Virus record (IMG/VR): IMGVR_UViG_3300047095_000666
Location: 33,886-97,885 of that record
DNA length: 64,000 nt
Strand: one strand, 5' to 3'
Origin: a virus
Of this stretch, positions 1 to 64,000 are shown in pieces. Numbering within the stretch: position 1 is the stretch's first letter; the number at the start of each line of letters is the position of its first letter. The position numbers were made by a program, and so were the translations under genes. Below the pieces are notes generated by a model, which saw only the letters and a program-made list of their open reading frames with translations, had not been told where the DNA came from and made no database searches.

Positions 1-769
1 CATCCTTGTCGATGCCGCTGATCGTGATGGGCTTGACGATCTGCTTCTTCGGGTCTACGAACTCCTTGATGAACTCCTCGGTGCCGTGCTCGAACTTCCA
101 GCGGTGGAGCTCGGACGATGCCGCCAGCGACTCCTTGTAGGTGATCTCCAGACCGTTGTTGAGGTAGGCGGTCTCGCGGAGGAGCTTGATCACCTCGTCG
201 TTGGCGACGTAGGACTCGAACAGCGTCTCATCCAGAGCGAAGTTCACGCTGGTCCCGGACTTGTAACCCTTGACCGGCTTGGCGTTGTTGTCCACCTTGA
301 CAGTCTTCTTCAGGCCCTCGTTGAACTCGATGCGGCCCTCGGACTTATCACGTCGGGAGGTGACGATGAACTTGCTGGAGACGGCATTCACGCAGGACGC
401 ACCAACGCCATTCAGGCCGGTGGTGTACTCGGTCTTGTTCGCGTCGAAGTTGCGACCAGAGTGTAGCTCACCGAAGATCACCTCAAGAGCGTTCTTGCCA
501 GATTCGTGGCGCTGAAAGGGAACACCGCGACCGTTGTCGGCGACGATGAACTCGTTTTCAGACACCCGAACTACGTTGATCATAGTGCAGTAACCGCGAA
601 GGAACTCGTCCACAGAATTGTTGACGATCTCGCGGAGGCAGGTCAGGGAGCCGTACTCATCCAGATTCGACAAGTAAATTTGAGGCCGTTTCCGGACGCA
701 CTCTGGAAACGGTAATTGTTTAATCGAGTCTGCATCATACGTCTCGTTCTTTTTGACTTTCGCGTTCAT
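1..769 (-). CDS. gyrB: Type II topoisomerase ATPase subunit (GyrB/ParE-like), N-terminal part; runs off the window edge
   Basis: Not in the ORF track. Manual translation from ATG 769: MNAKVKKNETYDADSIKQLPFPECVRKRPQIY...LREIVNNSVDE...DNGRGVP...LHSGRNFD...GLNGVGASCVNAVS, i.e. the GHKL motifs of GyrB. Confidence 0.93.
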   Translation of the reverse strand, partial: MNAKVKKNETYDADSIKQLPFPECVRKRPQIYLSNLDEYGSLTCLREIVNNSVDEFLRGYCTMINVVRVSENEFIVADNGRGVPFQRHESGKNALEVIFGELHSGRNFDANKTEYTTGLNGVGASCVNAVSSKFIVTSRRDKSEGRIEFNEGLKKTVKVDNNAKPVKGYKSGTSVNFALDETLFESYVANDEVIKLLRETAYLNNGLEITYKESLAASSELHRWKFEHGTEEFIKEFVDPKKQIVKPITISGIDKD

Positions 770-1719
770 TTTCTTCCTTTCACAAATTGGTCGATTACTT
801 CTCGGATCCTTGTCATGTGATCCTCAGTGTAGTCTATCCGGATTAACGTTATGCCGTTTTCTTGGCAAAACGCGTTCTTGATGGAATCTCTTTTAAGCTG
901 GTCTTGCTGAGACTCTCTCCAGACAGAATTATTGGAAGCAAATTTCATTGGATCATGTTGACTCCCGTCATACTCAACTAAAATGAATTCATTGCCACCG
1001 GTATGTATTCCGAAATCGAATGCTAATGGTTTTTTATTTCTACATTCATCAAATTTCACTTCTTCTTCAAAGTGTATTCCTTCCTTCAATAGAAAGTCTT
1101 TAATTTGAAGATGAGCTTTGGAGTGTTTTCGCAAAGAATTGCATTTAGGACAACGATCACCACATATGAATCGCATTGGTTTTACGTTGTACTCATGACT
1201 TTTACAGGTCTCACTGTTATGACGGATCAGTATTGGAGTAGCGTTGTTGACGTACTCACCAAGTACTTCGTACTCTCCGCCAGTCATGTTGCTGACTTCT
1301 TTAGCAAACACAAAGGTTGTTTTCTTTTGCCTCTTTGAGCAGATGGGACAAGTTCTTCCTGCGAGTATCTTTACCGGAGCAACTAGGTATGTGTGGCTGG
1401 AACCGTTTTCGTCCGTGTGTTCGACTTCAACTTTTTCTTTGTTATTCACATACCTTCCTATTACCCTGTAAGACTCTCCATGTAGATCTGAAACTTGCTG
1501 TACGAAATCCGAGTGTGTCTTCTTTGGAGTGCCAAAGCATTTAGGACAACGGTCTCCTCTCAGAAATCGTTTAAACGATGTACTAAAGACGTTTCCGCAC
1601 ACCGGATGAAACACTGAAAGTGTATCCACCGCACGGATATACTCTGAGCTTTTCAACTCATAGCCTTCCTGTGCTATGTAAATTCGCACTTCATCTAAAG
1701 TGTGCGGTTTCTTCCCCAT
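766..1719 (-). mobile_element. Free-standing putative homing endonuclease (repeated CxxC modules plus C-terminal Vsr/PD-(D/E)XK-like nuclease)
   Basis: Three repeats ending RCPKC/TCPIC/RCPKC; C-terminus FDFGI...LVEYDGSQH...RDSIKNAFCQENGITLIRI; visibly more AT-rich than neighbours; ATGA overlap with gyrB. Confidence 0.75.
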
Positions 1720-1728
1720 TTCTTCCTT

Positions 1729-2055
1729 TCACTTGCAAAGCAATTTCTTGCGGTGGTCGTCGATGTCTCGGGAGAACCACTTGACGATCGACAGCATTTC
1801 CTTGAACGTGTTCTCCGACACCTCCTTGAAGGAGCTGCACTGCACCGATGGACTAGACCCATCACAGTAGAACACGTCATCCTCTTGGACGGTCCTGTGA
1901 CCGTACCACTTAGATAATATATCGTCGATCACCGTTTGGAGGAATTCCTCCGCCTCCTCCGTCTCGCAGGAGATCCGGACGATGATCGTGACGTTGCTGC
2001 TCGACTCGCCGTGACCTTCGATGAGGGAGACGGCGTAGTGCTTGCGGATCTTCAT
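1729..2055 (-). CDS. Hypothetical protein, paralog of 2052-2378
   Basis: 108 aa; shares AV..E.HG, CE..EAE.FL..ID...S.WYG with its neighbour. Confidence 0.75.
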   Translation of the reverse strand: MKIRKHYAVSLIEGHGESSSNVTIIVRISCETEEAEEFLQTVIDDILSKWYGHRTVQEDDVFYCDGSSPSVQCSSFKEVSENTFKEMLSIVKWFSRDIDDHRKKLLCK

Positions 2056-2378
2056 TCCATTAGCCTCGCTTTCCTCACCTCGTCGATGTCGTATATCTCA
2101 GTGTACATGAAACCCTTGAGGTCGTCGAACGTACTCTCCAGAATCTCCTTCTTGTTTTTCAGGTACACGAAGTAGGAGTCGTCGGACTTGCAGAACGAGT
2201 CTCCGTCCCGGTAGGTGCCGTCGCCGTACCAGTCTGACATGGTTCCATCGATCATCTCGTCGAGGAACTGTTCGGCCTCGAAGTCCTCGCAGGTCAGGTG
2301 GAAGAGCCGGAAGAGGCTCTCCTCGATGTCTCCGTGCGCCTCGGTGAACTTCACCGCGAAGTAGCGATCACGTTTCAT
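2052..2378 (-). CDS. Hypothetical protein, paralog of 1729-2055
   Basis: Start set at MKRDRY (2378) by alignment to the paralog; 4-nt overlap with the next gene. Confidence 0.75.
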   Translation of the reverse strand: MKRDRYFAVKFTEAHGDIEESLFRLFHLTCEDFEAEQFLDEMIDGTMSDWYGDGTYRDGDSFCKSDDSYFVYLKNKKEILESTFDDLKGFMYTEIYDIDEVRKARLME

Positions 2379-2787
2379 TTGGGTGCTCCCAGAGAGGGAC
2401 AAAGAGCTTCTTACCTTCCAGCGGAGTTATCGCGTTCAGCATCTTGAACGTGAACTCGGCGTAGAAGAATGGGTGGAAGTGGCCAAGACGCAGCATGACA
2501 TCTGGGTCCGTACATCGCCCGACTTGGATGCTGGCGTCCAAGACGAGACGCTTGTTCTTCAGCGTGATCAGCTCGGTGCTGATCTTGTGGAGCATAGAAG
2601 CCGTCTCCATCTTGCTGGTCGTCAGCCCGTTCATCTGCTCGAATATGATCTTCCCGATCAGCTTGGCATAGATGAAGTCGATGTCCTCCTCGTGGACACG
2701 GTTTTTGTTGACGCGTATGATTTTGACGTAGTTCTCCAACACGGCTGTCAAGTCGCACAGCGGTGGACTGAAGTTAGGTCTCTCCAT
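2368..2787 (-). CDS. Hypothetical protein
   Basis: Start set at MERPNF after AAAGGAAA RBS; the longer track ORF runs through the AT-rich promoter region. Confidence 0.65.
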   Translation of the reverse strand: MERPNFSPPLCDLTAVLENYVKIIRVNKNRVHEEDIDFIYAKLIGKIIFEQMNGLTTSKMETASMLHKISTELITLKNKRLVLDASIQVGRCTDPDVMLRLGHFHPFFYAEFTFKMLNAITPLEGKKLFVPLWEHPNET

Positions 2788-2862
2788 TTCGTTTCCTTTC
2801 GTGAACTTTCTTACTGCTGTTGAGTTAGCCCCCTCGCGCGAATAATACTTATATTCTTTTAT

Positions 2863-2871
2863 ATTATATAT
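2863..2871 (-). promoter_or_regulatory. Early-type promoter motif ATATATAAT
   Basis: RTATATNAT family member upstream of the operon leading to gyrB. Confidence 0.55.
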
Positions 2872-2895
2872 AAGGGAACTTCGTTTCACCCTTAC

Positions 2896-2931
2896 AAAAA
2901 AAGTGAGGGATCATGTAGAACGATCCCTCAC
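2896..2931 (-). terminator. Intrinsic terminator
   Basis: Stem GTGAGGGATC/GATCCCTCAC with an A7 tract on the left (U-tract on the minus strand). Confidence 0.7.
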
Positions 2932-2936
2932 GCGAA

Positions 2937-3344
2937 TCACAAGGACTCGCAGTACTTCGGAAGAGCGATGCCGTAAAGATCTTCAGCCATCGTGATGATG
3001 AGGTTGAGCTTCAACCAACTCACTCTGCCTCCCTGGATGAGCTTGTCATCCTTGATCACAGACTCCATGAAAGCAGTCATACCGTGAAGTTCCTCCAGAG
3101 CCTTGTACGCCTGATCCGGGTCTCGACAGGTCTTCTCCTCCATCTCTCGCTCGATCATGGAGTAGAAGTTGTCTAGGACGTCGTACTGGCTCTCAAGCTC
3201 GGAAAGAACCATGTCGAGGTTCTTTCGGTTGTTCCCAACCATCAAGTCGAGACTACCGAAGCCCATCTTGCCGACGATCCCTCTCTGGCTCTTCAGCGCA
3301 TCCACGTACTTTTGGATGTCCTGATCTAGCTTCTGGAGATGCAT
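2937..3344 (-). CDS. Hypothetical protein (135 aa)
   Basis: Likely start MHLQKLDQD at a TGATG overlap with the vWA gene; the upstream part of the track ORF is off-frame overlap. Confidence 0.7.
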   Translation of the reverse strand: MHLQKLDQDIQKYVDALKSQRGIVGKMGFGSLDLMVGNNRKNLDMVLSELESQYDVLDNFYSMIEREMEEKTCRDPDQAYKALEELHGMTAFMESVIKDDKLIQGGRVSWLKLNLIITMAEDLYGIALPKYCESL

Positions 3345-4600
3345 CACTTGTCCTCCGGGATGTAAACCACCACGTCTCCAAACGGGAACTTCTCCGGGTC
3401 GAGACAACCCTTCGGAGTCACCCAGATCACGTCGAAGTCCGGAGGCACTTCGGGGAATGCTCCCCATCCATCCGTGCAGTACACCATCACCTTGACGTCC
3501 GGCTTGTTCTCCTGTACCCACCGGATTGCCGGGATGAACGAGGTGCCTCCGCCTCCGGTACCCTTCGGGATGTTGTCTTGGAAGGACTCGCCAAAGGAGT
3601 AGTTGTACACGGCATCCACGTTGCAGTCGGCCTCGATCAGGGTGAGGTCGTAGCTGTCGAAAGCCTCGAAGATGTGTTGCAGTTCTCCGTAGATTTCCGG
3701 GAGGTAGCTGAGCATGGACCCGGAGGTGTCCACCGCTAGGGCGACGTCGATGTGCTCTCCTTGAACCGACGGCATGACCATGTTCAGGTGGAAGAACCGC
3801 TTGTTCGGCGGGTTCAGCTGGTACACCGACTTGTACATGTTCATGACGTAGTTGTTGAGCGTCTCGCGCCAATCGACTTTTTCCTCGGTGCTGATCAGCG
3901 ATTCGAGACACTTTACCGCGCCGGAGATGTCGCCGCGCTGCTTCGCAGAGATGATCTCTTTTTCAAGTCGGTTCTTCCACTGACCTTCAAGGTTCTTGGC
4001 TTCGGCATCTCCGACCATCGTCTTCAGCAGTTCGCCGGGGATGTGGTCATCGACGAGAGTCTTGCCTCCGGGGATCATCGGCATGGAGCCAGCGCCGCTG
4101 CCTCCGGGGATTGGAACCTGTTGCCAGTTCTTGCTCTCTTGGGCCAGCTCGGAGTATACGACCTCGACCGTCTTGCCGAAGTACTTGGCGTCGTACAGGG
4201 CCTGTTTCGGCATCCGCATGAAGCACTTCTTGCTAGCTTTCGCCGCCTCGTCGATCACCGCTTGGATCAGGTAGTTCACCACGTAGTCGCAGGCGACATT
4301 CCACAGGGTGATCCGGTTGCCCATAGAATCGACGACGATGATGTTGCGGCCACCCTGACGGTACGGGTTAGCGTGGCCGAGAGCTGCATGGAGCACCTCG
4401 TGAGCGACGATGAAGGTCAGCTCTTCCTCTGGGAGAGTCTTGACGAACTCGTCGTTGTAGTACATTTTCTTGGCGTCAGTCGCCATCGTCGGAATCGTCT
4501 TGGACTCGACTCGCTGGAGGGAGCAAGCGAGGTTGCCGAACATCCGGTAGCTGAACAGCATCCGGAAGATCGACTTCTTGATCATTTCATCTGATTTCAT
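3344..4600 (-). CDS. DUF2201-type putative metallopeptidase plus vWA domain protein
   Basis: TMATD, AHEVLH (HExxH), WNVACDYVVN; C-terminal MIDAS VDTSGSM, GGGGTSF, YCTDG. Confidence 0.88.
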   Translation of the reverse strand: MKSDEMIKKSIFRMLFSYRMFGNLACSLQRVESKTIPTMATDAKKMYYNDEFVKTLPEEELTFIVAHEVLHAALGHANPYRQGGRNIIVVDSMGNRITLWNVACDYVVNYLIQAVIDEAAKASKKCFMRMPKQALYDAKYFGKTVEVVYSELAQESKNWQQVPIPGGSGAGSMPMIPGGKTLVDDHIPGELLKTMVGDAEAKNLEGQWKNRLEKEIISAKQRGDISGAVKCLESLISTEEKVDWRETLNNYVMNMYKSVYQLNPPNKRFFHLNMVMPSVQGEHIDVALAVDTSGSMLSYLPEIYGELQHIFEAFDSYDLTLIEADCNVDAVYNYSFGESFQDNIPKGTGGGGTSFIPAIRWVQENKPDVKVMVYCTDGWGAFPEVPPDFDVIWVTPKGCLDPEKFPFGDVVVYIPEDK

Positions 4601-5931
4601 AGCTTACTCCTCAATAGGTAGTGGTGGGTGTTGAGCAGCCTGAGAACGGCATCGCCGTGTACTGCGTCGAATTTCGTGGAGTATGACCTGATTGCGAATT
4701 GGAACCTTGCAGCAATGCACTCGTCCAGTTTCCGCACCAGTCTGTCTCTCTCGGTCCAGTCTCCGGCGAGCGCCTTTTTGACTATCTCCTCCAACTTTTC
4801 CTTCATCGAGCTGGTCGCGTTGTACGAAGGAGACTCAGTGGAGCAGACGTCTAGGACGTACTGAATCGGGTCTGAGCTGATCTCGGCGATCAGCAGCTGG
4901 AGCATCTCTCTCACCGAGGAAAGACAAGTATTGTGCGAGACCTTCGGTCCGATAGCCATGATCTGCTCCTTGGCGTATGAGTCCAGCTCCGCCTTCTTGG
5001 AGAGGTACTTTAGCGCACTCGTGAGCATCTTGGTCGTGCCAGATTCGTCTCCGCTGAAGGAGTACGGAGTCGCGCTCCCCCACCAGATCGTGTTCTGGAG
5101 GATCTTCTGGATGATTCGGGCGACTGTCGACGTCATGTGCCGAATGTGACTCGGGTCGTTTCCAAGGACGCTTATCGAGTGAGTAAGGATCTTGTTTGCC
5201 ACCTGACGGAGCGTGATGTCTCTGACATCGATGTCATTCGGGTTCTGACCGAAGTACTTGCCATCGATGTATGATAGAGTCCACTCCGCAATCCTCTCGA
5301 TAGTGCCTGCCCTCTGGATGTTGCCGAGCGCAATCCCGAAGAAGAAAGAGTACGACGGGTCATGACGCTGGAAGGTCTTGACAGCTTTCACCTTGCTGCG
5401 CTTACGCTGTTTGGTGAAGTACGAGTGGTACTCAAAGGAGCAACCGATAGAATCCTCCGTGGAGTACTCCGAGCAGAGTTTTAGAAGATGAATTCGAGTC
5501 TCGTCTTCTATGTCGAACCGGATCCTCTGGATGAAGTTCCTGTTGTCGATGTCGCTTGTCTCGTGCCACAGCACCGTACTCATGGTGCTCTCGTAGAACT
5601 CGGACAGCATCCCCGGAGCGGTGATGTACTTGACGCTGTACTTGCTCTTGTCGAGATCCCCGACGTCGACATTGCCGACGCGTAGGAGCAGGTTGCTTAC
5701 CAGCAGGTTCTCCTTGTAAAAGTTGAGATCGACCGGCTTGCTGGCTGAGTTCTTGATCGGGTTCTGGAGGAATCCGATCTTGTTGATCGAGCGCAGCACG
5801 TTGTTCACGGTCAGCCTCTCTCCGTGCATGCGCTTGAGCAGCGTATAGATCTTGTTGAAATCGTTGCTGAGAGTGAAGTCCAGATCCTGGAGCATAGAAA
5901 TTCTCGCAACGTCTTCGATGATTCCTTCCAT
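4597..5931 (-). CDS. Hypothetical protein (444 aa)
   Basis: Long ORF with ATGA overlap to the vWA gene; no motif recognised. Confidence 0.75.
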   Translation of the reverse strand: MEGIIEDVARISMLQDLDFTLSNDFNKIYTLLKRMHGERLTVNNVLRSINKIGFLQNPIKNSASKPVDLNFYKENLLVSNLLLRVGNVDVGDLDKSKYSVKYITAPGMLSEFYESTMSTVLWHETSDIDNRNFIQRIRFDIEDETRIHLLKLCSEYSTEDSIGCSFEYHSYFTKQRKRSKVKAVKTFQRHDPSYSFFFGIALGNIQRAGTIERIAEWTLSYIDGKYFGQNPNDIDVRDITLRQVANKILTHSISVLGNDPSHIRHMTSTVARIIQKILQNTIWWGSATPYSFSGDESGTTKMLTSALKYLSKKAELDSYAKEQIMAIGPKVSHNTCLSSVREMLQLLIAEISSDPIQYVLDVCSTESPSYNATSSMKEKLEEIVKKALAGDWTERDRLVRKLDECIAARFQFAIRSYSTKFDAVHGDAVLRLLNTHHYLLRSKL

Positions 5932-5987
5932 TTTTCATCCTTCAAAAAAAGTCGAGAACGCCGCTAGGACGCTCTCGGTTCGTTACA

Positions 5988-7076
5988 TCAGCTTGCCAGA
6001 GGGATCAGGTGCTTGACGCGGTCGTAGAAGACCTCGAAACGCTTCTTCACCTTCTCGGACTTGCTGCCGATGATGGGCAGCTTGTTGCCGGTGAACTCCT
6101 TGAACGCGGCGACGCGCAGCTCGTCTTGCGGGATCTTCTCCAGATAGCGGTACACTGCGAGGAGCATGTCCTCGGTCGGCGGCTTCTTGAGACTCTGGAA
6201 GTGATACACCAGAGCTGTGTTGATGCCGTAGATGGCCGAAGTGTCTTCCGGCAGGTCGTAGTTCTTGTTCATGTCGAGGACGGTGGCGGTGTCCACGACA
6301 CCGTTCAGCAGCTCCATGTAAGCCCAGAAGTCCAGACCGGCACCCTCGCCTACGGTGCCGAAGATCGTCTCGCGCTTCTCTGCGTCGGGCAGGTTGAAGT
6401 CGAGGATCTTAGACACGTACTCCCAGGTCCGGGGGCTCGGGAAAGCCTTGGACTTGGAAGCGGGGTCGAACTTGTGCAGCAGGTCTTCGCGGAAGCCGAG
6501 GAAGCCGAGGATGGATTTGTCCATCTTGTTCTCGTAAGCCCACGGCTTCCACTTCTCGAAGGAGACCTCCAGTTCAAGGTGGATCATCCGGTTGGCGAGC
6601 GGAGCCGCCATCTTAAAGACAATGCCTTTGTCGTTCTCACGGTTACCAGCACCGATGATCGAAGCACCTTCCGGGAGGACGTAGTCGCCGATGCGGCGGT
6701 CGAGGATGAGCTGGTAAGCAGCAGCTTGGATCAGCGGAGGAGCAGAGGACAGCTCGTCGAGCATGATCACGCCCATCCAGTCCGGATCGGTCGGCAGCAT
6801 CGCCGGGGTCAGCCAGACCGCTTGTTGGGTCTTCGGATTCGGGTACAGGATGCCGCGCAGGTCGCTCGGCTCCAGCTGGGACAGTCGGATGTCGATGTGC
6901 TCGAACTTCTGACCTTCGTAGTCTTCGCCCAGCTCCTTCTTGATATCTTCTGTCATCTCGTCGGCGATCTGACGCACGATCGAGCTCTTGCCAGCGCCAG
7001 CCGGACCCCACACCATCACGGGAAGCTTGTTCAGGATGATCTCTTTCAGGGTCGTCTTGAGGCTATCAACAAACAT
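5988..7076 (-). CDS. MoxR-like AAA+ ATPase
   Basis: Walker A GPAGAGKS, DIRLSQLEPSDLRG, Walker B MLDEL, GAGNR, PLANR, PSPRTW. Confidence 0.9.
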   Translation of the reverse strand: MFVDSLKTTLKEIILNKLPVMVWGPAGAGKSSIVRQIADEMTEDIKKELGEDYEGQKFEHIDIRLSQLEPSDLRGILYPNPKTQQAVWLTPAMLPTDPDWMGVIMLDELSSAPPLIQAAAYQLILDRRIGDYVLPEGASIIGAGNRENDKGIVFKMAAPLANRMIHLELEVSFEKWKPWAYENKMDKSILGFLGFREDLLHKFDPASKSKAFPSPRTWEYVSKILDFNLPDAEKRETIFGTVGEGAGLDFWAYMELLNGVVDTATVLDMNKNYDLPEDTSAIYGINTALVYHFQSLKKPPTEDMLLAVYRYLEKIPQDELRVAAFKEFTGNKLPIIGSKSEKVKKRFEVFYDRVKHLIPLAS

Positions 7077-7134
7077 ATTCGTTCACCTTTCATTGTCGAG
7101 TTTACGATGACAGACGGATGTCTTCATCAATTAT

Positions 7135-7143
7135 ATCATATAT
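7135..7143 (-). promoter_or_regulatory. Early-type promoter motif ATATATGAT
   Basis: About 60 nt upstream of the AAA ATPase start. Confidence 0.6.
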
Positions 7144-7183
7144 TTGCGACCTTCGCTTTGGAATTTTTGGCCAGCCCAGCCCC

Positions 7184-7195
7184 AACAGCTAATTA
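7184..7195 (+). promoter_or_regulatory. Late-type promoter motif AACA-GCTAAT-TA
   Basis: AACW-N6-TA family; heads the tail-fibre cluster. Confidence 0.65.
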
Positions 7196-7214
7196 ATTTC
7201 TTTAGTCTTTCCGG

Positions 7215-7679
7215 ATGACGATACAAATGGGAAAGTTTTATCACACTGTATCTCAATCGTCGACGGGTAGCACAGCAACCGGGACGAACACAGCGGACCC
7301 GATCATCGAACTCAATGGCGACGTGCTCGGCTACGGCCCAGCATCAGAGGTGTTGACATCGATTGCTCCCACTGGAGTTGTACCCGGCATCTATTCTGCC
7401 GTCGAGGTAAATGAGAAAGGACAAGTCGTAAAGGGGTACACGGCGGAGGTCAACATGGGCCTTGCCATACGGAAATTCAATTTCGTCTACCCCGCTCAGA
7501 GATGGAGAGTTGTTCACAACCTGGGAACGACAGATTTCACAGAATCCATCAAAAACAGCGAAGGGCTGAAGCTTTTCGCAAACATCAGAATAGTTGATAG
7601 CAACGAATTCTGGGTCGAACTAACGGAACCGGAAGTCGGATCGGTTGTTGTGACATTCGACTTGTCGTCTGCGGCATGA
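7215..7679 (+). CDS. Putative tail-fibre-associated protein
   Basis: GDVLG...GVVPGIYSAVEVNEKGQV fibre-type segment plus a C-terminal W-x-V-x-HNLG module. Confidence 0.7.
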   Translation: MTIQMGKFYHTVSQSSTGSTATGTNTADPIIELNGDVLGYGPASEVLTSIAPTGVVPGIYSAVEVNEKGQVVKGYTAEVNMGLAIRKFNFVYPAQRWRVVHNLGTTDFTESIKNSEGLKLFANIRIVDSNEFWVELTEPEVGSVVVTFDLSSAA

Positions 7680-7722
7680 TCGCAGCTGTCAATGACGTTC
7701 CCTAACCTAAAAAGGATCCATC

Positions 7723-9531
7723 ATGGCATTTCCGAAGTTTCATGGCATTACCCTTGCCAATAACAGCTGGATCGAGAATGCTCACTTTGAGCGCCTCGCA
7801 GCTGACCCCGTGCCTGCCGCTGCTGGCCGTGTCTGGTTCAACACTACCGAGAAGAAGCTGAAGTTCTCCAGCCTCGACGCCTCCGGCGCCGTGGTTACTT
7901 ATGCCTTCACGAACACTGTTGAGCTGGCCGCTGCTCTGGCAGAAGCCAAGGCTTACTCCGACCAGATCAAGCAAGAACTGCTCGGCGGTATCCCGCCCGA
8001 GACGCTGGACACGATCACTGAGATCGCAGGTGCTCTCCAAAACAATCCCGACATCGTCAACGTCCTGAAGCAATTCTCGACGGATGCCGTTGAAGCCGCC
8101 AAGCAAGCCATCCGTGGCGAAGTTTCCGGTGCCTTCGACACTCTGGAAGAGATCGAAGTTGCGCTGAACCGCATCGATGGTGCTGACACCGTCGAAGGTT
8201 CCTTCCGCAAGGCCGTTCTGGACGAAGCGAATGCTCGCTCCTCCGGCGACCAGAACCTTCAGAACCAGATCGGCGCACCGGTCTCCCTGACCACCGACGC
8301 CAAGGGCAACCTCGTTGCCGCGATCAACGAACTCGACGCTCACGTCGATGCTGAAGTTGCTCGTGCTACCGCTGCTGAAACCGCTCTGGATGACCGTGTT
8401 ACCACGGTCGAAGGTCAAGTCAACGGCAAGATCGGCGACCTGACCACCCTGCACACCGACGAGAAGGGCACCATCGTTGGCGCTCTGAACGAAGTGCAGG
8501 ACGAGCTGGACGCTGAAGTCGCTGCCCGCACTTCCGCTGTCGCTGCCGAGAAGACTCGCGCTGAAGCTGCTGAAGCTCAGCTGACCACCGATCTGGCTGC
8601 TGAAGTTGCTCGTGCTACCGCTGCCGAGCAACAACTGACCTCCGATCTGGCCACTGAAGTCGCTGCCCGCACTTCCGCTGTCGCTGCCGAGAAGACTCGC
8701 GCTGAAGCTGCTGAAGCTCAGCTGACCACCGATCTGGCTGCTGAAGTTGCTCGTGCTACCGCTGCCGAGCAGGCCGAAGCTGCTCGTGCCCAGTCCGCTG
8801 AGCAAACCCTGACCACCAACCTCGCCGCCGAGGTTTCCCGTGCTCAGGCTGCGGAACAGACCCTCACGACCAATCTGGCCGCTGAAGTCTCCCGCGCACA
8901 AGCTGCCGAGCAGGCCGAAGCCACCCGCGCTCAGTCTGCCGAAGCTCAGCTGACCACCGATCTGGCTGCTGAAGTCTCCAACCGTATCGCCGCTGTCGCT
9001 GCCGAGAAGACCCGCGCTGAAACCGCCGAGTCCGCTCTGCAAGCTGCCATCACCGCCGAAGCCAACCGTGCTCAAGGCGTCGAAGGCTCCCTGACCGCGC
9101 TGACCACGACTGCGAAGACCTCTCTGGTCGAGGCAATCAACGAGCTGGATTCCGATCTGGCGGCTGAAGTCTCTGCTCGCACCGCTGCGGTGGCCGCTGA
9201 GAAGACTCGTGCTGAAGCTGCTGAAGCTCAGCTCACGTCCGATCTGTCTGCCGAAGCTGCTGCTCGCGCTGCTGCCGACTCCGCTCTGAAGTCCGCGATC
9301 AACGGCCAGCACTTCACCTTCACCTCGCCGACTGCTGCTCTGTCGCACGTCATCAACCACGGCCTGAACTCCGAACACCTGCTGTTCTCCGTTCTCGTGG
9401 AAGGTGCCGACGGCAAGTTCCGCAACGACATCGTGCCGGTGGAAGAGATCGACTACAACAACTTCCGTATCGATCTGGCTGAAGCTCGCCGCGTCAAGGT
9501 CTCCGTCAAGTCCATGACTGCACTGGCCTGA
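7723..9531 (+). CDS. Long coiled-coil fibre/whisker-like virion protein
   Basis: PETLDTITEIAGALQNNPD fibre motif; many AExxRAxAAE 11/18-residue repeats; C-terminal HVINHGLNSE module; strong codon bias. Confidence 0.82.
   Translation: MAFPKFHGITLANNSWIENAHFERLAADPVPAAAGRVWFNTTEKKLKFSSLDASGAVVTYAFTNTVELAAALAEAKAYSDQIKQELLGGIPPETLDTITEIAGALQNNPDIVNVLKQFSTDAVEAAKQAIRGEVSGAFDTLEEIEVALNRIDGADTVEGSFRKAVLDEANARSSGDQNLQNQIGAPVSLTTDAKGNLVAAINELDAHVDAEVARATAAETALDDRVTTVEGQVNGKIGDLTTLHTDEKGTIVGALNEVQDELDAEVAARTSAVAAEKTRAEAAEAQLTTDLAAEVARATAAEQQLTSDLATEVAARTSAVAAEKTRAEAAEAQLTTDLAAEVARATAAEQAEAARAQSAEQTLTTNLAAEVSRAQAAEQTLTTNLAAEVSRAQAAEQAEATRAQSAEAQLTTDLAAEVSNRIAAVAAEKTRAETAESALQAAITAEANRAQGVEGSLTALTTTAKTSLVEAINELDSDLAAEVSARTAAVAAEKTRAEAAEAQLTSDLSAEAAARAAADSALKSAINGQHFTFTSPTAALSHVINHGLNSEHLLFSVLVEGADGKFRNDIVPVEEIDYNNFRIDLAEARRVKVSVKSMTALA
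8513..8771 (+). repeat. Exact 118-bp direct repeat (8513-8630 and 8654-8771), period 141 nt (47 aa)
   Basis: CTGAAGTCGCTGCCCGCACTTCC...CTACCGCTGCCGAGCA occurs twice; further degenerate copies to about 9260. Confidence 0.9.
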
Positions 9532-9540
9532 TGAATGAAA

Positions 9541-9575
9541 GGAGGATGGATCGCAAAGATCCATCCTCCCTTTCT
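9541..9575 (+). terminator. Intrinsic terminator
   Basis: GGAGGATGGATC-GCAAA-GATCCATCCTCC followed by CTTTCT. Confidence 0.7.
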
Positions 9576-9623
9576 GATTGAGCGCATACGCTGTTCGTGC
9601 CTAGAGCGTTATCGGTTCTCTAG

Positions 9624-9636
9624 AACTCTTTTATAG
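9624..9636 (+). promoter_or_regulatory. Late-type promoter motif AACT-CTTTTA-TAG
   Basis: AACW-N6-TA family; about 22 nt before ATG 9659. Confidence 0.55.
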
Positions 9637-9658
9637 AGTATTTCACAGGACCGAGCAA

Positions 9659-9955
9659 ATGCAAGATAACTATCTTGTGGTCTCAAACAAAGACCCGATG
9701 ATGATCGAGTCGTTCGAGCAAGTCATTGCGGAGATCGAGGGGAGCCTCTTCAACATGAGGTTTCTTTCGTCCGAGACGAATTTCGACGACCCAGATCAGA
9801 AAAAACGCTTCAAGGACAACGTAGTTCACCTGAAAAGGTTCTACGAGCGAGCAGAAAGGTTAGCACTCAATGAGCAGACGAATACACCCGGCACAAATGG
9901 AAGCCTGGATGCGAAAGCTCCAAAAAAGAATGTCAAAGTTCTTAAGAAACGCTAA
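9659..9955 (+). CDS. Hypothetical protein
   Basis: 98-aa ORF with AGGA RBS between fibre genes. Confidence 0.65.
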   Translation: MQDNYLVVSNKDPMMIESFEQVIAEIEGSLFNMRFLSSETNFDDPDQKKRFKDNVVHLKRFYERAERLALNEQTNTPGTNGSLDAKAPKKNVKVLKKR

Positions 9956-10085
9956 TGCCTCCAACGAGGAAAAGCTGGAGTTCATCCGGCTTCAGTACGG
10001 CCTTCTAGATATCGTCGTCAAGGCTCTCGACGGAAAGGTGTATTTCGTTGGATGCTCTCAGCCATCGCATCACGACGACAACTGA
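9930..10085 (+). CDS. Possible small protein (51 aa)
   Basis: MSKFLRNANAS...; fills the gap before the 920-aa fibre. Confidence 0.4.
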   Translation: MSKFLRNANASNEEKLEFIRLQYGLLDIVVKALDGKVYFVGCSQPSHHDDN

Positions 10086-10100
10086 CTTTAGGATCCAATC

Positions 10101-12863
10101 ATGGCAGAAATTTCCATTCTCAGTAATGCGAGAATCGTAGGTGCCTTGCAGTTCGATAAGGACTTCTCCGAGTTCCCCTCGAACCCCAAGGTGGGCACCC
10201 TTGTCATCAAGAACAAGTGTCTCTACGGTTACATCAAGATCGGCGACCTCGAAACGTGGTATCCGTTTGCGTCTCGCACCAATCACTACATCCACGCCCA
10301 AGGCGCGGCCTCCGTCACTTGGACCGTCAACCACGGTCTGAACTCAGAAGACATCTGGTATCAGGTGAAGGACGCATCCGGAATGATCGTGTCCCCCGCT
10401 GGCTTCCAAGTCATCGACGGTAACACTTTGCAGTTCACCTTCACCGAAGCGATCACCGGCACGGTTCTTGTCGTGTCTACCTCTTCGATGGACGTCCCGA
10501 GCCTGCGCACTTCCCTGCTGGAAATCGGCTCCGACGTGCGCATCGACACTGGCGGAATGACGATCTCTGGCGAGCGCGTGCTGACTCGTGCCACTATGAC
10601 GATCGGCGATGGTTCTATCGCTCGCTTCACGGTGAACGACCTCCAGCGCCTGAACCTCGTTTCCGGCGTTGGCGTTAGCCTCGACTTCAATGCTGAGGCC
10701 AAGTCGATCACCTTCAACGCGCCGGGTCTTAGCGTCACTCCTGAGTACGTCGCGAACGAGATCTCCGGCGTCAAGGGCGGCGTCAACACTAGCCTGAACA
10801 CTCTGGCGAAGATTGCTGCTGCGATCAACAACGATGCCAGCTTCGGCGCTAACGTCGAAGCCGAGATCGCGACGAAGCTGAACGCTTCCGAGGTGGTCAG
10901 CAGCGTCCTGCCCAGCAAGGTCTTGCGCCTCGACGCCACCGGCAAGTTGCCTGCCGACATCACCGGCAACGCGGCGTCTGCAACTTCCGTCAACTGGTCG
11001 GGCGTACAGAATCGTCCGACGACTCTTGGCGGTTACGGTATCACTGACGCCTTCCCCGCCGCCGGTCTGCAATCCGGAACGGTCAACGTTGGAACCATCG
11101 TTGTCAATGGTGCGATTCTCCCGAATCCCACTAGCTCCATCGACATTGGTTCCCCGACCGCTCGTTTCAAGACGATCTTCGTCGACGAAGCCAAGCTGAG
11201 CACGAACACCCTGTACATCGGTGACACTCCGATTCTGGGCACGTCTCAGGACACCATCAACATCAAGGCCGACCCCGGTCAGTCGATCAACATGCAGACT
11301 CGCGGCACCGGCTCCACGCTGGTGACCTCCGAGAAGGGCGTGACTGTTTCGACCAGCGGTATGAACGCCGACGTCGTGATCCAAGCCACCGGCAGCGGAT
11401 CCAAGGTTCGCTTCGGCGCTCCTCAGACGATCGACTTCACCGCACCCGAGGTAGTGACTTATGGCAACAGCACCGTCAGCGGAAACCATACCGTTGGCGG
11501 CACCCTGACCGTTACCGGCAACCTCGTGGTGAACGGTGCTCAGACCACCATCAACGCTACCACCGTCACGACGAAGGACAACATCATCGTCGTGAACTCT
11601 GGTGAACTCGGCACCGGCGTCACTTCCGGTAAGGCGGGTATCCAAGTTGACCGTGGCGACGAAGCTGATTACCAGATCATCTTCGACGAGACTGACGACA
11701 TGTTCAAGGTCGGCATGGTCGGCCAGCTGGAAGTCATTGCGTCTCGTCCTTGGGCGAACAGCACCTTCTCGGCTCTCGGCCACGGACACGTTGACGCCAA
11801 CGGCTCCAGCTCCGGCTTCATGAGCGCAGCCAACTTCACGAAGCTGGCTGGCATTGAGAACAACGCAAACTACTACGTTCATCCGACTGGCGACGGCAAC
11901 CTGCACGTACCGGCGACTGGCACCACCAACAACGGTAAGGTGCTGAAGTCCGGCATGACTGCTGGTTCCGCTGCTTGGGCGTTCGTAGACTGGTCCGAGA
12001 TCACCTCGAAGCCGTCCACTTTTGCGCCTTCTGCCCACCAGCATGGGGATGCAGACATCACCGACGTAGCGTGGACGAAGGTCACCGGCAAGCCCACGAC
12101 TCTGGCGGGCTACGGCATCACCGATGCTGTGAACGTGTCGGAAGTTGTCACGGCAGCTACGCCCAACAAGATCCTCAAGCTGAACTCGGTCGGCAAGCTC
12201 GGCACCGGCATCACTGGTGATGCTGACGGCAACGCCGGGACCGCAACGAAGCTACTGAACGCTCGTACCATTTCCGTCTCCGGAGATGCTACTGGCTCGG
12301 CGTCTTTCGACGGCTCTGCTAACAGCAACATCGCAATCGCTCTGGCGAACGTCGTCACGGCTGGTACTGGTACGAAGGTCACCTACAACGCCAAGGGTCT
12401 TGTCACTGGTTCGACTTCTCTCGCAGCATCCGACATCCCGTCTCTGGACTGGACGAAGATTACTACCGGCAAGCCGACCACTCTGGCAGGCTACGGCATC
12501 ACCGACGCGCTGAACACCTCCAGCAATTCCGTGCTGCCTTTGGCGAACGCAGACATTACGAGCGCGTCCCTGACGACCTCCACCACGACTGCTAACCAAG
12601 TCGTTGACAGCTTCAGCTCTACTGCCTACCGTACCGCAAAGTACCTGATTCAGGCCACTTCCGGTACTTCCTACCACGCCTGCGAGGCTCTGGTCATCCA
12701 CAACGGGACCACCGCTTCTCTGGTCGTGTACGGCGACGTCATGACTGGCTCCAGTCTGATGACCGTCGATGCCGACGTTTCTGGCGGCAACGTGCGTCTT
12801 CTCGCCACTCCGGCGAACGCGGCAACCACGATCAAGGTCGTGCGTACGTCCATCGACGCGTAA
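10101..12863 (+). CDS. Tail fibre protein (920 aa)
   Basis: Repeated W..IT.KPTTLAGYGITDA, GNAGTATKLLNARTISVSGDATGSASFDGSAN, LTVTGNLVVNG, SLNTLAKIAAAINND. Confidence 0.9.
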   Translation: MAEISILSNARIVGALQFDKDFSEFPSNPKVGTLVIKNKCLYGYIKIGDLETWYPFASRTNHYIHAQGAASVTWTVNHGLNSEDIWYQVKDASGMIVSPAGFQVIDGNTLQFTFTEAITGTVLVVSTSSMDVPSLRTSLLEIGSDVRIDTGGMTISGERVLTRATMTIGDGSIARFTVNDLQRLNLVSGVGVSLDFNAEAKSITFNAPGLSVTPEYVANEISGVKGGVNTSLNTLAKIAAAINNDASFGANVEAEIATKLNASEVVSSVLPSKVLRLDATGKLPADITGNAASATSVNWSGVQNRPTTLGGYGITDAFPAAGLQSGTVNVGTIVVNGAILPNPTSSIDIGSPTARFKTIFVDEAKLSTNTLYIGDTPILGTSQDTINIKADPGQSINMQTRGTGSTLVTSEKGVTVSTSGMNADVVIQATGSGSKVRFGAPQTIDFTAPEVVTYGNSTVSGNHTVGGTLTVTGNLVVNGAQTTINATTVTTKDNIIVVNSGELGTGVTSGKAGIQVDRGDEADYQIIFDETDDMFKVGMVGQLEVIASRPWANSTFSALGHGHVDANGSSSGFMSAANFTKLAGIENNANYYVHPTGDGNLHVPATGTTNNGKVLKSGMTAGSAAWAFVDWSEITSKPSTFAPSAHQHGDADITDVAWTKVTGKPTTLAGYGITDAVNVSEVVTAATPNKILKLNSVGKLGTGITGDADGNAGTATKLLNARTISVSGDATGSASFDGSANSNIAIALANVVTAGTGTKVTYNAKGLVTGSTSLAASDIPSLDWTKITTGKPTTLAGYGITDALNTSSNSVLPLANADITSASLTTSTTTANQVVDSFSSTAYRTAKYLIQATSGTSYHACEALVIHNGTTASLVVYGDVMTGSSLMTVDADVSGGNVRLLATPANAATTIKVVRTSIDA

Positions 12864-12871
12864 AACTGAGC

Positions 12872-12907
12872 GGGCGGAATCTTCGGGTTCCGCCCCTCTT
12901 TCATTTC
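12872..12907 (+). terminator. Intrinsic terminator
   Basis: GGGCGGAA-TCTTCGGG-TTCCGCCC then CTCTTTCATTT. Confidence 0.6.
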
Positions 12908-12933
12908 TGTAACTGCCTAGAGGATAGTGAATC

Positions 12934-14682
12934 ATGGCGACTCAAACCCGTTTCGTGGCCAAGAACGGCCTCGACAACAACAGCAAGACGATCACGAGCG
13001 TGGCCGATCCGGTCAACGCCCAAGACGCGTCCACCAAGAATTTCTCCAGTAACGCCGACAACCTGACTGCAGGCACCGTTGCTGCCGCCCGCATGCCCGC
13101 CTTTACCGGCGATGCTACTTCTTCCGCTGGTTCCACCGCCCTGACCCTCGCCAACGTGGTCACTGCCGGTACCGGCATAAAGATCACCTTCAACGCCAAG
13201 GGTCTGGTGACTGGCTCCGCGTCTCTTGCTGCTGCGGACATCCCGTCTCTGGACTGGAGTAAGATCACCTCCGGCAAGCCGACCACACTCTCCGGCTACG
13301 GCATCACCGATGCTCAAACTCTGATCGCTGCAGGCACCACCGCTCAGTACTATCGTGGCGACAAGTCGTGGGCAACTCTCGACAAAGCTGCTGTCGGTTT
13401 GGGTAACGTCGAGAACACCGCCCTCTCCACTTGGGCTGGCTCCTCCAACCTGACCACTGCTGGTAACTTGACTGCGGCTTCGCTGTCTGTCACCGGCAAC
13501 CTGACCGTCAATGGTACGACCACGACCGTCAACAGCACGACCGTCACCCTCGACGATCCAGTCATCACCCTCGGCGGCGACACCGCTCCGACGACTGACG
13601 ACAACAAAGATCGCGGCGTTGAGTTCCGTTGGCACAACGGCAGTGCTGCAAAGGTAGGCTTCTTCGGCTTCGACGACTCCACCGGCAAGCTGACGTTCAT
13701 CCCGGACGCCACTAACACCAACGAAGTCTTCAGCGGCTCCAAGGGTACCATCGATGCGTACATCGCGTGGTCTGATGTCACCAGCAAGCCAACGACTCGT
13801 GATGGTTATGGGATCACCGACGTTCCCAAGACTGACGGCACAGGTGCTTCTGGATCGTGGAATATCAGTGTCACCGGCACGGCAAGTTCTACGCCGCAGC
13901 ACACTGTCGTTGACCGCGATCGTACTCTGGCTGCTACTTTGCCGAACTCCTTCGGCCAATCGGTTCGGTTCGACTTTGCGAATGCGTCTGCGACTGGCAC
14001 TGGAGGCAATTACTCCGGCGTGATGACTTTTGCTCCTTACACCGGAACTACCGCATCTACTGGTGACGCTTCGTATCAGATTGCGTTCGGCAGTACCGCC
14101 GTGAACGGAGGCGGCAATCCGCAGCTCCGTATCCGGAAGGGCATTGACACAACGTGGAACGGTTGGGTTGACGTACTGACGAGTGTCAATTACAATAGCT
14201 ACTCCCCGACTCTGACTGGCACTGGCGCTTCTGGCAGCTGGGGCATCAACGTCACTGGCACTGCCGGTGGTCTATCTGGCGGTGATTCCACGTTCTACGG
14301 TCTGCTGTACAATACCTCAACTGCCGATCTCAATACTTTCAATGCTCCCGGTATTGTCAGCGCCGAGTACACTGGCTCCACCAACCGTCCTGTGGCCTCC
14401 ACGGGTCACATGTTCCAGATTTCTGATGCTGGCGGCACTGACGTCAAAACTCAGTGGTACTTTGAAAGCACTGGTGTCACTCCCTACGTGCGTCTGCAAT
14501 GGGGCAATGGGACGTGGAAACCTTGGCAGGCCGTCCTTACCAGCAGCAACTTCTCCACGTATGCGACTCCGGCAGCACACGCTGGCGACGCCAACATCCA
14601 CATCACCGCAGCTCAGAACACGTTCCTTGACGCGTTTGTCACAGGCGGCGATGTGATCCTTGACGCAAACGCTACGTTCTGA
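12934..14682 (+). CDS. Tail fibre protein (582 aa)
   Basis: VADPVNAQDASTK, KPTTLSGYGITDA, KAAVGLGNVEN, GTGASGSWGINVTG, distal DLNTFNAPG...W.PW module. Confidence 0.9.
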   Translation: MATQTRFVAKNGLDNNSKTITSVADPVNAQDASTKNFSSNADNLTAGTVAAARMPAFTGDATSSAGSTALTLANVVTAGTGIKITFNAKGLVTGSASLAAADIPSLDWSKITSGKPTTLSGYGITDAQTLIAAGTTAQYYRGDKSWATLDKAAVGLGNVENTALSTWAGSSNLTTAGNLTAASLSVTGNLTVNGTTTTVNSTTVTLDDPVITLGGDTAPTTDDNKDRGVEFRWHNGSAAKVGFFGFDDSTGKLTFIPDATNTNEVFSGSKGTIDAYIAWSDVTSKPTTRDGYGITDVPKTDGTGASGSWNISVTGTASSTPQHTVVDRDRTLAATLPNSFGQSVRFDFANASATGTGGNYSGVMTFAPYTGTTASTGDASYQIAFGSTAVNGGGNPQLRIRKGIDTTWNGWVDVLTSVNYNSYSPTLTGTGASGSWGINVTGTAGGLSGGDSTFYGLLYNTSTADLNTFNAPGIVSAEYTGSTNRPVASTGHMFQISDAGGTDVKTQWYFESTGVTPYVRLQWGNGTWKPWQAVLTSSNFSTYATPAAHAGDANIHITAAQNTFLDAFVTGGDVILDANATF

Positions 14683-14709
14683 TGAAGAACCACGCTAGCT
14701 TTATCGTGT

Positions 14710-14722
14710 AACAATGGTTTAG
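14710..14722 (+). promoter_or_regulatory. Late-type promoter motif AACA-ATGGTT-TAG
   Basis: AACW-N6-TA family. Confidence 0.65.
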
Positions 14723-14781
14723 TTAGCGTGTCTCTCAACAGTGATTGGCACGAATCCTTTTTCTCATTAAGGAAGAAACAA

Positions 14782-15930
14782 ATGGCAAGAATCATCATGA
14801 AACCCTTGCAGCTCAACGGGCTGAGCGATGCTCAATCCCGTCTGCAAGATGGTGAGATCGGCTTTGACACCCGTTTCGGTACTTTCTTCGGCAAGTACAA
14901 CGGAACTGTGGTGAGCTCGGCTGCCGGTCCCTCCAACTGGAAGCCTCTTTCTACTCCGGTACGCGTATATGGCGCAGAAGTCATCGGAGCTCCTTTTGCG
15001 GACTATAACAACGGTCGTAGCAACATCGGCCCGAACGCGGTTGATACGAACCCCGTTGTATGGAGCAACGAGTTCGGTTGTTACATCCCGGCCTCGTCCA
15101 TCAATAAGAACCCGTTCAAGGCGTACGGCGCAAAGAACGAGTTCATCTACAAAGAATACTCTCTGCACGAGACCGTAGTCGGAGCTGCCGGTTTCGCACT
15201 CGGATCCGCGTTCGCTCCGGTGAAACGTCGTCGCGACACCAAGACGTCGCTGTCGTTCCAGAACAATGCATCCGGCACTCCGGTGACCGACTACTATCGT
15301 TGCTACTACGACATTCCGATCGAGAATTTCTTCTGCAACGGGCCTAGCCGAGATCTCAATGCAAGTCATACGACTGCAAACGCAACCGCATACCTGATCA
15401 TGACCGGTTCGGTCTGCGGCGGTCCCGACCAGTATTCCCGCACTTTTGCCACGGTTGGGCATGGCGCAAACGGTAGTCACTCCGGCTACTACAACTACAA
15501 TCGAATCCTTGCTCCGGACGTCAACGGCGGTCAACCGGACTATCCTGACGGCACCAACACCACGCAGTACAACTTCACTCAACGCCGCATGTACAACGGT
15601 GCGAACACGTACTACTGCGGCGATCCTGAAGTCGGTGACGCTCAGTACACTACCGGCCTGTGCGCGATCCAGGGTCAAGACTACAGCTCCGGTGGCAATG
15701 GAATGTACAGCAGCTACCGCAATGACTTCCCTGATGGCTACCCGGCTGTCGGAACCGACCCGGTTCCGCGGCAGAATGCAGGGTTCAACTCGTACAAGGC
15801 TTCGTGGATCATCCCCATCGGATACATCGGTGGTAGCATGAACACACTGCGTCTCTACAACTGGGGCTTTGCTGACCTCATCATCGAAGGCTATGGCATC
15901 GCTTACATGTCCAAGCCCCGTCTGGCATAA
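14782..15930 (+). CDS. Putative receptor-binding/tail appendage protein, paralog of 16319-17419
   Basis: Start at MARIIMKPL after AAGGAAG; LQDGEIGFDT resembles the Mtd-N-type anchor; Y/G/N-rich; colinear with the paralog. Confidence 0.7.
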   Translation: MARIIMKPLQLNGLSDAQSRLQDGEIGFDTRFGTFFGKYNGTVVSSAAGPSNWKPLSTPVRVYGAEVIGAPFADYNNGRSNIGPNAVDTNPVVWSNEFGCYIPASSINKNPFKAYGAKNEFIYKEYSLHETVVGAAGFALGSAFAPVKRRRDTKTSLSFQNNASGTPVTDYYRCYYDIPIENFFCNGPSRDLNASHTTANATAYLIMTGSVCGGPDQYSRTFATVGHGANGSHSGYYNYNRILAPDVNGGQPDYPDGTNTTQYNFTQRRMYNGANTYYCGDPEVGDAQYTTGLCAIQGQDYSSGGNGMYSSYRNDFPDGYPAVGTDPVPRQNAGFNSYKASWIIPIGYIGGSMNTLRLYNWGFADLIIEGYGIAYMSKPRLA

Positions 15931-15944
15931 GAAGGAGTAAACAA

Positions 15945-16247
15945 ATGTACGTCACTCGTAATGATACCGGCGAAGAAATCTTCCGTGGCAGTCTGACCGA
16001 CGCCAAGCGCATCTTCGGCACCGGCTCTACTCTGATGGACCACGTTTCCGACCCGGAAACCGGCGAAGTTCTGCAAGCTGGCAAGGTAGTCGAAATGTCG
16101 GTAGTGTATGAGCTTACCGCCGAAGAACAGCGTGCATACCTCGCCGATACCGACTGGTATATCACCCGTCAGCAAGAAACTGGTCGCGAAGTCCCGCAAG
16201 CCGTTCTCGACAAGCGAGCCGCTGCCCGAGCTTTCCTGAATCAGTGA
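15945..16247 (+). CDS. Tail fibre assembly chaperone-like protein
   Basis: C-terminal RAYLADTDWYITRQQETGREVPQAVLDKRAAAR, typical of fibre-adjacent chaperone genes; AAGGAG RBS. Confidence 0.7.
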   Translation: MYVTRNDTGEEIFRGSLTDAKRIFGTGSTLMDHVSDPETGEVLQAGKVVEMSVVYELTAEEQRAYLADTDWYITRQQETGREVPQAVLDKRAAARAFLNQ

Positions 16248-16263
16248 TAACTCGGTGAGATCA

Positions 16264-16293
16264 GGGTAAGACGGATGCCCGTCTTACCCTTCT
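16264..16293 (+). terminator. Hairpin/terminator
   Basis: AGGGTAAGACGG-ATGC-CCGTCTTACCCT; weak U-tract. Confidence 0.5.
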
Positions 16294-16318
16294 CGTAGCC
16301 GCACCCAAAGGAAATCAA

Positions 16319-17419
16319 ATGTCAAGAATCGCTTTCAAACCTCTTAGAATCGAAGGATCGACGTCTTTTGCAGACGGCGAGTTCGGCTTCGAAAGCCGTT
16401 TTGGTAATTACGGCATCAAAAAGAACGGTGTCATCTCTGTTAAGGGTCGTGGCCCGTCTACTTGGAAGAACTTGGATGCGCCGGTTCGCATCTACGGCGC
16501 TGAGGTCATTGGCGCTCCCTTTCATGATGACGGTTCCACTGCCAGTTCCACTGCCGGTCTTGCTGCCAACCCGGTTGCGTATGATCGCACCTTCGGGATG
16601 TATATTCCGGCACCTTCCATCAATAAGAATCCGTTCAAGGCATACGGTGCCAATGACGAATTCATCTACAACAACTACTCGTCTCATGAGACTGTCGCTG
16701 GCGCTGCAGGCACCGGCGTAGGCTCGGCATACGCTCCTGTGAAACGTAATCGAGCCTCCAAGGCGGTGCTTACTTTCCAGAACACCGATGCCCAGGGTGC
16801 CGCGTTCACGGATTACTACCGCTGCTACTATGACATCGGTATCGAGAACTTCTTCACGGATTCTCCATACCGTGACATGGACGCATCGTACGCCACCGCG
16901 TATTCTACGGCGTACCTCATTCTCACTGGTTCTGTCGTCGGCGGTCCTGCCGGTCAGCGGACTTTTGTGAATGTGGGTCGCAACTCCAACGGCGCGTACT
17001 GGGGTCTCCACAACTACTCTCGCGTCGATACGAACAACGACGGTATCGCCGACACCACGGCTGTGAACTTCGCTCAACGTTATCTCGCAGGCGTTGGTTA
17101 TGCCGGATTCCCGGAATCCGGCAGTGCTCAATACACATCCGGTCTGGTCGCAGCAGAGGGCGTTGGATATTCTGGATCTTCATCGAATCTGCAATACCAG
17201 ATGTACAAGAACATGTACCTTGACGACGCTAGCCTCGGGAGTGGAGTCGCTCCGATTCCGAGACGCGAAGCTTTTGTCAACCAGTACAAGGCGTCTTGGC
17301 TGGTTCCGGTTTCAAGCGTTGGCGGGAACAACAACACATTCCGCATCTACAACTGGGGCTTTGCTGACCTCATCATTGAAGGCTTTGGCATCGTCTACAT
17401 GAACAAGCCGAATCTGTAA
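16319..17419 (+). CDS. Putative receptor-binding/tail appendage protein, paralog of 14782-15930
   Basis: Shares YGAEVIGAPF, SINKNPFKAYGA, TDYYRCYYDI, YNWGFADLIIEG with the paralog. Confidence 0.72.
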   Translation: MSRIAFKPLRIEGSTSFADGEFGFESRFGNYGIKKNGVISVKGRGPSTWKNLDAPVRIYGAEVIGAPFHDDGSTASSTAGLAANPVAYDRTFGMYIPAPSINKNPFKAYGANDEFIYNNYSSHETVAGAAGTGVGSAYAPVKRNRASKAVLTFQNTDAQGAAFTDYYRCYYDIGIENFFTDSPYRDMDASYATAYSTAYLILTGSVVGGPAGQRTFVNVGRNSNGAYWGLHNYSRVDTNNDGIADTTAVNFAQRYLAGVGYAGFPESGSAQYTSGLVAAEGVGYSGSSSNLQYQMYKNMYLDDASLGSGVAPIPRREAFVNQYKASWLVPVSSVGGNNNTFRIYNWGFADLIIEGFGIVYMNKPNL

Positions 17420-17423
17420 CAAA

Positions 17424-17459
17424 ATTGAATGGTCTATGGTCCGCCATAGACCATTCAAT
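17424..17459 (+). terminator. Long perfect hairpin/terminator
   Basis: ATTGAATGGTCTATGG-TCCG-CCATAGACCATTCAAT (16-bp stem). Confidence 0.6.
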
Positions 17460-17492
17460 ACAGCCTATTCGCTTCATATGGGAAACTGCTAG

Positions 17493-17505
17493 AACAAGCA
17501 ATTAG
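17493..17505 (+). promoter_or_regulatory. Late-type promoter motif AACA-AGCAAT-TAG
   Basis: AACW-N6-TA family. Confidence 0.65.
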
Positions 17506-17534
17506 TAGTCTCCTATCATCCTGGAAGGATTGAA

Positions 17535-19343
17535 ATGTCAACCTCTGTTTTCAATGTTAACGGGAAGCTCTACAAGGAAGTAATCCAAAATGGAAAACTG
17601 ACCTTGGTTGAGACTTCCCAGACCGAAGTAGACGCCATTCGGAAGGTTCCACTTTCTACGATGGGTCAACTCGTTGAAGAAAAAATCTCCGGTTTCGAGA
17701 GCCGCGTAGACTCCATCACCGAAGAAGTGACCGCGTCAGTCGCCCCGAAACTTGCAAACCTTTCAGCTCAGAGCGAAACCGTCGAGCTTCACGACGCAAG
17801 CGTGTTCGAGTACGAAGCTGAGAAGTGGCGCTGGATGGGGCAGTCCGGCCTGATCGGCACCCGTCAGTACACTTACGGCGGCACCAAGGCATACCATCGT
17901 CCATTCGACATTGCGTATGCTCCGATGAACATCCATACCCACGCAGACTTTATGGGTCTGCAGGGCATGGCCGAGATCGTCTTGTCGATGAACGGGTACT
18001 ACATCCGCACCCGTCATAACGATTACCGCGATTACCGCCCTCACAGTACGTCTAGTGCGTATCAGGCGACTGAGCGCCTGCCGCGCCCGAGCCTGCCGCC
18101 TTTGTCCGGCGACGCTGCAGCGCAACGGACTACGATGCAGGATTTCTACACCCGTCTGTACAATACCCTCCAAGAGAACGCCGGTACCAAACTGACTACC
18201 GCCGAGAAGCAGCTTGTTCGTTGGGACATGGCCTATGCGGAGTGCTGGTGGGAAGAAATCTCCAACGGCGCAGTGGACGATCCGGGTAACAATACTCGCC
18301 ACAAGAATGCGTCGGACGACGTTCGCACCATGATTCGTGACGCACAGTATTACAACTACGGCGGCCACAAGGACAATCTGGAGAACACCAGCTACTGGGT
18401 GGCAGCAGTCAAAGAGGTCAACAACGACGGCACTCCCTCGTTCGCGATGCTGAAGTTCCGCATCTTGATGATGCCTGTCGCTACCCTCGCGGACTACACT
18501 CCAAGTCAGCTCTTCGACGGTGTGAAAGACTACAGAAGTCTGATGCGCTTCGGGTACTCTGACTTCACCGCCCTCCAGAACTCCCTCCACGGTCGCTTCC
18601 GTGTCAAGGAAACGAGAGACAACTACGGTCTACTCGACACTCTGGTAAACAAGATCCCCGGTCTAGACGGCGGTGCTGCGAGCATTACCGAGGCATACAC
18701 TCAGTATGGCTCGACTGAGACTATCTTCAACATGACCAACAGCGCAGTCAACAACGCTGCACGTTACTTCCGTTACGCATACATCAATACTGATGCTTCC
18801 GGTCGTAATTCCGAACGTCGCGGGTTCAATGACCCGTATTTGTTCGTGGCCATGAACACTCAAGAGAAGTGTAAGAAGTATGACATTAATGGTCGTTCGT
18901 ATCGCTTCTCTTACATGATTCCGCTTGAGATGGTGCTTCGTCATCCTCTCGAATCGTGGAACCCCTACAGCATCCCGGAAGTCACCAGCGTGACCGGCAG
19001 CGGTACCGCCGCCGATCCTTTCTCCGGTAACACCGAGAACCTCCATTGGTATCGCACTCCTGCGTCGTTCTTCGATGCTCGGCAGATCTCTGACGCTGCG
19101 GATACCGTGAAGACTGGTCGCTTCTACAAGGGTGGGGATGGAAACGCCTACGCTACCGCTGCGTCTGGCACGTACATCTTCCTTCCGGCCATCAAGAACT
19201 CTGCTGGCACCGTCCTTGTTCCCGAAGGCGGGATCCGGATGCGTTGGCCGATTTACCCGTGTTTCCACGAGGGATCTTATGCCTTCGGCGAAGTCCAGGC
19301 TCTGCGCGACTACATCGCTGCAGGGAAGACCGTGACCGCTTGA
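17535..19343 (+). CDS. Uncharacterised 602-aa late protein (probably virion-associated)
   Basis: Own late motif and RBS; N-terminal coiled coil, then a globular region with IHTH, RTRHNDY, IPLE...WNPY, WPIYPCFHEGS. Confidence 0.8.
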   Translation: MSTSVFNVNGKLYKEVIQNGKLTLVETSQTEVDAIRKVPLSTMGQLVEEKISGFESRVDSITEEVTASVAPKLANLSAQSETVELHDASVFEYEAEKWRWMGQSGLIGTRQYTYGGTKAYHRPFDIAYAPMNIHTHADFMGLQGMAEIVLSMNGYYIRTRHNDYRDYRPHSTSSAYQATERLPRPSLPPLSGDAAAQRTTMQDFYTRLYNTLQENAGTKLTTAEKQLVRWDMAYAECWWEEISNGAVDDPGNNTRHKNASDDVRTMIRDAQYYNYGGHKDNLENTSYWVAAVKEVNNDGTPSFAMLKFRILMMPVATLADYTPSQLFDGVKDYRSLMRFGYSDFTALQNSLHGRFRVKETRDNYGLLDTLVNKIPGLDGGAASITEAYTQYGSTETIFNMTNSAVNNAARYFRYAYINTDASGRNSERRGFNDPYLFVAMNTQEKCKKYDINGRSYRFSYMIPLEMVLRHPLESWNPYSIPEVTSVTGSGTAADPFSGNTENLHWYRTPASFFDARQISDAADTVKTGRFYKGGDGNAYATAASGTYIFLPAIKNSAGTVLVPEGGIRMRWPIYPCFHEGSYAFGEVQALRDYIAAGKTVTA

Positions 19344-19356
19344 TAGGAGTGTTTCC

Positions 19357-19653
19357 ATGAAGTTCATCAATGTGGTGAAGTTCGTGGAGAAAGTGATCCC
19401 CTACGATAAGGCACTGCACTTCATCGTAGGGGACCTTACTTTCGTCCCGATCATTTTTCTGATGAAGCTGTTCCACATGAACACCTTCCAGATTACCATC
19501 TACGGGCTGGCGATCATCACCGGCCTTGCGGTGGCGAAAGAGGTCTACGACAAGGAGTCCCACAAAGGAACTCCTGACGCCAACGACATCGTGTACACGC
19601 TTCTCGGCGCTATTTCTACGCTCATAGCGTATCTGATAGGAGCCGTAATGTGA
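19357..19653 (+). CDS. Small membrane protein (VanZ-like DKxLHF motif)
   Basis: DKALHF...GLAVAKEVYDK...GTPDANDIVYTLLG; three hydrophobic segments. Confidence 0.7.
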   Translation: MKFINVVKFVEKVIPYDKALHFIVGDLTFVPIIFLMKLFHMNTFQITIYGLAIITGLAVAKEVYDKESHKGTPDANDIVYTLLGAISTLIAYLIGAVM

Positions 19654-19982
19654 GCAGATACGAACTCAGCGTCCTACAGCTCCAAGTCAACATGTGGAAG
19701 ATCGAGACTTGGATGCAAGAAAGAATCTCCCACTGTCAGATGAGTTTCTTCATCATCGGATGCGTACTCTCCTTCACCTGCCTTTTCATCCTGAAGATGA
19801 TTGGACTAGGCACGGTGGAGTGTGCTCTTGCTACCCTAGCTGTGGTTGTCGTCATGACGATCCTGGCAGGGGTGATGCGTCAGAAGAAATCCGTCATCAT
19901 CTACATACACGGCGAGTCGATCGTGAGCTTCATCGGAGCGATCCTCTGCGTACTCGCCTTCCTCATGGGAGCGATCAAGTGA
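19650..19982 (+). CDS. Small membrane protein
   Basis: Three hydrophobic segments with similar topology to the preceding gene; start uncertain. Confidence 0.6.
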   Translation: MSRYELSVLQLQVNMWKIETWMQERISHCQMSFFIIGCVLSFTCLFILKMIGLGTVECALATLAVVVVMTILAGVMRQKKSVIIYIHGESIVSFIGAILCVLAFLMGAIK

Positions 19983-20395
19983 AGAACGTAGAATTCCGGA
20001 AGATTTTCGGATTTATCCCAGTCCCAATATTCTGGACTGAAAAGACGCTTAAAGACTGGCAGGGTGGCTACTCTGTGGGCTTTTTCTGCGTCATCAGACC
20101 GAAATACCGGGATCGCGGCGACGAGGGGATCGTGCAGCACGAGCTGACCCACTGCAAGCAGTTCTACAAGCGGTTCCCGCTTCATGGTCTGCTGTACCGC
20201 TTCAACGACACGTACCGGCTGAATGCCGAGTGCGAGGCGTACGCGGTGCAACTGAAGAGCTACCCCGACCGGGCGGCTAACTTCGGCTGGATGGTGGATG
20301 CTATGGCTACGAAGTACAACCTCAAGTTCAGCAGAGACTTCATTGAGATCGAGTTCCGTCGGCATTGCTCCGACGTCGGCATCGATGTGGTCTAA
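19979..20395 (+). CDS. Small zincin-like (HExxH) protein
   Basis: GTG start overlapping the upstream TGA; QHELTHCKQ...ECEAY. Confidence 0.7.
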   Translation: MKNVEFRKIFGFIPVPIFWTEKTLKDWQGGYSVGFFCVIRPKYRDRGDEGIVQHELTHCKQFYKRFPLHGLLYRFNDTYRLNAECEAYAVQLKSYPDRAANFGWMVDAMATKYNLKFSRDFIEIEFRRHCSDVGIDVV

Positions 20396-20440
20396 AAAAA
20401 AATCACCCTATGGCGCTTTGCCATAGGGTGATTTCTATTT
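20394..20440. terminator. Bidirectional terminator
   Basis: A-tract, ATCACCCTATGGC/GCCATAGGGTGAT stem, T-rich tail, between convergent genes. Confidence 0.75.
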
Positions 20441-20572
20441 CTTCTCAATCAGGTCTCGAAGGAGCTTTATCTGCTCTTCGTTTTTCTTTGTATTTTTCTT
20501 GGCGAAGTAGACATGCATCGCTCCCAAGAAGACGAAGAACCCGATGTGGATCCAGAGCGAATACTCCGTCAT
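20435..20572 (-). CDS. Small single-TM protein (45 aa), not in the ORF track
   Basis: MTEYSLWIHIGFFVFLGAMHVYFAKKNTKKNEEQIKLLRDLIEKK; AAAGGAG RBS; starts just after the upstream stop. Confidence 0.6.
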   Translation of the reverse strand: MTEYSLWIHIGFFVFLGAMHVYFAKKNTKKNEEQIKLLRDLIEKK

Positions 20573-20573
20573 G

Positions 20574-21161
20574 TCAGACTCCTTTCAGTCTTGCCTTGAG
20601 CTGAGACTCTAGCTTTCCGGTGACTTCCTGCAGTTTGGCAATTCCGGGCGTATGGTCGAATCGAACCTCGATGCCGTATCTTGCGGTTTTCGTCTCCCCC
20701 GAATCCAGAGTGGCAACCACGTCGAAGTACTTCTTGACGTTGCCGGGGACTGGCGGGTGGTACTCAAACAACCCCTTCACTGACGGCAGCTCAGTTTCAA
20801 TCGTCTCCCACGACTTGTACTCTTTGATGGTTCCATCCCACATGTTGACCTTCATCGTGAGCTTGCCGTCAAAGAATCCGAAGAGATTGGGAGCCGAGAC
20901 AATTGCGCTGGCAGGTGACCCTTGGAAGATCACCTGCTGCGGGAACTCGTCCGAAAAGACGAATGAGTATCCTATGACAGTCGGGAGAGTGGCCCCTCCG
21001 GCTGCGGCGTCCGGAGAGTCCGGCGTGGATCCGCCTACAGATCCACCGTCGCTCTCGTCCGGAGTGTAGATTATTGATGTCGCGGAAAGAGGTTGGTTCT
21101 CAAACTGAGCGACTATGATCCCCTCCGGCAGTGACGCCGGATCGGGGCTCCATGTTCCCAT
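20574..21161 (-). CDS. Hypothetical protein
   Basis: 195 aa with AAAAGGAAA RBS. Confidence 0.7.
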   Translation of the reverse strand: MGTWSPDPASLPEGIIVAQFENQPLSATSIIYTPDESDGGSVGGSTPDSPDAAAGGATLPTVIGYSFVFSDEFPQQVIFQGSPASAIVSAPNLFGFFDGKLTMKVNMWDGTIKEYKSWETIETELPSVKGLFEYHPPVPGNVKKYFDVVATLDSGETKTARYGIEVRFDHTPGIAKLQEVTGKLESQLKARLKGV

Positions 21162-21174
21162 GCGGTTTTCCTTT

Positions 21175-22356
21175 TCAGTACCAGCCGTCCGGATCTCGGA
21201 CGACGATCAATTTCTCCTCAGCGCGAGTGACAGCGGTGTACAGCCAGCGGCGATGGAAGATCTTGTCTCCAAAGCACTCCTCGATGACGATCGGCTTACG
21301 GTATGACGAACCTTGGCTCTTGTGGCAAGTGATGGAGTAGGCAAAATCCATCTTGACGAAGCCACCCTTCTTGAGGAAGAACCTCTCCTCGTTGACGGTC
21401 TCGAAGTTCTTGGCCCCGTCGAAGTAGGGCTTGACGATCGTCGGGTACTTGTGACCGGGTTGGGTGTCGATCTCTCGGAGGAATCGATGCGACACGCCAA
21501 GGCAATCGGAGAGGCTCTTGTCGTTGTTGTCCTCGTCGCTGGTGATCACCAGTCCGTTGAACAACCCGAGTTCCTTGTAGTTCTCAAGGATGATCATCGG
21601 CTCGCCGGGTGCCGGGAAGTTGCCCGGAGCATACCCCTTGAGCTTCCGAAGCTTGCGGTTGTAAGCCTTCCGAGTATTGTTCTTCCCGACGATTAGCTGG
21701 TCAGATTGAAGCAGAAGCTTGTCCGTCAGCTCGTCGTCCTCGATCACCCAGACGCCGTCGCCGTACTTCCCGAATCCGAACTTTCGTCCCATCCGTATGT
21801 CCATCGACAGTCGGATGATCGGAGAGTCTTTCGCCTGACGGTGGACCTCGGTCAGAGCAGACTCCGCCTCGGCCATGAACTTACCGCTCTTGTCTACTGG
21901 ATCGTTCCCGATCGGGGGAAGCTGGGCCTCGTCTCCGACGAACAGGATCGGGATGCCGAAGCTCAGCAGGTCTTCTCTCATGGCCTTTGAGACCATACTT
22001 GCTTCGTCAACGATCAAGAAGGAGTACAGAGACTTCATCTCCTCCTTGGACCGGCGAGTGAAGATCAGGTCGCCGTTCGGCATCTCTTCGACCTTGTAGG
22101 CGAGACTGTGGATCGTCTTGGCGTCGGGGATGCCCTTCTTGCGGAGCACAGAAGCTGCCTTGTGGGTGAATGCAATCACCCCGATCTGCTTGTTGGTCCG
22201 GAAGTCGTCGCACTGAAGGATGAACTTCATCAAAGACGTCTTGCCAGTGCCAGCGTAGCCCTTCAGTCGCCAGAAGGGCTGCATCTTGTCGACGAACCAC
22301 GTTCGAATCTCGAAGAGGGCTCTCGTCTGCTCATCGGTTAGGATGATTTCGCTCAT
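21175..22356 (-). CDS. SF1B helicase (Dda/RecD-like)
   Basis: GYAGTGKT, AFTHKAA, TIHS, VDEASM, GDEAQLPP, HRQ, YSITCHKSQGS, YTAVTRA. Confidence 0.93.
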   Translation of the reverse strand: MSEIILTDEQTRALFEIRTWFVDKMQPFWRLKGYAGTGKTSLMKFILQCDDFRTNKQIGVIAFTHKAASVLRKKGIPDAKTIHSLAYKVEEMPNGDLIFTRRSKEEMKSLYSFLIVDEASMVSKAMREDLLSFGIPILFVGDEAQLPPIGNDPVDKSGKFMAEAESALTEVHRQAKDSPIIRLSMDIRMGRKFGFGKYGDGVWVIEDDELTDKLLLQSDQLIVGKNNTRKAYNRKLRKLKGYAPGNFPAPGEPMIILENYKELGLFNGLVITSDEDNNDKSLSDCLGVSHRFLREIDTQPGHKYPTIVKPYFDGAKNFETVNEERFFLKKGGFVKMDFAYSITCHKSQGSSYRKPIVIEECFGDKIFHRRWLYTAVTRAEEKLIVVRDPDGWY

Positions 22357-22682
22357 TGTTTCTCCTGTGAAGAAGGCGGAAGGCCGTCAAAGGACACCTC
22401 CAGCCGCATTGGGTTTTCCTGAGATGGACTAATGTCGTACAGTCCAAATCTCCATAGGTTTTCAAGACAGAATTCGACTACAAAAGAGAACTGCTCGTCA
22501 CACTCGATGACCACGATGTCTCTCTCGTTGTCGTAGAACACCGATATCTGAGTAGTGTTCCTTCCCGGATGTTTAGGACACTCGGCAACCAAGAAAGAAT
22601 TCAGCCAGAGGATCCATTCGATGGCCTCTTCGAATCGGCTCATAAGAACTTCACTAGGAACCCGGACACTCCTTGGAAGCAA
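22353..22682 (-). CDS. Hypothetical protein
   Basis: ATGA-coupled to the helicase; start may be the internal MSRFEE. Confidence 0.6.
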   Translation of the reverse strand: MLPRSVRVPSEVLMSRFEEAIEWILWLNSFLVAECPKHPGRNTTQISVFYDNERDIVVIECDEQFSFVVEFCLENLWRFGLYDISPSQENPMRLEVSFDGLPPSSQEKQ

Positions 22683-23002
22683 GGTTCCGGGTCATCTGTA
22701 ATCTCGTCAATTCCGAGGTGCCAGAGATTGAGTTCGAATTCTTCCTTCAAGAAGTCCACGACTGCTTTGGAGTTGACATCGTTTCCGTAGCTGCGGATAT
22801 CTGGGAAGATCCTCACCAGCAAGTCGTTGGATATCTTCTTCCTCTTGATCTTGACGTACTTCTCCAGATTCCACCGGCTGAGCGTCCAGTTGTCTTTGAA
22901 ACCTTTTGACTTGATCAGTTCTGTAATCTTTTCGTAGATGTAATCTTCTACTTGCTTCTTCTTGAGGAGCGTCTCGTGCTTCCGCAGAGATCCCTTGGAC
23001 AT
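22640..23002 (-). CDS. Hypothetical protein
   Basis: AAAGGAGA RBS, downstream of an early motif. Confidence 0.65.
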   Translation of the reverse strand: MSKGSLRKHETLLKKKQVEDYIYEKITELIKSKGFKDNWTLSRWNLEKYVKIKRKKISNDLLVRIFPDIRSYGNDVNSKAVVDFLKEEFELNLWHLGIDEITDDPEPCFQGVSGFLVKFL

Positions 23003-23034
23003 CGGATTTCTCCTTTCATTATATACTCATTTTT

Positions 23035-23043
23035 ATTATATAT
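23035..23043 (-). promoter_or_regulatory. Early-type promoter motif (G)ATATATAAT
   Basis: Heads the helicase operon; a second GTATATAAT lies at 23018-23026. Confidence 0.6.
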
Positions 23044-23070
23044 CACCGTTTGCCCGTTCTGTATTCGGGG

Positions 23071-23083
23071 AACTAGAGGATAG
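23071..23083 (+). promoter_or_regulatory. Late-type promoter motif AACT-AGAGGA-TAG
   Basis: About 24 nt upstream of the spike gene. Confidence 0.6.
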
Positions 23084-23107
23084 CTGAATCAACTTTAGGA
23101 CACGAAA

Positions 23108-23926
23108 ATGAGTTCGTCTTTGAAGTCTGTCAATGAGATATCGAGAGAGGGGCTGATGCGAGGAGTCGTCGTCAGCAACGAAGACCCTAGCATGGAGGGA
23201 CGAGTGGCTTTGAACGTGCCGAAGCTCGTCACCAAGCATGACCCGAAGAAGGTGATGCCGATCAAGTCGAAGGAGAGCATCGACACCTCCAACTGCAGGA
23301 ACGAGGAGATCAAGGACGCAATCAGCGCCAGCGTCGAGACCTGCAACTACATCTGGTTCCGTCCGGTGTTCAACAACTGTTTCCTCGTTCCCTATGTCGG
23401 ACAAGTCGTCTACTGCTTCCTTGAAGACGGGGACATCCGCAAGGCTTACTACCTGCCGCAGTCGGCCACCCTGAACGGGGAAGTGACGCCGATGGACCGT
23501 CTCAAGGCTACCGCCGACAAGTTCGACGCGGCCACGAAGCCGAAGATCCACGTCATCCAAGAATACCACGACGGGACAATCATCTACCACAACGAGAACG
23601 CGCCGAACAAGCGGCTTGCGATCACGTTCAAGAATAACCACTCGATTTCCATCAACGAGAACCCGGAAGAGAACAGCATCGAGCTGATCACCGAGAGTAA
23701 GCACAAGATCGTTCTCGACCAGCGAAACAAGCAGATTCTCATCAAGACTAGCGGTGGCCATACCATCCTCATGGACGACTTGGCACCGAAGATCCTGCTG
23801 AACACCACTGCGGGTCACAAGATCCTGATGGACGACCAACCGGGTCACATTACGGTCCAAGCTTCATCCGGTGGGGTGATCAAGATGGGCGGCGGATCTG
23901 GCGGCGGCACAGTAAATATCAACTGA
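23108..23926 (+). CDS. Baseplate central spike (gp5/gpV/VgrG-like OB fold plus beta-helix)
   Basis: RGVVVSNEDPSMEGRVALNVP, PYVGQVVYCFLEDGD; C-terminal repeats I.I.T..GH.I.MDD. Confidence 0.85.
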   Translation: MSSSLKSVNEISREGLMRGVVVSNEDPSMEGRVALNVPKLVTKHDPKKVMPIKSKESIDTSNCRNEEIKDAISASVETCNYIWFRPVFNNCFLVPYVGQVVYCFLEDGDIRKAYYLPQSATLNGEVTPMDRLKATADKFDAATKPKIHVIQEYHDGTIIYHNENAPNKRLAITFKNNHSISINENPEENSIELITESKHKIVLDQRNKQILIKTSGGHTILMDDLAPKILLNTTAGHKILMDDQPGHITVQASSGGVIKMGGGSGGGTVNIN

Positions 23927-23966
23927 AAAAAAAGAAGACCATAGACGCGAACGTCTATGGTCTCTT
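23926..23966. terminator. Bidirectional terminator
   Basis: A8, AGACCATAGACG-CGAA-CGTCTATGGTCT. Confidence 0.75.
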
Positions 23967-23974
23967 ACTTGCGA

Positions 23975-24736
23975 TTAGGCCGCGAATTTTTCCTTCAGAG
24001 CAATCAGCTTGTCAGCCTGCACGGTCGGCTTGCCGAAGTATTCTTCCGGGAAGTTGACGTACTCAACCTTCTTGAAGGTCGAGAGGATGCCGCGCAGCAG
24101 GTCGCTTTCGAGGTTGCTGCAGAATTGCAGAACAACGTTCTTCGCTTGCAGACCCTCCAGCTCCTTCAGGAACACCCAGTACTTGAACATCGAGAGAGCC
24201 TTGCGGCGCTCGACGTGGGGGATGTCCGCTTTCGGGTCGGTGGCATGGATCACGAACTGCGGCAGGCGGATCTTCTCCTTTTCCGAGAAGACAGAGATCG
24301 AGACTGCGTTCTCGACTTCCATCGTCGCATGCTTGGCGAAGACATGGATGGTGCCTTGGGCGAGATTGCTCTCGGAGTCCTCCAGCAGCGGCCAACGGGC
24401 TGCATCGAAGTTGTGGTGAACGACATTCATCTCTGGCAGGATCTTGCGGATCTGACCCAGCAGGTAGCTGCCGATCATGCCGCCGTTCTCGATGACGAAG
24501 TTCTTGGCGTCGGTGGCTGCAAGCAGGGACTCGATGCGGATCACAGACTCGTACCATTTGAGGGCACGCTGGATCTGGATCGCAGTGAGTTTGTTTTCAC
24601 CTTCCTTGGGCGGAAGGGTAGAAGCAACGAATGCCGGGAGTACGACATTTTCCTTCTTCTTCGGCGCACTGATTACCGCTTGTGCAGCTTCGATGTTTGC
24701 GTTGGCGGCGGCTTTGAAGGTGGCAACAATCTTCAT
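23975..24736 (-). CDS. Hypothetical protein
   Basis: 253 aa, AAGGAAG RBS, own early-type motif. Confidence 0.75.
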   Translation of the reverse strand: MKIVATFKAAANANIEAAQAVISAPKKKENVVLPAFVASTLPPKEGENKLTAIQIQRALKWYESVIRIESLLAATDAKNFVIENGGMIGSYLLGQIRKILPEMNVVHHNFDAARWPLLEDSESNLAQGTIHVFAKHATMEVENAVSISVFSEKEKIRLPQFVIHATDPKADIPHVERRKALSMFKYWVFLKELEGLQAKNVVLQFCSNLESDLLRGILSTFKKVEYVNFPEEYFGKPTVQADKLIALKEKFAA

Positions 24737-24811
24737 GATGTTCTTCCTTTTCTTAAGGCTAGGTTTCTGAGGTTACGACCCCTCTAGCTAATTCTAGCAG
24801 GGATCAATTAA

Positions 24812-24820
24812 AGAATATAT
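24812..24820 (-). promoter_or_regulatory. Early-type promoter motif variant (G)ATATATTCT
   Basis: One mismatch to RTATATNAT. Confidence 0.4.
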
Positions 24821-24868
24821 CAGCAAATATCTCGTTGCAACGGTACCTGCCATGGAGGATACCTCCAT

Positions 24869-24881
24869 AACTGGTATATAG
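24869..24881 (+). promoter_or_regulatory. Late-type promoter motif AACT-GGTATA-TAG
   Basis: About 23 nt upstream of ATG 24905. Confidence 0.6.
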
Positions 24882-24904
24882 CTGATCAATTATTTGTTAC
24901 TGTC

Positions 24905-25639
24905 ATGGCAAAGAAAAGCAAAACCAAACCAGAGACGATCGACATGGAGACGAGCGAAGCCGCTCCTCCTTGGGAGGACGGTTCCGAACAACCTCCAAGC
25001 TCCGTCGAGCTCGAAGTAGAGAATATCGAAGCGCCCGATGACAATCTAGAGATCATCGGCAAGAACCAAGAGTACTCTCTCACGATGTACCTGGACCCGA
25101 ACACGGATCCCAAGGTATTCATCCGATTCATCAAGAAAGTAGAGCGACTGGTCAGGGGAAATCCGGACTACAAAGACTACATCGAGAATCTGAGAGACGA
25201 GGAAGGGCTAGACACATGTGCGTACTTTGGGAAGGTGGACGTCAACAAGGCTGAGATTCACCTGCACCATTGCATCAGCAACCTCTACACGATCTGCATC
25301 ACCGTGTGCAGCCGCCTGATGGCGGAGGGGAAGCGGGTGTCGTCCTTCATTCTGGCCGACGAGGTCGTCAAGCTCCATCTGAGCAACAAAATCGGTCTGG
25401 TGCCGCTCACGGCTACCATGCACGAGCTTGCTCACGCCGGAAAGATCAAGATCCCGAGATCCGTCGTCTTCGGAGACTACGAGGCTTACTACGAGCAGCA
25501 CAAGGAGTACATGGACGAGTACGAGCTAAAGCTCTACGAGGATCTGAAGACCTTCGAGCACATCCAGCGCAACGACTTACCGCTACTCACCAACCAGACT
25601 GCGACTCCCAAGAAGGAGATCGAGGAGGAAGAGGAATGA
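24905..25639 (+). CDS. Hypothetical protein with HNH-like signature, paralog of 25929-26624
   Basis: IHLHH...LH...GLVPLTATMHELAH.G...VFGDY. Confidence 0.75.
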   Translation: MAKKSKTKPETIDMETSEAAPPWEDGSEQPPSSVELEVENIEAPDDNLEIIGKNQEYSLTMYLDPNTDPKVFIRFIKKVERLVRGNPDYKDYIENLRDEEGLDTCAYFGKVDVNKAEIHLHHCISNLYTICITVCSRLMAEGKRVSSFILADEVVKLHLSNKIGLVPLTATMHELAHAGKIKIPRSVVFGDYEAYYEQHKEYMDEYELKLYEDLKTFEHIQRNDLPLLTNQTATPKKEIEEEEE

Positions 25640-25932
25640 AATCCGTACAAGATTACATGCTGCACTTTCTCGACGAGAAGGCATCCGAGTTCAAGACCCT
25701 CAAGAAGTACCAAAAGCCCCTCACCGACGAGGAGCACAAGAAGGTCATGGACGCCGAGGCCGTGTGGCACAATGGCATAGGCGGGAAGACCGTCCCTGCG
25801 GTGTGGAAGTCGGTTCACCCGGAATCCGGGAAGGCGACCTACGTCTGTAACACCCACCGTGCCTACAACACCGCTCCGACGGTCGAGGGTGCGATCGGTC
25901 GTTTCCACAAGTTCATCAAGGGGACGGCATGA
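25636..25932 (+). CDS. Hypothetical protein (98 aa)
   Basis: Likely start MKSVQDY with ATGA overlaps at both ends. Confidence 0.7.
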   Translation: MKSVQDYMLHFLDEKASEFKTLKKYQKPLTDEEHKKVMDAEAVWHNGIGGKTVPAVWKSVHPESGKATYVCNTHRAYNTAPTVEGAIGRFHKFIKGTA

Positions 25933-26624
25933 GATCGTTAGGAAGCAAGCAGAAAGAAGAGAAGCTGCCGAAGAGCAGAGAGACCAATGCGTACTCGCTC
26001 TACGGCAAACCGGCCTTCTACGCAATCTTCAACCTCGAAGAGAACGAGAAGAACAAGACGAAGTTCATCCAGACGGTCGAGGGGATGGTCAGGACGTCTC
26101 ACGAGTACAGGAACTTCCTCAACTACCTGAAGCAGGAGGCGCAGCTGACCTACTGTTCCATCCTGAACGGGCTGAAGGACGAGGATCTGAAGGACATCTC
26201 GCTGGAGATCCATCACTACCCGTACACTCTGTACGACATCACGGAAGCGGTCATCAACCGCCACCTGATGAACCAGTTAGACTTCACCCGGCTGAGCATC
26301 GCCAATGAGGTCATGAATCTTCACTACATGCTCCAAGTTGGACTCGTGCCGCTGACGCTGACGATGCACCAAATGGCCCACACCGGGAACATCCTCATCG
26401 ACATGGAGCACGTCTTCGGAGACTACAAGCAGTTCTCCAAGGACTACGATCTGTATCTGTCCGAGGACGCCAAAGGCCGGTACATGCACTACTTCACGAG
26501 GAACAAGAACAAGGAACTCATCAAACAATACAACATGGACAAGCTGACGATCAACCCGAAGCTGTTCCAGCTCGAAGACAGGACAGAAGAGGAGCCGAAC
26601 GATGAGCTTGAAGAAGATTTTTGA
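25929..26624 (+). CDS. Hypothetical protein with HNH-like signature, paralog of 24905-25639
   Basis: LEIHHYP...LH...GLVPLTLTMHQMAH.G...VFGDY. Confidence 0.78.
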   Translation: MRSLGSKQKEEKLPKSRETNAYSLYGKPAFYAIFNLEENEKNKTKFIQTVEGMVRTSHEYRNFLNYLKQEAQLTYCSILNGLKDEDLKDISLEIHHYPYTLYDITEAVINRHLMNQLDFTRLSIANEVMNLHYMLQVGLVPLTLTMHQMAHTGNILIDMEHVFGDYKQFSKDYDLYLSEDAKGRYMHYFTRNKNKELIKQYNMDKLTINPKLFQLEDRTEEEPNDELEEDF

Positions 26625-26967
26625 CGCCATTTTCTCTGTGTTCCGGAGAAAGCCAGCACCCCCGCCGTCGCTGATTGCAGTGAACTTCGAAAAGGACATG
26701 GAATGTCTGTTTTCGATCATTTCCACCTACATCGAGAACGAGCGGTTTAAGATCACCATCTCGCAGAAAAAGGTGCTGTCCGACAGCGACCTTCTGGAGG
26801 TGTGCAACTCGGTGACTGCCAAGACCGTGACCGTGATCTCCGACGACTACAAGCGAGTCCTCGCCAAGTACTTCCGTGAGGAAGAAATGATCGAGTTCAT
26901 ATCGGAGATCGTTGTCCGCAACGTCGTCCAGCTCGGCCTTGAGATCAACAGGAAGACTCTTTCCTAA
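26602..26967 (+). CDS. Hypothetical protein
   Basis: 121 aa, GAGGAG RBS. Confidence 0.7.
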   Translation: MSLKKIFDAIFSVFRRKPAPPPSLIAVNFEKDMECLFSIISTYIENERFKITISQKKVLSDSDLLEVCNSVTAKTVTVISDDYKRVLAKYFREEEMIEFISEIVVRNVVQLGLEINRKTLS

Positions 26968-27004
26968 AAAAAAGAACCCATACCCGCAAAGGTATGGGTT
27001 CTTT
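26966..27004. terminator. Bidirectional terminator
   Basis: AAAGAACCCATACC-CGCAAA-GGTATGGGTTCTTT. Confidence 0.75.
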
Positions 27005-27008
27005 CATG

Positions 27009-27503
27009 TCACTTGATGAGCTCTATGCTAATCAGTTCTTCGGTGACAGGGTCAAAGGTGAATTTGACGTTCGGCTTACCGGCTCCCCCGAAATTGATGG
27101 AGTGACCGTTCTTGTAGTTGACCTCAGAAAGCTGAATGCATCTGTTCAACACAATGTCCGGTGTCTTCGGAGGTTTGAAGTAGTTAACCATCCGACCACC
27201 GGCAGTGTCGGTGAGCACCTTCAGGTCGCCACGCCAGAAACGCATGGACTTCTCTTTCTGGAGGAGTTCGTGGAGCTCGTTCGGGATCCGAACTCCGATC
27301 GGTTTGTCACGCAGAGGGCGACTGTACTCGTCCGGAACCTCGCCTTTCGGCTGACGATCCCAATACTCCTTGACATACTTCGTGCATTCCTCTTCAGAGA
27401 CGTGGATCGAGGTGCCGTCAGGTCGAGATCCCCAGCCTCTTTCCGACTCTTCCCAATCCAAGAGGTACGCGATGTGAACTTTGTCGTCAAAAGTGATGCT
27501 CAT
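27009..27503 (-). CDS. Hypothetical protein
   Basis: WEESERGWGSRPDG motif; AAAGGAGA RBS. Confidence 0.72.
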   Translation of the reverse strand: MSITFDDKVHIAYLLDWEESERGWGSRPDGTSIHVSEEECTKYVKEYWDRQPKGEVPDEYSRPLRDKPIGVRIPNELHELLQKEKSMRFWRGDLKVLTDTAGGRMVNYFKPPKTPDIVLNRCIQLSEVNYKNGHSINFGGAGKPNVKFTFDPVTEELISIELIK

Positions 27504-27516
27504 GATTTCTCCTTTA

Positions 27517-28287
27517 TCAAAGCATGATCTTCATCATCGGCATGATGATGTGTTGGTAGTTGCTCTCGATGTGCAGCTCGTCGATCATGTCGTCGTTTAC
27601 CACATCGAGATAAACATGGTGGCCCATCATTTCCTTCTGAAGCTTATAGGAATTGACAGCGTTGAGCTCTCGGTAGTACGTGTGAGACAGCTCCCTAGTC
27701 ACGTACGCTTGTCTCAGATCCCGGAGGTACTCGAAGATGAAGCGTTTCGGCTTGTACTCGCCGAACTCCATCAACTTTCTTATCTCCTCGATCAGGGTGT
27801 CCCGAATGTCGATCTCCGAGTCGAGACCCTTGAACCAGAATCTTCCGGTCTTCGAGTTCAGGAAGAATTCCTTCTTCTCAAGGAGCATGTACGACGTGGC
27901 CTCTTCTCGCAGAGTGAACTCGACGTGTTCGCCGAACCTCGTCTGCTCGATCGGGCTGTTGTAGAGGGTGATCGAGTCCTTCTTCACGCTCAGAACCTTG
28001 TCGTCCTCGACTAGATTCTCTTCCCGGAACATCGTCACGTACTTCCGGAAACCCTCGAAGAGCTCCTTGGTGAACTCTTTGTGCTCTCCTGCGTACTTGC
28101 CGATCTCGATGTGTCGGCGCTTCTTGTCCAGGGTCTTTAGATATCTTAAGAATTTCGTCGGCAGCAGGCCCTCGTTACGAGAGATCGAGTACCCGCCTTC
28201 AACGATATCGTACTCGCAGATCCTTTTGTTCCGCAGGTACAAAACGTCCTCGTTGAGGTACGTCAGATCGCCTAGTTTCTTTGCCAT
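27517..28287 (-). CDS. Hypothetical protein, possible minimal PolB-like palm domain
   Basis: ICEYDIVEGGYS, VLSVKKDSI, later SY and KG. The CDS is secure; the function is speculative. Confidence 0.6.
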   Translation of the reverse strand: MAKKLGDLTYLNEDVLYLRNKRICEYDIVEGGYSISRNEGLLPTKFLRYLKTLDKKRRHIEIGKYAGEHKEFTKELFEGFRKYVTMFREENLVEDDKVLSVKKDSITLYNSPIEQTRFGEHVEFTLREEATSYMLLEKKEFFLNSKTGRFWFKGLDSEIDIRDTLIEEIRKLMEFGEYKPKRFIFEYLRDLRQAYVTRELSHTYYRELNAVNSYKLQKEMMGHHVYLDVVNDDMIDELHIESNYQHIIMPMMKIML

Positions 28288-28301
28288 CGTCGCTTTCGCC
28301 G

Positions 28302-28310
28302 ATATATGAT
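28302..28310 (+). promoter_or_regulatory. Early-type promoter motif (G)ATATATGAT
   Basis: Points toward the RNAP beta-prime gene. Confidence 0.55.
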
Positions 28311-28353
28311 TTTCGTGTTATAATACGCTGTATCGCGTACTATCATCAGGTTC

Positions 28354-28362
28354 ATGATATAT
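28354..28362 (-). promoter_or_regulatory. Early-type promoter motif ATATATCAT
   Basis: Points toward 27517-28287. Confidence 0.55.
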
Positions 28363-28403
28363 GCTTCATCGAACCGTCGAAACGCCGATACAGAGAATGG
28401 GGT

Positions 28404-28415
28404 AACAGCATGTTA
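28404..28415 (+). promoter_or_regulatory. Late-type promoter motif AACA-GCATGT-TA
   Basis: About 35 nt upstream of the RNAP beta-prime gene. Confidence 0.45.
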
Positions 28416-28450
28416 TACGCGGCTCTTTTGAACGACAAGAAAGGAAAGAA

Positions 28451-29809
28451 ATGCTGAAAGTCAGACCACGCGACATCCAGAGTGACTTCAACGAGAAGGC
28501 GCTCGTGACCAGTCACGAAGCCATCGACAACGACTCTCGCTTCACGCAGAACGGCGTGTTCTCCGAGAAGATCTTCGGTTCCCTCTCCAACGGGATCGAC
28601 TACGCCTGCGACTGCGGGAAGTACCAAGGCGCGTTCAACCTCGGCTACAAGTGCGAGTGCTGCGGCTCGAAGGTGGTGTTCAAGGGTCTGCAGCTGGCCA
28701 AGGAGGGCTGGATCGACCTCCGCCACACCATCATCCATCCTGTGTTTTACCGCTATCTGAAGAAGATCATCGGCGGCACGACGCTTCAGGAGATCCTCAA
28801 CTACCGGGTCAAGATCCACGTCAACGGCACCCCGATCGAGCCTCCGATGGAAGCTCCGTTCAAGGGAATCGGCATGGTCCGGTTCATCGAGAACATGGAC
28901 GACGTCGTGGACTTCTTCATCAATCGCAAGAAGGACACGGCAAAGTCGAAGAAGAAGGACTGGCAGTTCTTCCTCGCCAACGCCGACATTGCTTTCATCG
29001 ACAAGTTCCCGATCATCAACAGCCGTCTGCGCCCCGGCAGCGTGATCAACGGCGAGTTCCAGTTCGACGAGATCAACAACCTGTACAACGCGCTGATCCG
29101 CAACTCGAACACTCTGGAGAGCATGACGGAGATCGAGGCCACGGACGCCAACAACCTGCCTCTGATCTACAAGAACCAGATGCTGGCAAACGAGGTCTTC
29201 GACACCATCCTCGAAACACTATCCAACAAGGAAGGCTTCATCCGGAACAGCCTGATCGGCTCCCGCCTGAACCTCTCTGCGCGGAACGTGATCACGCCGC
29301 TCTCCGGCAAGTACAGCATGGACGACTGCGTCATGCCCTACAAGACGGCGATCGAGCTGATGAAACCGCTGATCATCCGCAAGCTCTGCAAGATCAAGCG
29401 GATCACGGTCCATCAGGCGCTCAAGGTCTGGTTCGACGCCACGCTGAAGTACAACAAGCTCGTCCACACGATCATGCGGGACATCGCCAAGAACGAGAAC
29501 GTCAAGGTGCTCCTGAACCGCAACCCGACGATCAACGTCGGATCGATCCTCCTCCTGAACATCGCCGATGTGAAGGAAGACGTCACGGACGTAACGTTCT
29601 CCATCTCCAACTTGGTGCTGCCTTGCCTCGCAGCTGACTACGACGGCGACGTTCTCAACATCGTCCTTATCGTCTCGAAGCGGTTCGTGGACATGTTCGA
29701 GCCCTTCCAGCCCAGCAATCTCGTCATCGATTGCGACAGCGGGGAGTTCAACTCTTCCTTCACGCCGTTCAAGGACATCCAAGTCGGCATTCAGTCTCTG
29801 CTGAACTGA
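28451..29809 (+). CDS. Phage multisubunit RNA polymerase beta-prime N-terminal/catalytic subunit (putative non-virion RNAP)
   Basis: GVFSEKIFG, Zn ribbon CDCGKY...CECCG, RLRP, SARNVITP, LLNRNPT, catalytic AADYDGD. Confidence 0.93.
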   Translation: MLKVRPRDIQSDFNEKALVTSHEAIDNDSRFTQNGVFSEKIFGSLSNGIDYACDCGKYQGAFNLGYKCECCGSKVVFKGLQLAKEGWIDLRHTIIHPVFYRYLKKIIGGTTLQEILNYRVKIHVNGTPIEPPMEAPFKGIGMVRFIENMDDVVDFFINRKKDTAKSKKKDWQFFLANADIAFIDKFPIINSRLRPGSVINGEFQFDEINNLYNALIRNSNTLESMTEIEATDANNLPLIYKNQMLANEVFDTILETLSNKEGFIRNSLIGSRLNLSARNVITPLSGKYSMDDCVMPYKTAIELMKPLIIRKLCKIKRITVHQALKVWFDATLKYNKLVHTIMRDIAKNENVKVLLNRNPTINVGSILLLNIADVKEDVTDVTFSISNLVLPCLAADYDGDVLNIVLIVSKRFVDMFEPFQPSNLVIDCDSGEFNSSFTPFKDIQVGIQSLLN

Positions 29810-29819
29810 GACGCAAAGA

Positions 29820-29856
29820 CCGCTATGGGAATTGATCCCATAGCGGCTTTTTTTTT
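29820..29856 (+). terminator. Intrinsic terminator
   Basis: CCGCTATGGGA-ATTGA-TCCCATAGCGG then a long T-run. Confidence 0.8.
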
Positions 29857-30464
29857 CACTTCCCGATGAAGTTTCTGAGCGATCCACGGAACTCGTACTT
29901 CAAGAATCGGTTGCGCTTGTAGTCGTCGGGAGAGGGGATGAACCCTCTCTTGAAGAGATTTACGTTTGCGAAACTGAAGATCTCGGAGACGAACGTACTG
30001 CAGATGTACTCTTTTTCAGAGTCCTCGTCGTTCGAGAAGACTTTCGTGTTGAAGAGACGGTTCATCGTCACTCGCAAGAGCGTGAGCTTCGAGTAAACGA
30101 AAGAGCTCTTGTGCTCGAAGATGTACCTGATCCGAGCAAGGATACGGTCCTTGGCCTCTTTGGTTACTGCGATCGAGTACATGATGAACTTCGCCGCCTT
30201 GTCGAAAAGCTCCGGGGTCTCCTTGACGATCGTGTTGCTCTTCATGTCGAAGGAGAACATCTCCTTCAGGTCCCGGTCGAATCCGATCGAGACGTGGTTG
30301 TAGTTCTGTCCTGTGATCACCGACGCCACGCTGGAAAACGCCGTCTTAGTGTCCGTGATGATGACGTAGATCTTCTCGGTGGCCTCGGCGACGAGAGCCT
30401 CCTCCAGATAGATCGCTTCTTCCGTCAAGTACGTCAACAGCTCGTTTGTTGCTGTAACTGGCAT
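29856..30464 (-). CDS. Permuted papain-like (NlpC/P60, YaeF/YiiX-type) protein
   Basis: His before Cys: YNHVSIGFD ... YICSTFVS ... PSPDD. Confidence 0.78.
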   Translation of the reverse strand: MPVTATNELLTYLTEEAIYLEEALVAEATEKIYVIITDTKTAFSSVASVITGQNYNHVSIGFDRDLKEMFSFDMKSNTIVKETPELFDKAAKFIMYSIAVTKEAKDRILARIRYIFEHKSSFVYSKLTLLRVTMNRLFNTKVFSNDEDSEKEYICSTFVSEIFSFANVNLFKRGFIPSPDDYKRNRFLKYEFRGSLRNFIGK

Positions 30465-30484
30465 GATTACCTCTGATTCTTATC

Positions 30485-30497
30485 CTATTAAAAAGTT
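30485..30497 (-). promoter_or_regulatory. Late-type promoter motif AACT-TTTTAA-TAG
   Basis: About 20 nt upstream of ATG 30464. Confidence 0.55.
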
Positions 30498-30505
30498 ACC
30501 CGAAC

Positions 30506-30517
30506 AACAACGAAATA
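30506..30517 (+). promoter_or_regulatory. Late-type promoter motif AACA-ACGAAA-TA
   Basis: Back-to-back with the minus-strand motif; about 24 nt before ATG 30542. Confidence 0.55.
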
Positions 30518-30541
30518 ACCATATCTCAAAGGGAAATTCCG

Positions 30542-31849
30542 ATGGCAAAGCTGAGAGCGACCGTGTACCCCACGGTCGGATCCGGGATACTCCTTGGCAG
30601 CATCACCGGCATCATGAAAAACCACATCCTTTCGAAGCTCCCGAAGGGATACATTAAGTACACGTACATCAAGAACTCCATCTCCTCCGTCACAGAGCAG
30701 GCGAACAACGAGGAAGACAATCTGGTGAAAGAGAAGCCCGCGCTGTCTCTCGGTCTCAACTACTCCTACAACGATGCAGTGTCCTACGGCGACACCTTCC
30801 GTTGGGGGATGAGCAAGATCCCGGTGAACGCATACCAGCACGACCGAATCTACACCAAGATCATGATGTGCGAGCAAGACAACATCTACCTGTCGACGAT
30901 CGACGAACGGGTCAAGCTGATCTACGACGTCGGGGTACGCCTCGACTCCGAAAGCCAAGCGTACAACCTGATGCAGTACATGAGAAGCTACATCGGCGTC
31001 GGACGCCCGTACTACGTGTCTGACGCAGACATCGAGGTTCCTCTCCCTTTCGAGTGTCTCGACCTCATCGCAGCCGCAAAGGGGTTCGACCGGAGCACGA
31101 AGCAGGGAATGCAGGAGTTCCATGCGTACTTGCACAAGTGGTCTGGAGGTAGGATCACCTACAAGCGAAACCTCTCCAGCGGAAACTTCAACTATTTCAT
31201 GAAGTACCGCTGTAACGTGATGTGCAAGATCCCTGATCCGCCTTCGATCGAGAAGACGACCGAAGGCAAGTCCGTCATCGACGCGATCGTCCGTTACACG
31301 GTCGAAGCGGAGTTCCCCACCTTCACCAACTTCATCACGGAGTACGAAGAATTGGACTTGACACTTCCTTCCGTGCCTCAAGGACTCCAGCCTGGAGACC
31401 GTGGAGACTCTGCAATCTACAACTTCACCTCGAAGATGTACTTCACCAGAATGAACGAGGATAAGACGCTAGCGGTGACCTTCGAGTTCATCAGCGACGT
31501 CAACACTCCTGTCGACGAGACTCCTTTCACGGACGCTCTATCCGATTCAATGTCGTTCTTCATCGAACACCAGAAGCAGTTCCTGAAAGATGACCCGGAA
31601 GCGGTTAGCAGGCATGTGAAGATCATCATCGCCAAGGACAACGACCTTCTCGCCGAGGGAACTGACTACGAAGTGGACTGGGAGACATACTGCGTGAAGC
31701 TGGAGCACCCTTGGTACAACTATACGTATAAGCTCGGCATCTACGTCGATCTCGTGAAGTACAACGAGGTCATAGAACTCCACAACTCTCTCACCTTGAA
31801 CCAGAATGCTGCGGTAAAACGCATTGCCGAGATCAAGGAAGACGTTTAA
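30542..31849 (+). CDS. Putative virion structural protein (435 aa)
   Basis: Long ORF under a late motif; no diagnostic motif recognised. Confidence 0.7.
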   Translation: MAKLRATVYPTVGSGILLGSITGIMKNHILSKLPKGYIKYTYIKNSISSVTEQANNEEDNLVKEKPALSLGLNYSYNDAVSYGDTFRWGMSKIPVNAYQHDRIYTKIMMCEQDNIYLSTIDERVKLIYDVGVRLDSESQAYNLMQYMRSYIGVGRPYYVSDADIEVPLPFECLDLIAAAKGFDRSTKQGMQEFHAYLHKWSGGRITYKRNLSSGNFNYFMKYRCNVMCKIPDPPSIEKTTEGKSVIDAIVRYTVEAEFPTFTNFITEYEELDLTLPSVPQGLQPGDRGDSAIYNFTSKMYFTRMNEDKTLAVTFEFISDVNTPVDETPFTDALSDSMSFFIEHQKQFLKDDPEAVSRHVKIIIAKDNDLLAEGTDYEVDWETYCVKLEHPWYNYTYKLGIYVDLVKYNEVIELHNSLTLNQNAAVKRIAEIKEDV

Positions 31850-31859
31850 CAGCAAAGCT

Positions 31860-31872
31860 AACAATGTTTTAG
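31860..31872 (+). promoter_or_regulatory. Late-type promoter motif AACA-ATGTTT-TAG
   Basis: Near-identical context to 14710 (TAACAATG.TTTAGTTAG). Confidence 0.7.
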
Positions 31873-31905
31873 TTAGTTTTTCCTATCTTTCTCTAAGGAA
31901 ATGCC

Positions 31906-33603
31906 ATGCCTCTTGCAACCAATTTCCGCCGCGACTTGGCGGGCAAGGTCTACTCACTGAGCCAGTACGCTGCCCTTCAGCCCGTGGCCGACAAGAATTA
32001 CGATGTCGCAAAGATGAACGAACGGTTCATCAAGCTGAACAACGCCGTCCGTGTCTGCTTCGACGCGATCGCCGACATCGCATCTCGCGACAGCTCTTTC
32101 CTGCCGTCGTTCTTCCAAGGCTTCGTGAACCCGGTGTACGTCAAGTCCCAAGCGTACACCGACAAGTCCATGTACAAGCTGATCAACGGCTTCAACACGA
32201 ACGGCACTCCTGTCACATTCCCGGAAGAACGGATCGTCTACTCCTATCCGGACGTTGGCGATATCACCACCGAGGACTACGAGTATCTGCTGTTCAAGAA
32301 CGGCGAACTAATGGACTCTACCCTGTACGCTGTCGACAACAGCGCATTCGGTATGAAAGCCTACGTCAAGTCGTCTGCCGTGGCAAACAACGACGTTATT
32401 ACTCTGGCAGTTCATCGTGTCTTCAACCGAAGCTACCAGATGTGGAAGTACGTGTTCTCCGCTGCAGCAAACGGTCTGGACACGATCATCGACGTCAGCG
32501 CCAACTTCCCTAGCTTCTACGATGTTCGTTACCTGAAGCTGGCAGTTCGCAAGTCTACTGATGCAGATTACGATCTGATCGACCCGTCCAAGTACAGCAT
32601 CGTCTATGACTCCGCCAACCAAAAAGCAAGAGTCGTAGTGAACAGCGCCGTCGCCTTTGCCAAGTTCGACACGCTCATCATCTATGATTGTACTTCTTTC
32701 TGGAAGACAACGATCACCGGGACGAATTCTTCCGGCGGGGACGCCCCGATTCCGAAGGTTCCTCTCACTCAGACAATTGCCAGCACTGGCGAGAACGTTC
32801 CCGTCGGAGTGCTGCTTTACCGAGACCTCGATATCTGGCTCAACGGTCGTCATTTGATTCCCGGTAAGCATTTCGTGATCTCGCCGGGATACCAAGAGAA
32901 CAGTAACCGCTGGTCGATTGACTTCTTGATCTCGGTCCCGAATGGAACGACATACCGCCTCGACATCATCAAGAACGTACCTTTCTCTGACACCGAGACC
33001 GTCTACGTTGTGAAAGATGCTCTTGACTCTAAAGGTATTGAATACGTCTCGGACAGCAAGTATCCTGTCTTGCCCGGACTTGGCGAGATGTATATCAACG
33101 GTCGGTTCATCGACCCGATGAACATTACCGCCGCGCACAAGCAAGTTCTAGTCGTGAATAACGTCAAGGAGACGAAGGACTTCTTCTTCAAGATGTCTCC
33201 TCCTGTCACAGTAATCACCAGCGGGATGCTCTCTGAGCACATGAACCGTGTCACTGAATTCGACCAAACGGTCGAGGCTCTTGGTGGCGTGGGCGAACTC
33301 ATTGCCAGACTGAAGATCGGGCGCAGTGACCTCTCGGTTACTGACAAACCGAACGTCCTATCGACCGTTGGTGGTACTGCGATTGATCCGATGTCGGTAG
33401 CAGTTGAGGATGTTGTCAAGTACGTTCAGAAGGTGATCGCAGATGCGTTTACTGCAGGTACGGCGATCTATAATTTGGACGCCTACAATACTGCGATGAT
33501 CGACACGAATGCAATGTGGGATATCTCCATCCTGACCTCCGATCCGCTGCTTGATGCTAACGTCTACATCCCAAGCCAAGTTGTTCTTGACGCAAACACC
33601 TGA
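31906..33603 (+). CDS. Putative virion structural protein with repeated beta-rich modules (565 aa)
   Basis: Recurrent LFKNG / IWLNG / MYING strands. Confidence 0.72.
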   Translation: MPLATNFRRDLAGKVYSLSQYAALQPVADKNYDVAKMNERFIKLNNAVRVCFDAIADIASRDSSFLPSFFQGFVNPVYVKSQAYTDKSMYKLINGFNTNGTPVTFPEERIVYSYPDVGDITTEDYEYLLFKNGELMDSTLYAVDNSAFGMKAYVKSSAVANNDVITLAVHRVFNRSYQMWKYVFSAAANGLDTIIDVSANFPSFYDVRYLKLAVRKSTDADYDLIDPSKYSIVYDSANQKARVVVNSAVAFAKFDTLIIYDCTSFWKTTITGTNSSGGDAPIPKVPLTQTIASTGENVPVGVLLYRDLDIWLNGRHLIPGKHFVISPGYQENSNRWSIDFLISVPNGTTYRLDIIKNVPFSDTETVYVVKDALDSKGIEYVSDSKYPVLPGLGEMYINGRFIDPMNITAAHKQVLVVNNVKETKDFFFKMSPPVTVITSGMLSEHMNRVTEFDQTVEALGGVGELIARLKIGRSDLSVTDKPNVLSTVGGTAIDPMSVAVEDVVKYVQKVIADAFTAGTAIYNLDAYNTAMIDTNAMWDISILTSDPLLDANVYIPSQVVLDANT

Positions 33604-33615
33604 TAGGCGAGATCA

Positions 33616-34569
33616 ATGAAGAAATCGATTAGAGACACCTACGTCTACAAGGTATTGGACCTTGAGACGACCATCAAGAACTGTGGTGTGGTGAACTCCG
33701 ATCTCCAGAAGTACGCCCTGAAACCCGACGTCGTGGAGGCGATCCTGAACGAATTCAAGTTCAAGATCAGCTTCCCGGCCAAGGTCCGGGTGATCGAGGA
33801 GATCAAAGCAGGGCGCATCACCTTCGTCGATACCGAGCTGGTGAGCGCCCTTCCGACTTGGATGGTGAGCACGGACGGCATGTCGGTCAAGACTGCGGTC
33901 GTCAACCTCTTCGGCAAGATGAAGATCAAGGAAGACGGCACAGCGCAGTTCAACTCCAGAGAGATCTTCGCTCTGGCCGTGATCGCGCTGACCGTTCGAG
34001 ACTTCTACCAGAACGAGAAGAAGGTCACGTACAACCTAAACGTGACCAAGCTCGCGGTCAAGATCTACGAACGGATGATGTATCGGGTGCTCGACACCCT
34101 GTACTCTCTGGACGTCGGTCCCGAGTGGCTCCGGGCTTCGGTGCGGATGAACCTTCGCATGTTCTGCGCTGCGTACGTGATGGAGAAGCACTTCAACTCC
34201 GGCACGGACTACGACAACGTGTACAACTACATCCTTCAGGACATCCCGAGGTCCAAGGAGATCTTGACGAGAGCCAGCAACGACTCCGGCATGTCTATGG
34301 AGTGCTTCCAGAGTCTGCCAGCGTTCATCGAGTTCCTGACCAAGATGCACCCGATCCTGAAGGACCTCGACATCACCACGTTCCTCCGCAAGTACATCAT
34401 GATGTACGGCGAGCGGGCGCTGCTGATGATCGAGAACTACCACTACTTCTTGGCGTACATCTTCTCGGTGACCCTCAGCGGGAACATCATCAAGGACTTC
34501 GCGCTAGAGACTTCGGTGGGCAAGGAAGGCATTCAGCTGTACAACACTTACTTCGACCTGATGAAGTAA
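33616..34569 (+). CDS. Hypothetical protein (317 aa)
   Basis: Long ORF with typical codon bias. Confidence 0.78.
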   Translation: MKKSIRDTYVYKVLDLETTIKNCGVVNSDLQKYALKPDVVEAILNEFKFKISFPAKVRVIEEIKAGRITFVDTELVSALPTWMVSTDGMSVKTAVVNLFGKMKIKEDGTAQFNSREIFALAVIALTVRDFYQNEKKVTYNLNVTKLAVKIYERMMYRVLDTLYSLDVGPEWLRASVRMNLRMFCAAYVMEKHFNSGTDYDNVYNYILQDIPRSKEILTRASNDSGMSMECFQSLPAFIEFLTKMHPILKDLDITTFLRKYIMMYGERALLMIENYHYFLAYIFSVTLSGNIIKDFALETSVGKEGIQLYNTYFDLMK

Positions 34570-34578
34570 GCGAGAGAT

Positions 34579-34617
34579 ACCGATAGGGGACGATCCCCTA
34601 TCGGTCTTCTTTTTTCT
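34579..34617 (+). terminator. Intrinsic terminator
   Basis: ACCGATAGGGGA-CGA-TCCCCTATCGGT then a T-rich tail. Confidence 0.78.
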
Positions 34618-34644
34618 TCCATGACGCATCCCGGTTCGGCATCC

Positions 34645-34657
34645 AACAGCGCCTTAG
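34645..34657 (+). promoter_or_regulatory. Late-type promoter motif AACA-GCGCCT-TAG
   Basis: Heads the PAAR operon. Confidence 0.65.
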
Positions 34658-34678
34658 AATTACTATTGGAGTTTCCCT

Positions 34679-35113
34679 ATGTTCCAGCGAATTGGCGAGG
34701 CGATCGACGCCTTCCGCTTCAAACGCAAGATTAAGGCCGGGGGATCCCTGACCCCTCTGGAGGCCCTTAAAGTCGCCAGTAGCCCACGCCTTGCATCCGA
34801 AATCGAGTCGCTAGGGGTACCAGTCGTGGTCCACTTCCCGCCCAACGTGCTAGTCAGGGGGCTGGAGAACTTGGCGTTCGAGGGCTCGGTCCGAATCCAC
34901 TCGACAAGAAACATGATGATCTCGTCTGCATCGAGGCTCCACATCAACCCGAAGCGCGTGAAGCGCCTCCAGTCGATGTCGGCCAGAGAAATCGATGCCT
35001 ACGACACAGCCGTTCTCGAAGAGCAGAGAGCTAGAGAGACCGTGGTCCTCGGCAGCGACTCCGGCATCGGCGCGGTTCCCTGCAAGCAAGGAGACTGCGG
35101 ATGCCCGCAGTAG
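34679..35113 (+). CDS. Hypothetical protein
   Basis: 144 aa, GGAG RBS, overlaps the PAAR gene. Confidence 0.65.
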   Translation: MFQRIGEAIDAFRFKRKIKAGGSLTPLEALKVASSPRLASEIESLGVPVVVHFPPNVLVRGLENLAFEGSVRIHSTRNMMISSASRLHINPKRVKRLQSMSAREIDAYDTAVLEEQRARETVVLGSDSGIGAVPCKQGDCGCPQ

Positions 35114-35385
35114 TTAGGCTCGGAGACACCTGTACGGGGCACGGGTGCTTCGGTTCGAGAGCCAACGACCAAGGTTCCGGTGACACTTTCGTCAACGGAA
35201 TCCCAGCCCACAGACAAGACGACCACTGGATTACCCACTGCTGTGGGCCTCCGTGCCACGACTCGACACTGGCTTCCGGCTCCCCTGACACCTACGTCAA
35301 CGGGAAGCAGCTCGGAAGAGTAGGAGACCCGATCGCCTGCGGCAGCGCATGCGCCGTTGGCTCGGGCGACACATTCTGTAACTGA
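35101..35385 (+). CDS. PAAR-domain spike tip protein
   Basis: MPAVVRLGDTCTGH, FVNGIPAHRQDD, VNGKQLGRVGDPIACGS. Confidence 0.93.
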   Translation: MPAVVRLGDTCTGHGCFGSRANDQGSGDTFVNGIPAHRQDDHWITHCCGPPCHDSTLASGSPDTYVNGKQLGRVGDPIACGSACAVGSGDTFCN

Positions 35386-35397
35386 AAGAGAAAAACC

Positions 35398-36018
35398 ATG
35401 ATGCAAGAAAACAAAGAACACATCGCACGGATCGCCAAGGTCTGCCACGAAGTCAACCGCGCCTTCTGTCTCGCTTACGGTGACACCTCCCAGCCAGCTT
35501 GGGCGGATGCCCCGGACTGGCAGAAGGAAAGCGCCATGAGCGGCGTCAAGTTCCACATCGCCAACCCGGAGGCAACCCCGGAGAACAGTCACGAGTGCTG
35601 GATGGAGCAGAAGCTGCGCGAAGGCTGGGCGTACGGCGAAGTCAAGGACCCGGAGAACAAGCGCCATCCGTGTCTTGTTCCCTACGAGAATCTGCCTCCC
35701 GAGCAGAAGGCCAAGGATTATCTCTTCCGTGCGGTGATCCACGCCATGCACACCACGACCGTCCTGATGGGGTCCGAGAACCACACCGGCTGGAAGCTGG
35801 AGGAAATCCTCGACCAGCTCGCGCAGGAAGTCGCCGCCAAGACCCTGAAGCTCAAGAACGACCAGAGCAACCTTGCTCGGTTCGTTGCAGGCAACAACGC
35901 CGTCATCGTCACGCACCTTGAGAACGCCGCAGCACTGCAACGTTCGTCTTACCAAGCACTCGATGCCCACAAGCCGAATCAGGGTCCTGCCGGGGAGCCG
36001 CGCATCGGAGGTGTCTGA
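35398..36018 (+). CDS. RyR-domain protein with C-terminal helical extension
   Basis: ENSHECWMEQKLREGWAYGEVKDPENKRHPCLVPYENLPPEQKAKD matches the RyR repeat consensus. Confidence 0.85.
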   Translation: MMQENKEHIARIAKVCHEVNRAFCLAYGDTSQPAWADAPDWQKESAMSGVKFHIANPEATPENSHECWMEQKLREGWAYGEVKDPENKRHPCLVPYENLPPEQKAKDYLFRAVIHAMHTTTVLMGSENHTGWKLEEILDQLAQEVAAKTLKLKNDQSNLARFVAGNNAVIVTHLENAAALQRSSYQALDAHKPNQGPAGEPRIGGV

Positions 36019-36170
36019 TGACCGCGCTGCGAGCTTTTCTTGCTTGCTTCGGTCTCGACCTGCCTCTGCTGATTGCAGCCGTGAAGGATTTCATCTCGAA
36101 ACCTCCTCCTTGGACTCAGTTTCAACTTGAGCTCTCCTTCCTGTCGCAGCACCGCCGCAAGAGGAAGTAA
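36018..36170 (+). CDS. Small protein (50 aa), not in the ORF track
   Basis: TGATG coupling, GGAGG RBS; MTALRAFLACFGLDLPLLIAAV...HRRKRK; ends at the terminator. Confidence 0.5.
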   Translation: MTALRAFLACFGLDLPLLIAAVKDFISKPPPWTQFQLELSFLSQHRRKRK

Positions 36171-36212
36171 AAAAAAAACCCCCTACGGCCTTTCGGTCGT
36201 AGGGGGTTCTTT
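36169..36212. terminator. Bidirectional terminator
   Basis: A-tract, AACCCCCTACG/CGTAGGGGGTT stem. Confidence 0.75.
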
Positions 36213-36213
36213 A

Positions 36214-38235
36214 TCAGACGATGATGTCCTCGATCTGGTCCAGCTGGTCCGACTCAAGCGTGATGCCCATGCCAGCGAAGAAGGAGCGGATCACCTGTGC
36301 TGCGTTGGTGATCATCTTCTCGCTCTTGCCGTCGCCCGCAACGCTGTCAATCCGGTCAGGATCGACGCGAAGCAGCTTCTGGAGCAGATTGCGCCGCTCG
36401 ATGTTGTGCGAGGAGTAGTGACGGAGGAAGTTGATCACACCACTCGCGCCGCCTTCTTGGTTCGCCAGCAGCAGCATGTTGAACAGCTCCTGCTCGCCGA
36501 AGCGGATGGGGCTGTTGTTGTGCGGAGCGGTTCCCTTCTTGTACATCTCGTTCGACTTGAACGGGACGTTGAGCAGGCTCACCTGACCGGCGGACCGGGC
36601 GGAGAACTTACCGATCGCCTCGTGGCGGAGCTTGATGAAGTAGAGCGACCCGAACACGAGCGGCTGCTCGATCCCGTCGAACTTCAGCTTCTCCACGCCG
36701 AAGTGGTTGTACAGCTCGATCATCTTCTCGGGGTTTGCGTTCTCGAAGAATGGAGGCTGATGGATCAGCAGACCATTCTCCCGGACGTCGGCGACGTATG
36801 CTGCGATGGCCTTGGCGTCGGTGCCGAGTCTCTCTTTCAGGAACTCGCCTTGGCCGGTGCCGATGATCTGGTAGAATTCCAGAATGTCGGACCAGAGACT
36901 GGCGACTCCCTTCTTGTCGTCCGGGTACTTCTTAACGATCTCGTCGGCGATGAAGTTCAGCTCGTGCTCGTACAGCTGCGAGATGTTGCAGCGACCGACG
37001 ACGCCGAGACTGTTCAGCACCACGTCAGGGATTTCCCCGGTGTCGGAAACGCGGGGCATCTCCTCATCGGGAAGGATCTTGGAGATGACGCCTTTGTTGC
37101 CTACCCGCCCGGTGATCTTGGAGCCGACCTTGAGGGGGACGGTTTCGCGGATCTTGAAGCGGATGATCGTGCCTTCGAACTCCGACTTGTCGTAGCTGAA
37201 TTTCTTGCCAGACAGGTAGTCGGTCGCCTTCTGGTACAGGAACCCGCAGTCGTCGCGGAGAGCGTACCCTTCAGCCTTGAAGCTCTCGATCGTCTCCTTG
37301 ATATCTTTGTACAGGTCCCGGCGAGAATCCAGCAGCGTCTTGATCGGCGCGTTGTACTCTTGCTTCAGCTCGTCTTCCGACAGGTTGGAGAAGATCTCGA
37401 TCGACTCGACCACGCCGTCAAAGTAGAACAGCGTGTCGTTGTTGACGTCCATCTGGCGGTCGTTCTCCTTGAAGTCCGTGAGGACCGTGGAGTAGTTGAT
37501 CCGGCGACGGGAACAGAGCACGCCGTTCTCGATCTCTTCGCCGACGTTCGGGAATGGCTTGTAGTTCGTCTTGTCGCCGTACAGGTTGACCAGAACGTCG
37601 TTGTTGTTTAGGGACACGATGGCCTCGTGGACCGCAGTGTGCCCGAGCTTCTTGGAACCCGTCTCGCTGATGATGATGCCGTCCTCGAAGGTCAGACCAT
37701 CCTTTGCTAGGAAGATCGTCTTCAGGTTGACGCCGTACTTCAGGTTCAGGTGCTCGTCGTACATGTTGTTGTGCGAGATGAGCGTCCCGGCCTCGACTTC
37801 GTCGCCCGGCTCGGTCTCCGGCATGACGAAGTTGTTGGCATAACCGTACGACTCGGTAAGACGAGTGGACGACGTGTGGCACACCACGTCCACAGTCTGA
37901 TCGTCGTACGCGAAGAACAGGTAGCGTTCGTTCTCGCCGAGCGCAATCTCGGCGATAAATGTGGCTTTCTCCTTGAGGGATACGTAACCCATCCCCTGAG
38001 AGTATTTGCCGATCTGGTTCTCGAAGCGAGTGAAGACTCGCGGCACTTCCCCACGGTCCAGCGTCAGAAACTGAGCGAGGTGGGAGATGAACATGTTGAG
38101 TCGACCGCCGTCGCACTTGTTGACGTTGGGCGTCAGCAGGTCTTCCCCGAGGAAGTAGTGCTTCGCCCTGCCGTCTTCGCGGACGTACTGGTCAGACTGA
38201 GTATCCGACTTTTTGACTGCTTTTTTCTTCGCCAT
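36214..38235 (-). CDS. Phage RNA polymerase beta subunit, C-terminal half (putative non-virion RNAP)
   Basis: RLNM, YGVNL, FEDGIIISE, VGSKITGRVGNKGVIS, PDVVLNSLGVVGRCN, YFIKLRH, ARS, RFGEQE. Confidence 0.94.
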   Translation of the reverse strand: MAKKKAVKKSDTQSDQYVREDGRAKHYFLGEDLLTPNVNKCDGGRLNMFISHLAQFLTLDRGEVPRVFTRFENQIGKYSQGMGYVSLKEKATFIAEIALGENERYLFFAYDDQTVDVVCHTSSTRLTESYGYANNFVMPETEPGDEVEAGTLISHNNMYDEHLNLKYGVNLKTIFLAKDGLTFEDGIIISETGSKKLGHTAVHEAIVSLNNNDVLVNLYGDKTNYKPFPNVGEEIENGVLCSRRRINYSTVLTDFKENDRQMDVNNDTLFYFDGVVESIEIFSNLSEDELKQEYNAPIKTLLDSRRDLYKDIKETIESFKAEGYALRDDCGFLYQKATDYLSGKKFSYDKSEFEGTIIRFKIRETVPLKVGSKITGRVGNKGVISKILPDEEMPRVSDTGEIPDVVLNSLGVVGRCNISQLYEHELNFIADEIVKKYPDDKKGVASLWSDILEFYQIIGTGQGEFLKERLGTDAKAIAAYVADVRENGLLIHQPPFFENANPEKMIELYNHFGVEKLKFDGIEQPLVFGSLYFIKLRHEAIGKFSARSAGQVSLLNVPFKSNEMYKKGTAPHNNSPIRFGEQELFNMLLLANQEGGASGVINFLRHYSSHNIERRNLLQKLLRVDPDRIDSVAGDGKSEKMITNAAQVIRSFFAGMGITLESDQLDQIEDIIV

Positions 38236-38542
38236 CCATATCTCCTATGCGGACGTGGTGTTTCTTGACAGGTGGTGCCGACTTGTTGACACGAATGATC
38301 GTGAAGGTCGGAGTGAATTCGCAAGGGATGTCGCCAGCTCTCAGGCCGTTCCCTTTTCTCCATGTTACCCGCTTCTTCTTGTGGTCGGCAGGAGTGCAGC
38401 CGACGACGTTGTGGACGAAACAGGGATTGGTGATGTACGACGTCTCAGTCTCCCGCAAAACCGGGATGACGTAGATCTCTAGGTTATCTGATGCCCGCCC
38501 GTCAGGGAACATTTCCCTGACTTCTAAGTACTTCTTGTTCAT
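38192..38542 (-). CDS. Hypothetical protein
   Basis: 116 aa between an early motif and the RNAP beta gene. Confidence 0.6.
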   Translation of the reverse strand: MNKKYLEVREMFPDGRASDNLEIYVIPVLRETETSYITNPCFVHNVVGCTPADHKKKRVTWRKGNGLRAGDIPCEFTPTFTIIRVNKSAPPVKKHHVRIGDMDGEEKSSQKVGYSV

Positions 38543-38594
38543 TTTCTTATCGGACGCCTATGCGAGAGGATCATGGACCCGTAGGCCCATGATC

Positions 38595-38603
38595 ATCATA
38601 TAT
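38595..38603 (-). promoter_or_regulatory. Early-type promoter motif (G)ATATATGAT
   Basis: Immediately after the recombinase stop; heads the RNAP beta unit. Confidence 0.6.
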
Positions 38604-38604
38604 C

Positions 38605-39825
38605 TCAGTCTTCGAACTCTTCGTCCATGTCTTCCTTGGAGGACACGGCTTCCGACGAATCTGCGACCTTGGCATCGATGAAGTGGCCGAACTTCTCGGT
38701 CACGAGCTCATCGAAGCTTTCACGGAAGGTCTCGTTACCTGCGTAGGTCTTGGCGAACTCGCGCTGCGTGAAGCGGACGGTCTCCAGATTCGGCAGATTG
38801 AAGCCCTTCGAGCCGCCGCCCTTCAGGATGCTCTCTTCCTTGAAGTAATAGACGCTGGTGAAGGCGTCGTCGAAGCCGCGCTTGGAGTGGTACACCAGCG
38901 GCAGCGTCAGGGCGTTGTAGCCGGAGCGGGACTTCAGGATGCGGCAGTTCACGACGCGGCCTTGGAAGTAGAAGTCCTTGTCGTCCTTGAACTCCTTGCC
39001 AGCGGTCAGCTTGAACAGGTAGGACGACATGAAGATGAACTTGTTGCCGCCGCTGATGGACTCGTCGTCGCCCAGACCCGGCAGCTGGACCTTGCGCGGG
39101 GCATAGGGATTGATCGAGATCTTGGTGCCGATGTGGCCAACGGCGAGGATCGTGATGTTGTAGGCTTCGAGGAAGTGCTCGATGGAGGTCAGGAACGCGC
39201 CGTTCGACTTGGCGATCTGAGCGGCCACCATGTTGTTGTCGAGTTCCTTGTTCTCCAGCAGTTCCTTGGAGCGCATCGCCGACACGGAGTCGATGATGAT
39301 GACGGTGGGCGGGAAGATCTTGACTTCTTTGCCTTCGAGGTCGAACCAGTCCACGAGGTCGTCCTTGGACAGCTCGCGCTTGGAGTCGACGATGTCGAAG
39401 ATGAACTTCTTCAGGAACTCCGCAGTCATGTCTTCTTGGTTGAAGATCGTGAAGCGGTCTTCGTACTCCTCGTCCGTGATGCCGCAGATGTTCTTGATGC
39501 GGCTGCGCGGGTCGGTCGAGGAACGCTCGAAGTCGGCGAGGATGACGTCGCCGTTCAGGTCCTTGGTCATCGCGTTGGCGATCTGGAGCATGAGGGTGGT
39601 CTTACCCGATTGGGAGTGGCCGACCGCCATGTGGATCTTGCCCATCGGGACGCCGATGTTGTAGTAGGTGTCGCCTTCGGCCACGTTGGTGGCGAGGGTG
39701 CCGCACTGGTAGTCCAGCAGGTTGATCCCTGTGGGGACGAACATGGTCTCGGCGACGGAGCCGGGAGTCTGCTTCTTCAGGACTGCCTTTTTGGTGTCTT
39801 TGATCTTCTTGCTGAGAATGCCCAT
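38605..39825 (-). CDS. RecA/UvsX-like recombinase
   Basis: PTGINLLD, Walker A GHSQSGKTT, DFE, Walker B IIIDSVS, SGG, KSR. Confidence 0.9.
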   Translation of the reverse strand: MGILSKKIKDTKKAVLKKQTPGSVAETMFVPTGINLLDYQCGTLATNVAEGDTYYNIGVPMGKIHMAVGHSQSGKTTLMLQIANAMTKDLNGDVILADFERSSTDPRSRIKNICGITDEEYEDRFTIFNQEDMTAEFLKKFIFDIVDSKRELSKDDLVDWFDLEGKEVKIFPPTVIIIDSVSAMRSKELLENKELDNNMVAAQIAKSNGAFLTSIEHFLEAYNITILAVGHIGTKISINPYAPRKVQLPGLGDDESISGGNKFIFMSSYLFKLTAGKEFKDDKDFYFQGRVVNCRILKSRSGYNALTLPLVYHSKRGFDDAFTSVYYFKEESILKGGGSKGFNLPNLETVRFTQREFAKTYAGNETFRESFDELVTEKFGHFIDAKVADSSEAVSSKEDMDEEFED

Positions 39826-39865
39826 TTTGTTTCCTTGAGAAGATGGCGGGTCTCCCCGCCATGAG

Positions 39866-40366
39866 TTAGCCCTTGATTTCGTCTAGCAGCTTGGAGACGT
39901 CGAGCTGCATCGGGTGCAGGTTGATCTTCATCAGAACGTTGCTCCAGTTCGGGTCGTCGTTGGTGCTGAAGATCTCCAGCGCCATGAGGAAGTCGCCGAA
40001 GCCGAGAGCTTTGCCGTTGCTGGTCACCGTCTTGTTGAAGACGTGTTCGAGGAAGCGATCGCCCTCGCCGGGTTGGTCGAGGCTGAAGGTGTCCTCGAAG
40101 ACCGAGGATGAACGTTCAAACTTCAGATCCGAGTTTTCGCTCTCCGAGTAGAACCCGAAGAAACGACGAGATACGCAGATCAGAGCCTTGTCTTTGAAGA
40201 GGGACTCGATCTGTTGCAGAGTTACTGCTTCCGGGACGACGACAGTGAACTGCAGTCCCATCTGGAAGAAGTGCTCGCGAACGCTCGGCGACAGCAACGG
40301 GGTGATCCGCTCGGCGATCATGCGCTTGAAGTCAATGACGCCGTCAGATTGATTTGAACCGGACAT
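39866..40366 (-). CDS. Hypothetical protein
   Basis: Start set at MSGSNQ after AAGGTGG. Confidence 0.62.
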   Translation of the reverse strand: MSGSNQSDGVIDFKRMIAERITPLLSPSVREHFFQMGLQFTVVVPEAVTLQQIESLFKDKALICVSRRFFGFYSESENSDLKFERSSSVFEDTFSLDQPGEGDRFLEHVFNKTVTSNGKALGFGDFLMALEIFSTNDDPNWSNVLMKINLHPMQLDVSKLLDEIKG

Positions 40367-41393
40367 TTTTTCCACCTTCGATAATGTTTTGGATGTGAGA
40401 CAGGGAAGTTCTTCCGCCGGACGCAGCGTAGTGACCGCCTCCGTTGAAGTGTGCTTTCGCGATTTTAGAGACATCGCAATCTCCGTCGGGCTTGCTGCGA
40501 AGCCCGACTACTACATCGTTATTCCGATTGGAGAAACCCCAAATCAGGGCGAAATCGACTTTCTCCACAAGGGCATTTCCCAGCTCAGAGGTGAACATGG
40601 GACTCGCGTTGATCACGAGACCTTTGTATCCATCGATCTCGACCATCTTCAGGAAGTCGCCCTTCAGCTGGTCGATGTACTGGTCGTAGAGGCGGCACAT
40701 CGCCCATCCCTCATTGACGAACTTGGTGTAGCAGACCTCGCTCGTCCTGAATGAGTCGTAGAGCGAGTCGTACACGTCCATCTTGGTCGGGAGCGACATC
40801 AGGTTCATCATGAACGGACGCGTCTCCTTGTACTCCCAGCGCCACAGGTCGCGGTCTTGCACGAAGCGCACGACGTCGGGCATGATTTCCTTGTCGCCGA
40901 CGAAGTAGTTCCATGCCATCCCGGCACCGGAGTGGTCGTTGTCGAGTTCGATGTAGAACTTCTTCTCGACGAGCTGGGTGAATTCGATGGATTCGATCAA
41001 CTTCATGTAGAACTTCTTCTGGCAAACCTCCATGAACTGATCGTACTTGATCTTGCCGTCGAGGTAGTCGCGGATAAACCCGATCTCCTCGAAGGCAGTC
41101 TTGTGGTGATCCAGCAGCACCGTGTTCTTGGCGGTCTGGATGATCTTCCGCAGGCCCTTGATGGGGGAGAGCGAGAAGTCGACGATGTAGACAGTCTTTC
41201 CTTCGAGGTCCTCGACTCGGACGGGATTTTCGGCGTCCTCGATCAAGTCCTTCACAGAGTAGTCCACGTTGTAGCGCATGGGGATGCACTTGGTCTTCTC
41301 GTGGCCGAGGAACTTGGACGCCACCCACGCTGCGGTGAAGCCATCGTGGCACGGGCTGTGGTAGAGGACCACGTTTTCTTGTTCGATCATCAT
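40344..41393 (-). CDS. DHH/DHHA1 family phosphoesterase
   Basis: YHSPCHDG, IVDFS, LLDHHKT, DRDLW, LRS, GGGHYAASG. Confidence 0.9.
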   Translation of the reverse strand: MMIEQENVVLYHSPCHDGFTAAWVASKFLGHEKTKCIPMRYNVDYSVKDLIEDAENPVRVEDLEGKTVYIVDFSLSPIKGLRKIIQTAKNTVLLDHHKTAFEEIGFIRDYLDGKIKYDQFMEVCQKKFYMKLIESIEFTQLVEKKFYIELDNDHSGAGMAWNYFVGDKEIMPDVVRFVQDRDLWRWEYKETRPFMMNLMSLPTKMDVYDSLYDSFRTSEVCYTKFVNEGWAMCRLYDQYIDQLKGDFLKMVEIDGYKGLVINASPMFTSELGNALVEKVDFALIWGFSNRNNDVVVGLRSKPDGDCDVSKIAKAHFNGGGHYAASGGRTSLSHIQNIIEGGKNVRFKSI

Positions 41394-41400
41394 TGCTCCT

Positions 41401-41438
41401 AAAAGAAAGTGACCTTCGCTTCCGGGCGAAGGTCACTT
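41401..41438 (-). terminator. Intrinsic terminator/hairpin
   Basis: AAGTGACCTTCGC-TTCCGG-GCGAAGGTCACTT with an A-rich left flank. Confidence 0.6.
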
Positions 41439-41439
41439 A

Positions 41440-41943
41440 TCACGCAGCCACCAGTTCTTTGTTGAACGCGGCGCAATGCACCATCTTATCGATGCGGTTG
41501 TTGTACTCGGAGTCGCCGTGAGCCTTGACGTGGATGTAGCGAACCTTGTGCAGCTTCTCCTCGTTGGAGATGATCTCCTTGAAGAGTTCTTGGTTGGCGA
41601 CCGGGGATCCGTTAGTGGCGTACCAGATGCCCTTGACGGCCCGCTTTTTCCACTTCTCGACGTAGACGTTCAGGGACTCGACCAGCATCTTGCTGTCCGA
41701 GTAGACGTCCACTGTGACCTGAGACAGCTTGTCAGTCTCGGCGATGTCAACGATCGCCTTCAGACCGGCGTTCAGAGCCTTCATCTCCATCACGGAGATC
41801 GTGGTCTTCTCTTCGGTCTCCACGGTCTCGGACACCACGATGTCCTCCTCGCCGTGCTTCACGATGAGGATGAAACCGTACGCGCCTTTGCCGGTTTTCG
41901 CGTCGATGGAGCCATCCGTGTACAACTTGAAACGAGCTTTCAT
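41440..41943 (-). CDS. rnhA: Ribonuclease HI
   Basis: LYTDGS, MEMKA, YSDS, VANQEL, HVKAH, NNRID. Confidence 0.92.
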   Translation of the reverse strand: MKARFKLYTDGSIDAKTGKGAYGFILIVKHGEEDIVVSETVETEEKTTISVMEMKALNAGLKAIVDIAETDKLSQVTVDVYSDSKMLVESLNVYVEKWKKRAVKGIWYATNGSPVANQELFKEIISNEEKLHKVRYIHVKAHGDSEYNNRIDKMVHCAAFNKELVAA

Positions 41944-41957
41944 TTTTGGATTTCTCC

Positions 41958-42374
41958 TTACATGCCGAGCATGGATTTGAACTCTGCCTCCATCCGAGCA
42001 AGCTTCGTCCGGGCTTCTTGGATCATAGCGTACTTGCGGAAGAGGGTGTTTTGCATGGCGATGATTGGATCGCGCAGTTGTGCGGGAACGGTCATTTCGT
42101 AGGGTGTATCGTCTTCCGCCCAGCGTCCGACGATTTTGTCGGACTGGACAGGCTCAGCCCGCCACGGGGAAGAGAGGATAGCGCCCAGAGAGTTGAGAGG
42201 GTTCGAACCGGCGTTCCCGTCCACGCCGAACACTCGCTTGTAAGGATCCTCTTGCTGTTCGAGGATCGACTGCGGGGCCTTCGGGATCGAGACCGGGGAA
42301 GGCGGAATCGCCTTCACGCCGGTCGCATGGTCCACGCTCGGTTCGTCTTGGTCGACGTCGTAGCTGATGCCCAT
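41958..42374 (-). CDS. Hypothetical protein
   Basis: Start set at MGISYD just after the upstream stop. Confidence 0.62.
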   Translation of the reverse strand: MGISYDVDQDEPSVDHATGVKAIPPSPVSIPKAPQSILEQQEDPYKRVFGVDGNAGSNPLNSLGAILSSPWRAEPVQSDKIVGRWAEDDTPYEMTVPAQLRDPIIAMQNTLFRKYAMIQEARTKLARMEAEFKSMLGM

Positions 42375-42375
42375 A

Positions 42376-42747
42376 TCAGTCCTGCAGACCTTGTACGCCG
42401 AAGATATTGATGCCGTTCGGGACGGCAACCGGCAGGTTCATGATCTGATTGTCCCACTGCTGGGTCAGGGTGACCTTCGCGCCTTCGTACCAGTCGTTCA
42501 AGTCGAGGTGCTGGATCGGGTCATAGCCCTTGGCGATCAGAGTGCTGGGGTGAACGAACTGCTCCAGCAGGGAGCCCTTCTTCCAGTCTTGGGAGCCGTC
42601 TTCGCCGTCAGTGACGGTCTCGCGGTCGATCAGCTGGTTCAGCTCCTCGCGGGTGTCGGCACGGACCACCGGCAGGACGGATTCTTCGTTGATTTTCAGG
42701 GGGAGCGCCAGAACGTGCTGTTCGGTTTTGCGGTTGTTGCTATCCAC
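42376..42747 (-). CDS. Hypothetical protein
   Basis: GTG start, AAAGGG RBS, 123 aa. Confidence 0.65.
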   Translation of the reverse strand: MDSNNRKTEQHVLALPLKINEESVLPVVRADTREELNQLIDRETVTDGEDGSQDWKKGSLLEQFVHPSTLIAKGYDPIQHLDLNDWYEGAKVTLTQQWDNQIMNLPVAVPNGINIFGVQGLQD

Positions 42748-42760
42748 TTTGATGCCCTTT

Positions 42761-43783
42761 CTACTTCAGTTTGAACATTTTTGGTTTGATGAGGTCCTTT
42801 CGAACCCCGAAGTCCTTCTGCCCTTCCATCTGGTTGTAGCAGATCCGGATCTTGTTATACCGCCATTCCGGGAGGATGAACTGGTAGTCGTCCAGCGACA
42901 CGTCGTTGTCACTGTATATCGTCAGGTTCATATTTAGGAACCCCATCCGCATTAGCATCGTGGGGAAGAGGTTGAAGCCTTTCCCGTTGATCGCACAGAA
43001 GACGTGGTTCTTATTCTGCTTCCCGGCGAAGAAGTTGTTGTAGACTGAGAGGAGGTCGAAGACTCCCTCGGTCATCACGACGTTTACTTCAGGAGCCATC
43101 AGCTCCAAGTCGCTCCGGATGGTGTAGATTTTGCTGCCCTCCCCGAACGGGTCGAGACATATGGTCTTGAACCTTCTCTTGAAGTCGCCGTCGATGTACC
43201 TGAACGTCGCATGGGAGCAGTCCCGAGACAGCCAACCAAGGCCGAACTTGTCGACGAGGTAACAGTCCTTGGACATCCGATCATCGTCAAGAAGCTTCTC
43301 CATGCCGTTAAGCACGAGGAAGTCCTCCAGAGAGCCGATGATTCGGTACTTCAGCAGGTCGTCCCTGCCGAAGGGCACGCCGAGTCGGTCCTCCATGTAC
43401 TTCAGCTTCTTCTTGAACGAGCCGGTCAGCTGGTACTTGGGGAACTTAGGCTTCTTGAACTTCAGGTACGAGAGGCTGCTGCCGTTGACGGTAGTATTGC
43501 TCTTGTATCTCTTTACTTCCTTGTGGATGCCGAGCGCGATCTCGTCGTCGAAGACGCCGATGTCGTTCAGCACGTCATCATTGAGGATGCCAGACGTCTC
43601 GCAACGCTGGCAGAAGAAAGAGTACGGCGCACTGACAGATACGTACAGGTGCGCGTGAGTTTTGTCGCGTATCGAATCCCCGCAATAAGGGCAGCGTAGA
43701 TTCAACTCCGTCTTGTTGGCGTTGAAGTACGCTACCCTTTTTGCTTCACGGAGGGCGCGATACAGGTCATCTATAAGCGCCAT
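42761..43783 (-). CDS. DNA primase (Zn finger plus TOPRIM)
   Basis: RCPYCGDS...H.Y...CQRC; TOPRIM TEGVFD and YSDND. Confidence 0.85.
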   Translation of the reverse strand: MALIDDLYRALREAKRVAYFNANKTELNLRCPYCGDSIRDKTHAHLYVSVSAPYSFFCQRCETSGILNDDVLNDIGVFDDEIALGIHKEVKRYKSNTTVNGSSLSYLKFKKPKFPKYQLTGSFKKKLKYMEDRLGVPFGRDDLLKYRIIGSLEDFLVLNGMEKLLDDDRMSKDCYLVDKFGLGWLSRDCSHATFRYIDGDFKRRFKTICLDPFGEGSKIYTIRSDLELMAPEVNVVMTEGVFDLLSVYNNFFAGKQNKNHVFCAINGKGFNLFPTMLMRMGFLNMNLTIYSDNDVSLDDYQFILPEWRYNKIRICYNQMEGQKDFGVRKDLIKPKMFKLK

Positions 43784-43799
43784 GCGCCCTCCTTTCCGG

Positions 43800-45257
43800 T
43801 CAGTAACGCTCCAGGAAGGAAAGGATTTCCTGGATGATGCCGCGCTGGTTGCCTTCGGTGTCGATGAACTTCTGGAGGTCTTCTTCCTCGTCTCGGAACC
43901 CCTTGACGCAGGTGAACTCCGTATTCATAATATCTCCGATAAAGGAGATTAGCATCTTGTTTTCTGCGAGCTTTTCCTTGACGAGCGGGAACCGGTTCAG
44001 CAGGGCGCGGTACGAACGGGATTGCAGGACTTCTCCGATCAGCTTGCCCCGATTGAAGCTCTTCTTGTTCTCCTTCGGCTCGGTGGAGGAGCCGATCATG
44101 GCGGCGAGGCTCTTGTAGTTCTTCTCGATGAGGAACTGACGGGTGATCATCAGCAACCAGATGTACTCCTCCCGGTTGCAGAGCGTCACGTTGATGCGGT
44201 CCTTGCCGTTGACGTAGTAGTCGATGAGGCGCATCTGTACCTGATTCGGAGCGATGTTCTCGGCGAAGTACTCGTGTTCTTCCTCGGAGAAGCGAATCTT
44301 GTGCTTGTCAATGAAGTTCCGAATCGCTTCCTTCTCGATGACGTAGGACATCTCGTTTGCGTTGACCAGACGCATTTCCATCCGGGTGAACGGGTTGATC
44401 CCTGTATCGTTGCCCTCGGTCTTGATCTGAGAGATCGGCTTGAAGGTGATCTTGATGTTCTGAGTGAAGGTGTACATCACCTGCTGCTTGATCACGACGT
44501 GCAGGAACGACACGACGGAGCGGTTGATATCCAGCTTCGGGATCGTGTCGCGGATGATCTTGCGGTTCAGGTCAATGATCAGCAGCTGGTCGTTGACAGC
44601 GATGTTCTTCAGGTAGTCCCACATCACGCGGTCAGAGTACAGCGTGTTCTGCACCGAGGAAGTGATGAAGCGGTTGATCTTGGACGGGAGGTCCACGGTC
44701 TCGCCTTCCTCGTCCACGCGGAAGACCTTGAAGATCTCCCCGAAGATCCGCACGGTCAGGTCCTGCTCCTTCTTGATGTCAAACTTCTCCATGAAGGCGC
44801 AGATCAGCGGCACCGTGAGACGGCACATGAACGACACGCAGATCAGCAGTTTGGCGTAGGAGTCCTTGAACTGCAGTTCTTCTTCGCCGTTGCGGGTCTC
44901 GATGGTGATCGTGTACTCCTCACTCACCTTGTCCCTGATGACGTGTTGCAGGGTGTCGTCGGAGATGACGTGCTCCTTGATGATATCGATCAGCTGGAGC
45001 TCGATCTCGTCGCGCTCGCCTTCTTCGATCTGGTCGATCATGATGCGAGCGGTGAGGTACTTCTCGGAGAAGTCCGGGTGGATCCGGAAGACGTACTTCA
45101 TGTCGTCGATCACGCGGTCCATGATCGAGAGGTAAACGCGCTTGCGGTGCAACGGGTAGTAGTTGTAGGTTGTGTCGTCCTCCAGATCGAAGATCTCGTT
45201 GAAGTCGATGTTGAACCCTTTACCTTCGACGGAAAACAACTTCTCTATGTGCGGCAT
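43800..45257 (-). CDS. 485-aa helical protein, candidate sigma-like promoter-specificity subunit
   Basis: The CDS is secure. Function inferred only from size, helical composition and position two genes from the chaperonin (as AR9 gp226 relative to gp228). Confidence 0.5.
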   Translation of the reverse strand: MPHIEKLFSVEGKGFNIDFNEIFDLEDDTTYNYYPLHRKRVYLSIMDRVIDDMKYVFRIHPDFSEKYLTARIMIDQIEEGERDEIELQLIDIIKEHVISDDTLQHVIRDKVSEEYTITIETRNGEEELQFKDSYAKLLICVSFMCRLTVPLICAFMEKFDIKKEQDLTVRIFGEIFKVFRVDEEGETVDLPSKINRFITSSVQNTLYSDRVMWDYLKNIAVNDQLLIIDLNRKIIRDTIPKLDINRSVVSFLHVVIKQQVMYTFTQNIKITFKPISQIKTEGNDTGINPFTRMEMRLVNANEMSYVIEKEAIRNFIDKHKIRFSEEEHEYFAENIAPNQVQMRLIDYYVNGKDRINVTLCNREEYIWLLMITRQFLIEKNYKSLAAMIGSSTEPKENKKSFNRGKLIGEVLQSRSYRALLNRFPLVKEKLAENKMLISFIGDIMNTEFTCVKGFRDEEEDLQKFIDTEGNQRGIIQEILSFLERY

Positions 45258-45287
45258 GCCCCTAATCCTTTCTGACGCTTTTTTTGG

Positions 45288-46028
45288 TTACTTCTTGACT
45301 CTCGTTTTGGTCTTTCTGATGGGAGACCTTCCCCTTTTCACTCGCTTCTTCTCCAGCTCCGTCACGGTGACCGTCTTCTGGCGGCTCCGCTTCTCGGCCT
45401 TCTTCTTCTCTGACTGCAGGTGCTTCTTGTTCGCGTAGTCCCGCTCGACGTCCTCGAAGCTCCGGATCGCGTTCTTGATCGAGATCTTGTTGGAGACGGT
45501 GAGGAACTTCGAGTAGTTCTCCCGCATGAAGAGTCGATTCTCTTGGATGAAGAGGATGGCGTAGACCACGCTCTTCTCGTAGTTGATCGTCTCGTCAGGA
45601 TTCCTCGTCTTCGGTGGCTGCGTCAGAGCTTCCTTCGGCAGCAGCGGGCGCAGGTATTCGACCAGCAGCTCCCTCTGGTTGAACACGTACGCGTATGTGA
45701 AGACGAACGCGAAGTTGTTGCTGAAGATCTTGATCTTCTTCGGCAACAGTGAGGTTTCAAGGCTCCCGACTCCCATGAATTCGATGCAGACGTCGTATGT
45801 CACGCCTTCCACGGATTCCGAGGGAACCTTCACCGACAGTATGATCGAGTCGGAGACCTTGTATGCGTTGAAATTGAATCTACCGCCAGACTCCTTCAAG
45901 AGGTGGCGGTAGCGCCCAAAGAGAGCGTCCACGATTGCTTGACGCTGAGAACCGCTCGCTGCACCGGCACCGATCGGATTCTTCATATACGACTGCAGCG
46001 TGTACTCGTACTTTTTATTGTCCTCCAT
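45288..46028 (-). CDS. Hypothetical protein with basic C-terminal tail
   Basis: 246 aa; KVPSE...YDVCIEF...KIFSN..AFVFTYAYV. Confidence 0.75.
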   Translation of the reverse strand: MEDNKKYEYTLQSYMKNPIGAGAASGSQRQAIVDALFGRYRHLLKESGGRFNFNAYKVSDSIILSVKVPSESVEGVTYDVCIEFMGVGSLETSLLPKKIKIFSNNFAFVFTYAYVFNQRELLVEYLRPLLPKEALTQPPKTRNPDETINYEKSVVYAILFIQENRLFMRENYSKFLTVSNKISIKNAIRSFEDVERDYANKKHLQSEKKKAEKRSRQKTVTVTELEKKRVKRGRSPIRKTKTRVKK

Positions 46029-46108
46029 AGGAGGTTACCCCGCTTCTTCTTATGCCCTCCCCGCGAGGGGCAGGCATTATAACTCAAAATGGGTGAACGA
46101 GGGGAAAA

Positions 46109-46143
46109 TTTGCAGATGACCGAAGGTTCCGGTCATCTGCAAA
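46109..46143. other. Perfect 14-bp hairpin
   Basis: TTTGCAGATGACCG-AAGGTTC-CGGTCATCTGCAAA just downstream (minus sense) of an early motif; chaperonin terminator or 5-prime leader hairpin. Confidence 0.55.
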
Positions 46144-46146
46144 CTA

Positions 46147-46155
46147 ATGATATAT
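46147..46155 (-). promoter_or_regulatory. Early-type promoter motif (G)ATATATCAT
   Basis: Heads the unit containing the sigma-like candidate, primase and RNase H. Confidence 0.6.
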
Positions 46156-47846
46156 CAGCACGATACGAATTGATTGATGCTCAAGAGCATCCCGACGATC
46201 GAAACAGATGCCTTCAGGATCTGGATGTCGGTGTCGATCGGTGCCAATACAGTGGTGTCCTCGATGGATTCGAGGTTCCCCGTCATGACGTTGAAAATCT
46301 TGTCGTCCACCCCTTGCAGGATGGTCCGGAAGCCTTCATGGTCTGCTTTTGCCTGCGGAGATTTGCTGGCGATGCAGAAGTAGGTATCGAAGTACACCAT
46401 GACCAGACGCTGGAAGATCAGGCGGATGTACTCTTCGTCGAACTGCTGGAAGACGTAGTCGTTCTTGTAGATCGAGTCGAAGCGAGAGTTCAGCTGCTTC
46501 ATGGCAAAGTACAGGTTGACGTTGCCGCCGAAGCCGTATCCCTTGTTGATGGCAGACTTGCATGCAAGGACAGCGTCCTCCACGAGGTAACGGCGGGCCT
46601 TCTTCTCCTCTTCGGTGATGCCACCGACCAGCACCTTGACCGTGACTCCGCTCAGCTTGGACAGACGGACCCGGACCGCACCGCGCTGTGCGGGCAGGTT
46701 GTTCGGGATATCGTCGTACTCTTTGTTGAGCTGCTCGACACGTTCGAGGTAGAACGGAGTGCTCTTGACGAGCCCGTCGCCGCCGATGAACATCGTCTTC
46801 GTGCCGAACAACTCGACGCTCTTACAAGCGCCAAGCTGCTCCAGCTTGAAGTTCTTCGGGTCGCGTACGCAATCCGAGTCGAGATAGATGGCGAGGTCGA
46901 GGAACTCGTTGTGAGCGTTCTCCATCGACAAGTCGTTCGCACGGATCAGAACGACCTTGTTCTTGCCCTTCAGGAAGTCCGACAGACAGTCGTTGACGGT
47001 TTCCTCGTGGGTCACTTCCACGATCGCCACGATCGGACGGTCGGGATGAGCCTTCTGGATTTCCTTGAGGTTGTCGTAGTGGTCGGGGAAGAACTCGTAG
47101 CTCATGTAGATGAGCGGTTCCTTCACGACCAGAGCAGACTTACCAACCTGATTGAAGTACAGATTGTGAATCGGACCGCGATCGAAGGTAAAGCCATAGC
47201 GAGTCGAGTGCGACAGCGGCACGTTCGAGTCGCGAGGGTCTTCCTCGATGCGGATGTCCGAGAGGTAGCTCAGCTTGTTGAACAGACCGGCAATGTAATC
47301 CCCGATCTTGACGTCGTTGTTGTTCGAGATACTGGCAATCGACGTCAGCACGGAGTGGCGGTTGCCGTCGTCGATCTTACGGCAGTTCACGGTCATGTCC
47401 TCTTCGAGGTACGTGACGATGCGTTCCAGCACGTCGATCAGCTGCTTCCGCGTGTACTTCGGAGTCTCCCGGAGACCTGACAGGTACTCATACATGAACG
47501 AGGCCGAAAGCACCGCGCTGGTGGAGCCGTCGCCGACAGTCTTGACGAGGTTGTAGGAGACGCGCTTGATCAAATCGTGCAGCGCCTTGTCCTGCGAGTT
47601 GCTGAAGCGCAGGTTTTCGAGGATGGTGTAGCCATCCTTGGTGACAGTCGGGGTAGAACCGAGCTTTTCGATCAGGGTGTTCGAACCCAGAGGACCGTAG
47701 CTCTTGACGAGGATCCCGCACAGATTAGCGAGAAAGCCCACGGTGCCTTGGTGGAACTCGTCGTCGTCTCGGACTACTCCGTCGATGCGGCGACTGTCTT
47801 CCTTGACCTCCGCCGTACTTTCTTTCTTTTTGAAAAATCCAAACAT
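46155..47846 (-). CDS. Phage GroEL-like chaperonin
   Basis: SYGPLG, VTKDGYTI, VGDGSTSA, VGGITEEE...VEDAVLA, GGNV. Confidence 0.92.
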   Translation of the reverse strand: MFGFFKKKESTAEVKEDSRRIDGVVRDDDEFHQGTVGFLANLCGILVKSYGPLGSNTLIEKLGSTPTVTKDGYTILENLRFSNSQDKALHDLIKRVSYNLVKTVGDGSTSAVLSASFMYEYLSGLRETPKYTRKQLIDVLERIVTYLEEDMTVNCRKIDDGNRHSVLTSIASISNNNDVKIGDYIAGLFNKLSYLSDIRIEEDPRDSNVPLSHSTRYGFTFDRGPIHNLYFNQVGKSALVVKEPLIYMSYEFFPDHYDNLKEIQKAHPDRPIVAIVEVTHEETVNDCLSDFLKGKNKVVLIRANDLSMENAHNEFLDLAIYLDSDCVRDPKNFKLEQLGACKSVELFGTKTMFIGGDGLVKSTPFYLERVEQLNKEYDDIPNNLPAQRGAVRVRLSKLSGVTVKVLVGGITEEEKKARRYLVEDAVLACKSAINKGYGFGGNVNLYFAMKQLNSRFDSIYKNDYVFQQFDEEYIRLIFQRLVMVYFDTYFCIASKSPQAKADHEGFRTILQGVDDKIFNVMTGNLESIEDTTVLAPIDTDIQILKASVSIVGMLLSINQFVSC

Positions 47847-47856
47847 CTGCTAGTCC

Positions 47857-48039
47857 TTATTTTTGCTTTGACTGAGAACGGATCTTCTCCATCTCTTTTT
47901 CTTCGATCTTCCTCTTATCTTCGAGGAATTTCGACCGCCCGTTGTACAGATCGGTTAGCAAGGGAAGCTCGACATTCAGGACATCATCGAGAGTCAGTTG
48001 ACCCTTGAAGATGTCGAGAGTCGCGGCAACTTGATACAT
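47857..48039 (-). CDS. Small ORF, probable -1 frameshift extension of 48096-49256
   Basis: Frame stays open upstream to 48126 across CCTTTTTC; weak RBS at its ATG. Confidence 0.65.
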   Translation of the reverse strand: MYQVAATLDIFKGQLTLDDVLNVELPLLTDLYNGRSKFLEDKRKIEEKEMEKIRSQSKQK

Positions 48040-48095
48040 GATGTTGTCCAGCGATCTCTCGACAGCGGCCTGAGGGCGTATGTCAAGGAGCTTTC

Positions 48096-49256
48096 TTAAG
48101 CCCTTACCATACTTAGAAAAAGGATTTCAGTCATGTCCACGACGATGTTCTTGATCTCGTGGCCGCAGTTACGGCAGGTGCAGTCGGGCAGCTTGTACTC
48201 GACCTTATACTTCTCCAGCTTGTCCTTGACGGCCTTGTCCAGAGCCTTGCGATCTTCCGGAGGCATGTCGACGATGACGCGCAGCTTGTCCTCGACGGTC
48301 TCGACCTCGATGTACTCGACTTGGCCCTGAGACATCGCGTGGATGTGCGGGATGAACATGTCACCGACGTACTTCAGGTAGGTGAAGATCTCCGGCTCGT
48401 AGTTCTTGAAGGACTCGACGCGCTGCAGGGACTTCAGGTAGTCATGCAGGGTCGGAGTGACGATGTCCATCACCACCTTGGTGCGCGGCAGGACGATGCG
48501 ATCCTTCATGTTGACCACGGAGTGCTGAACCAGCTCGCTCGGATTGTAGTTCTTGCCGAGAACGTCTTGGATGTACGCTGCAGTTTCCTGCTCGTTCTTG
48601 GCCTGGATCAGCAGCTCCTTGGAGATGCGAGCCTTGTTCTCCGAGCTGCACTTCGGGCAGGTGACGTCGTAGTCGGTCTCGTTCGGGAACGTGGCGCAGT
48701 AGATGCCATAGATGAAGGTCTCGAAGTCGTTTTCCGAGGTGATCTTCAGCCAGTCCTCGAAGCGGATCTTGCCGACCGAGCTGTTGACCATGTGGTTGAA
48801 GACGAAGTTGAAGAGCTTCATGTTCTGCTCTTTCTCCGTGCCGGTGAACTTGCGCACCTTGATCATGTCGTCGTTGTTCATCGACTTGAAGGCGGCACGG
48901 TAGCCGGACTGCAGGGCGATGACGTCATACGACGGCTTCAGGAACAGAGCGTCGAGTTCTTGAAAGACGCCGAGGGGGTTGTTCACCTTGACGATCTTGA
49001 TCTTGTTCAGATCGATCTGGACGTTGCCGAGAATCTGGTCGCGAGCCGTGTCCTTGGAGACCGGCTGAGCTGCCTGTTGTTCTTCTTTTTGCTCGACGAC
49101 GAGCTCGTCCGAGTATGCAGCGACTTGCGGTGCGGCTTGCTCGGCGACGGGTTGCTCCGTGGTCTGAGCGACCGGCTGGTCCGTTCCCGGAACCTGTGCC
49201 GATTGGCTGTTCACCAGAGCCGTCAGCTCTTCCATCGAATTGATTTCCATTGCCAT
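48096..49256 (-). CDS. Baseplate hub/tail assembly chaperone (T4 gp26-like)
   Basis: YDVTCPKC and CTCRNCGH Zn motifs, PTLHD, acidic N-terminal extension; next to a gp25-like gene. Confidence 0.7.
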   Translation of the reverse strand: MAMEINSMEELTALVNSQSAQVPGTDQPVAQTTEQPVAEQAAPQVAAYSDELVVEQKEEQQAAQPVSKDTARDQILGNVQIDLNKIKIVKVNNPLGVFQELDALFLKPSYDVIALQSGYRAAFKSMNNDDMIKVRKFTGTEKEQNMKLFNFVFNHMVNSSVGKIRFEDWLKITSENDFETFIYGIYCATFPNETDYDVTCPKCSSENKARISKELLIQAKNEQETAAYIQDVLGKNYNPSELVQHSVVNMKDRIVLPRTKVVMDIVTPTLHDYLKSLQRVESFKNYEPEIFTYLKYVGDMFIPHIHAMSQGQVEYIEVETVEDKLRVIVDMPPEDRKALDKAVKDKLEKYKVEYKLPDCTCRNCGHEIKNIVVDMTEILFLSMVRA

Positions 49257-49304
49257 TGCGATTGCCCTTTCAGCGAAAATTTTTCATGTGGGTAATGGGA
49301 AAAA

Positions 49305-49317
49305 CTAAGTGACTGTT
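49305..49317 (-). promoter_or_regulatory. Late-type promoter motif AACA-GTCACT-TAG
   Basis: Heads the gp26-like/chaperonin unit. Confidence 0.65.
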
Positions 49318-49372
49318 TCAGTTCCTCGCGATATGCCCGTCTGCTCGCATACGAATTTTGTTCAGAGACACG

Positions 49373-49409
49373 AATTGTCCCTAAGCCACCAAGAGCTTAG
49401 GGACAATTT
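49373..49409 (-). terminator. Hairpin/terminator
   Basis: AATTGTCCCTAAGC-CACCAAGA-GCTTAGGGACAATT directly after the gp25-like stop. Confidence 0.6.
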
Positions 49410-49832
49410 TCAGAAGTAGAAGTCGGACTTCACTCCGCCTCCGGGGGTGTTCTTCCCGAAGGTGATAGCAAATGAGTCTTTCCCATCGACGACAGACCCT
49501 AGTTTGAAGAAGACAGCAAGAAACTTCTTACCGTCCTCCTTCGAGTCCAGTATCTTGATCTCAAAGTCGGAGACCTCCTTGTTCGGGAGGTACTTGGTGA
49601 CTTGGAAATTGATGCTGTCCTTCAGGTTCGACAGGGTGATGTCGTCTGCGAGTTCCCCGAGGTAAGTCCCAATGCCCACACCGGCATCGATCAGATTCGG
49701 GATGGTCCCCGGCTCCATGATGATGAGAGTCTGGAGACGCCTCGCTAGGGCGAAGAGCCCCGTGATGTTGTGAGACGAGCGGTAGGCGTCTGGGATGAAC
49801 GTCACCTCGTCTTTGCGAGCGTCCACTACCAT
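49410..49832 (-). CDS. Baseplate wedge gp25/gpW-like protein
   Basis: LQTLIIMEPGTIPNLIDAGVGIGTYLGE...I...VTKYLP. Confidence 0.7.
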   Translation of the reverse strand: MVVDARKDEVTFIPDAYRSSHNITGLFALARRLQTLIIMEPGTIPNLIDAGVGIGTYLGELADDITLSNLKDSINFQVTKYLPNKEVSDFEIKILDSKEDGKKFLAVFFKLGSVVDGKDSFAITFGKNTPGGGVKSDFYF

Positions 49833-49834
49833 GA

Positions 49835-50284
49835 TCAGGACTTATCGCTAATGTTGAAGGTCTCTCGCTCGCCCTTTTGCTCCGGATTCTTCTTGTTCTC
49901 CAGATGGGAAACGATATTGAAAGCCTGAGCCTTAGAGAGCAACACGTTGAGGATCTCGACGTGCTCTTCCATGTACTTGAGGTCGTTCTGAGCGACTTCG
50001 TCGTCCTTGTGCTCGTGAGCGTATTCTTTGCGCTTCTCAAGCTTCTCCTTGGCAGCTTTCAGCGCGTCCCGGATCCGCTCGATGACGTCGGTCTTCTCTT
50101 CGTGAGTGTCGATGTTGACGACGCGTTTGGCCAGATGGTCGATCTCCTTGACGGAGTACCCCTTGAGTTTGCGCGTCGCCCAGGAAATGAAGCTCTCGTA
50201 GGAGAACTCTTCGGAGAGCATGATTTCTTTAGCCTGGGATTCAAGCACTTTGGCTTCGTCCAGAATGATTGTCTTTTCGAACAT
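49835..50284 (-). CDS. Hypothetical helical protein
   Basis: 149 aa, AAGGAA RBS. Confidence 0.7.
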   Translation of the reverse strand: MFEKTIILDEAKVLESQAKEIMLSEEFSYESFISWATRKLKGYSVKEIDHLAKRVVNIDTHEEKTDVIERIRDALKAAKEKLEKRKEYAHEHKDDEVAQNDLKYMEEHVEILNVLLSKAQAFNIVSHLENKKNPEQKGERETFNISDKS

Positions 50285-50293
50285 GTCGGTTCC

Positions 50294-50791
50294 TTAAGGA
50301 ATAGTGACCACCCGTAGCGTAGCAACTAGATGATCATTCGGAATCAGGTTGGCGTTCTTGTCGACGTTGGTGATGTCCACCGAGGAAAGCTGTCTTCGAT
50401 TGATGTCGATCAGACCTCCGTTCACTAGGCGGAACCCCTTCTCGTAGAGTTCATCGGGAATATCGAGGAACGCCATGATGTTTGGGTCGGAGCTTCGAAC
50501 CCTTTCAAGAGTAGGAATGCTGAAGATCTCCCCTCTGGTGACGACGTACTTGCCAAACATCGTCTTCCACACACTGACCGAGAAGTTGGTGTGGATCATG
50601 AGGTCTCGCTTGGCATGCACGTCGTTCTTCCACTCCAAGAAGTTACCTTGGAACATGCGATCTTTCATTTGCTGGTCGAGATCGATCACGCCCTTTGTGT
50701 CCATCCCCTCGAAGATTTTCTCGTCGAGATCGAACGTCAGGATTTCTTTTTGGAATAGGTCGAAAATCTCCGGGTAGCTCAGAAATCTCAT
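50294..50791 (-). CDS. Hypothetical protein
   Basis: 165 aa, AAAGGA RBS. Confidence 0.7.
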   Translation of the reverse strand: MRFLSYPEIFDLFQKEILTFDLDEKIFEGMDTKGVIDLDQQMKDRMFQGNFLEWKNDVHAKRDLMIHTNFSVSVWKTMFGKYVVTRGEIFSIPTLERVRSSDPNIMAFLDIPDELYEKGFRLVNGGLIDINRRQLSSVDITNVDKNANLIPNDHLVATLRVVTIP

Positions 50792-50809
50792 CTTGCTTTG
50801 TCCTTTTAG

Positions 50810-51523
50810 TTATGCGGAGAGCACCTTGTCTTTGAAGTAGACGTTGAAAGGAGAGTACAGCTTGTCGTTCACCTGAACGAAGTCGAAGCCCTCGGCGACA
50901 GCGGCGTCTGCCTTCAGCTTTTCTTTGTACTCGTCTCTCTTTTGGTAATGCTCGTTGCCGCCTTTAATCTCTATGATGAGGTTGAGCGAGGGGATGTAGA
51001 AGTCAGGCAGGTAGAACCTCGTCTTCTCTCCATCCTTGTAGTAGATGGTGGGGGGCTGAGTCAGGTATTCGGACTTGAATCCGTACACCGTCTCGATGAA
51101 GTGCAGGAAGTGCTGCTCGTAGAGCCCCGTGATCTCGGTCGTCGAGCCATCCAGCCAAGTGTAGACTTGACCTATGCTCCTCCCGGCCAGCATCTTCTGC
51201 TGGTGCTCCGGGTCGTCGGTCAGGGCGGTCTTGCCGTACTTCTGCATCATCCGGGCCTTGAACTCCTCCCGGTACTGCTTCCGCTCCGCCTCATCAGCGA
51301 ACCGCTCGTACCTCTCGGTGACGGGGTTCCACGCAGTGGGCTTCCCAGAGATAACGCTCTTGCCCTGTGTCTTGCCGTACTTGACGAAGAACCAGAAGCG
51401 GGCAGGATCGTCCCAGCCCAGGTTCTTTATCTCAGTACTCTTGTTTTGTTCGATGTACGAGTAGAGCGCCTGCTTGTTAGGGAAGCTCTTACCCTCGTAC
51501 CTGATTGATTTTCCAATAGCCAT
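50810..51523 (-). CDS. PD-(D/E)XK nuclease (TnsA-N / T4 gp4 head-completion-like)
   Basis: YEQHF...IYY...RFYLPDFYIPSLNLIIEIKG; late motif upstream. Confidence 0.75.
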   Translation of the reverse strand: MAIGKSIRYEGKSFPNKQALYSYIEQNKSTEIKNLGWDDPARFWFFVKYGKTQGKSVISGKPTAWNPVTERYERFADEAERKQYREEFKARMMQKYGKTALTDDPEHQQKMLAGRSIGQVYTWLDGSTTEITGLYEQHFLHFIETVYGFKSEYLTQPPTIYYKDGEKTRFYLPDFYIPSLNLIIEIKGGNEHYQKRDEYKEKLKADAAVAEGFDFVQVNDKLYSPFNVYFKDKVLSA

Positions 51524-51573
51524 TGTCTTCTCTCAAGAAAACTGTCCTATGAAACCTTGGACGAATTTCGTTA

Positions 51574-51586
51574 CTACTACTTTGTT
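51574..51586 (-). promoter_or_regulatory. Late-type promoter motif AACA-AAGTAG-TAG
   Basis: AACW-N6-TA family. Confidence 0.6.
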
Positions 51587-51603
51587 ATGATAAATAATAA
51601 AAA

Positions 51604-51615
51604 AACATAAGAATA
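51604..51615 (+). promoter_or_regulatory. Late-type promoter motif AACA-TAAGAA-TA
   Basis: Divergent partner; heads the spanin/baseplate unit; AT-rich context raises the chance of a random match. Confidence 0.5.
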
Positions 51616-51654
51616 ACACAAGGATTTTCATGCAATCCTTATCCATTTGATATT

Positions 51655-52110
51655 TTGAGGAAGAGAATTATGATTACGATGCTGATGAAAAACTGGCGCA
51701 TGCTGATTGGTGTGGTCCTGATTCTCCTGATCGGCTTTCTGCTGTACATGTGGAAGAGCACCGAGAGCGAGATGAGAGTCAAGGTCGCCGACATGAACGC
51801 CACCATCACGACCATGCAGTCCACGATTGATCACAACAGAGACGAGCTCCGGAAGTTGGAGCAAATCAATACTGATCTCAAGAAATCGCTAGACGCCAAG
51901 GTCGCCAACCAGACGATAAATCAGACCGCTGTGAAGGCGGTGAGTAAGAAAACTAGCAAGACGAAGCAAGCTGCGACCAAGATCGATACGTTCATAGATC
52001 ACAACGTTCCGGCTGACCGCACTGTGTCCGAAGAGAGCGCAAAGGCACTCTGGATGCTCGTCACTGAAATCGAACCAATGATCGACTCCAACGAAGGAGA
52101 AGCAAAATGA
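51655..52110 (+). CDS. Putative i-spanin (Rz-like)
   Basis: Single N-terminal TM helix then a long coiled coil; true start probably 51670. Confidence 0.68.
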   Translation: MRKRIMITMLMKNWRMLIGVVLILLIGFLLYMWKSTESEMRVKVADMNATITTMQSTIDHNRDELRKLEQINTDLKKSLDAKVANQTINQTAVKAVSKKTSKTKQAATKIDTFIDHNVPADRTVSEESAKALWMLVTEIEPMIDSNEGEAK

Positions 52111-52454
52111 ATTTTACGAAGGTTATCCTCTGTGGTCTGATGGCATCTTCACTAGTTGGTTGCGCCTACAACCAACCGAAGGACTCCGGGAAGATTGACG
52201 TAAACGTGACGGCGACCAAGGTGGAGCTGTCAGAGATTAGCTCGGAACTGCTGAACAAGTGTGAGAAGCCCCAGAAGATCAGCGAGACCGTTCCCGGAAT
52301 CAAATCCGGGAAGGTACTTGAGAAGGACGTGATCGCGGCCCTCGTGCGCTCGTACACCAACGAGGTGAACTGCTACCTCGTAAAGGAAGAGGCTCTTCGC
52401 GTACAGTCGAAGATGCGAGACGAAGTCAACAAGGCAAACGGAAATGTCAACTAA
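52107..52454 (+). CDS. Putative o-spanin lipoprotein (Rz1-like)
   Basis: Lipobox LVGC, further Cys residues (LLNKC, VNC), ATGA overlap with the i-spanin candidate. Confidence 0.7.
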   Translation: MNFTKVILCGLMASSLVGCAYNQPKDSGKIDVNVTATKVELSEISSELLNKCEKPQKISETVPGIKSGKVLEKDVIAALVRSYTNEVNCYLVKEEALRVQSKMRDEVNKANGNVN

Positions 52455-55400
52455 CTCCAGCATCGAGGCTCTGACTCGGCGCGAGGTGAACGACTTGATG
52501 GAGCACTGTCGAAAGATCGTGGTCAAGGACCAAGATACCGCAGACGCTCTTGAGACGTCCGAGAGCATGATCGAGGCGACGAGGTACCTTGAAGTCTACT
52601 ACAAGGTGGACAAGTACCCGTACCACGATATCGTGCGCTCTGCAATCACCAGCATCCTCACGGATGCCACTGCCACCGGAACCGAGGTGTCGGCGGAGCA
52701 AGTCAGAAGCATCATCTCAAACGACCAGAACTTGGATACTGCATCCAAGAGCGAGTCCATCCAGATCACGTACTCCCTGCAGTTCCCGTCTGGAAGCATC
52801 ACTATCGACGTCGTAGACAAGAACGTTGAGAACATCCGTCAGTATTACCTCGATAACTACGTCGATCGGAACTCGTACTACCGCAGCCTGCAGCAGCTTG
52901 GCATCCCGGCTTGGAAGAGCCGTCTTGCCGAGGACTTCGAGATCATCCAAGAGCCTAGCGTCATTGGCAACGCGTTACTGAGGTCTTTCGGTCCAGCCTA
53001 CTCCAAATCGAGAAAGTACTTCACAACGGTCATGTACACTAAGGCGTTCGCCAAGGACATGGTCGGTACCGTCAACTACGAAACGGTGAACTACTACAAG
53101 GCTTACTGCAAGATTACGATCTGTCTGATGACGATCGTCGATCTGCTGAACAACCGGCTCCAGTTCCCGCTAGACATCAGCTACATCGACGAGTACTCGA
53201 TGAACCAGCTGCTGTACTCCTTCGGCTTCACGGAATTCACCAAGTTCCCTCTGTACTACCGCAAGGCTATCGCGCTGAAAATCAACACTCTGATTCGCCA
53301 CAAGGGCACCGATCAGGTGTTCATCGACATCTTGGACATCTTCGACTTCCAAGGCGTCAATATCATCAAGTACTACCTAACCAAGCACGAGACGTCAAAC
53401 GAGAAGAAGACGTTAGACGCGATCGAGGTAGCGCCGAAGTTCGTCGGGCACAGCGTTCGTATCAACTCTCTGCAGGAAGCCATCAAACGCGAATCGACGC
53501 GTGAGTACGGCTTCGACAATATGGTTCAAAACGATCCGTATTGGGAGGCTTCGAAAGAAGAAGTCACTGCGCAGCATTTCGATTTCCTTCCGACGAAGTA
53601 CTTTTCCATCGAGGGCGACTTCCAGATGTGGAAGGAGGTGATGAACATCTCCTACTTCGTCAGCATGATTCGGAAGCTTAAACGAGATCACTCGCTCCGG
53701 GCACATCTCTCGCTGCACGCTTCGGAGATCTCCAAGGGCGAGGTGTTCATCGACGAGCTGATCCTGGCTGCGCAGATTCTCGTTTGCGATTTCTACAAGA
53801 TCGAAGATATCATCCATTTCGATCAAGAGTCGGTCTACAAGATCTACTCCTTCAACGACAAAGATGATAGCCCGTTGAACACCAGCCTCTTCGGGCAGGA
53901 CGTTCTGACGAAGAACTCGTATGCTAACACCTCATACGTCCTCGAAACGGTGTCCGACTACCCGACGATCGAGCGAGACGAACTCTTCACGATCTACAAT
54001 CACGACATCCAAGTCTACAATAACTTCCTAGCGTTCCAGAAGATCCGAGACGCTAGCGGCGCTATTGTCATGACGTACCAGAACTTCAAGAAGTACAAGG
54101 CTCTCTACGAGTCGAAGTTTCTGGCAAACTACAACCTGAGCGAGTACAGAGGGTTCTCCAAGTACAGCGAATACCTCCAGTTCAAATGCAACGCAGACCT
54201 CTACAGCTACGTCGATGAGGCGATGTTGACGGACGATCAGGACATTAAGCGGCAAAAGATTACCTACATCCTCTCCGCTCTGAAGGAATATGCTTACACG
54301 CTGAACATTCCTTTCGACAGGATGATGTCCGACCTGATCATCGAGTACATCATGAAGACGGTCAATGTCTTTAAGGCATACACCGTCACCATGAAGGACT
54401 TCCGGATCATCTACCGCTGGGACGAGGGGAACTTCCTGCACCTCTTCGACAGCGAGACGAAGCATGCGAAGTTCGTCTGGGATAGTCACGTTCGCAATAA
54501 AAACCCTCAGAAAATCATCCTCAGCATGGGGACGGTGACGAACAGCACCTACCAAGAACCGCTTCCTAACGACATGCTTTTCAGTGACAGCGTCAATCGC
54601 TTTCAGAAGAAAGACGTGTATGCTGACAGATATCGGTACAAGGAGAGGTACACTTTCCACGGGTTCTTCAACTGGAGAGACAGACTCCTCTACAGAGACA
54701 AATCGACGTTCAAGGGGAGATTCTCTTGGAGCGATCTGCTGAACTTTGGAGACAATCTCTTCGAACGAGCAAAGTACTCCCTCAGCGACAAGCAGAAGTT
54801 CAAGGACCGGATCAACTACGACACGGCTCCCGGAGTGGACTACTGGTACCGTGACAGATGCAAGCTAGTTGATGTCAGCGTGCAGAAGTCAAAATTCGCC
54901 AACAAAGACACGGCCAACTTTGGGGACAACTCCATGTGGAATGTGCGCTATAAGGTGAATGAGGCCACAAAGCTTCATGACTTCTCGATGTTTGCGTCCA
55001 GAATCAAGAAGTCCGACAAGGGCAACCTCCACGACGGGTACTACATGTGGTTCCCTCTGATGGTGATGCCGGTCAGCGACTCGATGATAGCTAATGACAC
55101 CGTGCGGTCGATGGCGGCTCGCAGGTCTATCGTTCAGCAAAGACACCACTTCGCCGACAGGCTTTCTCCGGGTGTCTCCTCCCAGACGAGAGTCGATCAC
55201 ACTTTCTCGTTCAAAGCCGACTCCACCGTCTTGAAGACGCTGCTCCCTTCAGCAGATACTTTGAGCTTCGGAGACTCGCAGCTACAGCGGCAGAAATCCT
55301 CCGCCAAAGATCGTATGCGGGCTTTCGATCGTCTTGATCTTGAGCTAGTGCCTGGATCTACTGCAGCCTGCGGAATCCTGAAGGATACGATGTCCTTCAA

Positions 55401-55719
55401 GAACGACAAAGCTGTCAGAACGAGTAAGATGAACCCGGTGGAAACTGTTCTCTTCGGCGACAACCAGTCCTTCGGTACCAGAAGAAATGCGGCTGATAAA
55501 TTTCATGCTCTAGACAGAATCTTTATCAGCTTCTCAGAAGCAAAACACCTGACCATGTCATCCCAGCCTCAAAAGCTGACCGACGCGACCAAGTCAAGAG
55601 GCAATAAAACGCTGGAGGAAACGGTATCCTTTAGCGAAAACTTGACAGGAAAGTCGTCCGTGGCCAACCATGATCGGAGAGCCATTTTCGATCGTTTCGT
55701 CATAACTGTGCACCAATAA
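52444..55719 (+). CDS. Large baseplate wedge-like structural protein (1091 aa)
   Basis: LIRHKGTDQVFIDILDIF (wedge-type KGT motif), FKAYTV, C-terminal periodic D-x3-F-x-D repeats. Confidence 0.72.
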   Translation: MSTNSSIEALTRREVNDLMEHCRKIVVKDQDTADALETSESMIEATRYLEVYYKVDKYPYHDIVRSAITSILTDATATGTEVSAEQVRSIISNDQNLDTASKSESIQITYSLQFPSGSITIDVVDKNVENIRQYYLDNYVDRNSYYRSLQQLGIPAWKSRLAEDFEIIQEPSVIGNALLRSFGPAYSKSRKYFTTVMYTKAFAKDMVGTVNYETVNYYKAYCKITICLMTIVDLLNNRLQFPLDISYIDEYSMNQLLYSFGFTEFTKFPLYYRKAIALKINTLIRHKGTDQVFIDILDIFDFQGVNIIKYYLTKHETSNEKKTLDAIEVAPKFVGHSVRINSLQEAIKRESTREYGFDNMVQNDPYWEASKEEVTAQHFDFLPTKYFSIEGDFQMWKEVMNISYFVSMIRKLKRDHSLRAHLSLHASEISKGEVFIDELILAAQILVCDFYKIEDIIHFDQESVYKIYSFNDKDDSPLNTSLFGQDVLTKNSYANTSYVLETVSDYPTIERDELFTIYNHDIQVYNNFLAFQKIRDASGAIVMTYQNFKKYKALYESKFLANYNLSEYRGFSKYSEYLQFKCNADLYSYVDEAMLTDDQDIKRQKITYILSALKEYAYTLNIPFDRMMSDLIIEYIMKTVNVFKAYTVTMKDFRIIYRWDEGNFLHLFDSETKHAKFVWDSHVRNKNPQKIILSMGTVTNSTYQEPLPNDMLFSDSVNRFQKKDVYADRYRYKERYTFHGFFNWRDRLLYRDKSTFKGRFSWSDLLNFGDNLFERAKYSLSDKQKFKDRINYDTAPGVDYWYRDRCKLVDVSVQKSKFANKDTANFGDNSMWNVRYKVNEATKLHDFSMFASRIKKSDKGNLHDGYYMWFPLMVMPVSDSMIANDTVRSMAARRSIVQQRHHFADRLSPGVSSQTRVDHTFSFKADSTVLKTLLPSADTLSFGDSQLQRQKSSAKDRMRAFDRLDLELVPGSTAACGILKDTMSFKNDKAVRTSKMNPVETVLFGDNQSFGTRRNAADKFHALDRIFISFSEAKHLTMSSQPQKLTDATKSRGNKTLEETVSFSENLTGKSSVANHDRRAIFDRFVITVHQ

Positions 55720-55730
55720 CAGGTGTTTAG
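55718..55730 (+). promoter_or_regulatory. Late-type promoter motif AACA-GGTGTT-TAG
   Basis: Overlaps the upstream stop codon. Confidence 0.65.
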
Positions 55731-55764
55731 TTACCTTCCAATTCTGTCTCAGGAAAAAGAAATC

Positions 55765-56481
55765 ATGAGCGATATCAAGTATCTCAACTTCGAAGAGCAG
55801 CTGCTTTTCAAAGACAACAAGGTCGATGGCCGTTCCGAACCCCGCCTCGGCGGCTTCGTCGTGGTCAAGGACGCCGAGTCCGGCAAGATCCTGATGGCCA
55901 AGAAGAACCTCGTCGTCCGTCGCGGTCGCGAGATGACCCTGCGCCAGATCTTCCGCATCCCCGGCTCCGTCACCGGCGAAACCGAAGCAACCCTGAAGGA
56001 CAAGAGCATCCTCCTGTTCGGCATTGGCTCTGGCGGCGCACCGAACAACGATCCGTTCAACCCGTTCGCTCCGACCCCGGCTGACACCGACCTCAGCGCG
56101 GCCTTCCCCTTCCGCGTGAGCTCCGCTGCCAGCCCCATCCCGACCGCAGAAGCTGGTCTGTTCACCGACAGCCGCGCTGGCACTGGCGGCACGACCGAGT
56201 GGTACAAGAAGACCTTCACCAACGGCCACGGCGAGATCACTGTCAACCCGGCGACCGACGAGACCTTCGTGAAGCTGGCCCTCCAGATCACCAAGGATGA
56301 CTCTCGCGACCGCTTCGTGAACGAGTTGGCCCTGTACTGGGCGAAGTACAACGCCTCCGGTGCCGACCAGAACGCCAAGTACTCCGAGTACACGATGTTC
56401 TCCCGCATCACCTTCCTTACCGAGCCGCTGCCTTCGAACACGAACAAAGCCTTGGACATAGACTATTACGTTTACCTGTAA
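55765..56481 (+). CDS. Baseplate/tail-fibre attachment protein
   Basis: Start at MSDIKY; KNLVVRRGRE, FGIGSGG, VNELALY, MFSRITF, IDYYVY. Confidence 0.75.
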   Translation: MSDIKYLNFEEQLLFKDNKVDGRSEPRLGGFVVVKDAESGKILMAKKNLVVRRGREMTLRQIFRIPGSVTGETEATLKDKSILLFGIGSGGAPNNDPFNPFAPTPADTDLSAAFPFRVSSAASPIPTAEAGLFTDSRAGTGGTTEWYKKTFTNGHGEITVNPATDETFVKLALQITKDDSRDRFVNELALYWAKYNASGADQNAKYSEYTMFSRITFLTEPLPSNTNKALDIDYYVYL

Positions 56482-56497
56482 GACGTGCGGGCGTAAG

Positions 56498-56530
56498 AAT
56501 TCCTCCTACCGTTTGGTAGGAGGAATTTTT
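56498..56530 (+). terminator. Intrinsic terminator overlapping the next RBS
   Basis: AATTCCTCCTACC-GTTT-GGTAGGAGGAATT then TTT. Confidence 0.7.
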
Positions 56531-56531
56531 C

Positions 56532-56726
56532 ATGGAGAACCAAATGGCAGTCAGAGAGTTGGTGGAATTCTTCTTGAACGAAGAGCCGAACGATCCAAAG
56601 AGAAAAGAACTCGAACCCGGTCTCACGAGAGATGAGGCAATCAAGAAATTCCCTTGGAGGCCGTCTATGGGCGACTGCCGGGGGTTTAGCTATGACGAGA
56701 AGACCGGCATAGCCACATGGATGTAA
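56532..56726 (+). CDS. Small hypothetical protein
   Basis: 64 aa, AGGAGG RBS. Confidence 0.6.
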   Translation: MENQMAVRELVEFFLNEEPNDPKRKELEPGLTRDEAIKKFPWRPSMGDCRGFSYDEKTGIATWM

Positions 56727-56731
56727 GAAAT

Positions 56732-56760
56732 CCCCTATCCTTCCGGATAGGGGCTTCTTC
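56732..56760. terminator. Bidirectional terminator
   Basis: CCCCTATCC-TTCC-GGATAGGGG between convergent genes. Confidence 0.65.
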
Positions 56761-56937
56761 TTACCACCACTTCCAGCGGCGGTAGATTGCTCTGAGCCTG
56801 ATGAAGTAGACGGACGACGCGATGAGGATGACTCCGTAGACTTTGTCCAAGTGAGGAATGTCGAAGAAAATTCCGACACACCCCAAGATGAAGTAGACAA
56901 CTGGAATCAGCTCGTATACTGGTCTTGGCAGAAACAT
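56761..56937 (-). CDS. Small 2-TM membrane protein (58 aa), not in the ORF track
   Basis: MFLPRPVYELIPVVYFILGCVGIFFDIPHLDKVYGVILIASSVYFIRLRAIYRRWKWW; AAAGGA RBS. Confidence 0.72.
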   Translation of the reverse strand: MFLPRPVYELIPVVYFILGCVGIFFDIPHLDKVYGVILIASSVYFIRLRAIYRRWKWW

Positions 56938-56951
56938 GACGGATCCTTTCG

Positions 56952-57128
56952 TCAGATCTCATTCTTCCTGCGACGATACTCACGTCGCATTTGAATGATG
57001 TGGATTGCAGACAACATGAGGAGCCCGCCGCAGATCTTGGCGACCGCCCCGCTAGTTGATATCCCGGCAAAGCTCATGACTAGGTAAATGTACGGCAAGA
57101 GCTCGTACAACCACTTTGGGAGATGCAT
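56952..57128 (-). CDS. Small 2-TM membrane protein (58 aa), paralog of 56761-56937
   Basis: MHLPKWLYELLPYIYLVMSFAGISTSGAVAKICGGLLMLSAIHIIQMRREYRRRKNEI; TGATG coupling to the RNAP gene. Confidence 0.72.
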   Translation of the reverse strand: MHLPKWLYELLPYIYLVMSFAGISTSGAVAKICGGLLMLSAIHIIQMRREYRRRKNEI

Positions 57129-58462
57129 CAGATTGCCTCCATGAAGTCTTCAAGGTCGAACTTCTCGGTCTTCACGGACAGCGAGTGGAAAGCCTTGAGG
57201 GAAGCGTTCAGCAGCGCGGAGCCGATGTTCGCCGACGTCAGGCCGATGTTCTTAATTCCGAGCTTGCCTAGCATCTCACCGGCGCACTTGTTGCAAATCT
57301 TCGGATTTTGACAGAAGAACGGGGTACGCATCTTCACCGTCTTGCCGAGGTACTTCGACTTGTTGTCTCGGTCCAGAAGGACCAGCTTGTCTCCCTCCGC
57401 CACGTAGCGGAAGAGATAGTCTCCGTAGTTCTTGTCGTCCAAATCGACCTTGATCGTATAAGGAGTCTTACAGTCAGTGCCCGGAGCATCGGCGACGACG
57501 GACTGGAAACCGGCGTAGAACTGCTTGACCTTGTAGCCACCCTGACGGGTGTCGATGGCACGACCAAGGGAACCCTGGACTGCGATGTCGCCTGCGATTC
57601 CGACTTCGTCCTTCGATACGCCTTCAACCAGAGAGGAGGTCGCGATGGAGTACTGGGTGGGATCGTCTGACTTCGCCACCACCCCACGGGCGACTGCGGT
57701 GATCTTGTAGTTGCCAGAGAAGGAGCCGTTCACACCGGAGTCGAAGATGATCTTCCCGGAGGAGCCCTTCTCGTCGAGGATCTTCGACGCCTGAGACAAG
57801 ATCTTCGGCTCAATCACGTTGTTGTAAGCAACAACGTCGTTTCGGTCGATGATGTCCTTGTGCTCCTTGAACACGTCAGCGCGGATCTTCTTAATCTCCT
57901 TGGTGGGAGACATAGACAGGATGTCCATAGAGGGGTTGACGTACGGCACCATCGTGAACCCGAGCCAGTTCAGGTTATCGATGAACTGGTTCATGGCTTG
58001 GTACGTGATCTTCTCGTCGATAAACAGCTGGGACATCTCGGAGTAGATCTTGTCCATGTCCTTGGCTGTCAGCGTGAAGTTCTTGTACGTGATCAGCCCC
58101 TTGATATCGACATCGTACCGGAACTGCTGGTGGCTGCCTTGGGAACCGATCACATCTTTGGCCAAATCTCGGATCTTTTGCTCTCTGTCGGTAACGACAG
58201 CCTGCATGTCCTTAACGTTGTAAAGGGCCAGATTTACGATGAAGCGACCGAAGGTGGTCTCCTTACCGTAGAGCTCCCCGGCGTTCTTGAACTTGCAGAA
58301 CTCCGAGTCGGCCTCCTTGAGCATCTTCTCGTCCAGCACCAGCTTGGTGTTCGGAGGGATGTAAGACGAAGACTCTTCGTTGAACACGACGTGCAATAGC
58401 TGCCGAGTGATATTTGCACCTTTGATCTCGAAGATCTTCTTCATAAACTCTTCTTGAGCCAT
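57128..58462 (-). CDS. Phage RNA polymerase beta-prime C-terminal subunit (putative virion RNAP, phiKZ gp80-like)
   Basis: Start at MAQEEF; TTFGRFIVN, SG, bridge-helix-like TRQGGYKVK, DCKT, MRTPFFC...ICNKCAG, NIGL, trigger-loop-like LKAFH. Confidence 0.88.
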   Translation of the reverse strand: MAQEEFMKKIFEIKGANITRQLLHVVFNEESSSYIPPNTKLVLDEKMLKEADSEFCKFKNAGELYGKETTFGRFIVNLALYNVKDMQAVVTDREQKIRDLAKDVIGSQGSHQQFRYDVDIKGLITYKNFTLTAKDMDKIYSEMSQLFIDEKITYQAMNQFIDNLNWLGFTMVPYVNPSMDILSMSPTKEIKKIRADVFKEHKDIIDRNDVVAYNNVIEPKILSQASKILDEKGSSGKIIFDSGVNGSFSGNYKITAVARGVVAKSDDPTQYSIATSSLVEGVSKDEVGIAGDIAVQGSLGRAIDTRQGGYKVKQFYAGFQSVVADAPGTDCKTPYTIKVDLDDKNYGDYLFRYVAEGDKLVLLDRDNKSKYLGKTVKMRTPFFCQNPKICNKCAGEMLGKLGIKNIGLTSANIGSALLNASLKAFHSLSVKTEKFDLEDFMEAI

Positions 58463-58482
58463 CTTGATTCCTTTGGAAATAT

Positions 58483-58495
58483 CTATGCAGCTGTT
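58483..58495 (-). promoter_or_regulatory. Late-type promoter motif AACA-GCTGCA-TAG
   Basis: About 20 nt upstream of ATG 58462. Confidence 0.65.
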
Positions 58496-58501
58496 CAAAG
58501 A

Positions 58502-58540
58502 AAGAAAAAAAAAGGATTCCGTCATGATGACGGAATCCTT
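58502..58540 (-). terminator. Intrinsic terminator
   Basis: A-tract plus AAGGATTCCGTCA-TGA-TGACGGAATCCTT. Confidence 0.75.
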
Positions 58541-58544
58541 CTGG

Positions 58545-58748
58545 TTAGGATTTGTTTTTGCCATTAAAACGCATCACAACTCGGCTGGTAGAGCAGGGAA
58601 AGACCCCTGCCCTTCCGTTCGGCTTGTGTTTCGCAGGCTGGTTGATCTTGAGTGTATTACCGGAATTGGTGCGAGATCTCTGAAAGTTCTCGTGAGATGA
58701 GCTTTCGATAGCTTGCGTGATCCCAGTAATCATATCGCCGAGATTCAT
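58545..58748 (-). CDS. Possible small early protein (67 aa) or small RNA
   Basis: Bounded by its own early motif and terminator; atypical codon usage, weak RBS. Confidence 0.4.
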   Translation of the reverse strand: MNLGDMITGITQAIESSSHENFQRSRTNSGNTLKINQPAKHKPNGRAGVFPCSTSRVVMRFNGKNKS

Positions 58749-58783
58749 AGAATGCTCATTATAGTAGTTGGAAGATCACTATA

Positions 58784-58792
58784 ATGATATAT
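58784..58792 (-). promoter_or_regulatory. Early-type promoter motif (G)ATATATCAT
   Basis: RTATATNAT family. Confidence 0.55.
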
Positions 58793-58811
58793 CCATGTCG
58801 CTTCCTCAGAT

Positions 58812-59645
58812 TCAGTTTCCGCCCTTGATCTCTTCGATCTTGTTGTTCAGACCCTGACGCATAGTGAGACCCCCGGTGATCAAGTTCGACTTCAGACCGG
58901 CTCCGACGAGGAAGACGTCCAGAGTGTTGAGCGCCTGACCTTGGTGTATCACGCTCGGCTTGTACCCTTCGGAAGAGAGAGTGACGGTACCGAGAGCGGA
59001 GATCTCCGCCTGCGCTTGGAACTTATGGTTCTTGTTGTCAGCGCGAGCTCCAAGGATTTCTTTGAGGATGTAGTTGTCGTTGTCCTCGCCGAGGTACCTG
59101 TTGATGTTGCTCAGGGCAGACGAGAAGTCGTCCTTGGCGTTGTTCGTCGCAGCGAGCAGTGCGAGAGTGTCGGCGTCGGTGAGACGGCCAGTCTTCTCAC
59201 GCTCGTTCAAAGAGCCGGTCAGCTTCGAGCGCGAACCGGCCTTCATGATGTCGATGTTGGAGCGGTTCTTCTTCGACAGGATCTGCTGCATGCGCTTAAG
59301 ATGAACGTACATGACGGGCACCCGGAACTTGGAGCGAATCGGCTTACCGTCCGGGCTCAGGTGGCGAACGTAGACGTACTCCTCCAGAGGAACCTTCAGG
59401 TACTTCGCCGCGTCTTGGATGGAGTCCATCGACACCTTCTTCTCGGCGTAGAGGTCAACCTCCACGTAGAAGTTGTTGTTGTCGTCGGAGGCCATCTTCT
59501 TGAAGTATGTCTCGAACTGCGCGTCGCTCATGGACGCGAATAGTTGCTTGTATTTTTCTGCGTTCCTGCCAGTCGGTTCGAGGAGCTTCATCGTCGTGAT
59601 GACCTTCTCCTCAACCGCCTTGCGTTTGGCTCTGCTGATTGCCAT
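58812..59645 (-). CDS. Phage RNA polymerase extreme C-terminal beta subunit (putative virion RNAP, phiKZ gp149-like)
   Basis: PLEEYV, VPVMYVHLKRMQQ, RSKLTG, GRLTDAD, KEILGARADN, LDVFLVGAGL parallel the RpoB C-terminus. Confidence 0.75.
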   Translation of the reverse strand: MAISRAKRKAVEEKVITTMKLLEPTGRNAEKYKQLFASMSDAQFETYFKKMASDDNNNFYVEVDLYAEKKVSMDSIQDAAKYLKVPLEEYVYVRHLSPDGKPIRSKFRVPVMYVHLKRMQQILSKKNRSNIDIMKAGSRSKLTGSLNEREKTGRLTDADTLALLAATNNAKDDFSSALSNINRYLGEDNDNYILKEILGARADNKNHKFQAQAEISALGTVTLSSEGYKPSVIHQGQALNTLDVFLVGAGLKSNLITGGLTMRQGLNNKIEEIKGGN

Positions 59646-59654
59646 GTTGACTCC

Positions 59655-59783
59655 TTACTTGTCGCCGTCCTTCTGCTGTCTGCACGGAGGTTTCGGCTTG
59701 TCTTCCCGGCGAGGCACGTTGACCTCTCGATTGGAGACGAAGCCGCAGCACTCCTCATCCATCTTCTTAGCTTCGTCTTTCAT
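59655..59783 (-). CDS. Possible small protein (42 aa)
   Basis: MKDEAKKMDEECCGF...; GAGGAAAG RBS; fills the operon gap. Confidence 0.45.
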   Translation of the reverse strand: MKDEAKKMDEECCGFVSNREVNVPRREDKPKPPCRQQKDGDK

Positions 59784-59790
59784 GCTTTCC

Positions 59791-61290
59791 TCAGATGTTG
59801 AGCAGTCGCGCAACGTGGGCGCGGACGCTGTTGTCTCGGTTGGCCGTATCGATGACGTCGATCTTGTCGTCGCTACCGAACTGCACCACCTTGCTGATGA
59901 GATCTTTGATCGGATCCACGAAGCTCATGTCCACGAGGCGACCGCTCTCGACTGCCAGCTTGATCTCTCCCTCGACAGCTTCGATCCCTTTGAGCTGGGA
60001 GGCAAGAGTCTTCTTGACCTTCGGGTCGTCGGTGGAGTTCATCTCGTCCTGAATCCGGACTCGCATGTTGCGGACTCGCGTCACGATCTGCGGGTGGACA
60101 TCTCTCGTCGTGCCGTAGAAGTGCCCGATGGAGATGGCTCCGGTGACGGCGGCGTCTGCGTAGCGAGCAGTAGATTCTTTGAAGAACGCGCTGGAGCTCC
60201 CGACCGTGGTGATCTTCAGGACCATCTCGGACATCTCCGCGCCGTAACCGTGTACCGCAGCAAAGTCGTCTGCGAACTTCTCATTGGCGTACATGTCGCC
60301 GAACTCGATGAACTCGTCGGCTGCAGTCAGGAACGGGAAGAACACGGCGAACACGCCGTCGTAGACCTTGTGGCGCACCAGATTGAGGATGTACCTCACG
60401 TCGTGGTAGAGCTTGTACAGCGCGTAGAACTTGCCCACGAACTGAGCCCCGTCCGAGTTCATCAAGTCGGTGACGGCGACCACGCAGGACTGGTATCCCT
60501 TGTAGAGCTTCGACAGCACCCCCTTCGCCTCCGGGTCGGTCATCATGCCGAACACCTTCGCAGAGTACTCGTTGTCCATCAGCCTGTCGCTGATGATCAT
60601 CATGTACTTCCCGAACTCGCGTCCCATGAGGGTCTGCTTGCCCCACTGGTTGATGAATCCGTTCAGAGCAATCTGGAACCTCTGGGCCGTGGTCATCACC
60701 TCTTTCGGAGCCGTCTTCACGTACTCGATGACCTCGAAGAACACTTGCAGCTGCTTGAAGAATTTTGCGGTGCGGTACGCATTGACGAACAGGTTCGACG
60801 CGTAGAAGTGGTGGCCCACCTCGTGCAGGATGACGCCGAGAGCCTGAGCTCCGTTGTCTGCCATGCGGAGCCAAGGGAGCGGGAAGCGCACGTAGGCATT
60901 GTTCAGCTTGTGGCGGAACCTGTAGCCCTCCGGGCCGACGTCCACGGCGTTCAGCTGGTCCAGCACCGTCTGGCTACCGATGGCCGCACCTGCGACCCCC
61001 GTGACGAACGGGTTGAATCCTTGCAGGAACTTGTCGGTGATGCCGTCCGTCATGGACAGCGTGAAGGTGTTGAAGTTGAACAGATCGCACAAGATCCCCT
61101 CGATCTCGGTCTTCCGACCGTAGATCTCCGGATGACCGGCGCTGACCTTCTTCTTGATGGCGACGTCGCGCATCTCGTCCAGTAGCTTCTCGCATCTCAG
61201 CAGCTTCTTGCTTCTGGCGAAGGCTTTCTCTTGGAGCAGCTGCTCCGTCAGGACTCCGCTCTCGGAGTCCCCCTCGGTAACGAATAGCAT
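59791..61290 (-). CDS. Zincin metallopeptidase-like protein (M48-like)
   Basis: ILHEVGHHF, NEKFADDFAAVHGYG, VHPQIVTRV. Confidence 0.8.
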   Translation of the reverse strand: MLFVTEGDSESGVLTEQLLQEKAFARSKKLLRCEKLLDEMRDVAIKKKVSAGHPEIYGRKTEIEGILCDLFNFNTFTLSMTDGITDKFLQGFNPFVTGVAGAAIGSQTVLDQLNAVDVGPEGYRFRHKLNNAYVRFPLPWLRMADNGAQALGVILHEVGHHFYASNLFVNAYRTAKFFKQLQVFFEVIEYVKTAPKEVMTTAQRFQIALNGFINQWGKQTLMGREFGKYMMIISDRLMDNEYSAKVFGMMTDPEAKGVLSKLYKGYQSCVVAVTDLMNSDGAQFVGKFYALYKLYHDVRYILNLVRHKVYDGVFAVFFPFLTAADEFIEFGDMYANEKFADDFAAVHGYGAEMSEMVLKITTVGSSSAFFKESTARYADAAVTGAISIGHFYGTTRDVHPQIVTRVRNMRVRIQDEMNSTDDPKVKKTLASQLKGIEAVEGEIKLAVESGRLVDMSFVDPIKDLISKVVQFGSDDKIDVIDTANRDNSVRAHVARLLNI

Positions 61291-61306
61291 CGTCTATCTT
61301 CCTCTC

Positions 61307-62464
61307 TCACCTACATTTGTGTAAAACGATCATGTACACCAAGTAGGAAAACAGGACGTTCCGGTACTGCATCTTGGTGGCGGTGCGGTTGGTCTGCACG
61401 TACTTGGTGCAGTGCTTCATCAGCATGTCGTCGAGGATCTTCTTCAGCTTCAGCAGGTCCTCGTTGGTGGTGTTGCTCACACTAATCTGGCGCAGAGCCG
61501 TAACCGCGAAGTCCTTGGAGCACACCCTCTCGAAGATGGTGGGATCCCCCTCCCCGACGACGTTGAACAGCAGCTTCATCATCCCGATCACGGTGTCCGG
61601 GGACTCCTTGGTGCGGATCTCGTTGAGCGTCTGGTAGACGGTGGTGAAGGGCAGCTGGTTTCGCTCGCTGACGATCCGGACGAGACCCATGTTGACCTTC
61701 TGGCTGACGAAGTCGTGGGTGACTCCGTCTGCGAGAGAGTGGATCGTGTCGGAGAGATTCCCCTTGTCCACCACGTCTCCCTCGTCGTCGAATGACTTCT
61801 CGGTGTTAAGATAGTTCTTCTCGTCTCGGTTCCGGTAGAACTCTTCAGCAATGGCGTTCATGATCTTGCCAATTCTGTTTTCCATTTGCGGCACATAGAT
61901 GAGATAGACTTCGTCTTCTCCCTTACCGAGCTGCTGCTTGTAGGTGTCGTGGGAGGTCAGAACAGTGTCTTTCACCACGTTGTAGTTGTTCTGGAGCTTC
62001 TTGTACTTGAACTTGTCGCTCAAGTTGTTTATCGTATATGCCATGATGTTCGGGTTCGGCTCGAAGGGGAAGGACCTCCGCTGCCTTGAACTGTAGAACT
62101 TCATCGCCAGATACATGATCACGAGCTCCTTCTCGGTGTCTTTCTTCTGGAGCATGAGCTCCCTGATGCAGAGGACTGAGAGGATAACGAACGGGGTGTT
62201 CAGCAGCTTCCACGACTTCTCGATGATGGACACCTTGGCCAACTCCAGCTCCACCTCCTCCGGCTGGATGTCGGTGAACTGGAAGATGACCTCTTGGTCT
62301 TGGTTGCCGAAGATGAGGCGCTTGCCGGGGTTCGAGTCGAAGATGGCGTCGTGATTCTTGTCGAAGTACCTGTGCATGCCAGCGACTGCCGCCTTGAGGC
62401 GGGCCGGGTTCGACACGGCGTCCTTGATTCTCTTTCCGAACGCGTTGAGTAGGATGGTTGACAT
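61307..62464 (-). CDS. Hypothetical late protein (385 aa)
   Basis: Start set at MSTILL downstream of a late motif. Confidence 0.75.
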   Translation of the reverse strand: MSTILLNAFGKRIKDAVSNPARLKAAVAGMHRYFDKNHDAIFDSNPGKRLIFGNQDQEVIFQFTDIQPEEVELELAKVSIIEKSWKLLNTPFVILSVLCIRELMLQKKDTEKELVIMYLAMKFYSSRQRRSFPFEPNPNIMAYTINNLSDKFKYKKLQNNYNVVKDTVLTSHDTYKQQLGKGEDEVYLIYVPQMENRIGKIMNAIAEEFYRNRDEKNYLNTEKSFDDEGDVVDKGNLSDTIHSLADGVTHDFVSQKVNMGLVRIVSERNQLPFTTVYQTLNEIRTKESPDTVIGMMKLLFNVVGEGDPTIFERVCSKDFAVTALRQISVSNTTNEDLLKLKKILDDMLMKHCTKYVQTNRTATKMQYRNVLFSYLVYMIVLHKCR

Positions 62465-62489
62465 CTCTGGATTCCCAATGGTTAGATGA

Positions 62490-62502
62490 CTAAATAGCTG
62501 TT
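62490..62502 (-). promoter_or_regulatory. Late-type promoter motif AACA-GCTATT-TAG
   Basis: Heads the unit containing the peptidase and the beta C-terminal subunit. Confidence 0.65.
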
Positions 62503-62521
62503 GCATCCATGCGGAACGAAG

Positions 62522-62562
62522 AAAAAACGAAAGACCATACCCGTCTTGGGTATGGTCTCTTT
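62522..62562 (-). terminator. Intrinsic terminator
   Basis: AGACCATACCC-GTCTT-GGGTATGGTCT with an A-rich left flank. Confidence 0.65.
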
Positions 62563-62595
62563 ATGCTGGACTCGCGATGCGGGTCTATCTATGGG

Positions 62596-63474
62596 TCAAG
62601 CTGCGTACAGCTCTTCCTCTAGGGATTTGAGCTTCACGGCTACAAATCCCCTCTTCTTCAGGAGCGGGGCGAGGTCGAGGGTCTCTCCGTCCTTCAGCTT
62701 GTCGATGCGGCTGGAGACGTCGATCAGGAACTTCTTGTCGACCAGACAGTACCCATCGAGGTTCCTGGTGGAGAAGTGGTCTCCGACCAGATCCTCAAGT
62801 TCTTCGATGCACGTCGGAGCCCTCTCGACGTGCATGCGAGAGAGCTGGCGGATGGAGTCGACGTGCGCGGTGAGACCGCCGGAGTAGACCGGGACGACGT
62901 ACTGCTTGTCGCGCTGCGCTGCGAACATGCCCAGACCCTTCAGCGTGTCGATCGGCTCGACGCTCTGGAACGGGACGGTGGTGACGGTCCCGTCGGGGTT
63001 GACGATCGACACCATCAGCAGGTAGCTGGCGAACATTCCCCATCCCATCTTCACGTTGCGGATCAGGTACTTGTTCTTCTCAAGCCCGACCCTGGTCTCG
63101 TGGTTGGTCCTTGAAATGGAGACGCGGACGGGGATGCCGACGTCGCCCTTGTTGTCACCCTCGATGACCTCGACGAAGCCGGTGCGGTAGAGCTGCTTCT
63201 CCACGGTCAGGGCGTCCTCCCAGCAGCGTTCCTTGACGCTATTCGGCGTCGGAGTTGACTTGTTGCTGAGCTTCTGGTCGAAGCCGATCGTCGAGATGCT
63301 GCGCTCGTTGAACTCCTGAACGAAGTCCATAACCAGCTTGACAGACTTGGACGACATCGCGTAGCCCTTGATGATGTCAGCTAGCTCGTCGGAACTGACG
63401 TTCTGGCGAAAGTTACCGGCGTTGACGGAGTTGTAGACCGTCAGAGAGTTGGATTGAATACGATGGATACGCAT
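62596..63474 (-). CDS. Hypothetical protein
   Basis: Start set at MRIHRI after AAGGAAG. Confidence 0.72.
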   Translation of the reverse strand: MRIHRIQSNSLTVYNSVNAGNFRQNVSSDELADIIKGYAMSSKSVKLVMDFVQEFNERSISTIGFDQKLSNKSTPTPNSVKERCWEDALTVEKQLYRTGFVEVIEGDNKGDVGIPVRVSISRTNHETRVGLEKNKYLIRNVKMGWGMFASYLLMVSIVNPDGTVTTVPFQSVEPIDTLKGLGMFAAQRDKQYVVPVYSGGLTAHVDSIRQLSRMHVERAPTCIEELEDLVGDHFSTRNLDGYCLVDKKFLIDVSSRIDKLKDGETLDLAPLLKKRGFVAVKLKSLEEELYAA

Positions 63475-63515
63475 GACAATCTTCCTTATGTAAATGGGCG
63501 ACATTGCCCTATTGA

Positions 63516-63524
63516 ATAATATAC
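63516..63524 (-). promoter_or_regulatory. Early-type promoter motif GTATATTAT
   Basis: About 41 nt upstream of ATG 63474. Confidence 0.55.
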
Positions 63525-63599
63525 TCCCGAAAGAGCTTTTTAAGTAGAGACGAACCTGAGCTCATCTCTACTTTTTTAGTTACTGCGGTGTATCTCGTG

Positions 63600-63815
63600 T
63601 CACTGGAACCGGAGCTGCCATTCCTTCAGACCCTGCAAGCCGTAGGAACCGGGGATGTTCCCCACGACCTCGTAGACGTAGTTGCCATCGGAGTCGGTGC
63701 CGAAGGCCACTCTGTCGGTGGGGCTGGACTCGATCAAAGAAGCCGCCTCGGCGACGAGCTCCTTGAACTGAGGTGTGAAGATGTTCTTGATGTTGATGCC
63801 GGATGCGATTGTCAT
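63600..63815 (-). CDS. Small hypothetical protein
   Basis: 71 aa, AGGAGA RBS. Confidence 0.65.
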   Translation of the reverse strand: MTIASGINIKNIFTPQFKELVAEAASLIESSPTDRVAFGTDSDGNYVYEVVGNIPGSYGLQGLKEWQLRFQ

Positions 63816-63930
63816 TTCTTTCTCCTGATGGAAGATAAGACCGCGACGCGGTCGCTATCTATGAGTTCGAGAAGAAAAAAGAACGAGGGAGGAGCCGGTC
63901 TCCCGGCCCCGTCCTCGTCTCTGTATCGGC

Positions 63931-64000
63931 TTACTTCTTGGAGCGGTTCAGGAACCAACCCAGAGTAGCGCCAGAGTCCTTCTTGGCGGATGCCTTGGCT
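63931..64000 (-). CDS. 3-prime end of a gene entering from the right edge
   Basis: ...AKASAKKDSGATLGWFLNRSKK-stop followed by a hairpin and A-tract at about 63875-63920. Confidence 0.5.
   Translation of the reverse strand, partial: AKASAKKDSGATLGWFLNRSKK

Follow-up and report, generated by a model that had tools for sequence, protein, structure and literature searches.

The motif AACA-N6-TA(G), with AACT tolerated in place of AACA, is very probably the late promoter of this phage and belongs to the type described for AR9. As the first-pass annotation had proposed, it agrees in sequence, spacing, orientation and distance to the gene with the AR9 late promoter, A(-11)ACA-N6-T(A/G)(+1), whose consensus and start site have been established (PMC5312081). 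The motif is real, specific in its spacing, oriented towards the downstream gene, conserved before orthologs and accompanied by genes for a cognate enzyme. The analysis covers the window, a stretch of 64,000 nucleotides of viral DNA, with its own 97.9-kb contig (G000, ~37% of the genome of a GC-rich jumbo phage from lake water that belongs to the AR9/phiR1-37 group) and four relatives of that contig (G001, G002, G003 and G004); three of the relatives are complete, and G001 and G002 are GC-rich. The relatives also occur in RNA-labelled runs stored as contigs, which are probably DNA.

Spacing, placement and conservation of the late motif

The strongest feature of the motif is its spacer. When a site counts as being in promoter position if a same-strand start follows within 100 nt, the contig has 23 AACW-N6-TA sites at N6 versus 2-7 at N2-N5 or N7-N11, and 18 AACW-N6-TAG sites at N6 versus 0-3 with other spacers. 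The enrichment disappears when positions 1-3 of AACA or the TA are altered. The first-pass annotation had called for a comparison with an AT-matched background, and enrichment is found there as well, with 26 intergenic AACW-N6-TA sites in the contig versus 7.6±2.7 when the intergenic segments were shuffled with dinucleotides preserved (300 shuffles, at most 16 sites), only matches fully inside intergenic DNA being counted. Non-coding bases make up 11.5% of the contig, yet they hold 27 of the 39 AACW-N6-TA matches (binomial P=4e-17), 23 of which are in promoter position as just defined. In the window 20 of 25 matches are intergenic, and there is no window-wide excess of AACW-N6-TA (25 matches versus 24.05±4.75 in shuffles). 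As the bare motif occurs at chance frequency, the case rests on placement rather than count. For AACW-N6-TAG the window has 15 matches versus 6.4±2.6 expected, a number reached in 0 of 100 shuffles, and coding regions of the whole contig contain only two, 7581(+) among them.

The same spacing preference is found in related genomes. For AACA-N6-TA, the number of sites at N6 compared with the mean of the other spacers (the average of N4, N5, N7 and N8) is 17/1.25 in G000, 18/1.25 in G001, 41/5.25 in G002, 52/7.5 in phiR1-37 and 66/14.25 in AR9, which served as the positive control. In each of these five genomes the start codon follows the motif at a median distance of 30-36 nt. Presence of the motif is conserved before orthologous genes between G000 and G001 ([[11,1],[1,26]], Fisher p=8e-8) and between G000 and G002 (Fisher p=3e-5), the core being retained amid diverged flanks and spacer sequence. 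In phiR1-37, AACA-N6-TAG has 46 oriented sites versus 0-3 at other spacers, with G at +2 in 88%. No late consensus came out of the transcriptome study of this phage (PMC4848604; PMC5312081 discussion), and the motif is a strong candidate for the late promoter in phiR1-37 also, whose late promoters were reported to be unidentifiable.

Late and early sites along the window

All 17 late sites listed by the first-pass annotation exist. The 12 on the plus strand are exactly where it had placed them, but each of the five on the minus strand begins one base later (30486, 49306, 51575, 58484 and 62491). All 17 lie between genes and before a same-strand start, where nearly all had been claimed to do so, and 13 end in TAG, in agreement with the description of most. 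The distance from motif end to start codon is 19-73 nt, where 20-60 nt had been stated. The list was also incomplete, lacking the intergenic sites 28403(-) and 63856(-) and the probable internal site 7581(+).

The putative late promoters of the plus strand start with the core AACAGCTAATTA (7184..7195), 19 nt before ORF 7215-7679, inside which lies the probable internal promoter AACATCAGAATAG (7581..7593), 130 nt before the tail-fibre-like gene 7723-9531. An AACT variant ending in TAG (9624..9636) precedes 9659-9955 and the tail-fibre-like genes 10101-14682, AACAATGGTTTAG (14710..14722) precedes 14782-15930, and AACAAGCAATTAG (17493..17505) precedes the 602-aa gene 17535-19343. Two further AACT variants are located at 23071..23083, before the baseplate/tail-fibre-like gene 23156-23926, whose G001 and phiR1-37 orthologs also have the motif, and at 24869..24881, before 24905-25639, where AACT itself is kept at the orthologs of two relatives (G001 and G002). 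The palindromic double site AACAGCATGTTA (28403..28415) carries the late core on both strands, the trailing G being present in neither reading; the plus reading is 35 nt before the gene for non-virion RNA polymerase β'N and the minus reading 115 nt before 27517-28287(-). Further downstream on the plus strand, 30506..30517 precedes 30542-31849 (AR9 gp250-like; motif kept at the G001, G002 and AR9 orthologs), 31860..31872 precedes 31906-33603 and the virion structural gene 33616-34569 (kept in G001, G002 and phiR1-37), and 34645..34657 precedes 34679-35113. The site at 51604..51615 precedes a spanin pair (51670-52110, 52107-52454) and a gene for a 1091-aa virion protein (52444-55719), with whose stop codon the next site (55718..55730) overlaps, before the virion structural gene 55765-56481 (kept in G001, G002 and phiR1-37).

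On the minus strand, an AACT variant ending in TAG (30486..30497) precedes 29856-30464, and another (63856..63867) precedes the small ORF 63600-63815. The remaining sites are 49306..49317 before 48096-49256 (AR9 gp230-like; kept in G001, G002 and phiR1-37), 51575..51586 before 50810-51523 and a baseplate-wedge-like unit (kept in G001, G002, phiR1-37 and AR9), 58484..58495 before the virion RNA polymerase β'C gene (kept in G001, G002 and AR9), and 62491..62502 before 61307-62464 (AR9 gp052-like; kept in G001, G002, phiR1-37 and AR9). The genes that follow late motifs are thus mostly tail-fibre-like, virion, baseplate, spanin and virion-polymerase genes, as had been claimed for virion, lysis and virion-polymerase genes, and the adjacent spanin pair fits the suggested Gram-negative host. 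AACT is found in 7 of the 27 intergenic sites of the contig, and all five AACT-N6-TAG sites of the contig are in promoter position; these, together with ortholog conservation, make AACT look like a functional variant, while nothing supports the second temporal class that had been offered as its other explanation.

A second motif, ATATATNAT, has 14 copies in the contig, 13 of them intergenic, with G at +7 in 14/14 and T at +6 in 13/14. In its strict form it has 8 matches in the window versus 0 in 100 shuffles, and in G002 all 26 matches are intergenic. One such early-type site, ATATATGAT-N5-TG (38588..38603, minus strand), precedes the operon with non-virion βC, and further early-type copies in the window are at 1907(-), 2863(-), 7128(-), 23028(-), 28302(+), 28347(-), 46140(-) and 58777(-). 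The genes downstream of early motifs belong to operons for non-virion βC, gp226/primase, helicase and ATPase. The motif conforms to the AR9-type early promoter, which the virion polymerase reads, in being an extended, ATATATTAT-like AT-rich element that is followed after 6 nt by a G start. The injected virion polymerase would use sites of the form ATATATNAT-N5-TG as its early promoters, and genes with both motifs may correspond to the 'continuously expressed' class of AR9.

The probable cognate polymerase and the template base

The window has extensive synteny with AR9. It encodes a gp226-like promoter-specificity subunit of non-virion RNA polymerase (43800..45257, minus strand, 485 aa; 28% identity to AR9 gp226, E 2e-43) in a locus with the conserved order primase / gp226 / ORF / GroEL, a non-virion βC (36214..38235, minus strand; 37% identity to AR9), a non-virion β'N (28451..29809, plus strand) and a virion β'C (57128..58462, minus strand; 32% identity to AR9). 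The best solved relative of β'N is the AR9 non-virion β' chain 7s01_d, a far better match than that of phiKZ (E 2e-72 versus 1e-24). Neither βN and non-virion β'C nor Dcd and Dtt are found in the 37%-complete contig; the two polymerase parts are found only in the complete relative G002, whose gp226-like protein is 53% identical to that of the window. In the gp226 tree the window's protein and phiR1-37 form one clade with 95/99 support and AR9 lies outside. Such sequence evidence makes the phage a genuine relative of both AR9 and phiR1-37.

In AR9, the purified non-virion polymerase with gp226 initiates at the AACA-N6 element in vitro (PMC5449584), and its recognition of the template strand requires dU at -11 and -10 (PMC5449584, PMC9209446). 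The late motif here would likewise be read by a phage-encoded non-virion multisubunit RNA polymerase, composed of split β and β' subunits and the gp226-like, sigma-like subunit. From this analogy we infer both the enzyme-promoter pairing and the start site: the enzyme would recognize 3'-UUGU-5' at -11 to -8 and 3'-AU-5' at -1/+1 of the template strand, and initiation at the A of TA would produce leaders of ~35 nt.

The U-specific recognition of AR9 would apply directly if the genome contains dU instead of dT, which is probably the case. In AR9, V206 excludes thymine at -10, and its replacement by glycine makes T acceptable (PMC9209446); the equivalent residue is V211 in the window's protein. 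Among 17 gp226 homologs this position is V in 15, I in 2 and G or A in none, with V also in phiR1-37, G001, G003 and G004. In G002, βN retains R363. The first-pass annotation had proposed a scan for thymidylate synthase, dUTPase and dCTP deaminase genes. ThyA, ThyX and dUTPase (PF00303, PF02511, PF00692) are absent from G000-G004, while the control genomes gave matches; dCTP deaminase is missing from the contig and present in G002. The absence of thymidylate synthase and dUTPase is consistent with dU-DNA without being specific for it, since a phage simply using host dTTP also fits. The gene order of G002, Ham1-like / g101-like / β'C / deaminase, is syntenic with Dtt and Dcd of phiR1-37, to which its Dcd is 34% identical (E 4e-23) and its Ham1-like protein 26% identical (E 2e-11). 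In phiR1-37, dU-DNA and the activities of Dcd and Dtt were shown experimentally (PMC12697855). Because the contig, ~37% of the genome, is without Dcd and Dtt, the dU pathway of this phage is deduced from its relative G002.

A reading in which promoter and enzyme family stay as above, while the DNA contains ordinary thymine or another T derivative and the polymerase of the clade tolerates a 5-methyl group at -11/-10, is unlikely. The dU content is predicted from sequence, the window's contig has no dU-pathway gene, and the AACT variants suggest somewhat different recognition. The pocket neighbours also differ from AR9, with M in place of I207 in the window's protein and R in place of K375 in βN of G002. 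Two AR9 residues whose main chain contacts DNA, F261 and Y263, are Q and I in the window's protein. However, the same K375→R change is present in phiR1-37, a proven dU-DNA phage (PMC12697855), and the valine that excludes thymine, which had to be mutated for AR9 to accept T, is retained, even if it could be kept for structural reasons. Likewise, the Dtt-like/Dcd-like module is kept in G002, the missing ThyA homolog counts against modifications derived from 5-hydroxymethyl-dU, and the gp226 tree places the phage and its clade between two proven dU phages. The conserved valine, the absence of ThyA, ThyX and dUTPase, the G002 module and the tree placement together favour dU-DNA over a thymine-tolerant enzyme. 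A GC-rich freshwater clade that combines an AR9-type promoter and the 'uracil-selective' valine with ordinary thymine or a different pyrimidine is unlikely; if true, recognition of the template strand would have no intrinsic tie to dU, and the Ham1-like gene and the deaminase gene would have another purpose.

It is very improbable that the motif is read by the RNA polymerase of the host after redirection by a sigma-like or accessory factor from the phage. Small sigma/HTH-like proteins are also encoded by AR9-group phages (AR9 annotation), but the motif lacks a -35/-10 architecture, matches exactly the element read in vitro by the purified AR9 enzyme with gp226 (PMC5449584), and in the five genomes coincides with gp226 homologs. 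Hardly any probability attaches to the idea that the motif marks places where RNA is processed or cleaved, or that it just reflects the AT-rich composition of intergenic DNA. Intergenic DNA is indeed more AT-rich (48.7% GC versus 54.6% overall) and the window total equals chance expectation, but the signal is not obtained with other spacers or in AT-matched shuffles, orientation is strict, the sites are conserved before orthologs and the same element drives initiation in vitro in AR9 (PMC5449584).

Comparison with known phages and significance

The AR9-type late promoter proposed here shares with that of AR9 an AACA core and a spacer of exactly 6 nt, has T-purine where transcription presumably starts, and stands ~30-36 nt ahead of the start codons of structural and late genes. 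Also in common are the gp226-like subunit with the conserved valine of the 2.1bis helix, the split β/β' genes and the coexisting early motif ATATATNAT-N6-G with dual-promoter genes. The differences are also considerable. The GC content is 54.6% here and 27.8% in AR9, TG-ending sites number 0 versus 15, G follows at +2 in 76% of sites versus 18%, and AACT, tolerated here, is not above background in AR9. Proteins are only 21-44% identical, AR9 is a Bacillus phage while the host here is probably Gram-negative, and start site and dU dependence were measured in AR9 and are deduced here. The closest isolated relative is phiR1-37, a Yersinia phage and thus also one of a Gram-negative host (gp226 31% and βC 43% identical), which shares the AACA-N6-TAG flavour of the late motif and, with G002, the order Ham1-type Dtt / structural gene / β'C / Dcd; it differs in its GC content of 32.5% and in that its dU, Dcd and Dtt are experimental. 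More distant is phiKZ. Its phage polymerase, too, has several subunits, the fifth of them sigma-like (gp68), and its start-site consensus is very short, but its late motif is TATG without an AACA element at -11, and it has thymine DNA and a phage nucleus.

Characterisation of the programme of two polymerases and two promoters has until now been limited to one AT-rich phage, of Bacillus. The AR9 system is here extended to an uncultured lineage that is GC-rich, occurs in lake water and wastewater and probably infects a Gram-negative host, and also to phiR1-37. The short motif is almost free of background in a GC-rich genome, and a near-complete map of late transcription units can be drawn from sequence alone. 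The gp226 valine, Ham1-type Dtt and Dcd are usable annotation markers for such phages in metagenomes. If the DNA does carry dU, these phages would be the first of the dU-DNA jumbo phages to be GC-rich and would provide a natural test of how far uracil-dependent template-strand recognition is conserved.

Placement of the late motif

The late motif, AACW-N6-TA (AACA-N6-TA(G) with its AACT variant), is not in excess over the whole window, with 25 matches against 24 in shuffled sequence, so plain counting would have discarded it; what marks it out is where it sits. Since the genes have a strong third-position GC bias (~0.8, in a contig of 54.6% GC), gene calling by codon statistics is reliable, and the curated set of 106 genes covers 88.5% of the bases of the 97.9-kb contig. 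There, 27 of 39 matches lie in non-coding DNA, which makes up 11.5% of the bases (P=4e-17), and 26 are wholly intergenic, compared with 7.6±2.7 in dinucleotide-preserving shuffles of the same intergenic DNA, an excess that answers the objection from AT-richness. The spacer-length control holds composition constant and counts sites no more than 100 nt before the start of a gene on the same strand. In the contig, 23 AACW sites have the N6 spacer and 2-7 have any one of the spacers N2-5 and N7-11; a trailing G (AACW-N6-TAG) makes this 18 against 0-3, and AACA alone gives 17 against a mean of 1.25 at other spacers. The enrichment is lost when any of the first three letters of AACA, or TA, is changed. 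All 22 AACW-N6-TAG matches in the contig are intergenic or no more than about 130 nt from the next gene start. The orientation and the excess over shuffled controls expected by the first-pass annotation are thus both borne out, by the oriented N6 sites and the intergenic count. Within coding regions of the contig the N6 motif occurs 12 times, and no depletion is claimed since the in-phase N3 (15) and N9 (20) spacers are likewise low.

All 17 sites proposed earlier are present in the window; the plus-strand coordinates were exact, the five minus-strand ones had been given one base too low, and three positions were not on the list: 28403 (-) and 63856 (-), both intergenic, and 7581, probably an internal promoter. 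At 28403-28415, between divergent genes, either strand of the palindromic core AACAGCATGTTA can be read as a late promoter; the usual trailing G is absent in both readings, and each flanking gene has its own early-type motif. Upstream of the window, contig positions 17667 (+) and 18325 (-) carry perfect AACA-N6-TAG elements in a 738-nt gap, and no gene is called in the 100 nt that follow either one.

The AACT form had been ascribed to relaxed specificity or to a second temporal class. In the contig, AACT-N6-TAG is in promoter position in 5 of 5 cases, against 0-1 at other spacers, and the promoter of gene 24905-25639 has AACT in the contig and in both GC-rich relatives, G001 and G002. The variant thus seems to be tolerated at template position -8, where AR9 hardly distinguishes U from T and the contacts are no more than weak (PMC9209446). 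Nothing links AACT to a separate temporal class; genome-wide AACT enrichment was not found in G002, phiR1-37 or AR9.

Relatives, host and conservation of the motif

The source record, from IMG/VR, is linear, 97,885 bp long and ~37% complete by CheckV estimate; the window covers its bases 33886-97885. Megablast of 8 kb against a phage collection gave no nucleotide-level match. Scanning the window for tRNAs and Rfam families gave no hits. By protein similarity, the isolates closest to the phage are Yersinia phage phiR1-37, Bacillus phages PBS1 and AR9, and Staphylococcus jumbo phages. Identity with the aquatic jumbo lineage 'Moraphage' (PMC12619734) was rejected, as that lineage is without RNA polymerase genes and has a dUTPase. 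Tblastn against the AR9 genome revealed extensive homology and local synteny, including a block of primase, gp226 (the promoter-specificity subunit of the non-virion RNA polymerase), an ORF, GroEL, gp230, baseplate wedge and endonuclease at 42761-51523 (-). The non-virion polymerase βC at 36214-38235 (-) matches AR9 with 37% identity, the best solved relative of non-virion β'N at 28451-29809 (+) is AR9 chain 7s01_d (E 2e-72), and the virion polymerase β'C lies at 57128-58462 (-; AR9 match by tblastn).

The source sample is a lake-water metagenome, and relatives also occur in wastewater. Parts of window 28000-36000 are matched at 88-99% identity by wastewater-library contigs from another study (runs X3, X5, X7), so the lineage is not restricted to the source lake. 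Among the carriers listed, none is recorded as RNA; three wastewater runs labelled RNA-Seq carry parts of relatives, as contigs only and probably from DNA. A scan of a single metagenome for the missing genome parts returned only short unrelated matches, and one of viral contigs with P0023, the closest homolog of the Dtt (dT-nucleotide-removing) type, returned no match.

The host is probably Gram-negative, as the first-pass annotation held, judging from a spanin-like pair downstream of the late promoter at 51604. Gene 51670-52110 (+) encodes an N-terminal membrane helix and a coiled coil with a weak Rz-like match, and the adjoining 52107-52454 (+) a signal peptide with an LVGC lipobox. A probable host-recognition cassette is made up of three large consecutive genes at 7723-14682 (+; 602, 920 and 582 aa), all with matches to tail-fibre PHROGs and with repeated domains in common (phrog_7389, phrog_5181, phrog_33377).

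Relatives were found in metagenomes with the gp226-like protein as probe. G001 (95 kb, 50% GC) has a gp226 homolog 67% identical to that of the window, and G002 (263,413 bp, complete with direct terminal repeats, 55% GC) one 53% identical. As whole-sequence motif counts in the relatives' 20-kb loci are uninformative without gene calls, full genomes of G001, G002, phiR1-37 and AR9 were gene-called and compared with the contig. The same spacer test gave an N6 peak in every genome examined: 81 against 7-39 at other spacers for AACA-N6-T[AG] in AR9, the positive control; 51 against 8-25 in G002 and 23 against 2-10 in G001 for AACW-N6-TA; and 46 oriented intergenic sites against 0-3 for AACA-N6-TAG in phiR1-37. 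A motif before a window gene predicts one before its ortholog, both in G001 (11/1 vs 1/26, p=8e-8) and in G002 (p=3e-5). In aligned upstream regions AACA and TA(G) are fixed in position, whereas spacer and flanks have diverged, and such conserved cores amid diverged flanks are classic footprints. The median distance from motif to start codon is 30-36 nt across all five genomes. The GC-rich phages share the flavour of their late motif with phiR1-37, unlike AR9: G occupies +2 in 58-88% of their sites (88% in phiR1-37) against 18% in AR9, +3 is seldom G, and scarcely any start is TG.

The probable promoter-reading polymerase and the early class

In AR9 the late promoters follow A(-11)ACA-N6-T(A/G)(+1) (PMC5312081). 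On the template strand this is 3'-UUGU-N6-AU-5', which the purified non-virion polymerase with gp226 recognises, needing dU at -11 and -10 (PMC5449584). In the structure the -10 uracil is wedged between gp226 I207 and βN R363; a 5-methyl group would not fit beside gp226 V206, and thymine is accepted by the enzyme with V206G (PMC9209446). The 485-aa window protein at 43800-45257 (-) and AR9 gp226 share 28% identity across a 447-residue pairwise BLASTP alignment (E 2e-43). A profile match of alignment A1 to PDB 7s01_A does not count as independent support, because A1 includes the AR9 sequence. The helix SDRVMWDYLKN corresponds to SDVVIWTYLKN of AR9, which equates AR9 V206 with V211 of the window protein; Y210 is retained and I207 is replaced by M. 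Across 17 homologs the V206 equivalent is V in 15, I in two and never G or A, and it is V also in phiR1-37, G001 and the further relatives G003 and G004. βN is absent from the contig; in G002 it retains R363 and has R for K375, identical to phiR1-37. The simplest interpretation is a shared holoenzyme, which would read the element just as it does in AR9 and presumably start at the A of TA. The AR9 consensus, N6-specific placement, ortholog conservation and a gp226-like protein uphold the proposal of an AR9-type late-promoter code in a GC-rich phage.

A k-mer search of upstream regions yielded a second element, ATATATNAT, with 14 copies in the contig, 13 of them intergenic; G lies exactly 6 nt downstream in all 14 and T just before it in 13. 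The window has 8 strict matches, against 0 in 100 shuffles. In AR9 the virion polymerase reads the early consensus AAATATATATTAT-N6-G (PMC5312081); ATATATNAT-N5-TG is by its sequence that consensus, and a predicted virion-polymerase promoter. It occurs at 1907-1922 (-), 2863 (-), 28302 (+), 28347 (-) and 58777 (-), and before operons of ATPase/VWA (7128, -), helicase (23028, -), non-virion βC (38588, -) and gp226-like protein with primase (46140, -). Genes 28451-29809 and 27517-28287 have both an early and a late motif, resembling the continuously expressed class of AR9. In G002 all 26 early-motif matches are intergenic, and the motif is found in phiR1-37 and AR9 too. The gene at 766-1719 (-), directly upstream of that for the topoisomerase II large subunit, encodes a 317-aa HNH endonuclease-like protein with 37% identity to an HNH that AR9 encodes in an intron. 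Its codon usage is atypical (GC3 0.40 vs ~0.8), and it is likely to be a free-standing homing endonuclease; 194 nt upstream, within ORF 1729-2055, is an early-type motif.

Probable uracil in the phage DNA

The first-pass annotation left a choice between dU-DNA and a thymine-tolerant enzyme. Bases derived from 5-hydroxymethyl-dU are argued against by the lack of a ThyA homolog. The genomic evidence makes it reasonably likely that dU replaces dT in this phage. The retained thymine-excluding valine of gp226 counts in favour, although it may be kept for other reasons. In the gp226 tree phiR1-37 and the GC-rich groups, including the window's protein, form one clade (95/99 support) with AR9 outside, so two proven dU phages bracket the lineage. 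In the phiR1-37 dU pathway g103 is a dCTP deaminase and g100, a 358-aa Ham1-family protein, a dTTP pyrophosphatase (PMC12697855); the G002 order Ham1-like / g101-like / non-virion β'C / deaminase is that around g100 and g103. The G002 Ham1-like protein (343 aa; 82521-83552, -, L024:2521-3552) is 26% identical to that of phiR1-37 over nearly its full length (E 2e-11), with a Pfam match confined to the first half of the profile, as in its counterpart. The deaminase (78247-78816, -, L023:18247-18816) is 34% identical to that of phiR1-37 (E 4e-23) and has HAE and PCxxC motifs. G003, complete, AT-rich and grouping with phiR1-37 in the tree, has a Ham1-like ORF of ~356 aa. The absence of this region from the window's own contig counts as a weakness. 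Of the enzymes named earlier as informative, a dCTP-deaminase-like one is encoded in G002, and neither thymidylate synthase (ThyA, ThyX) nor dUTPase was found in the contig or four relatives, three of them complete, with matches in control genomes; dU phages are not alone in lacking thymidylate synthase. Tblastn of the contig and G002 found no homolog of the uracil-glycosylase inhibitor or the AR9-type dTMP nucleotidase, which is uninformative for such small or fast-evolving proteins.

The promoter type, its enzyme and the dU link are already known from AR9. The finding is solid and well explained, and its mechanism is not a new one. The same late motif in phiR1-37 appears to be new: its transcriptome study saw no new conserved sequences (PMC4848604), the AR9 authors remarked on its missing late consensus (PMC5312081), and no later paper reporting one was found. 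The TAG flavour of the late motif also appears new, as does an AR9-type system in an uncultured, GC-rich aquatic lineage whose host is probably Gram-negative.
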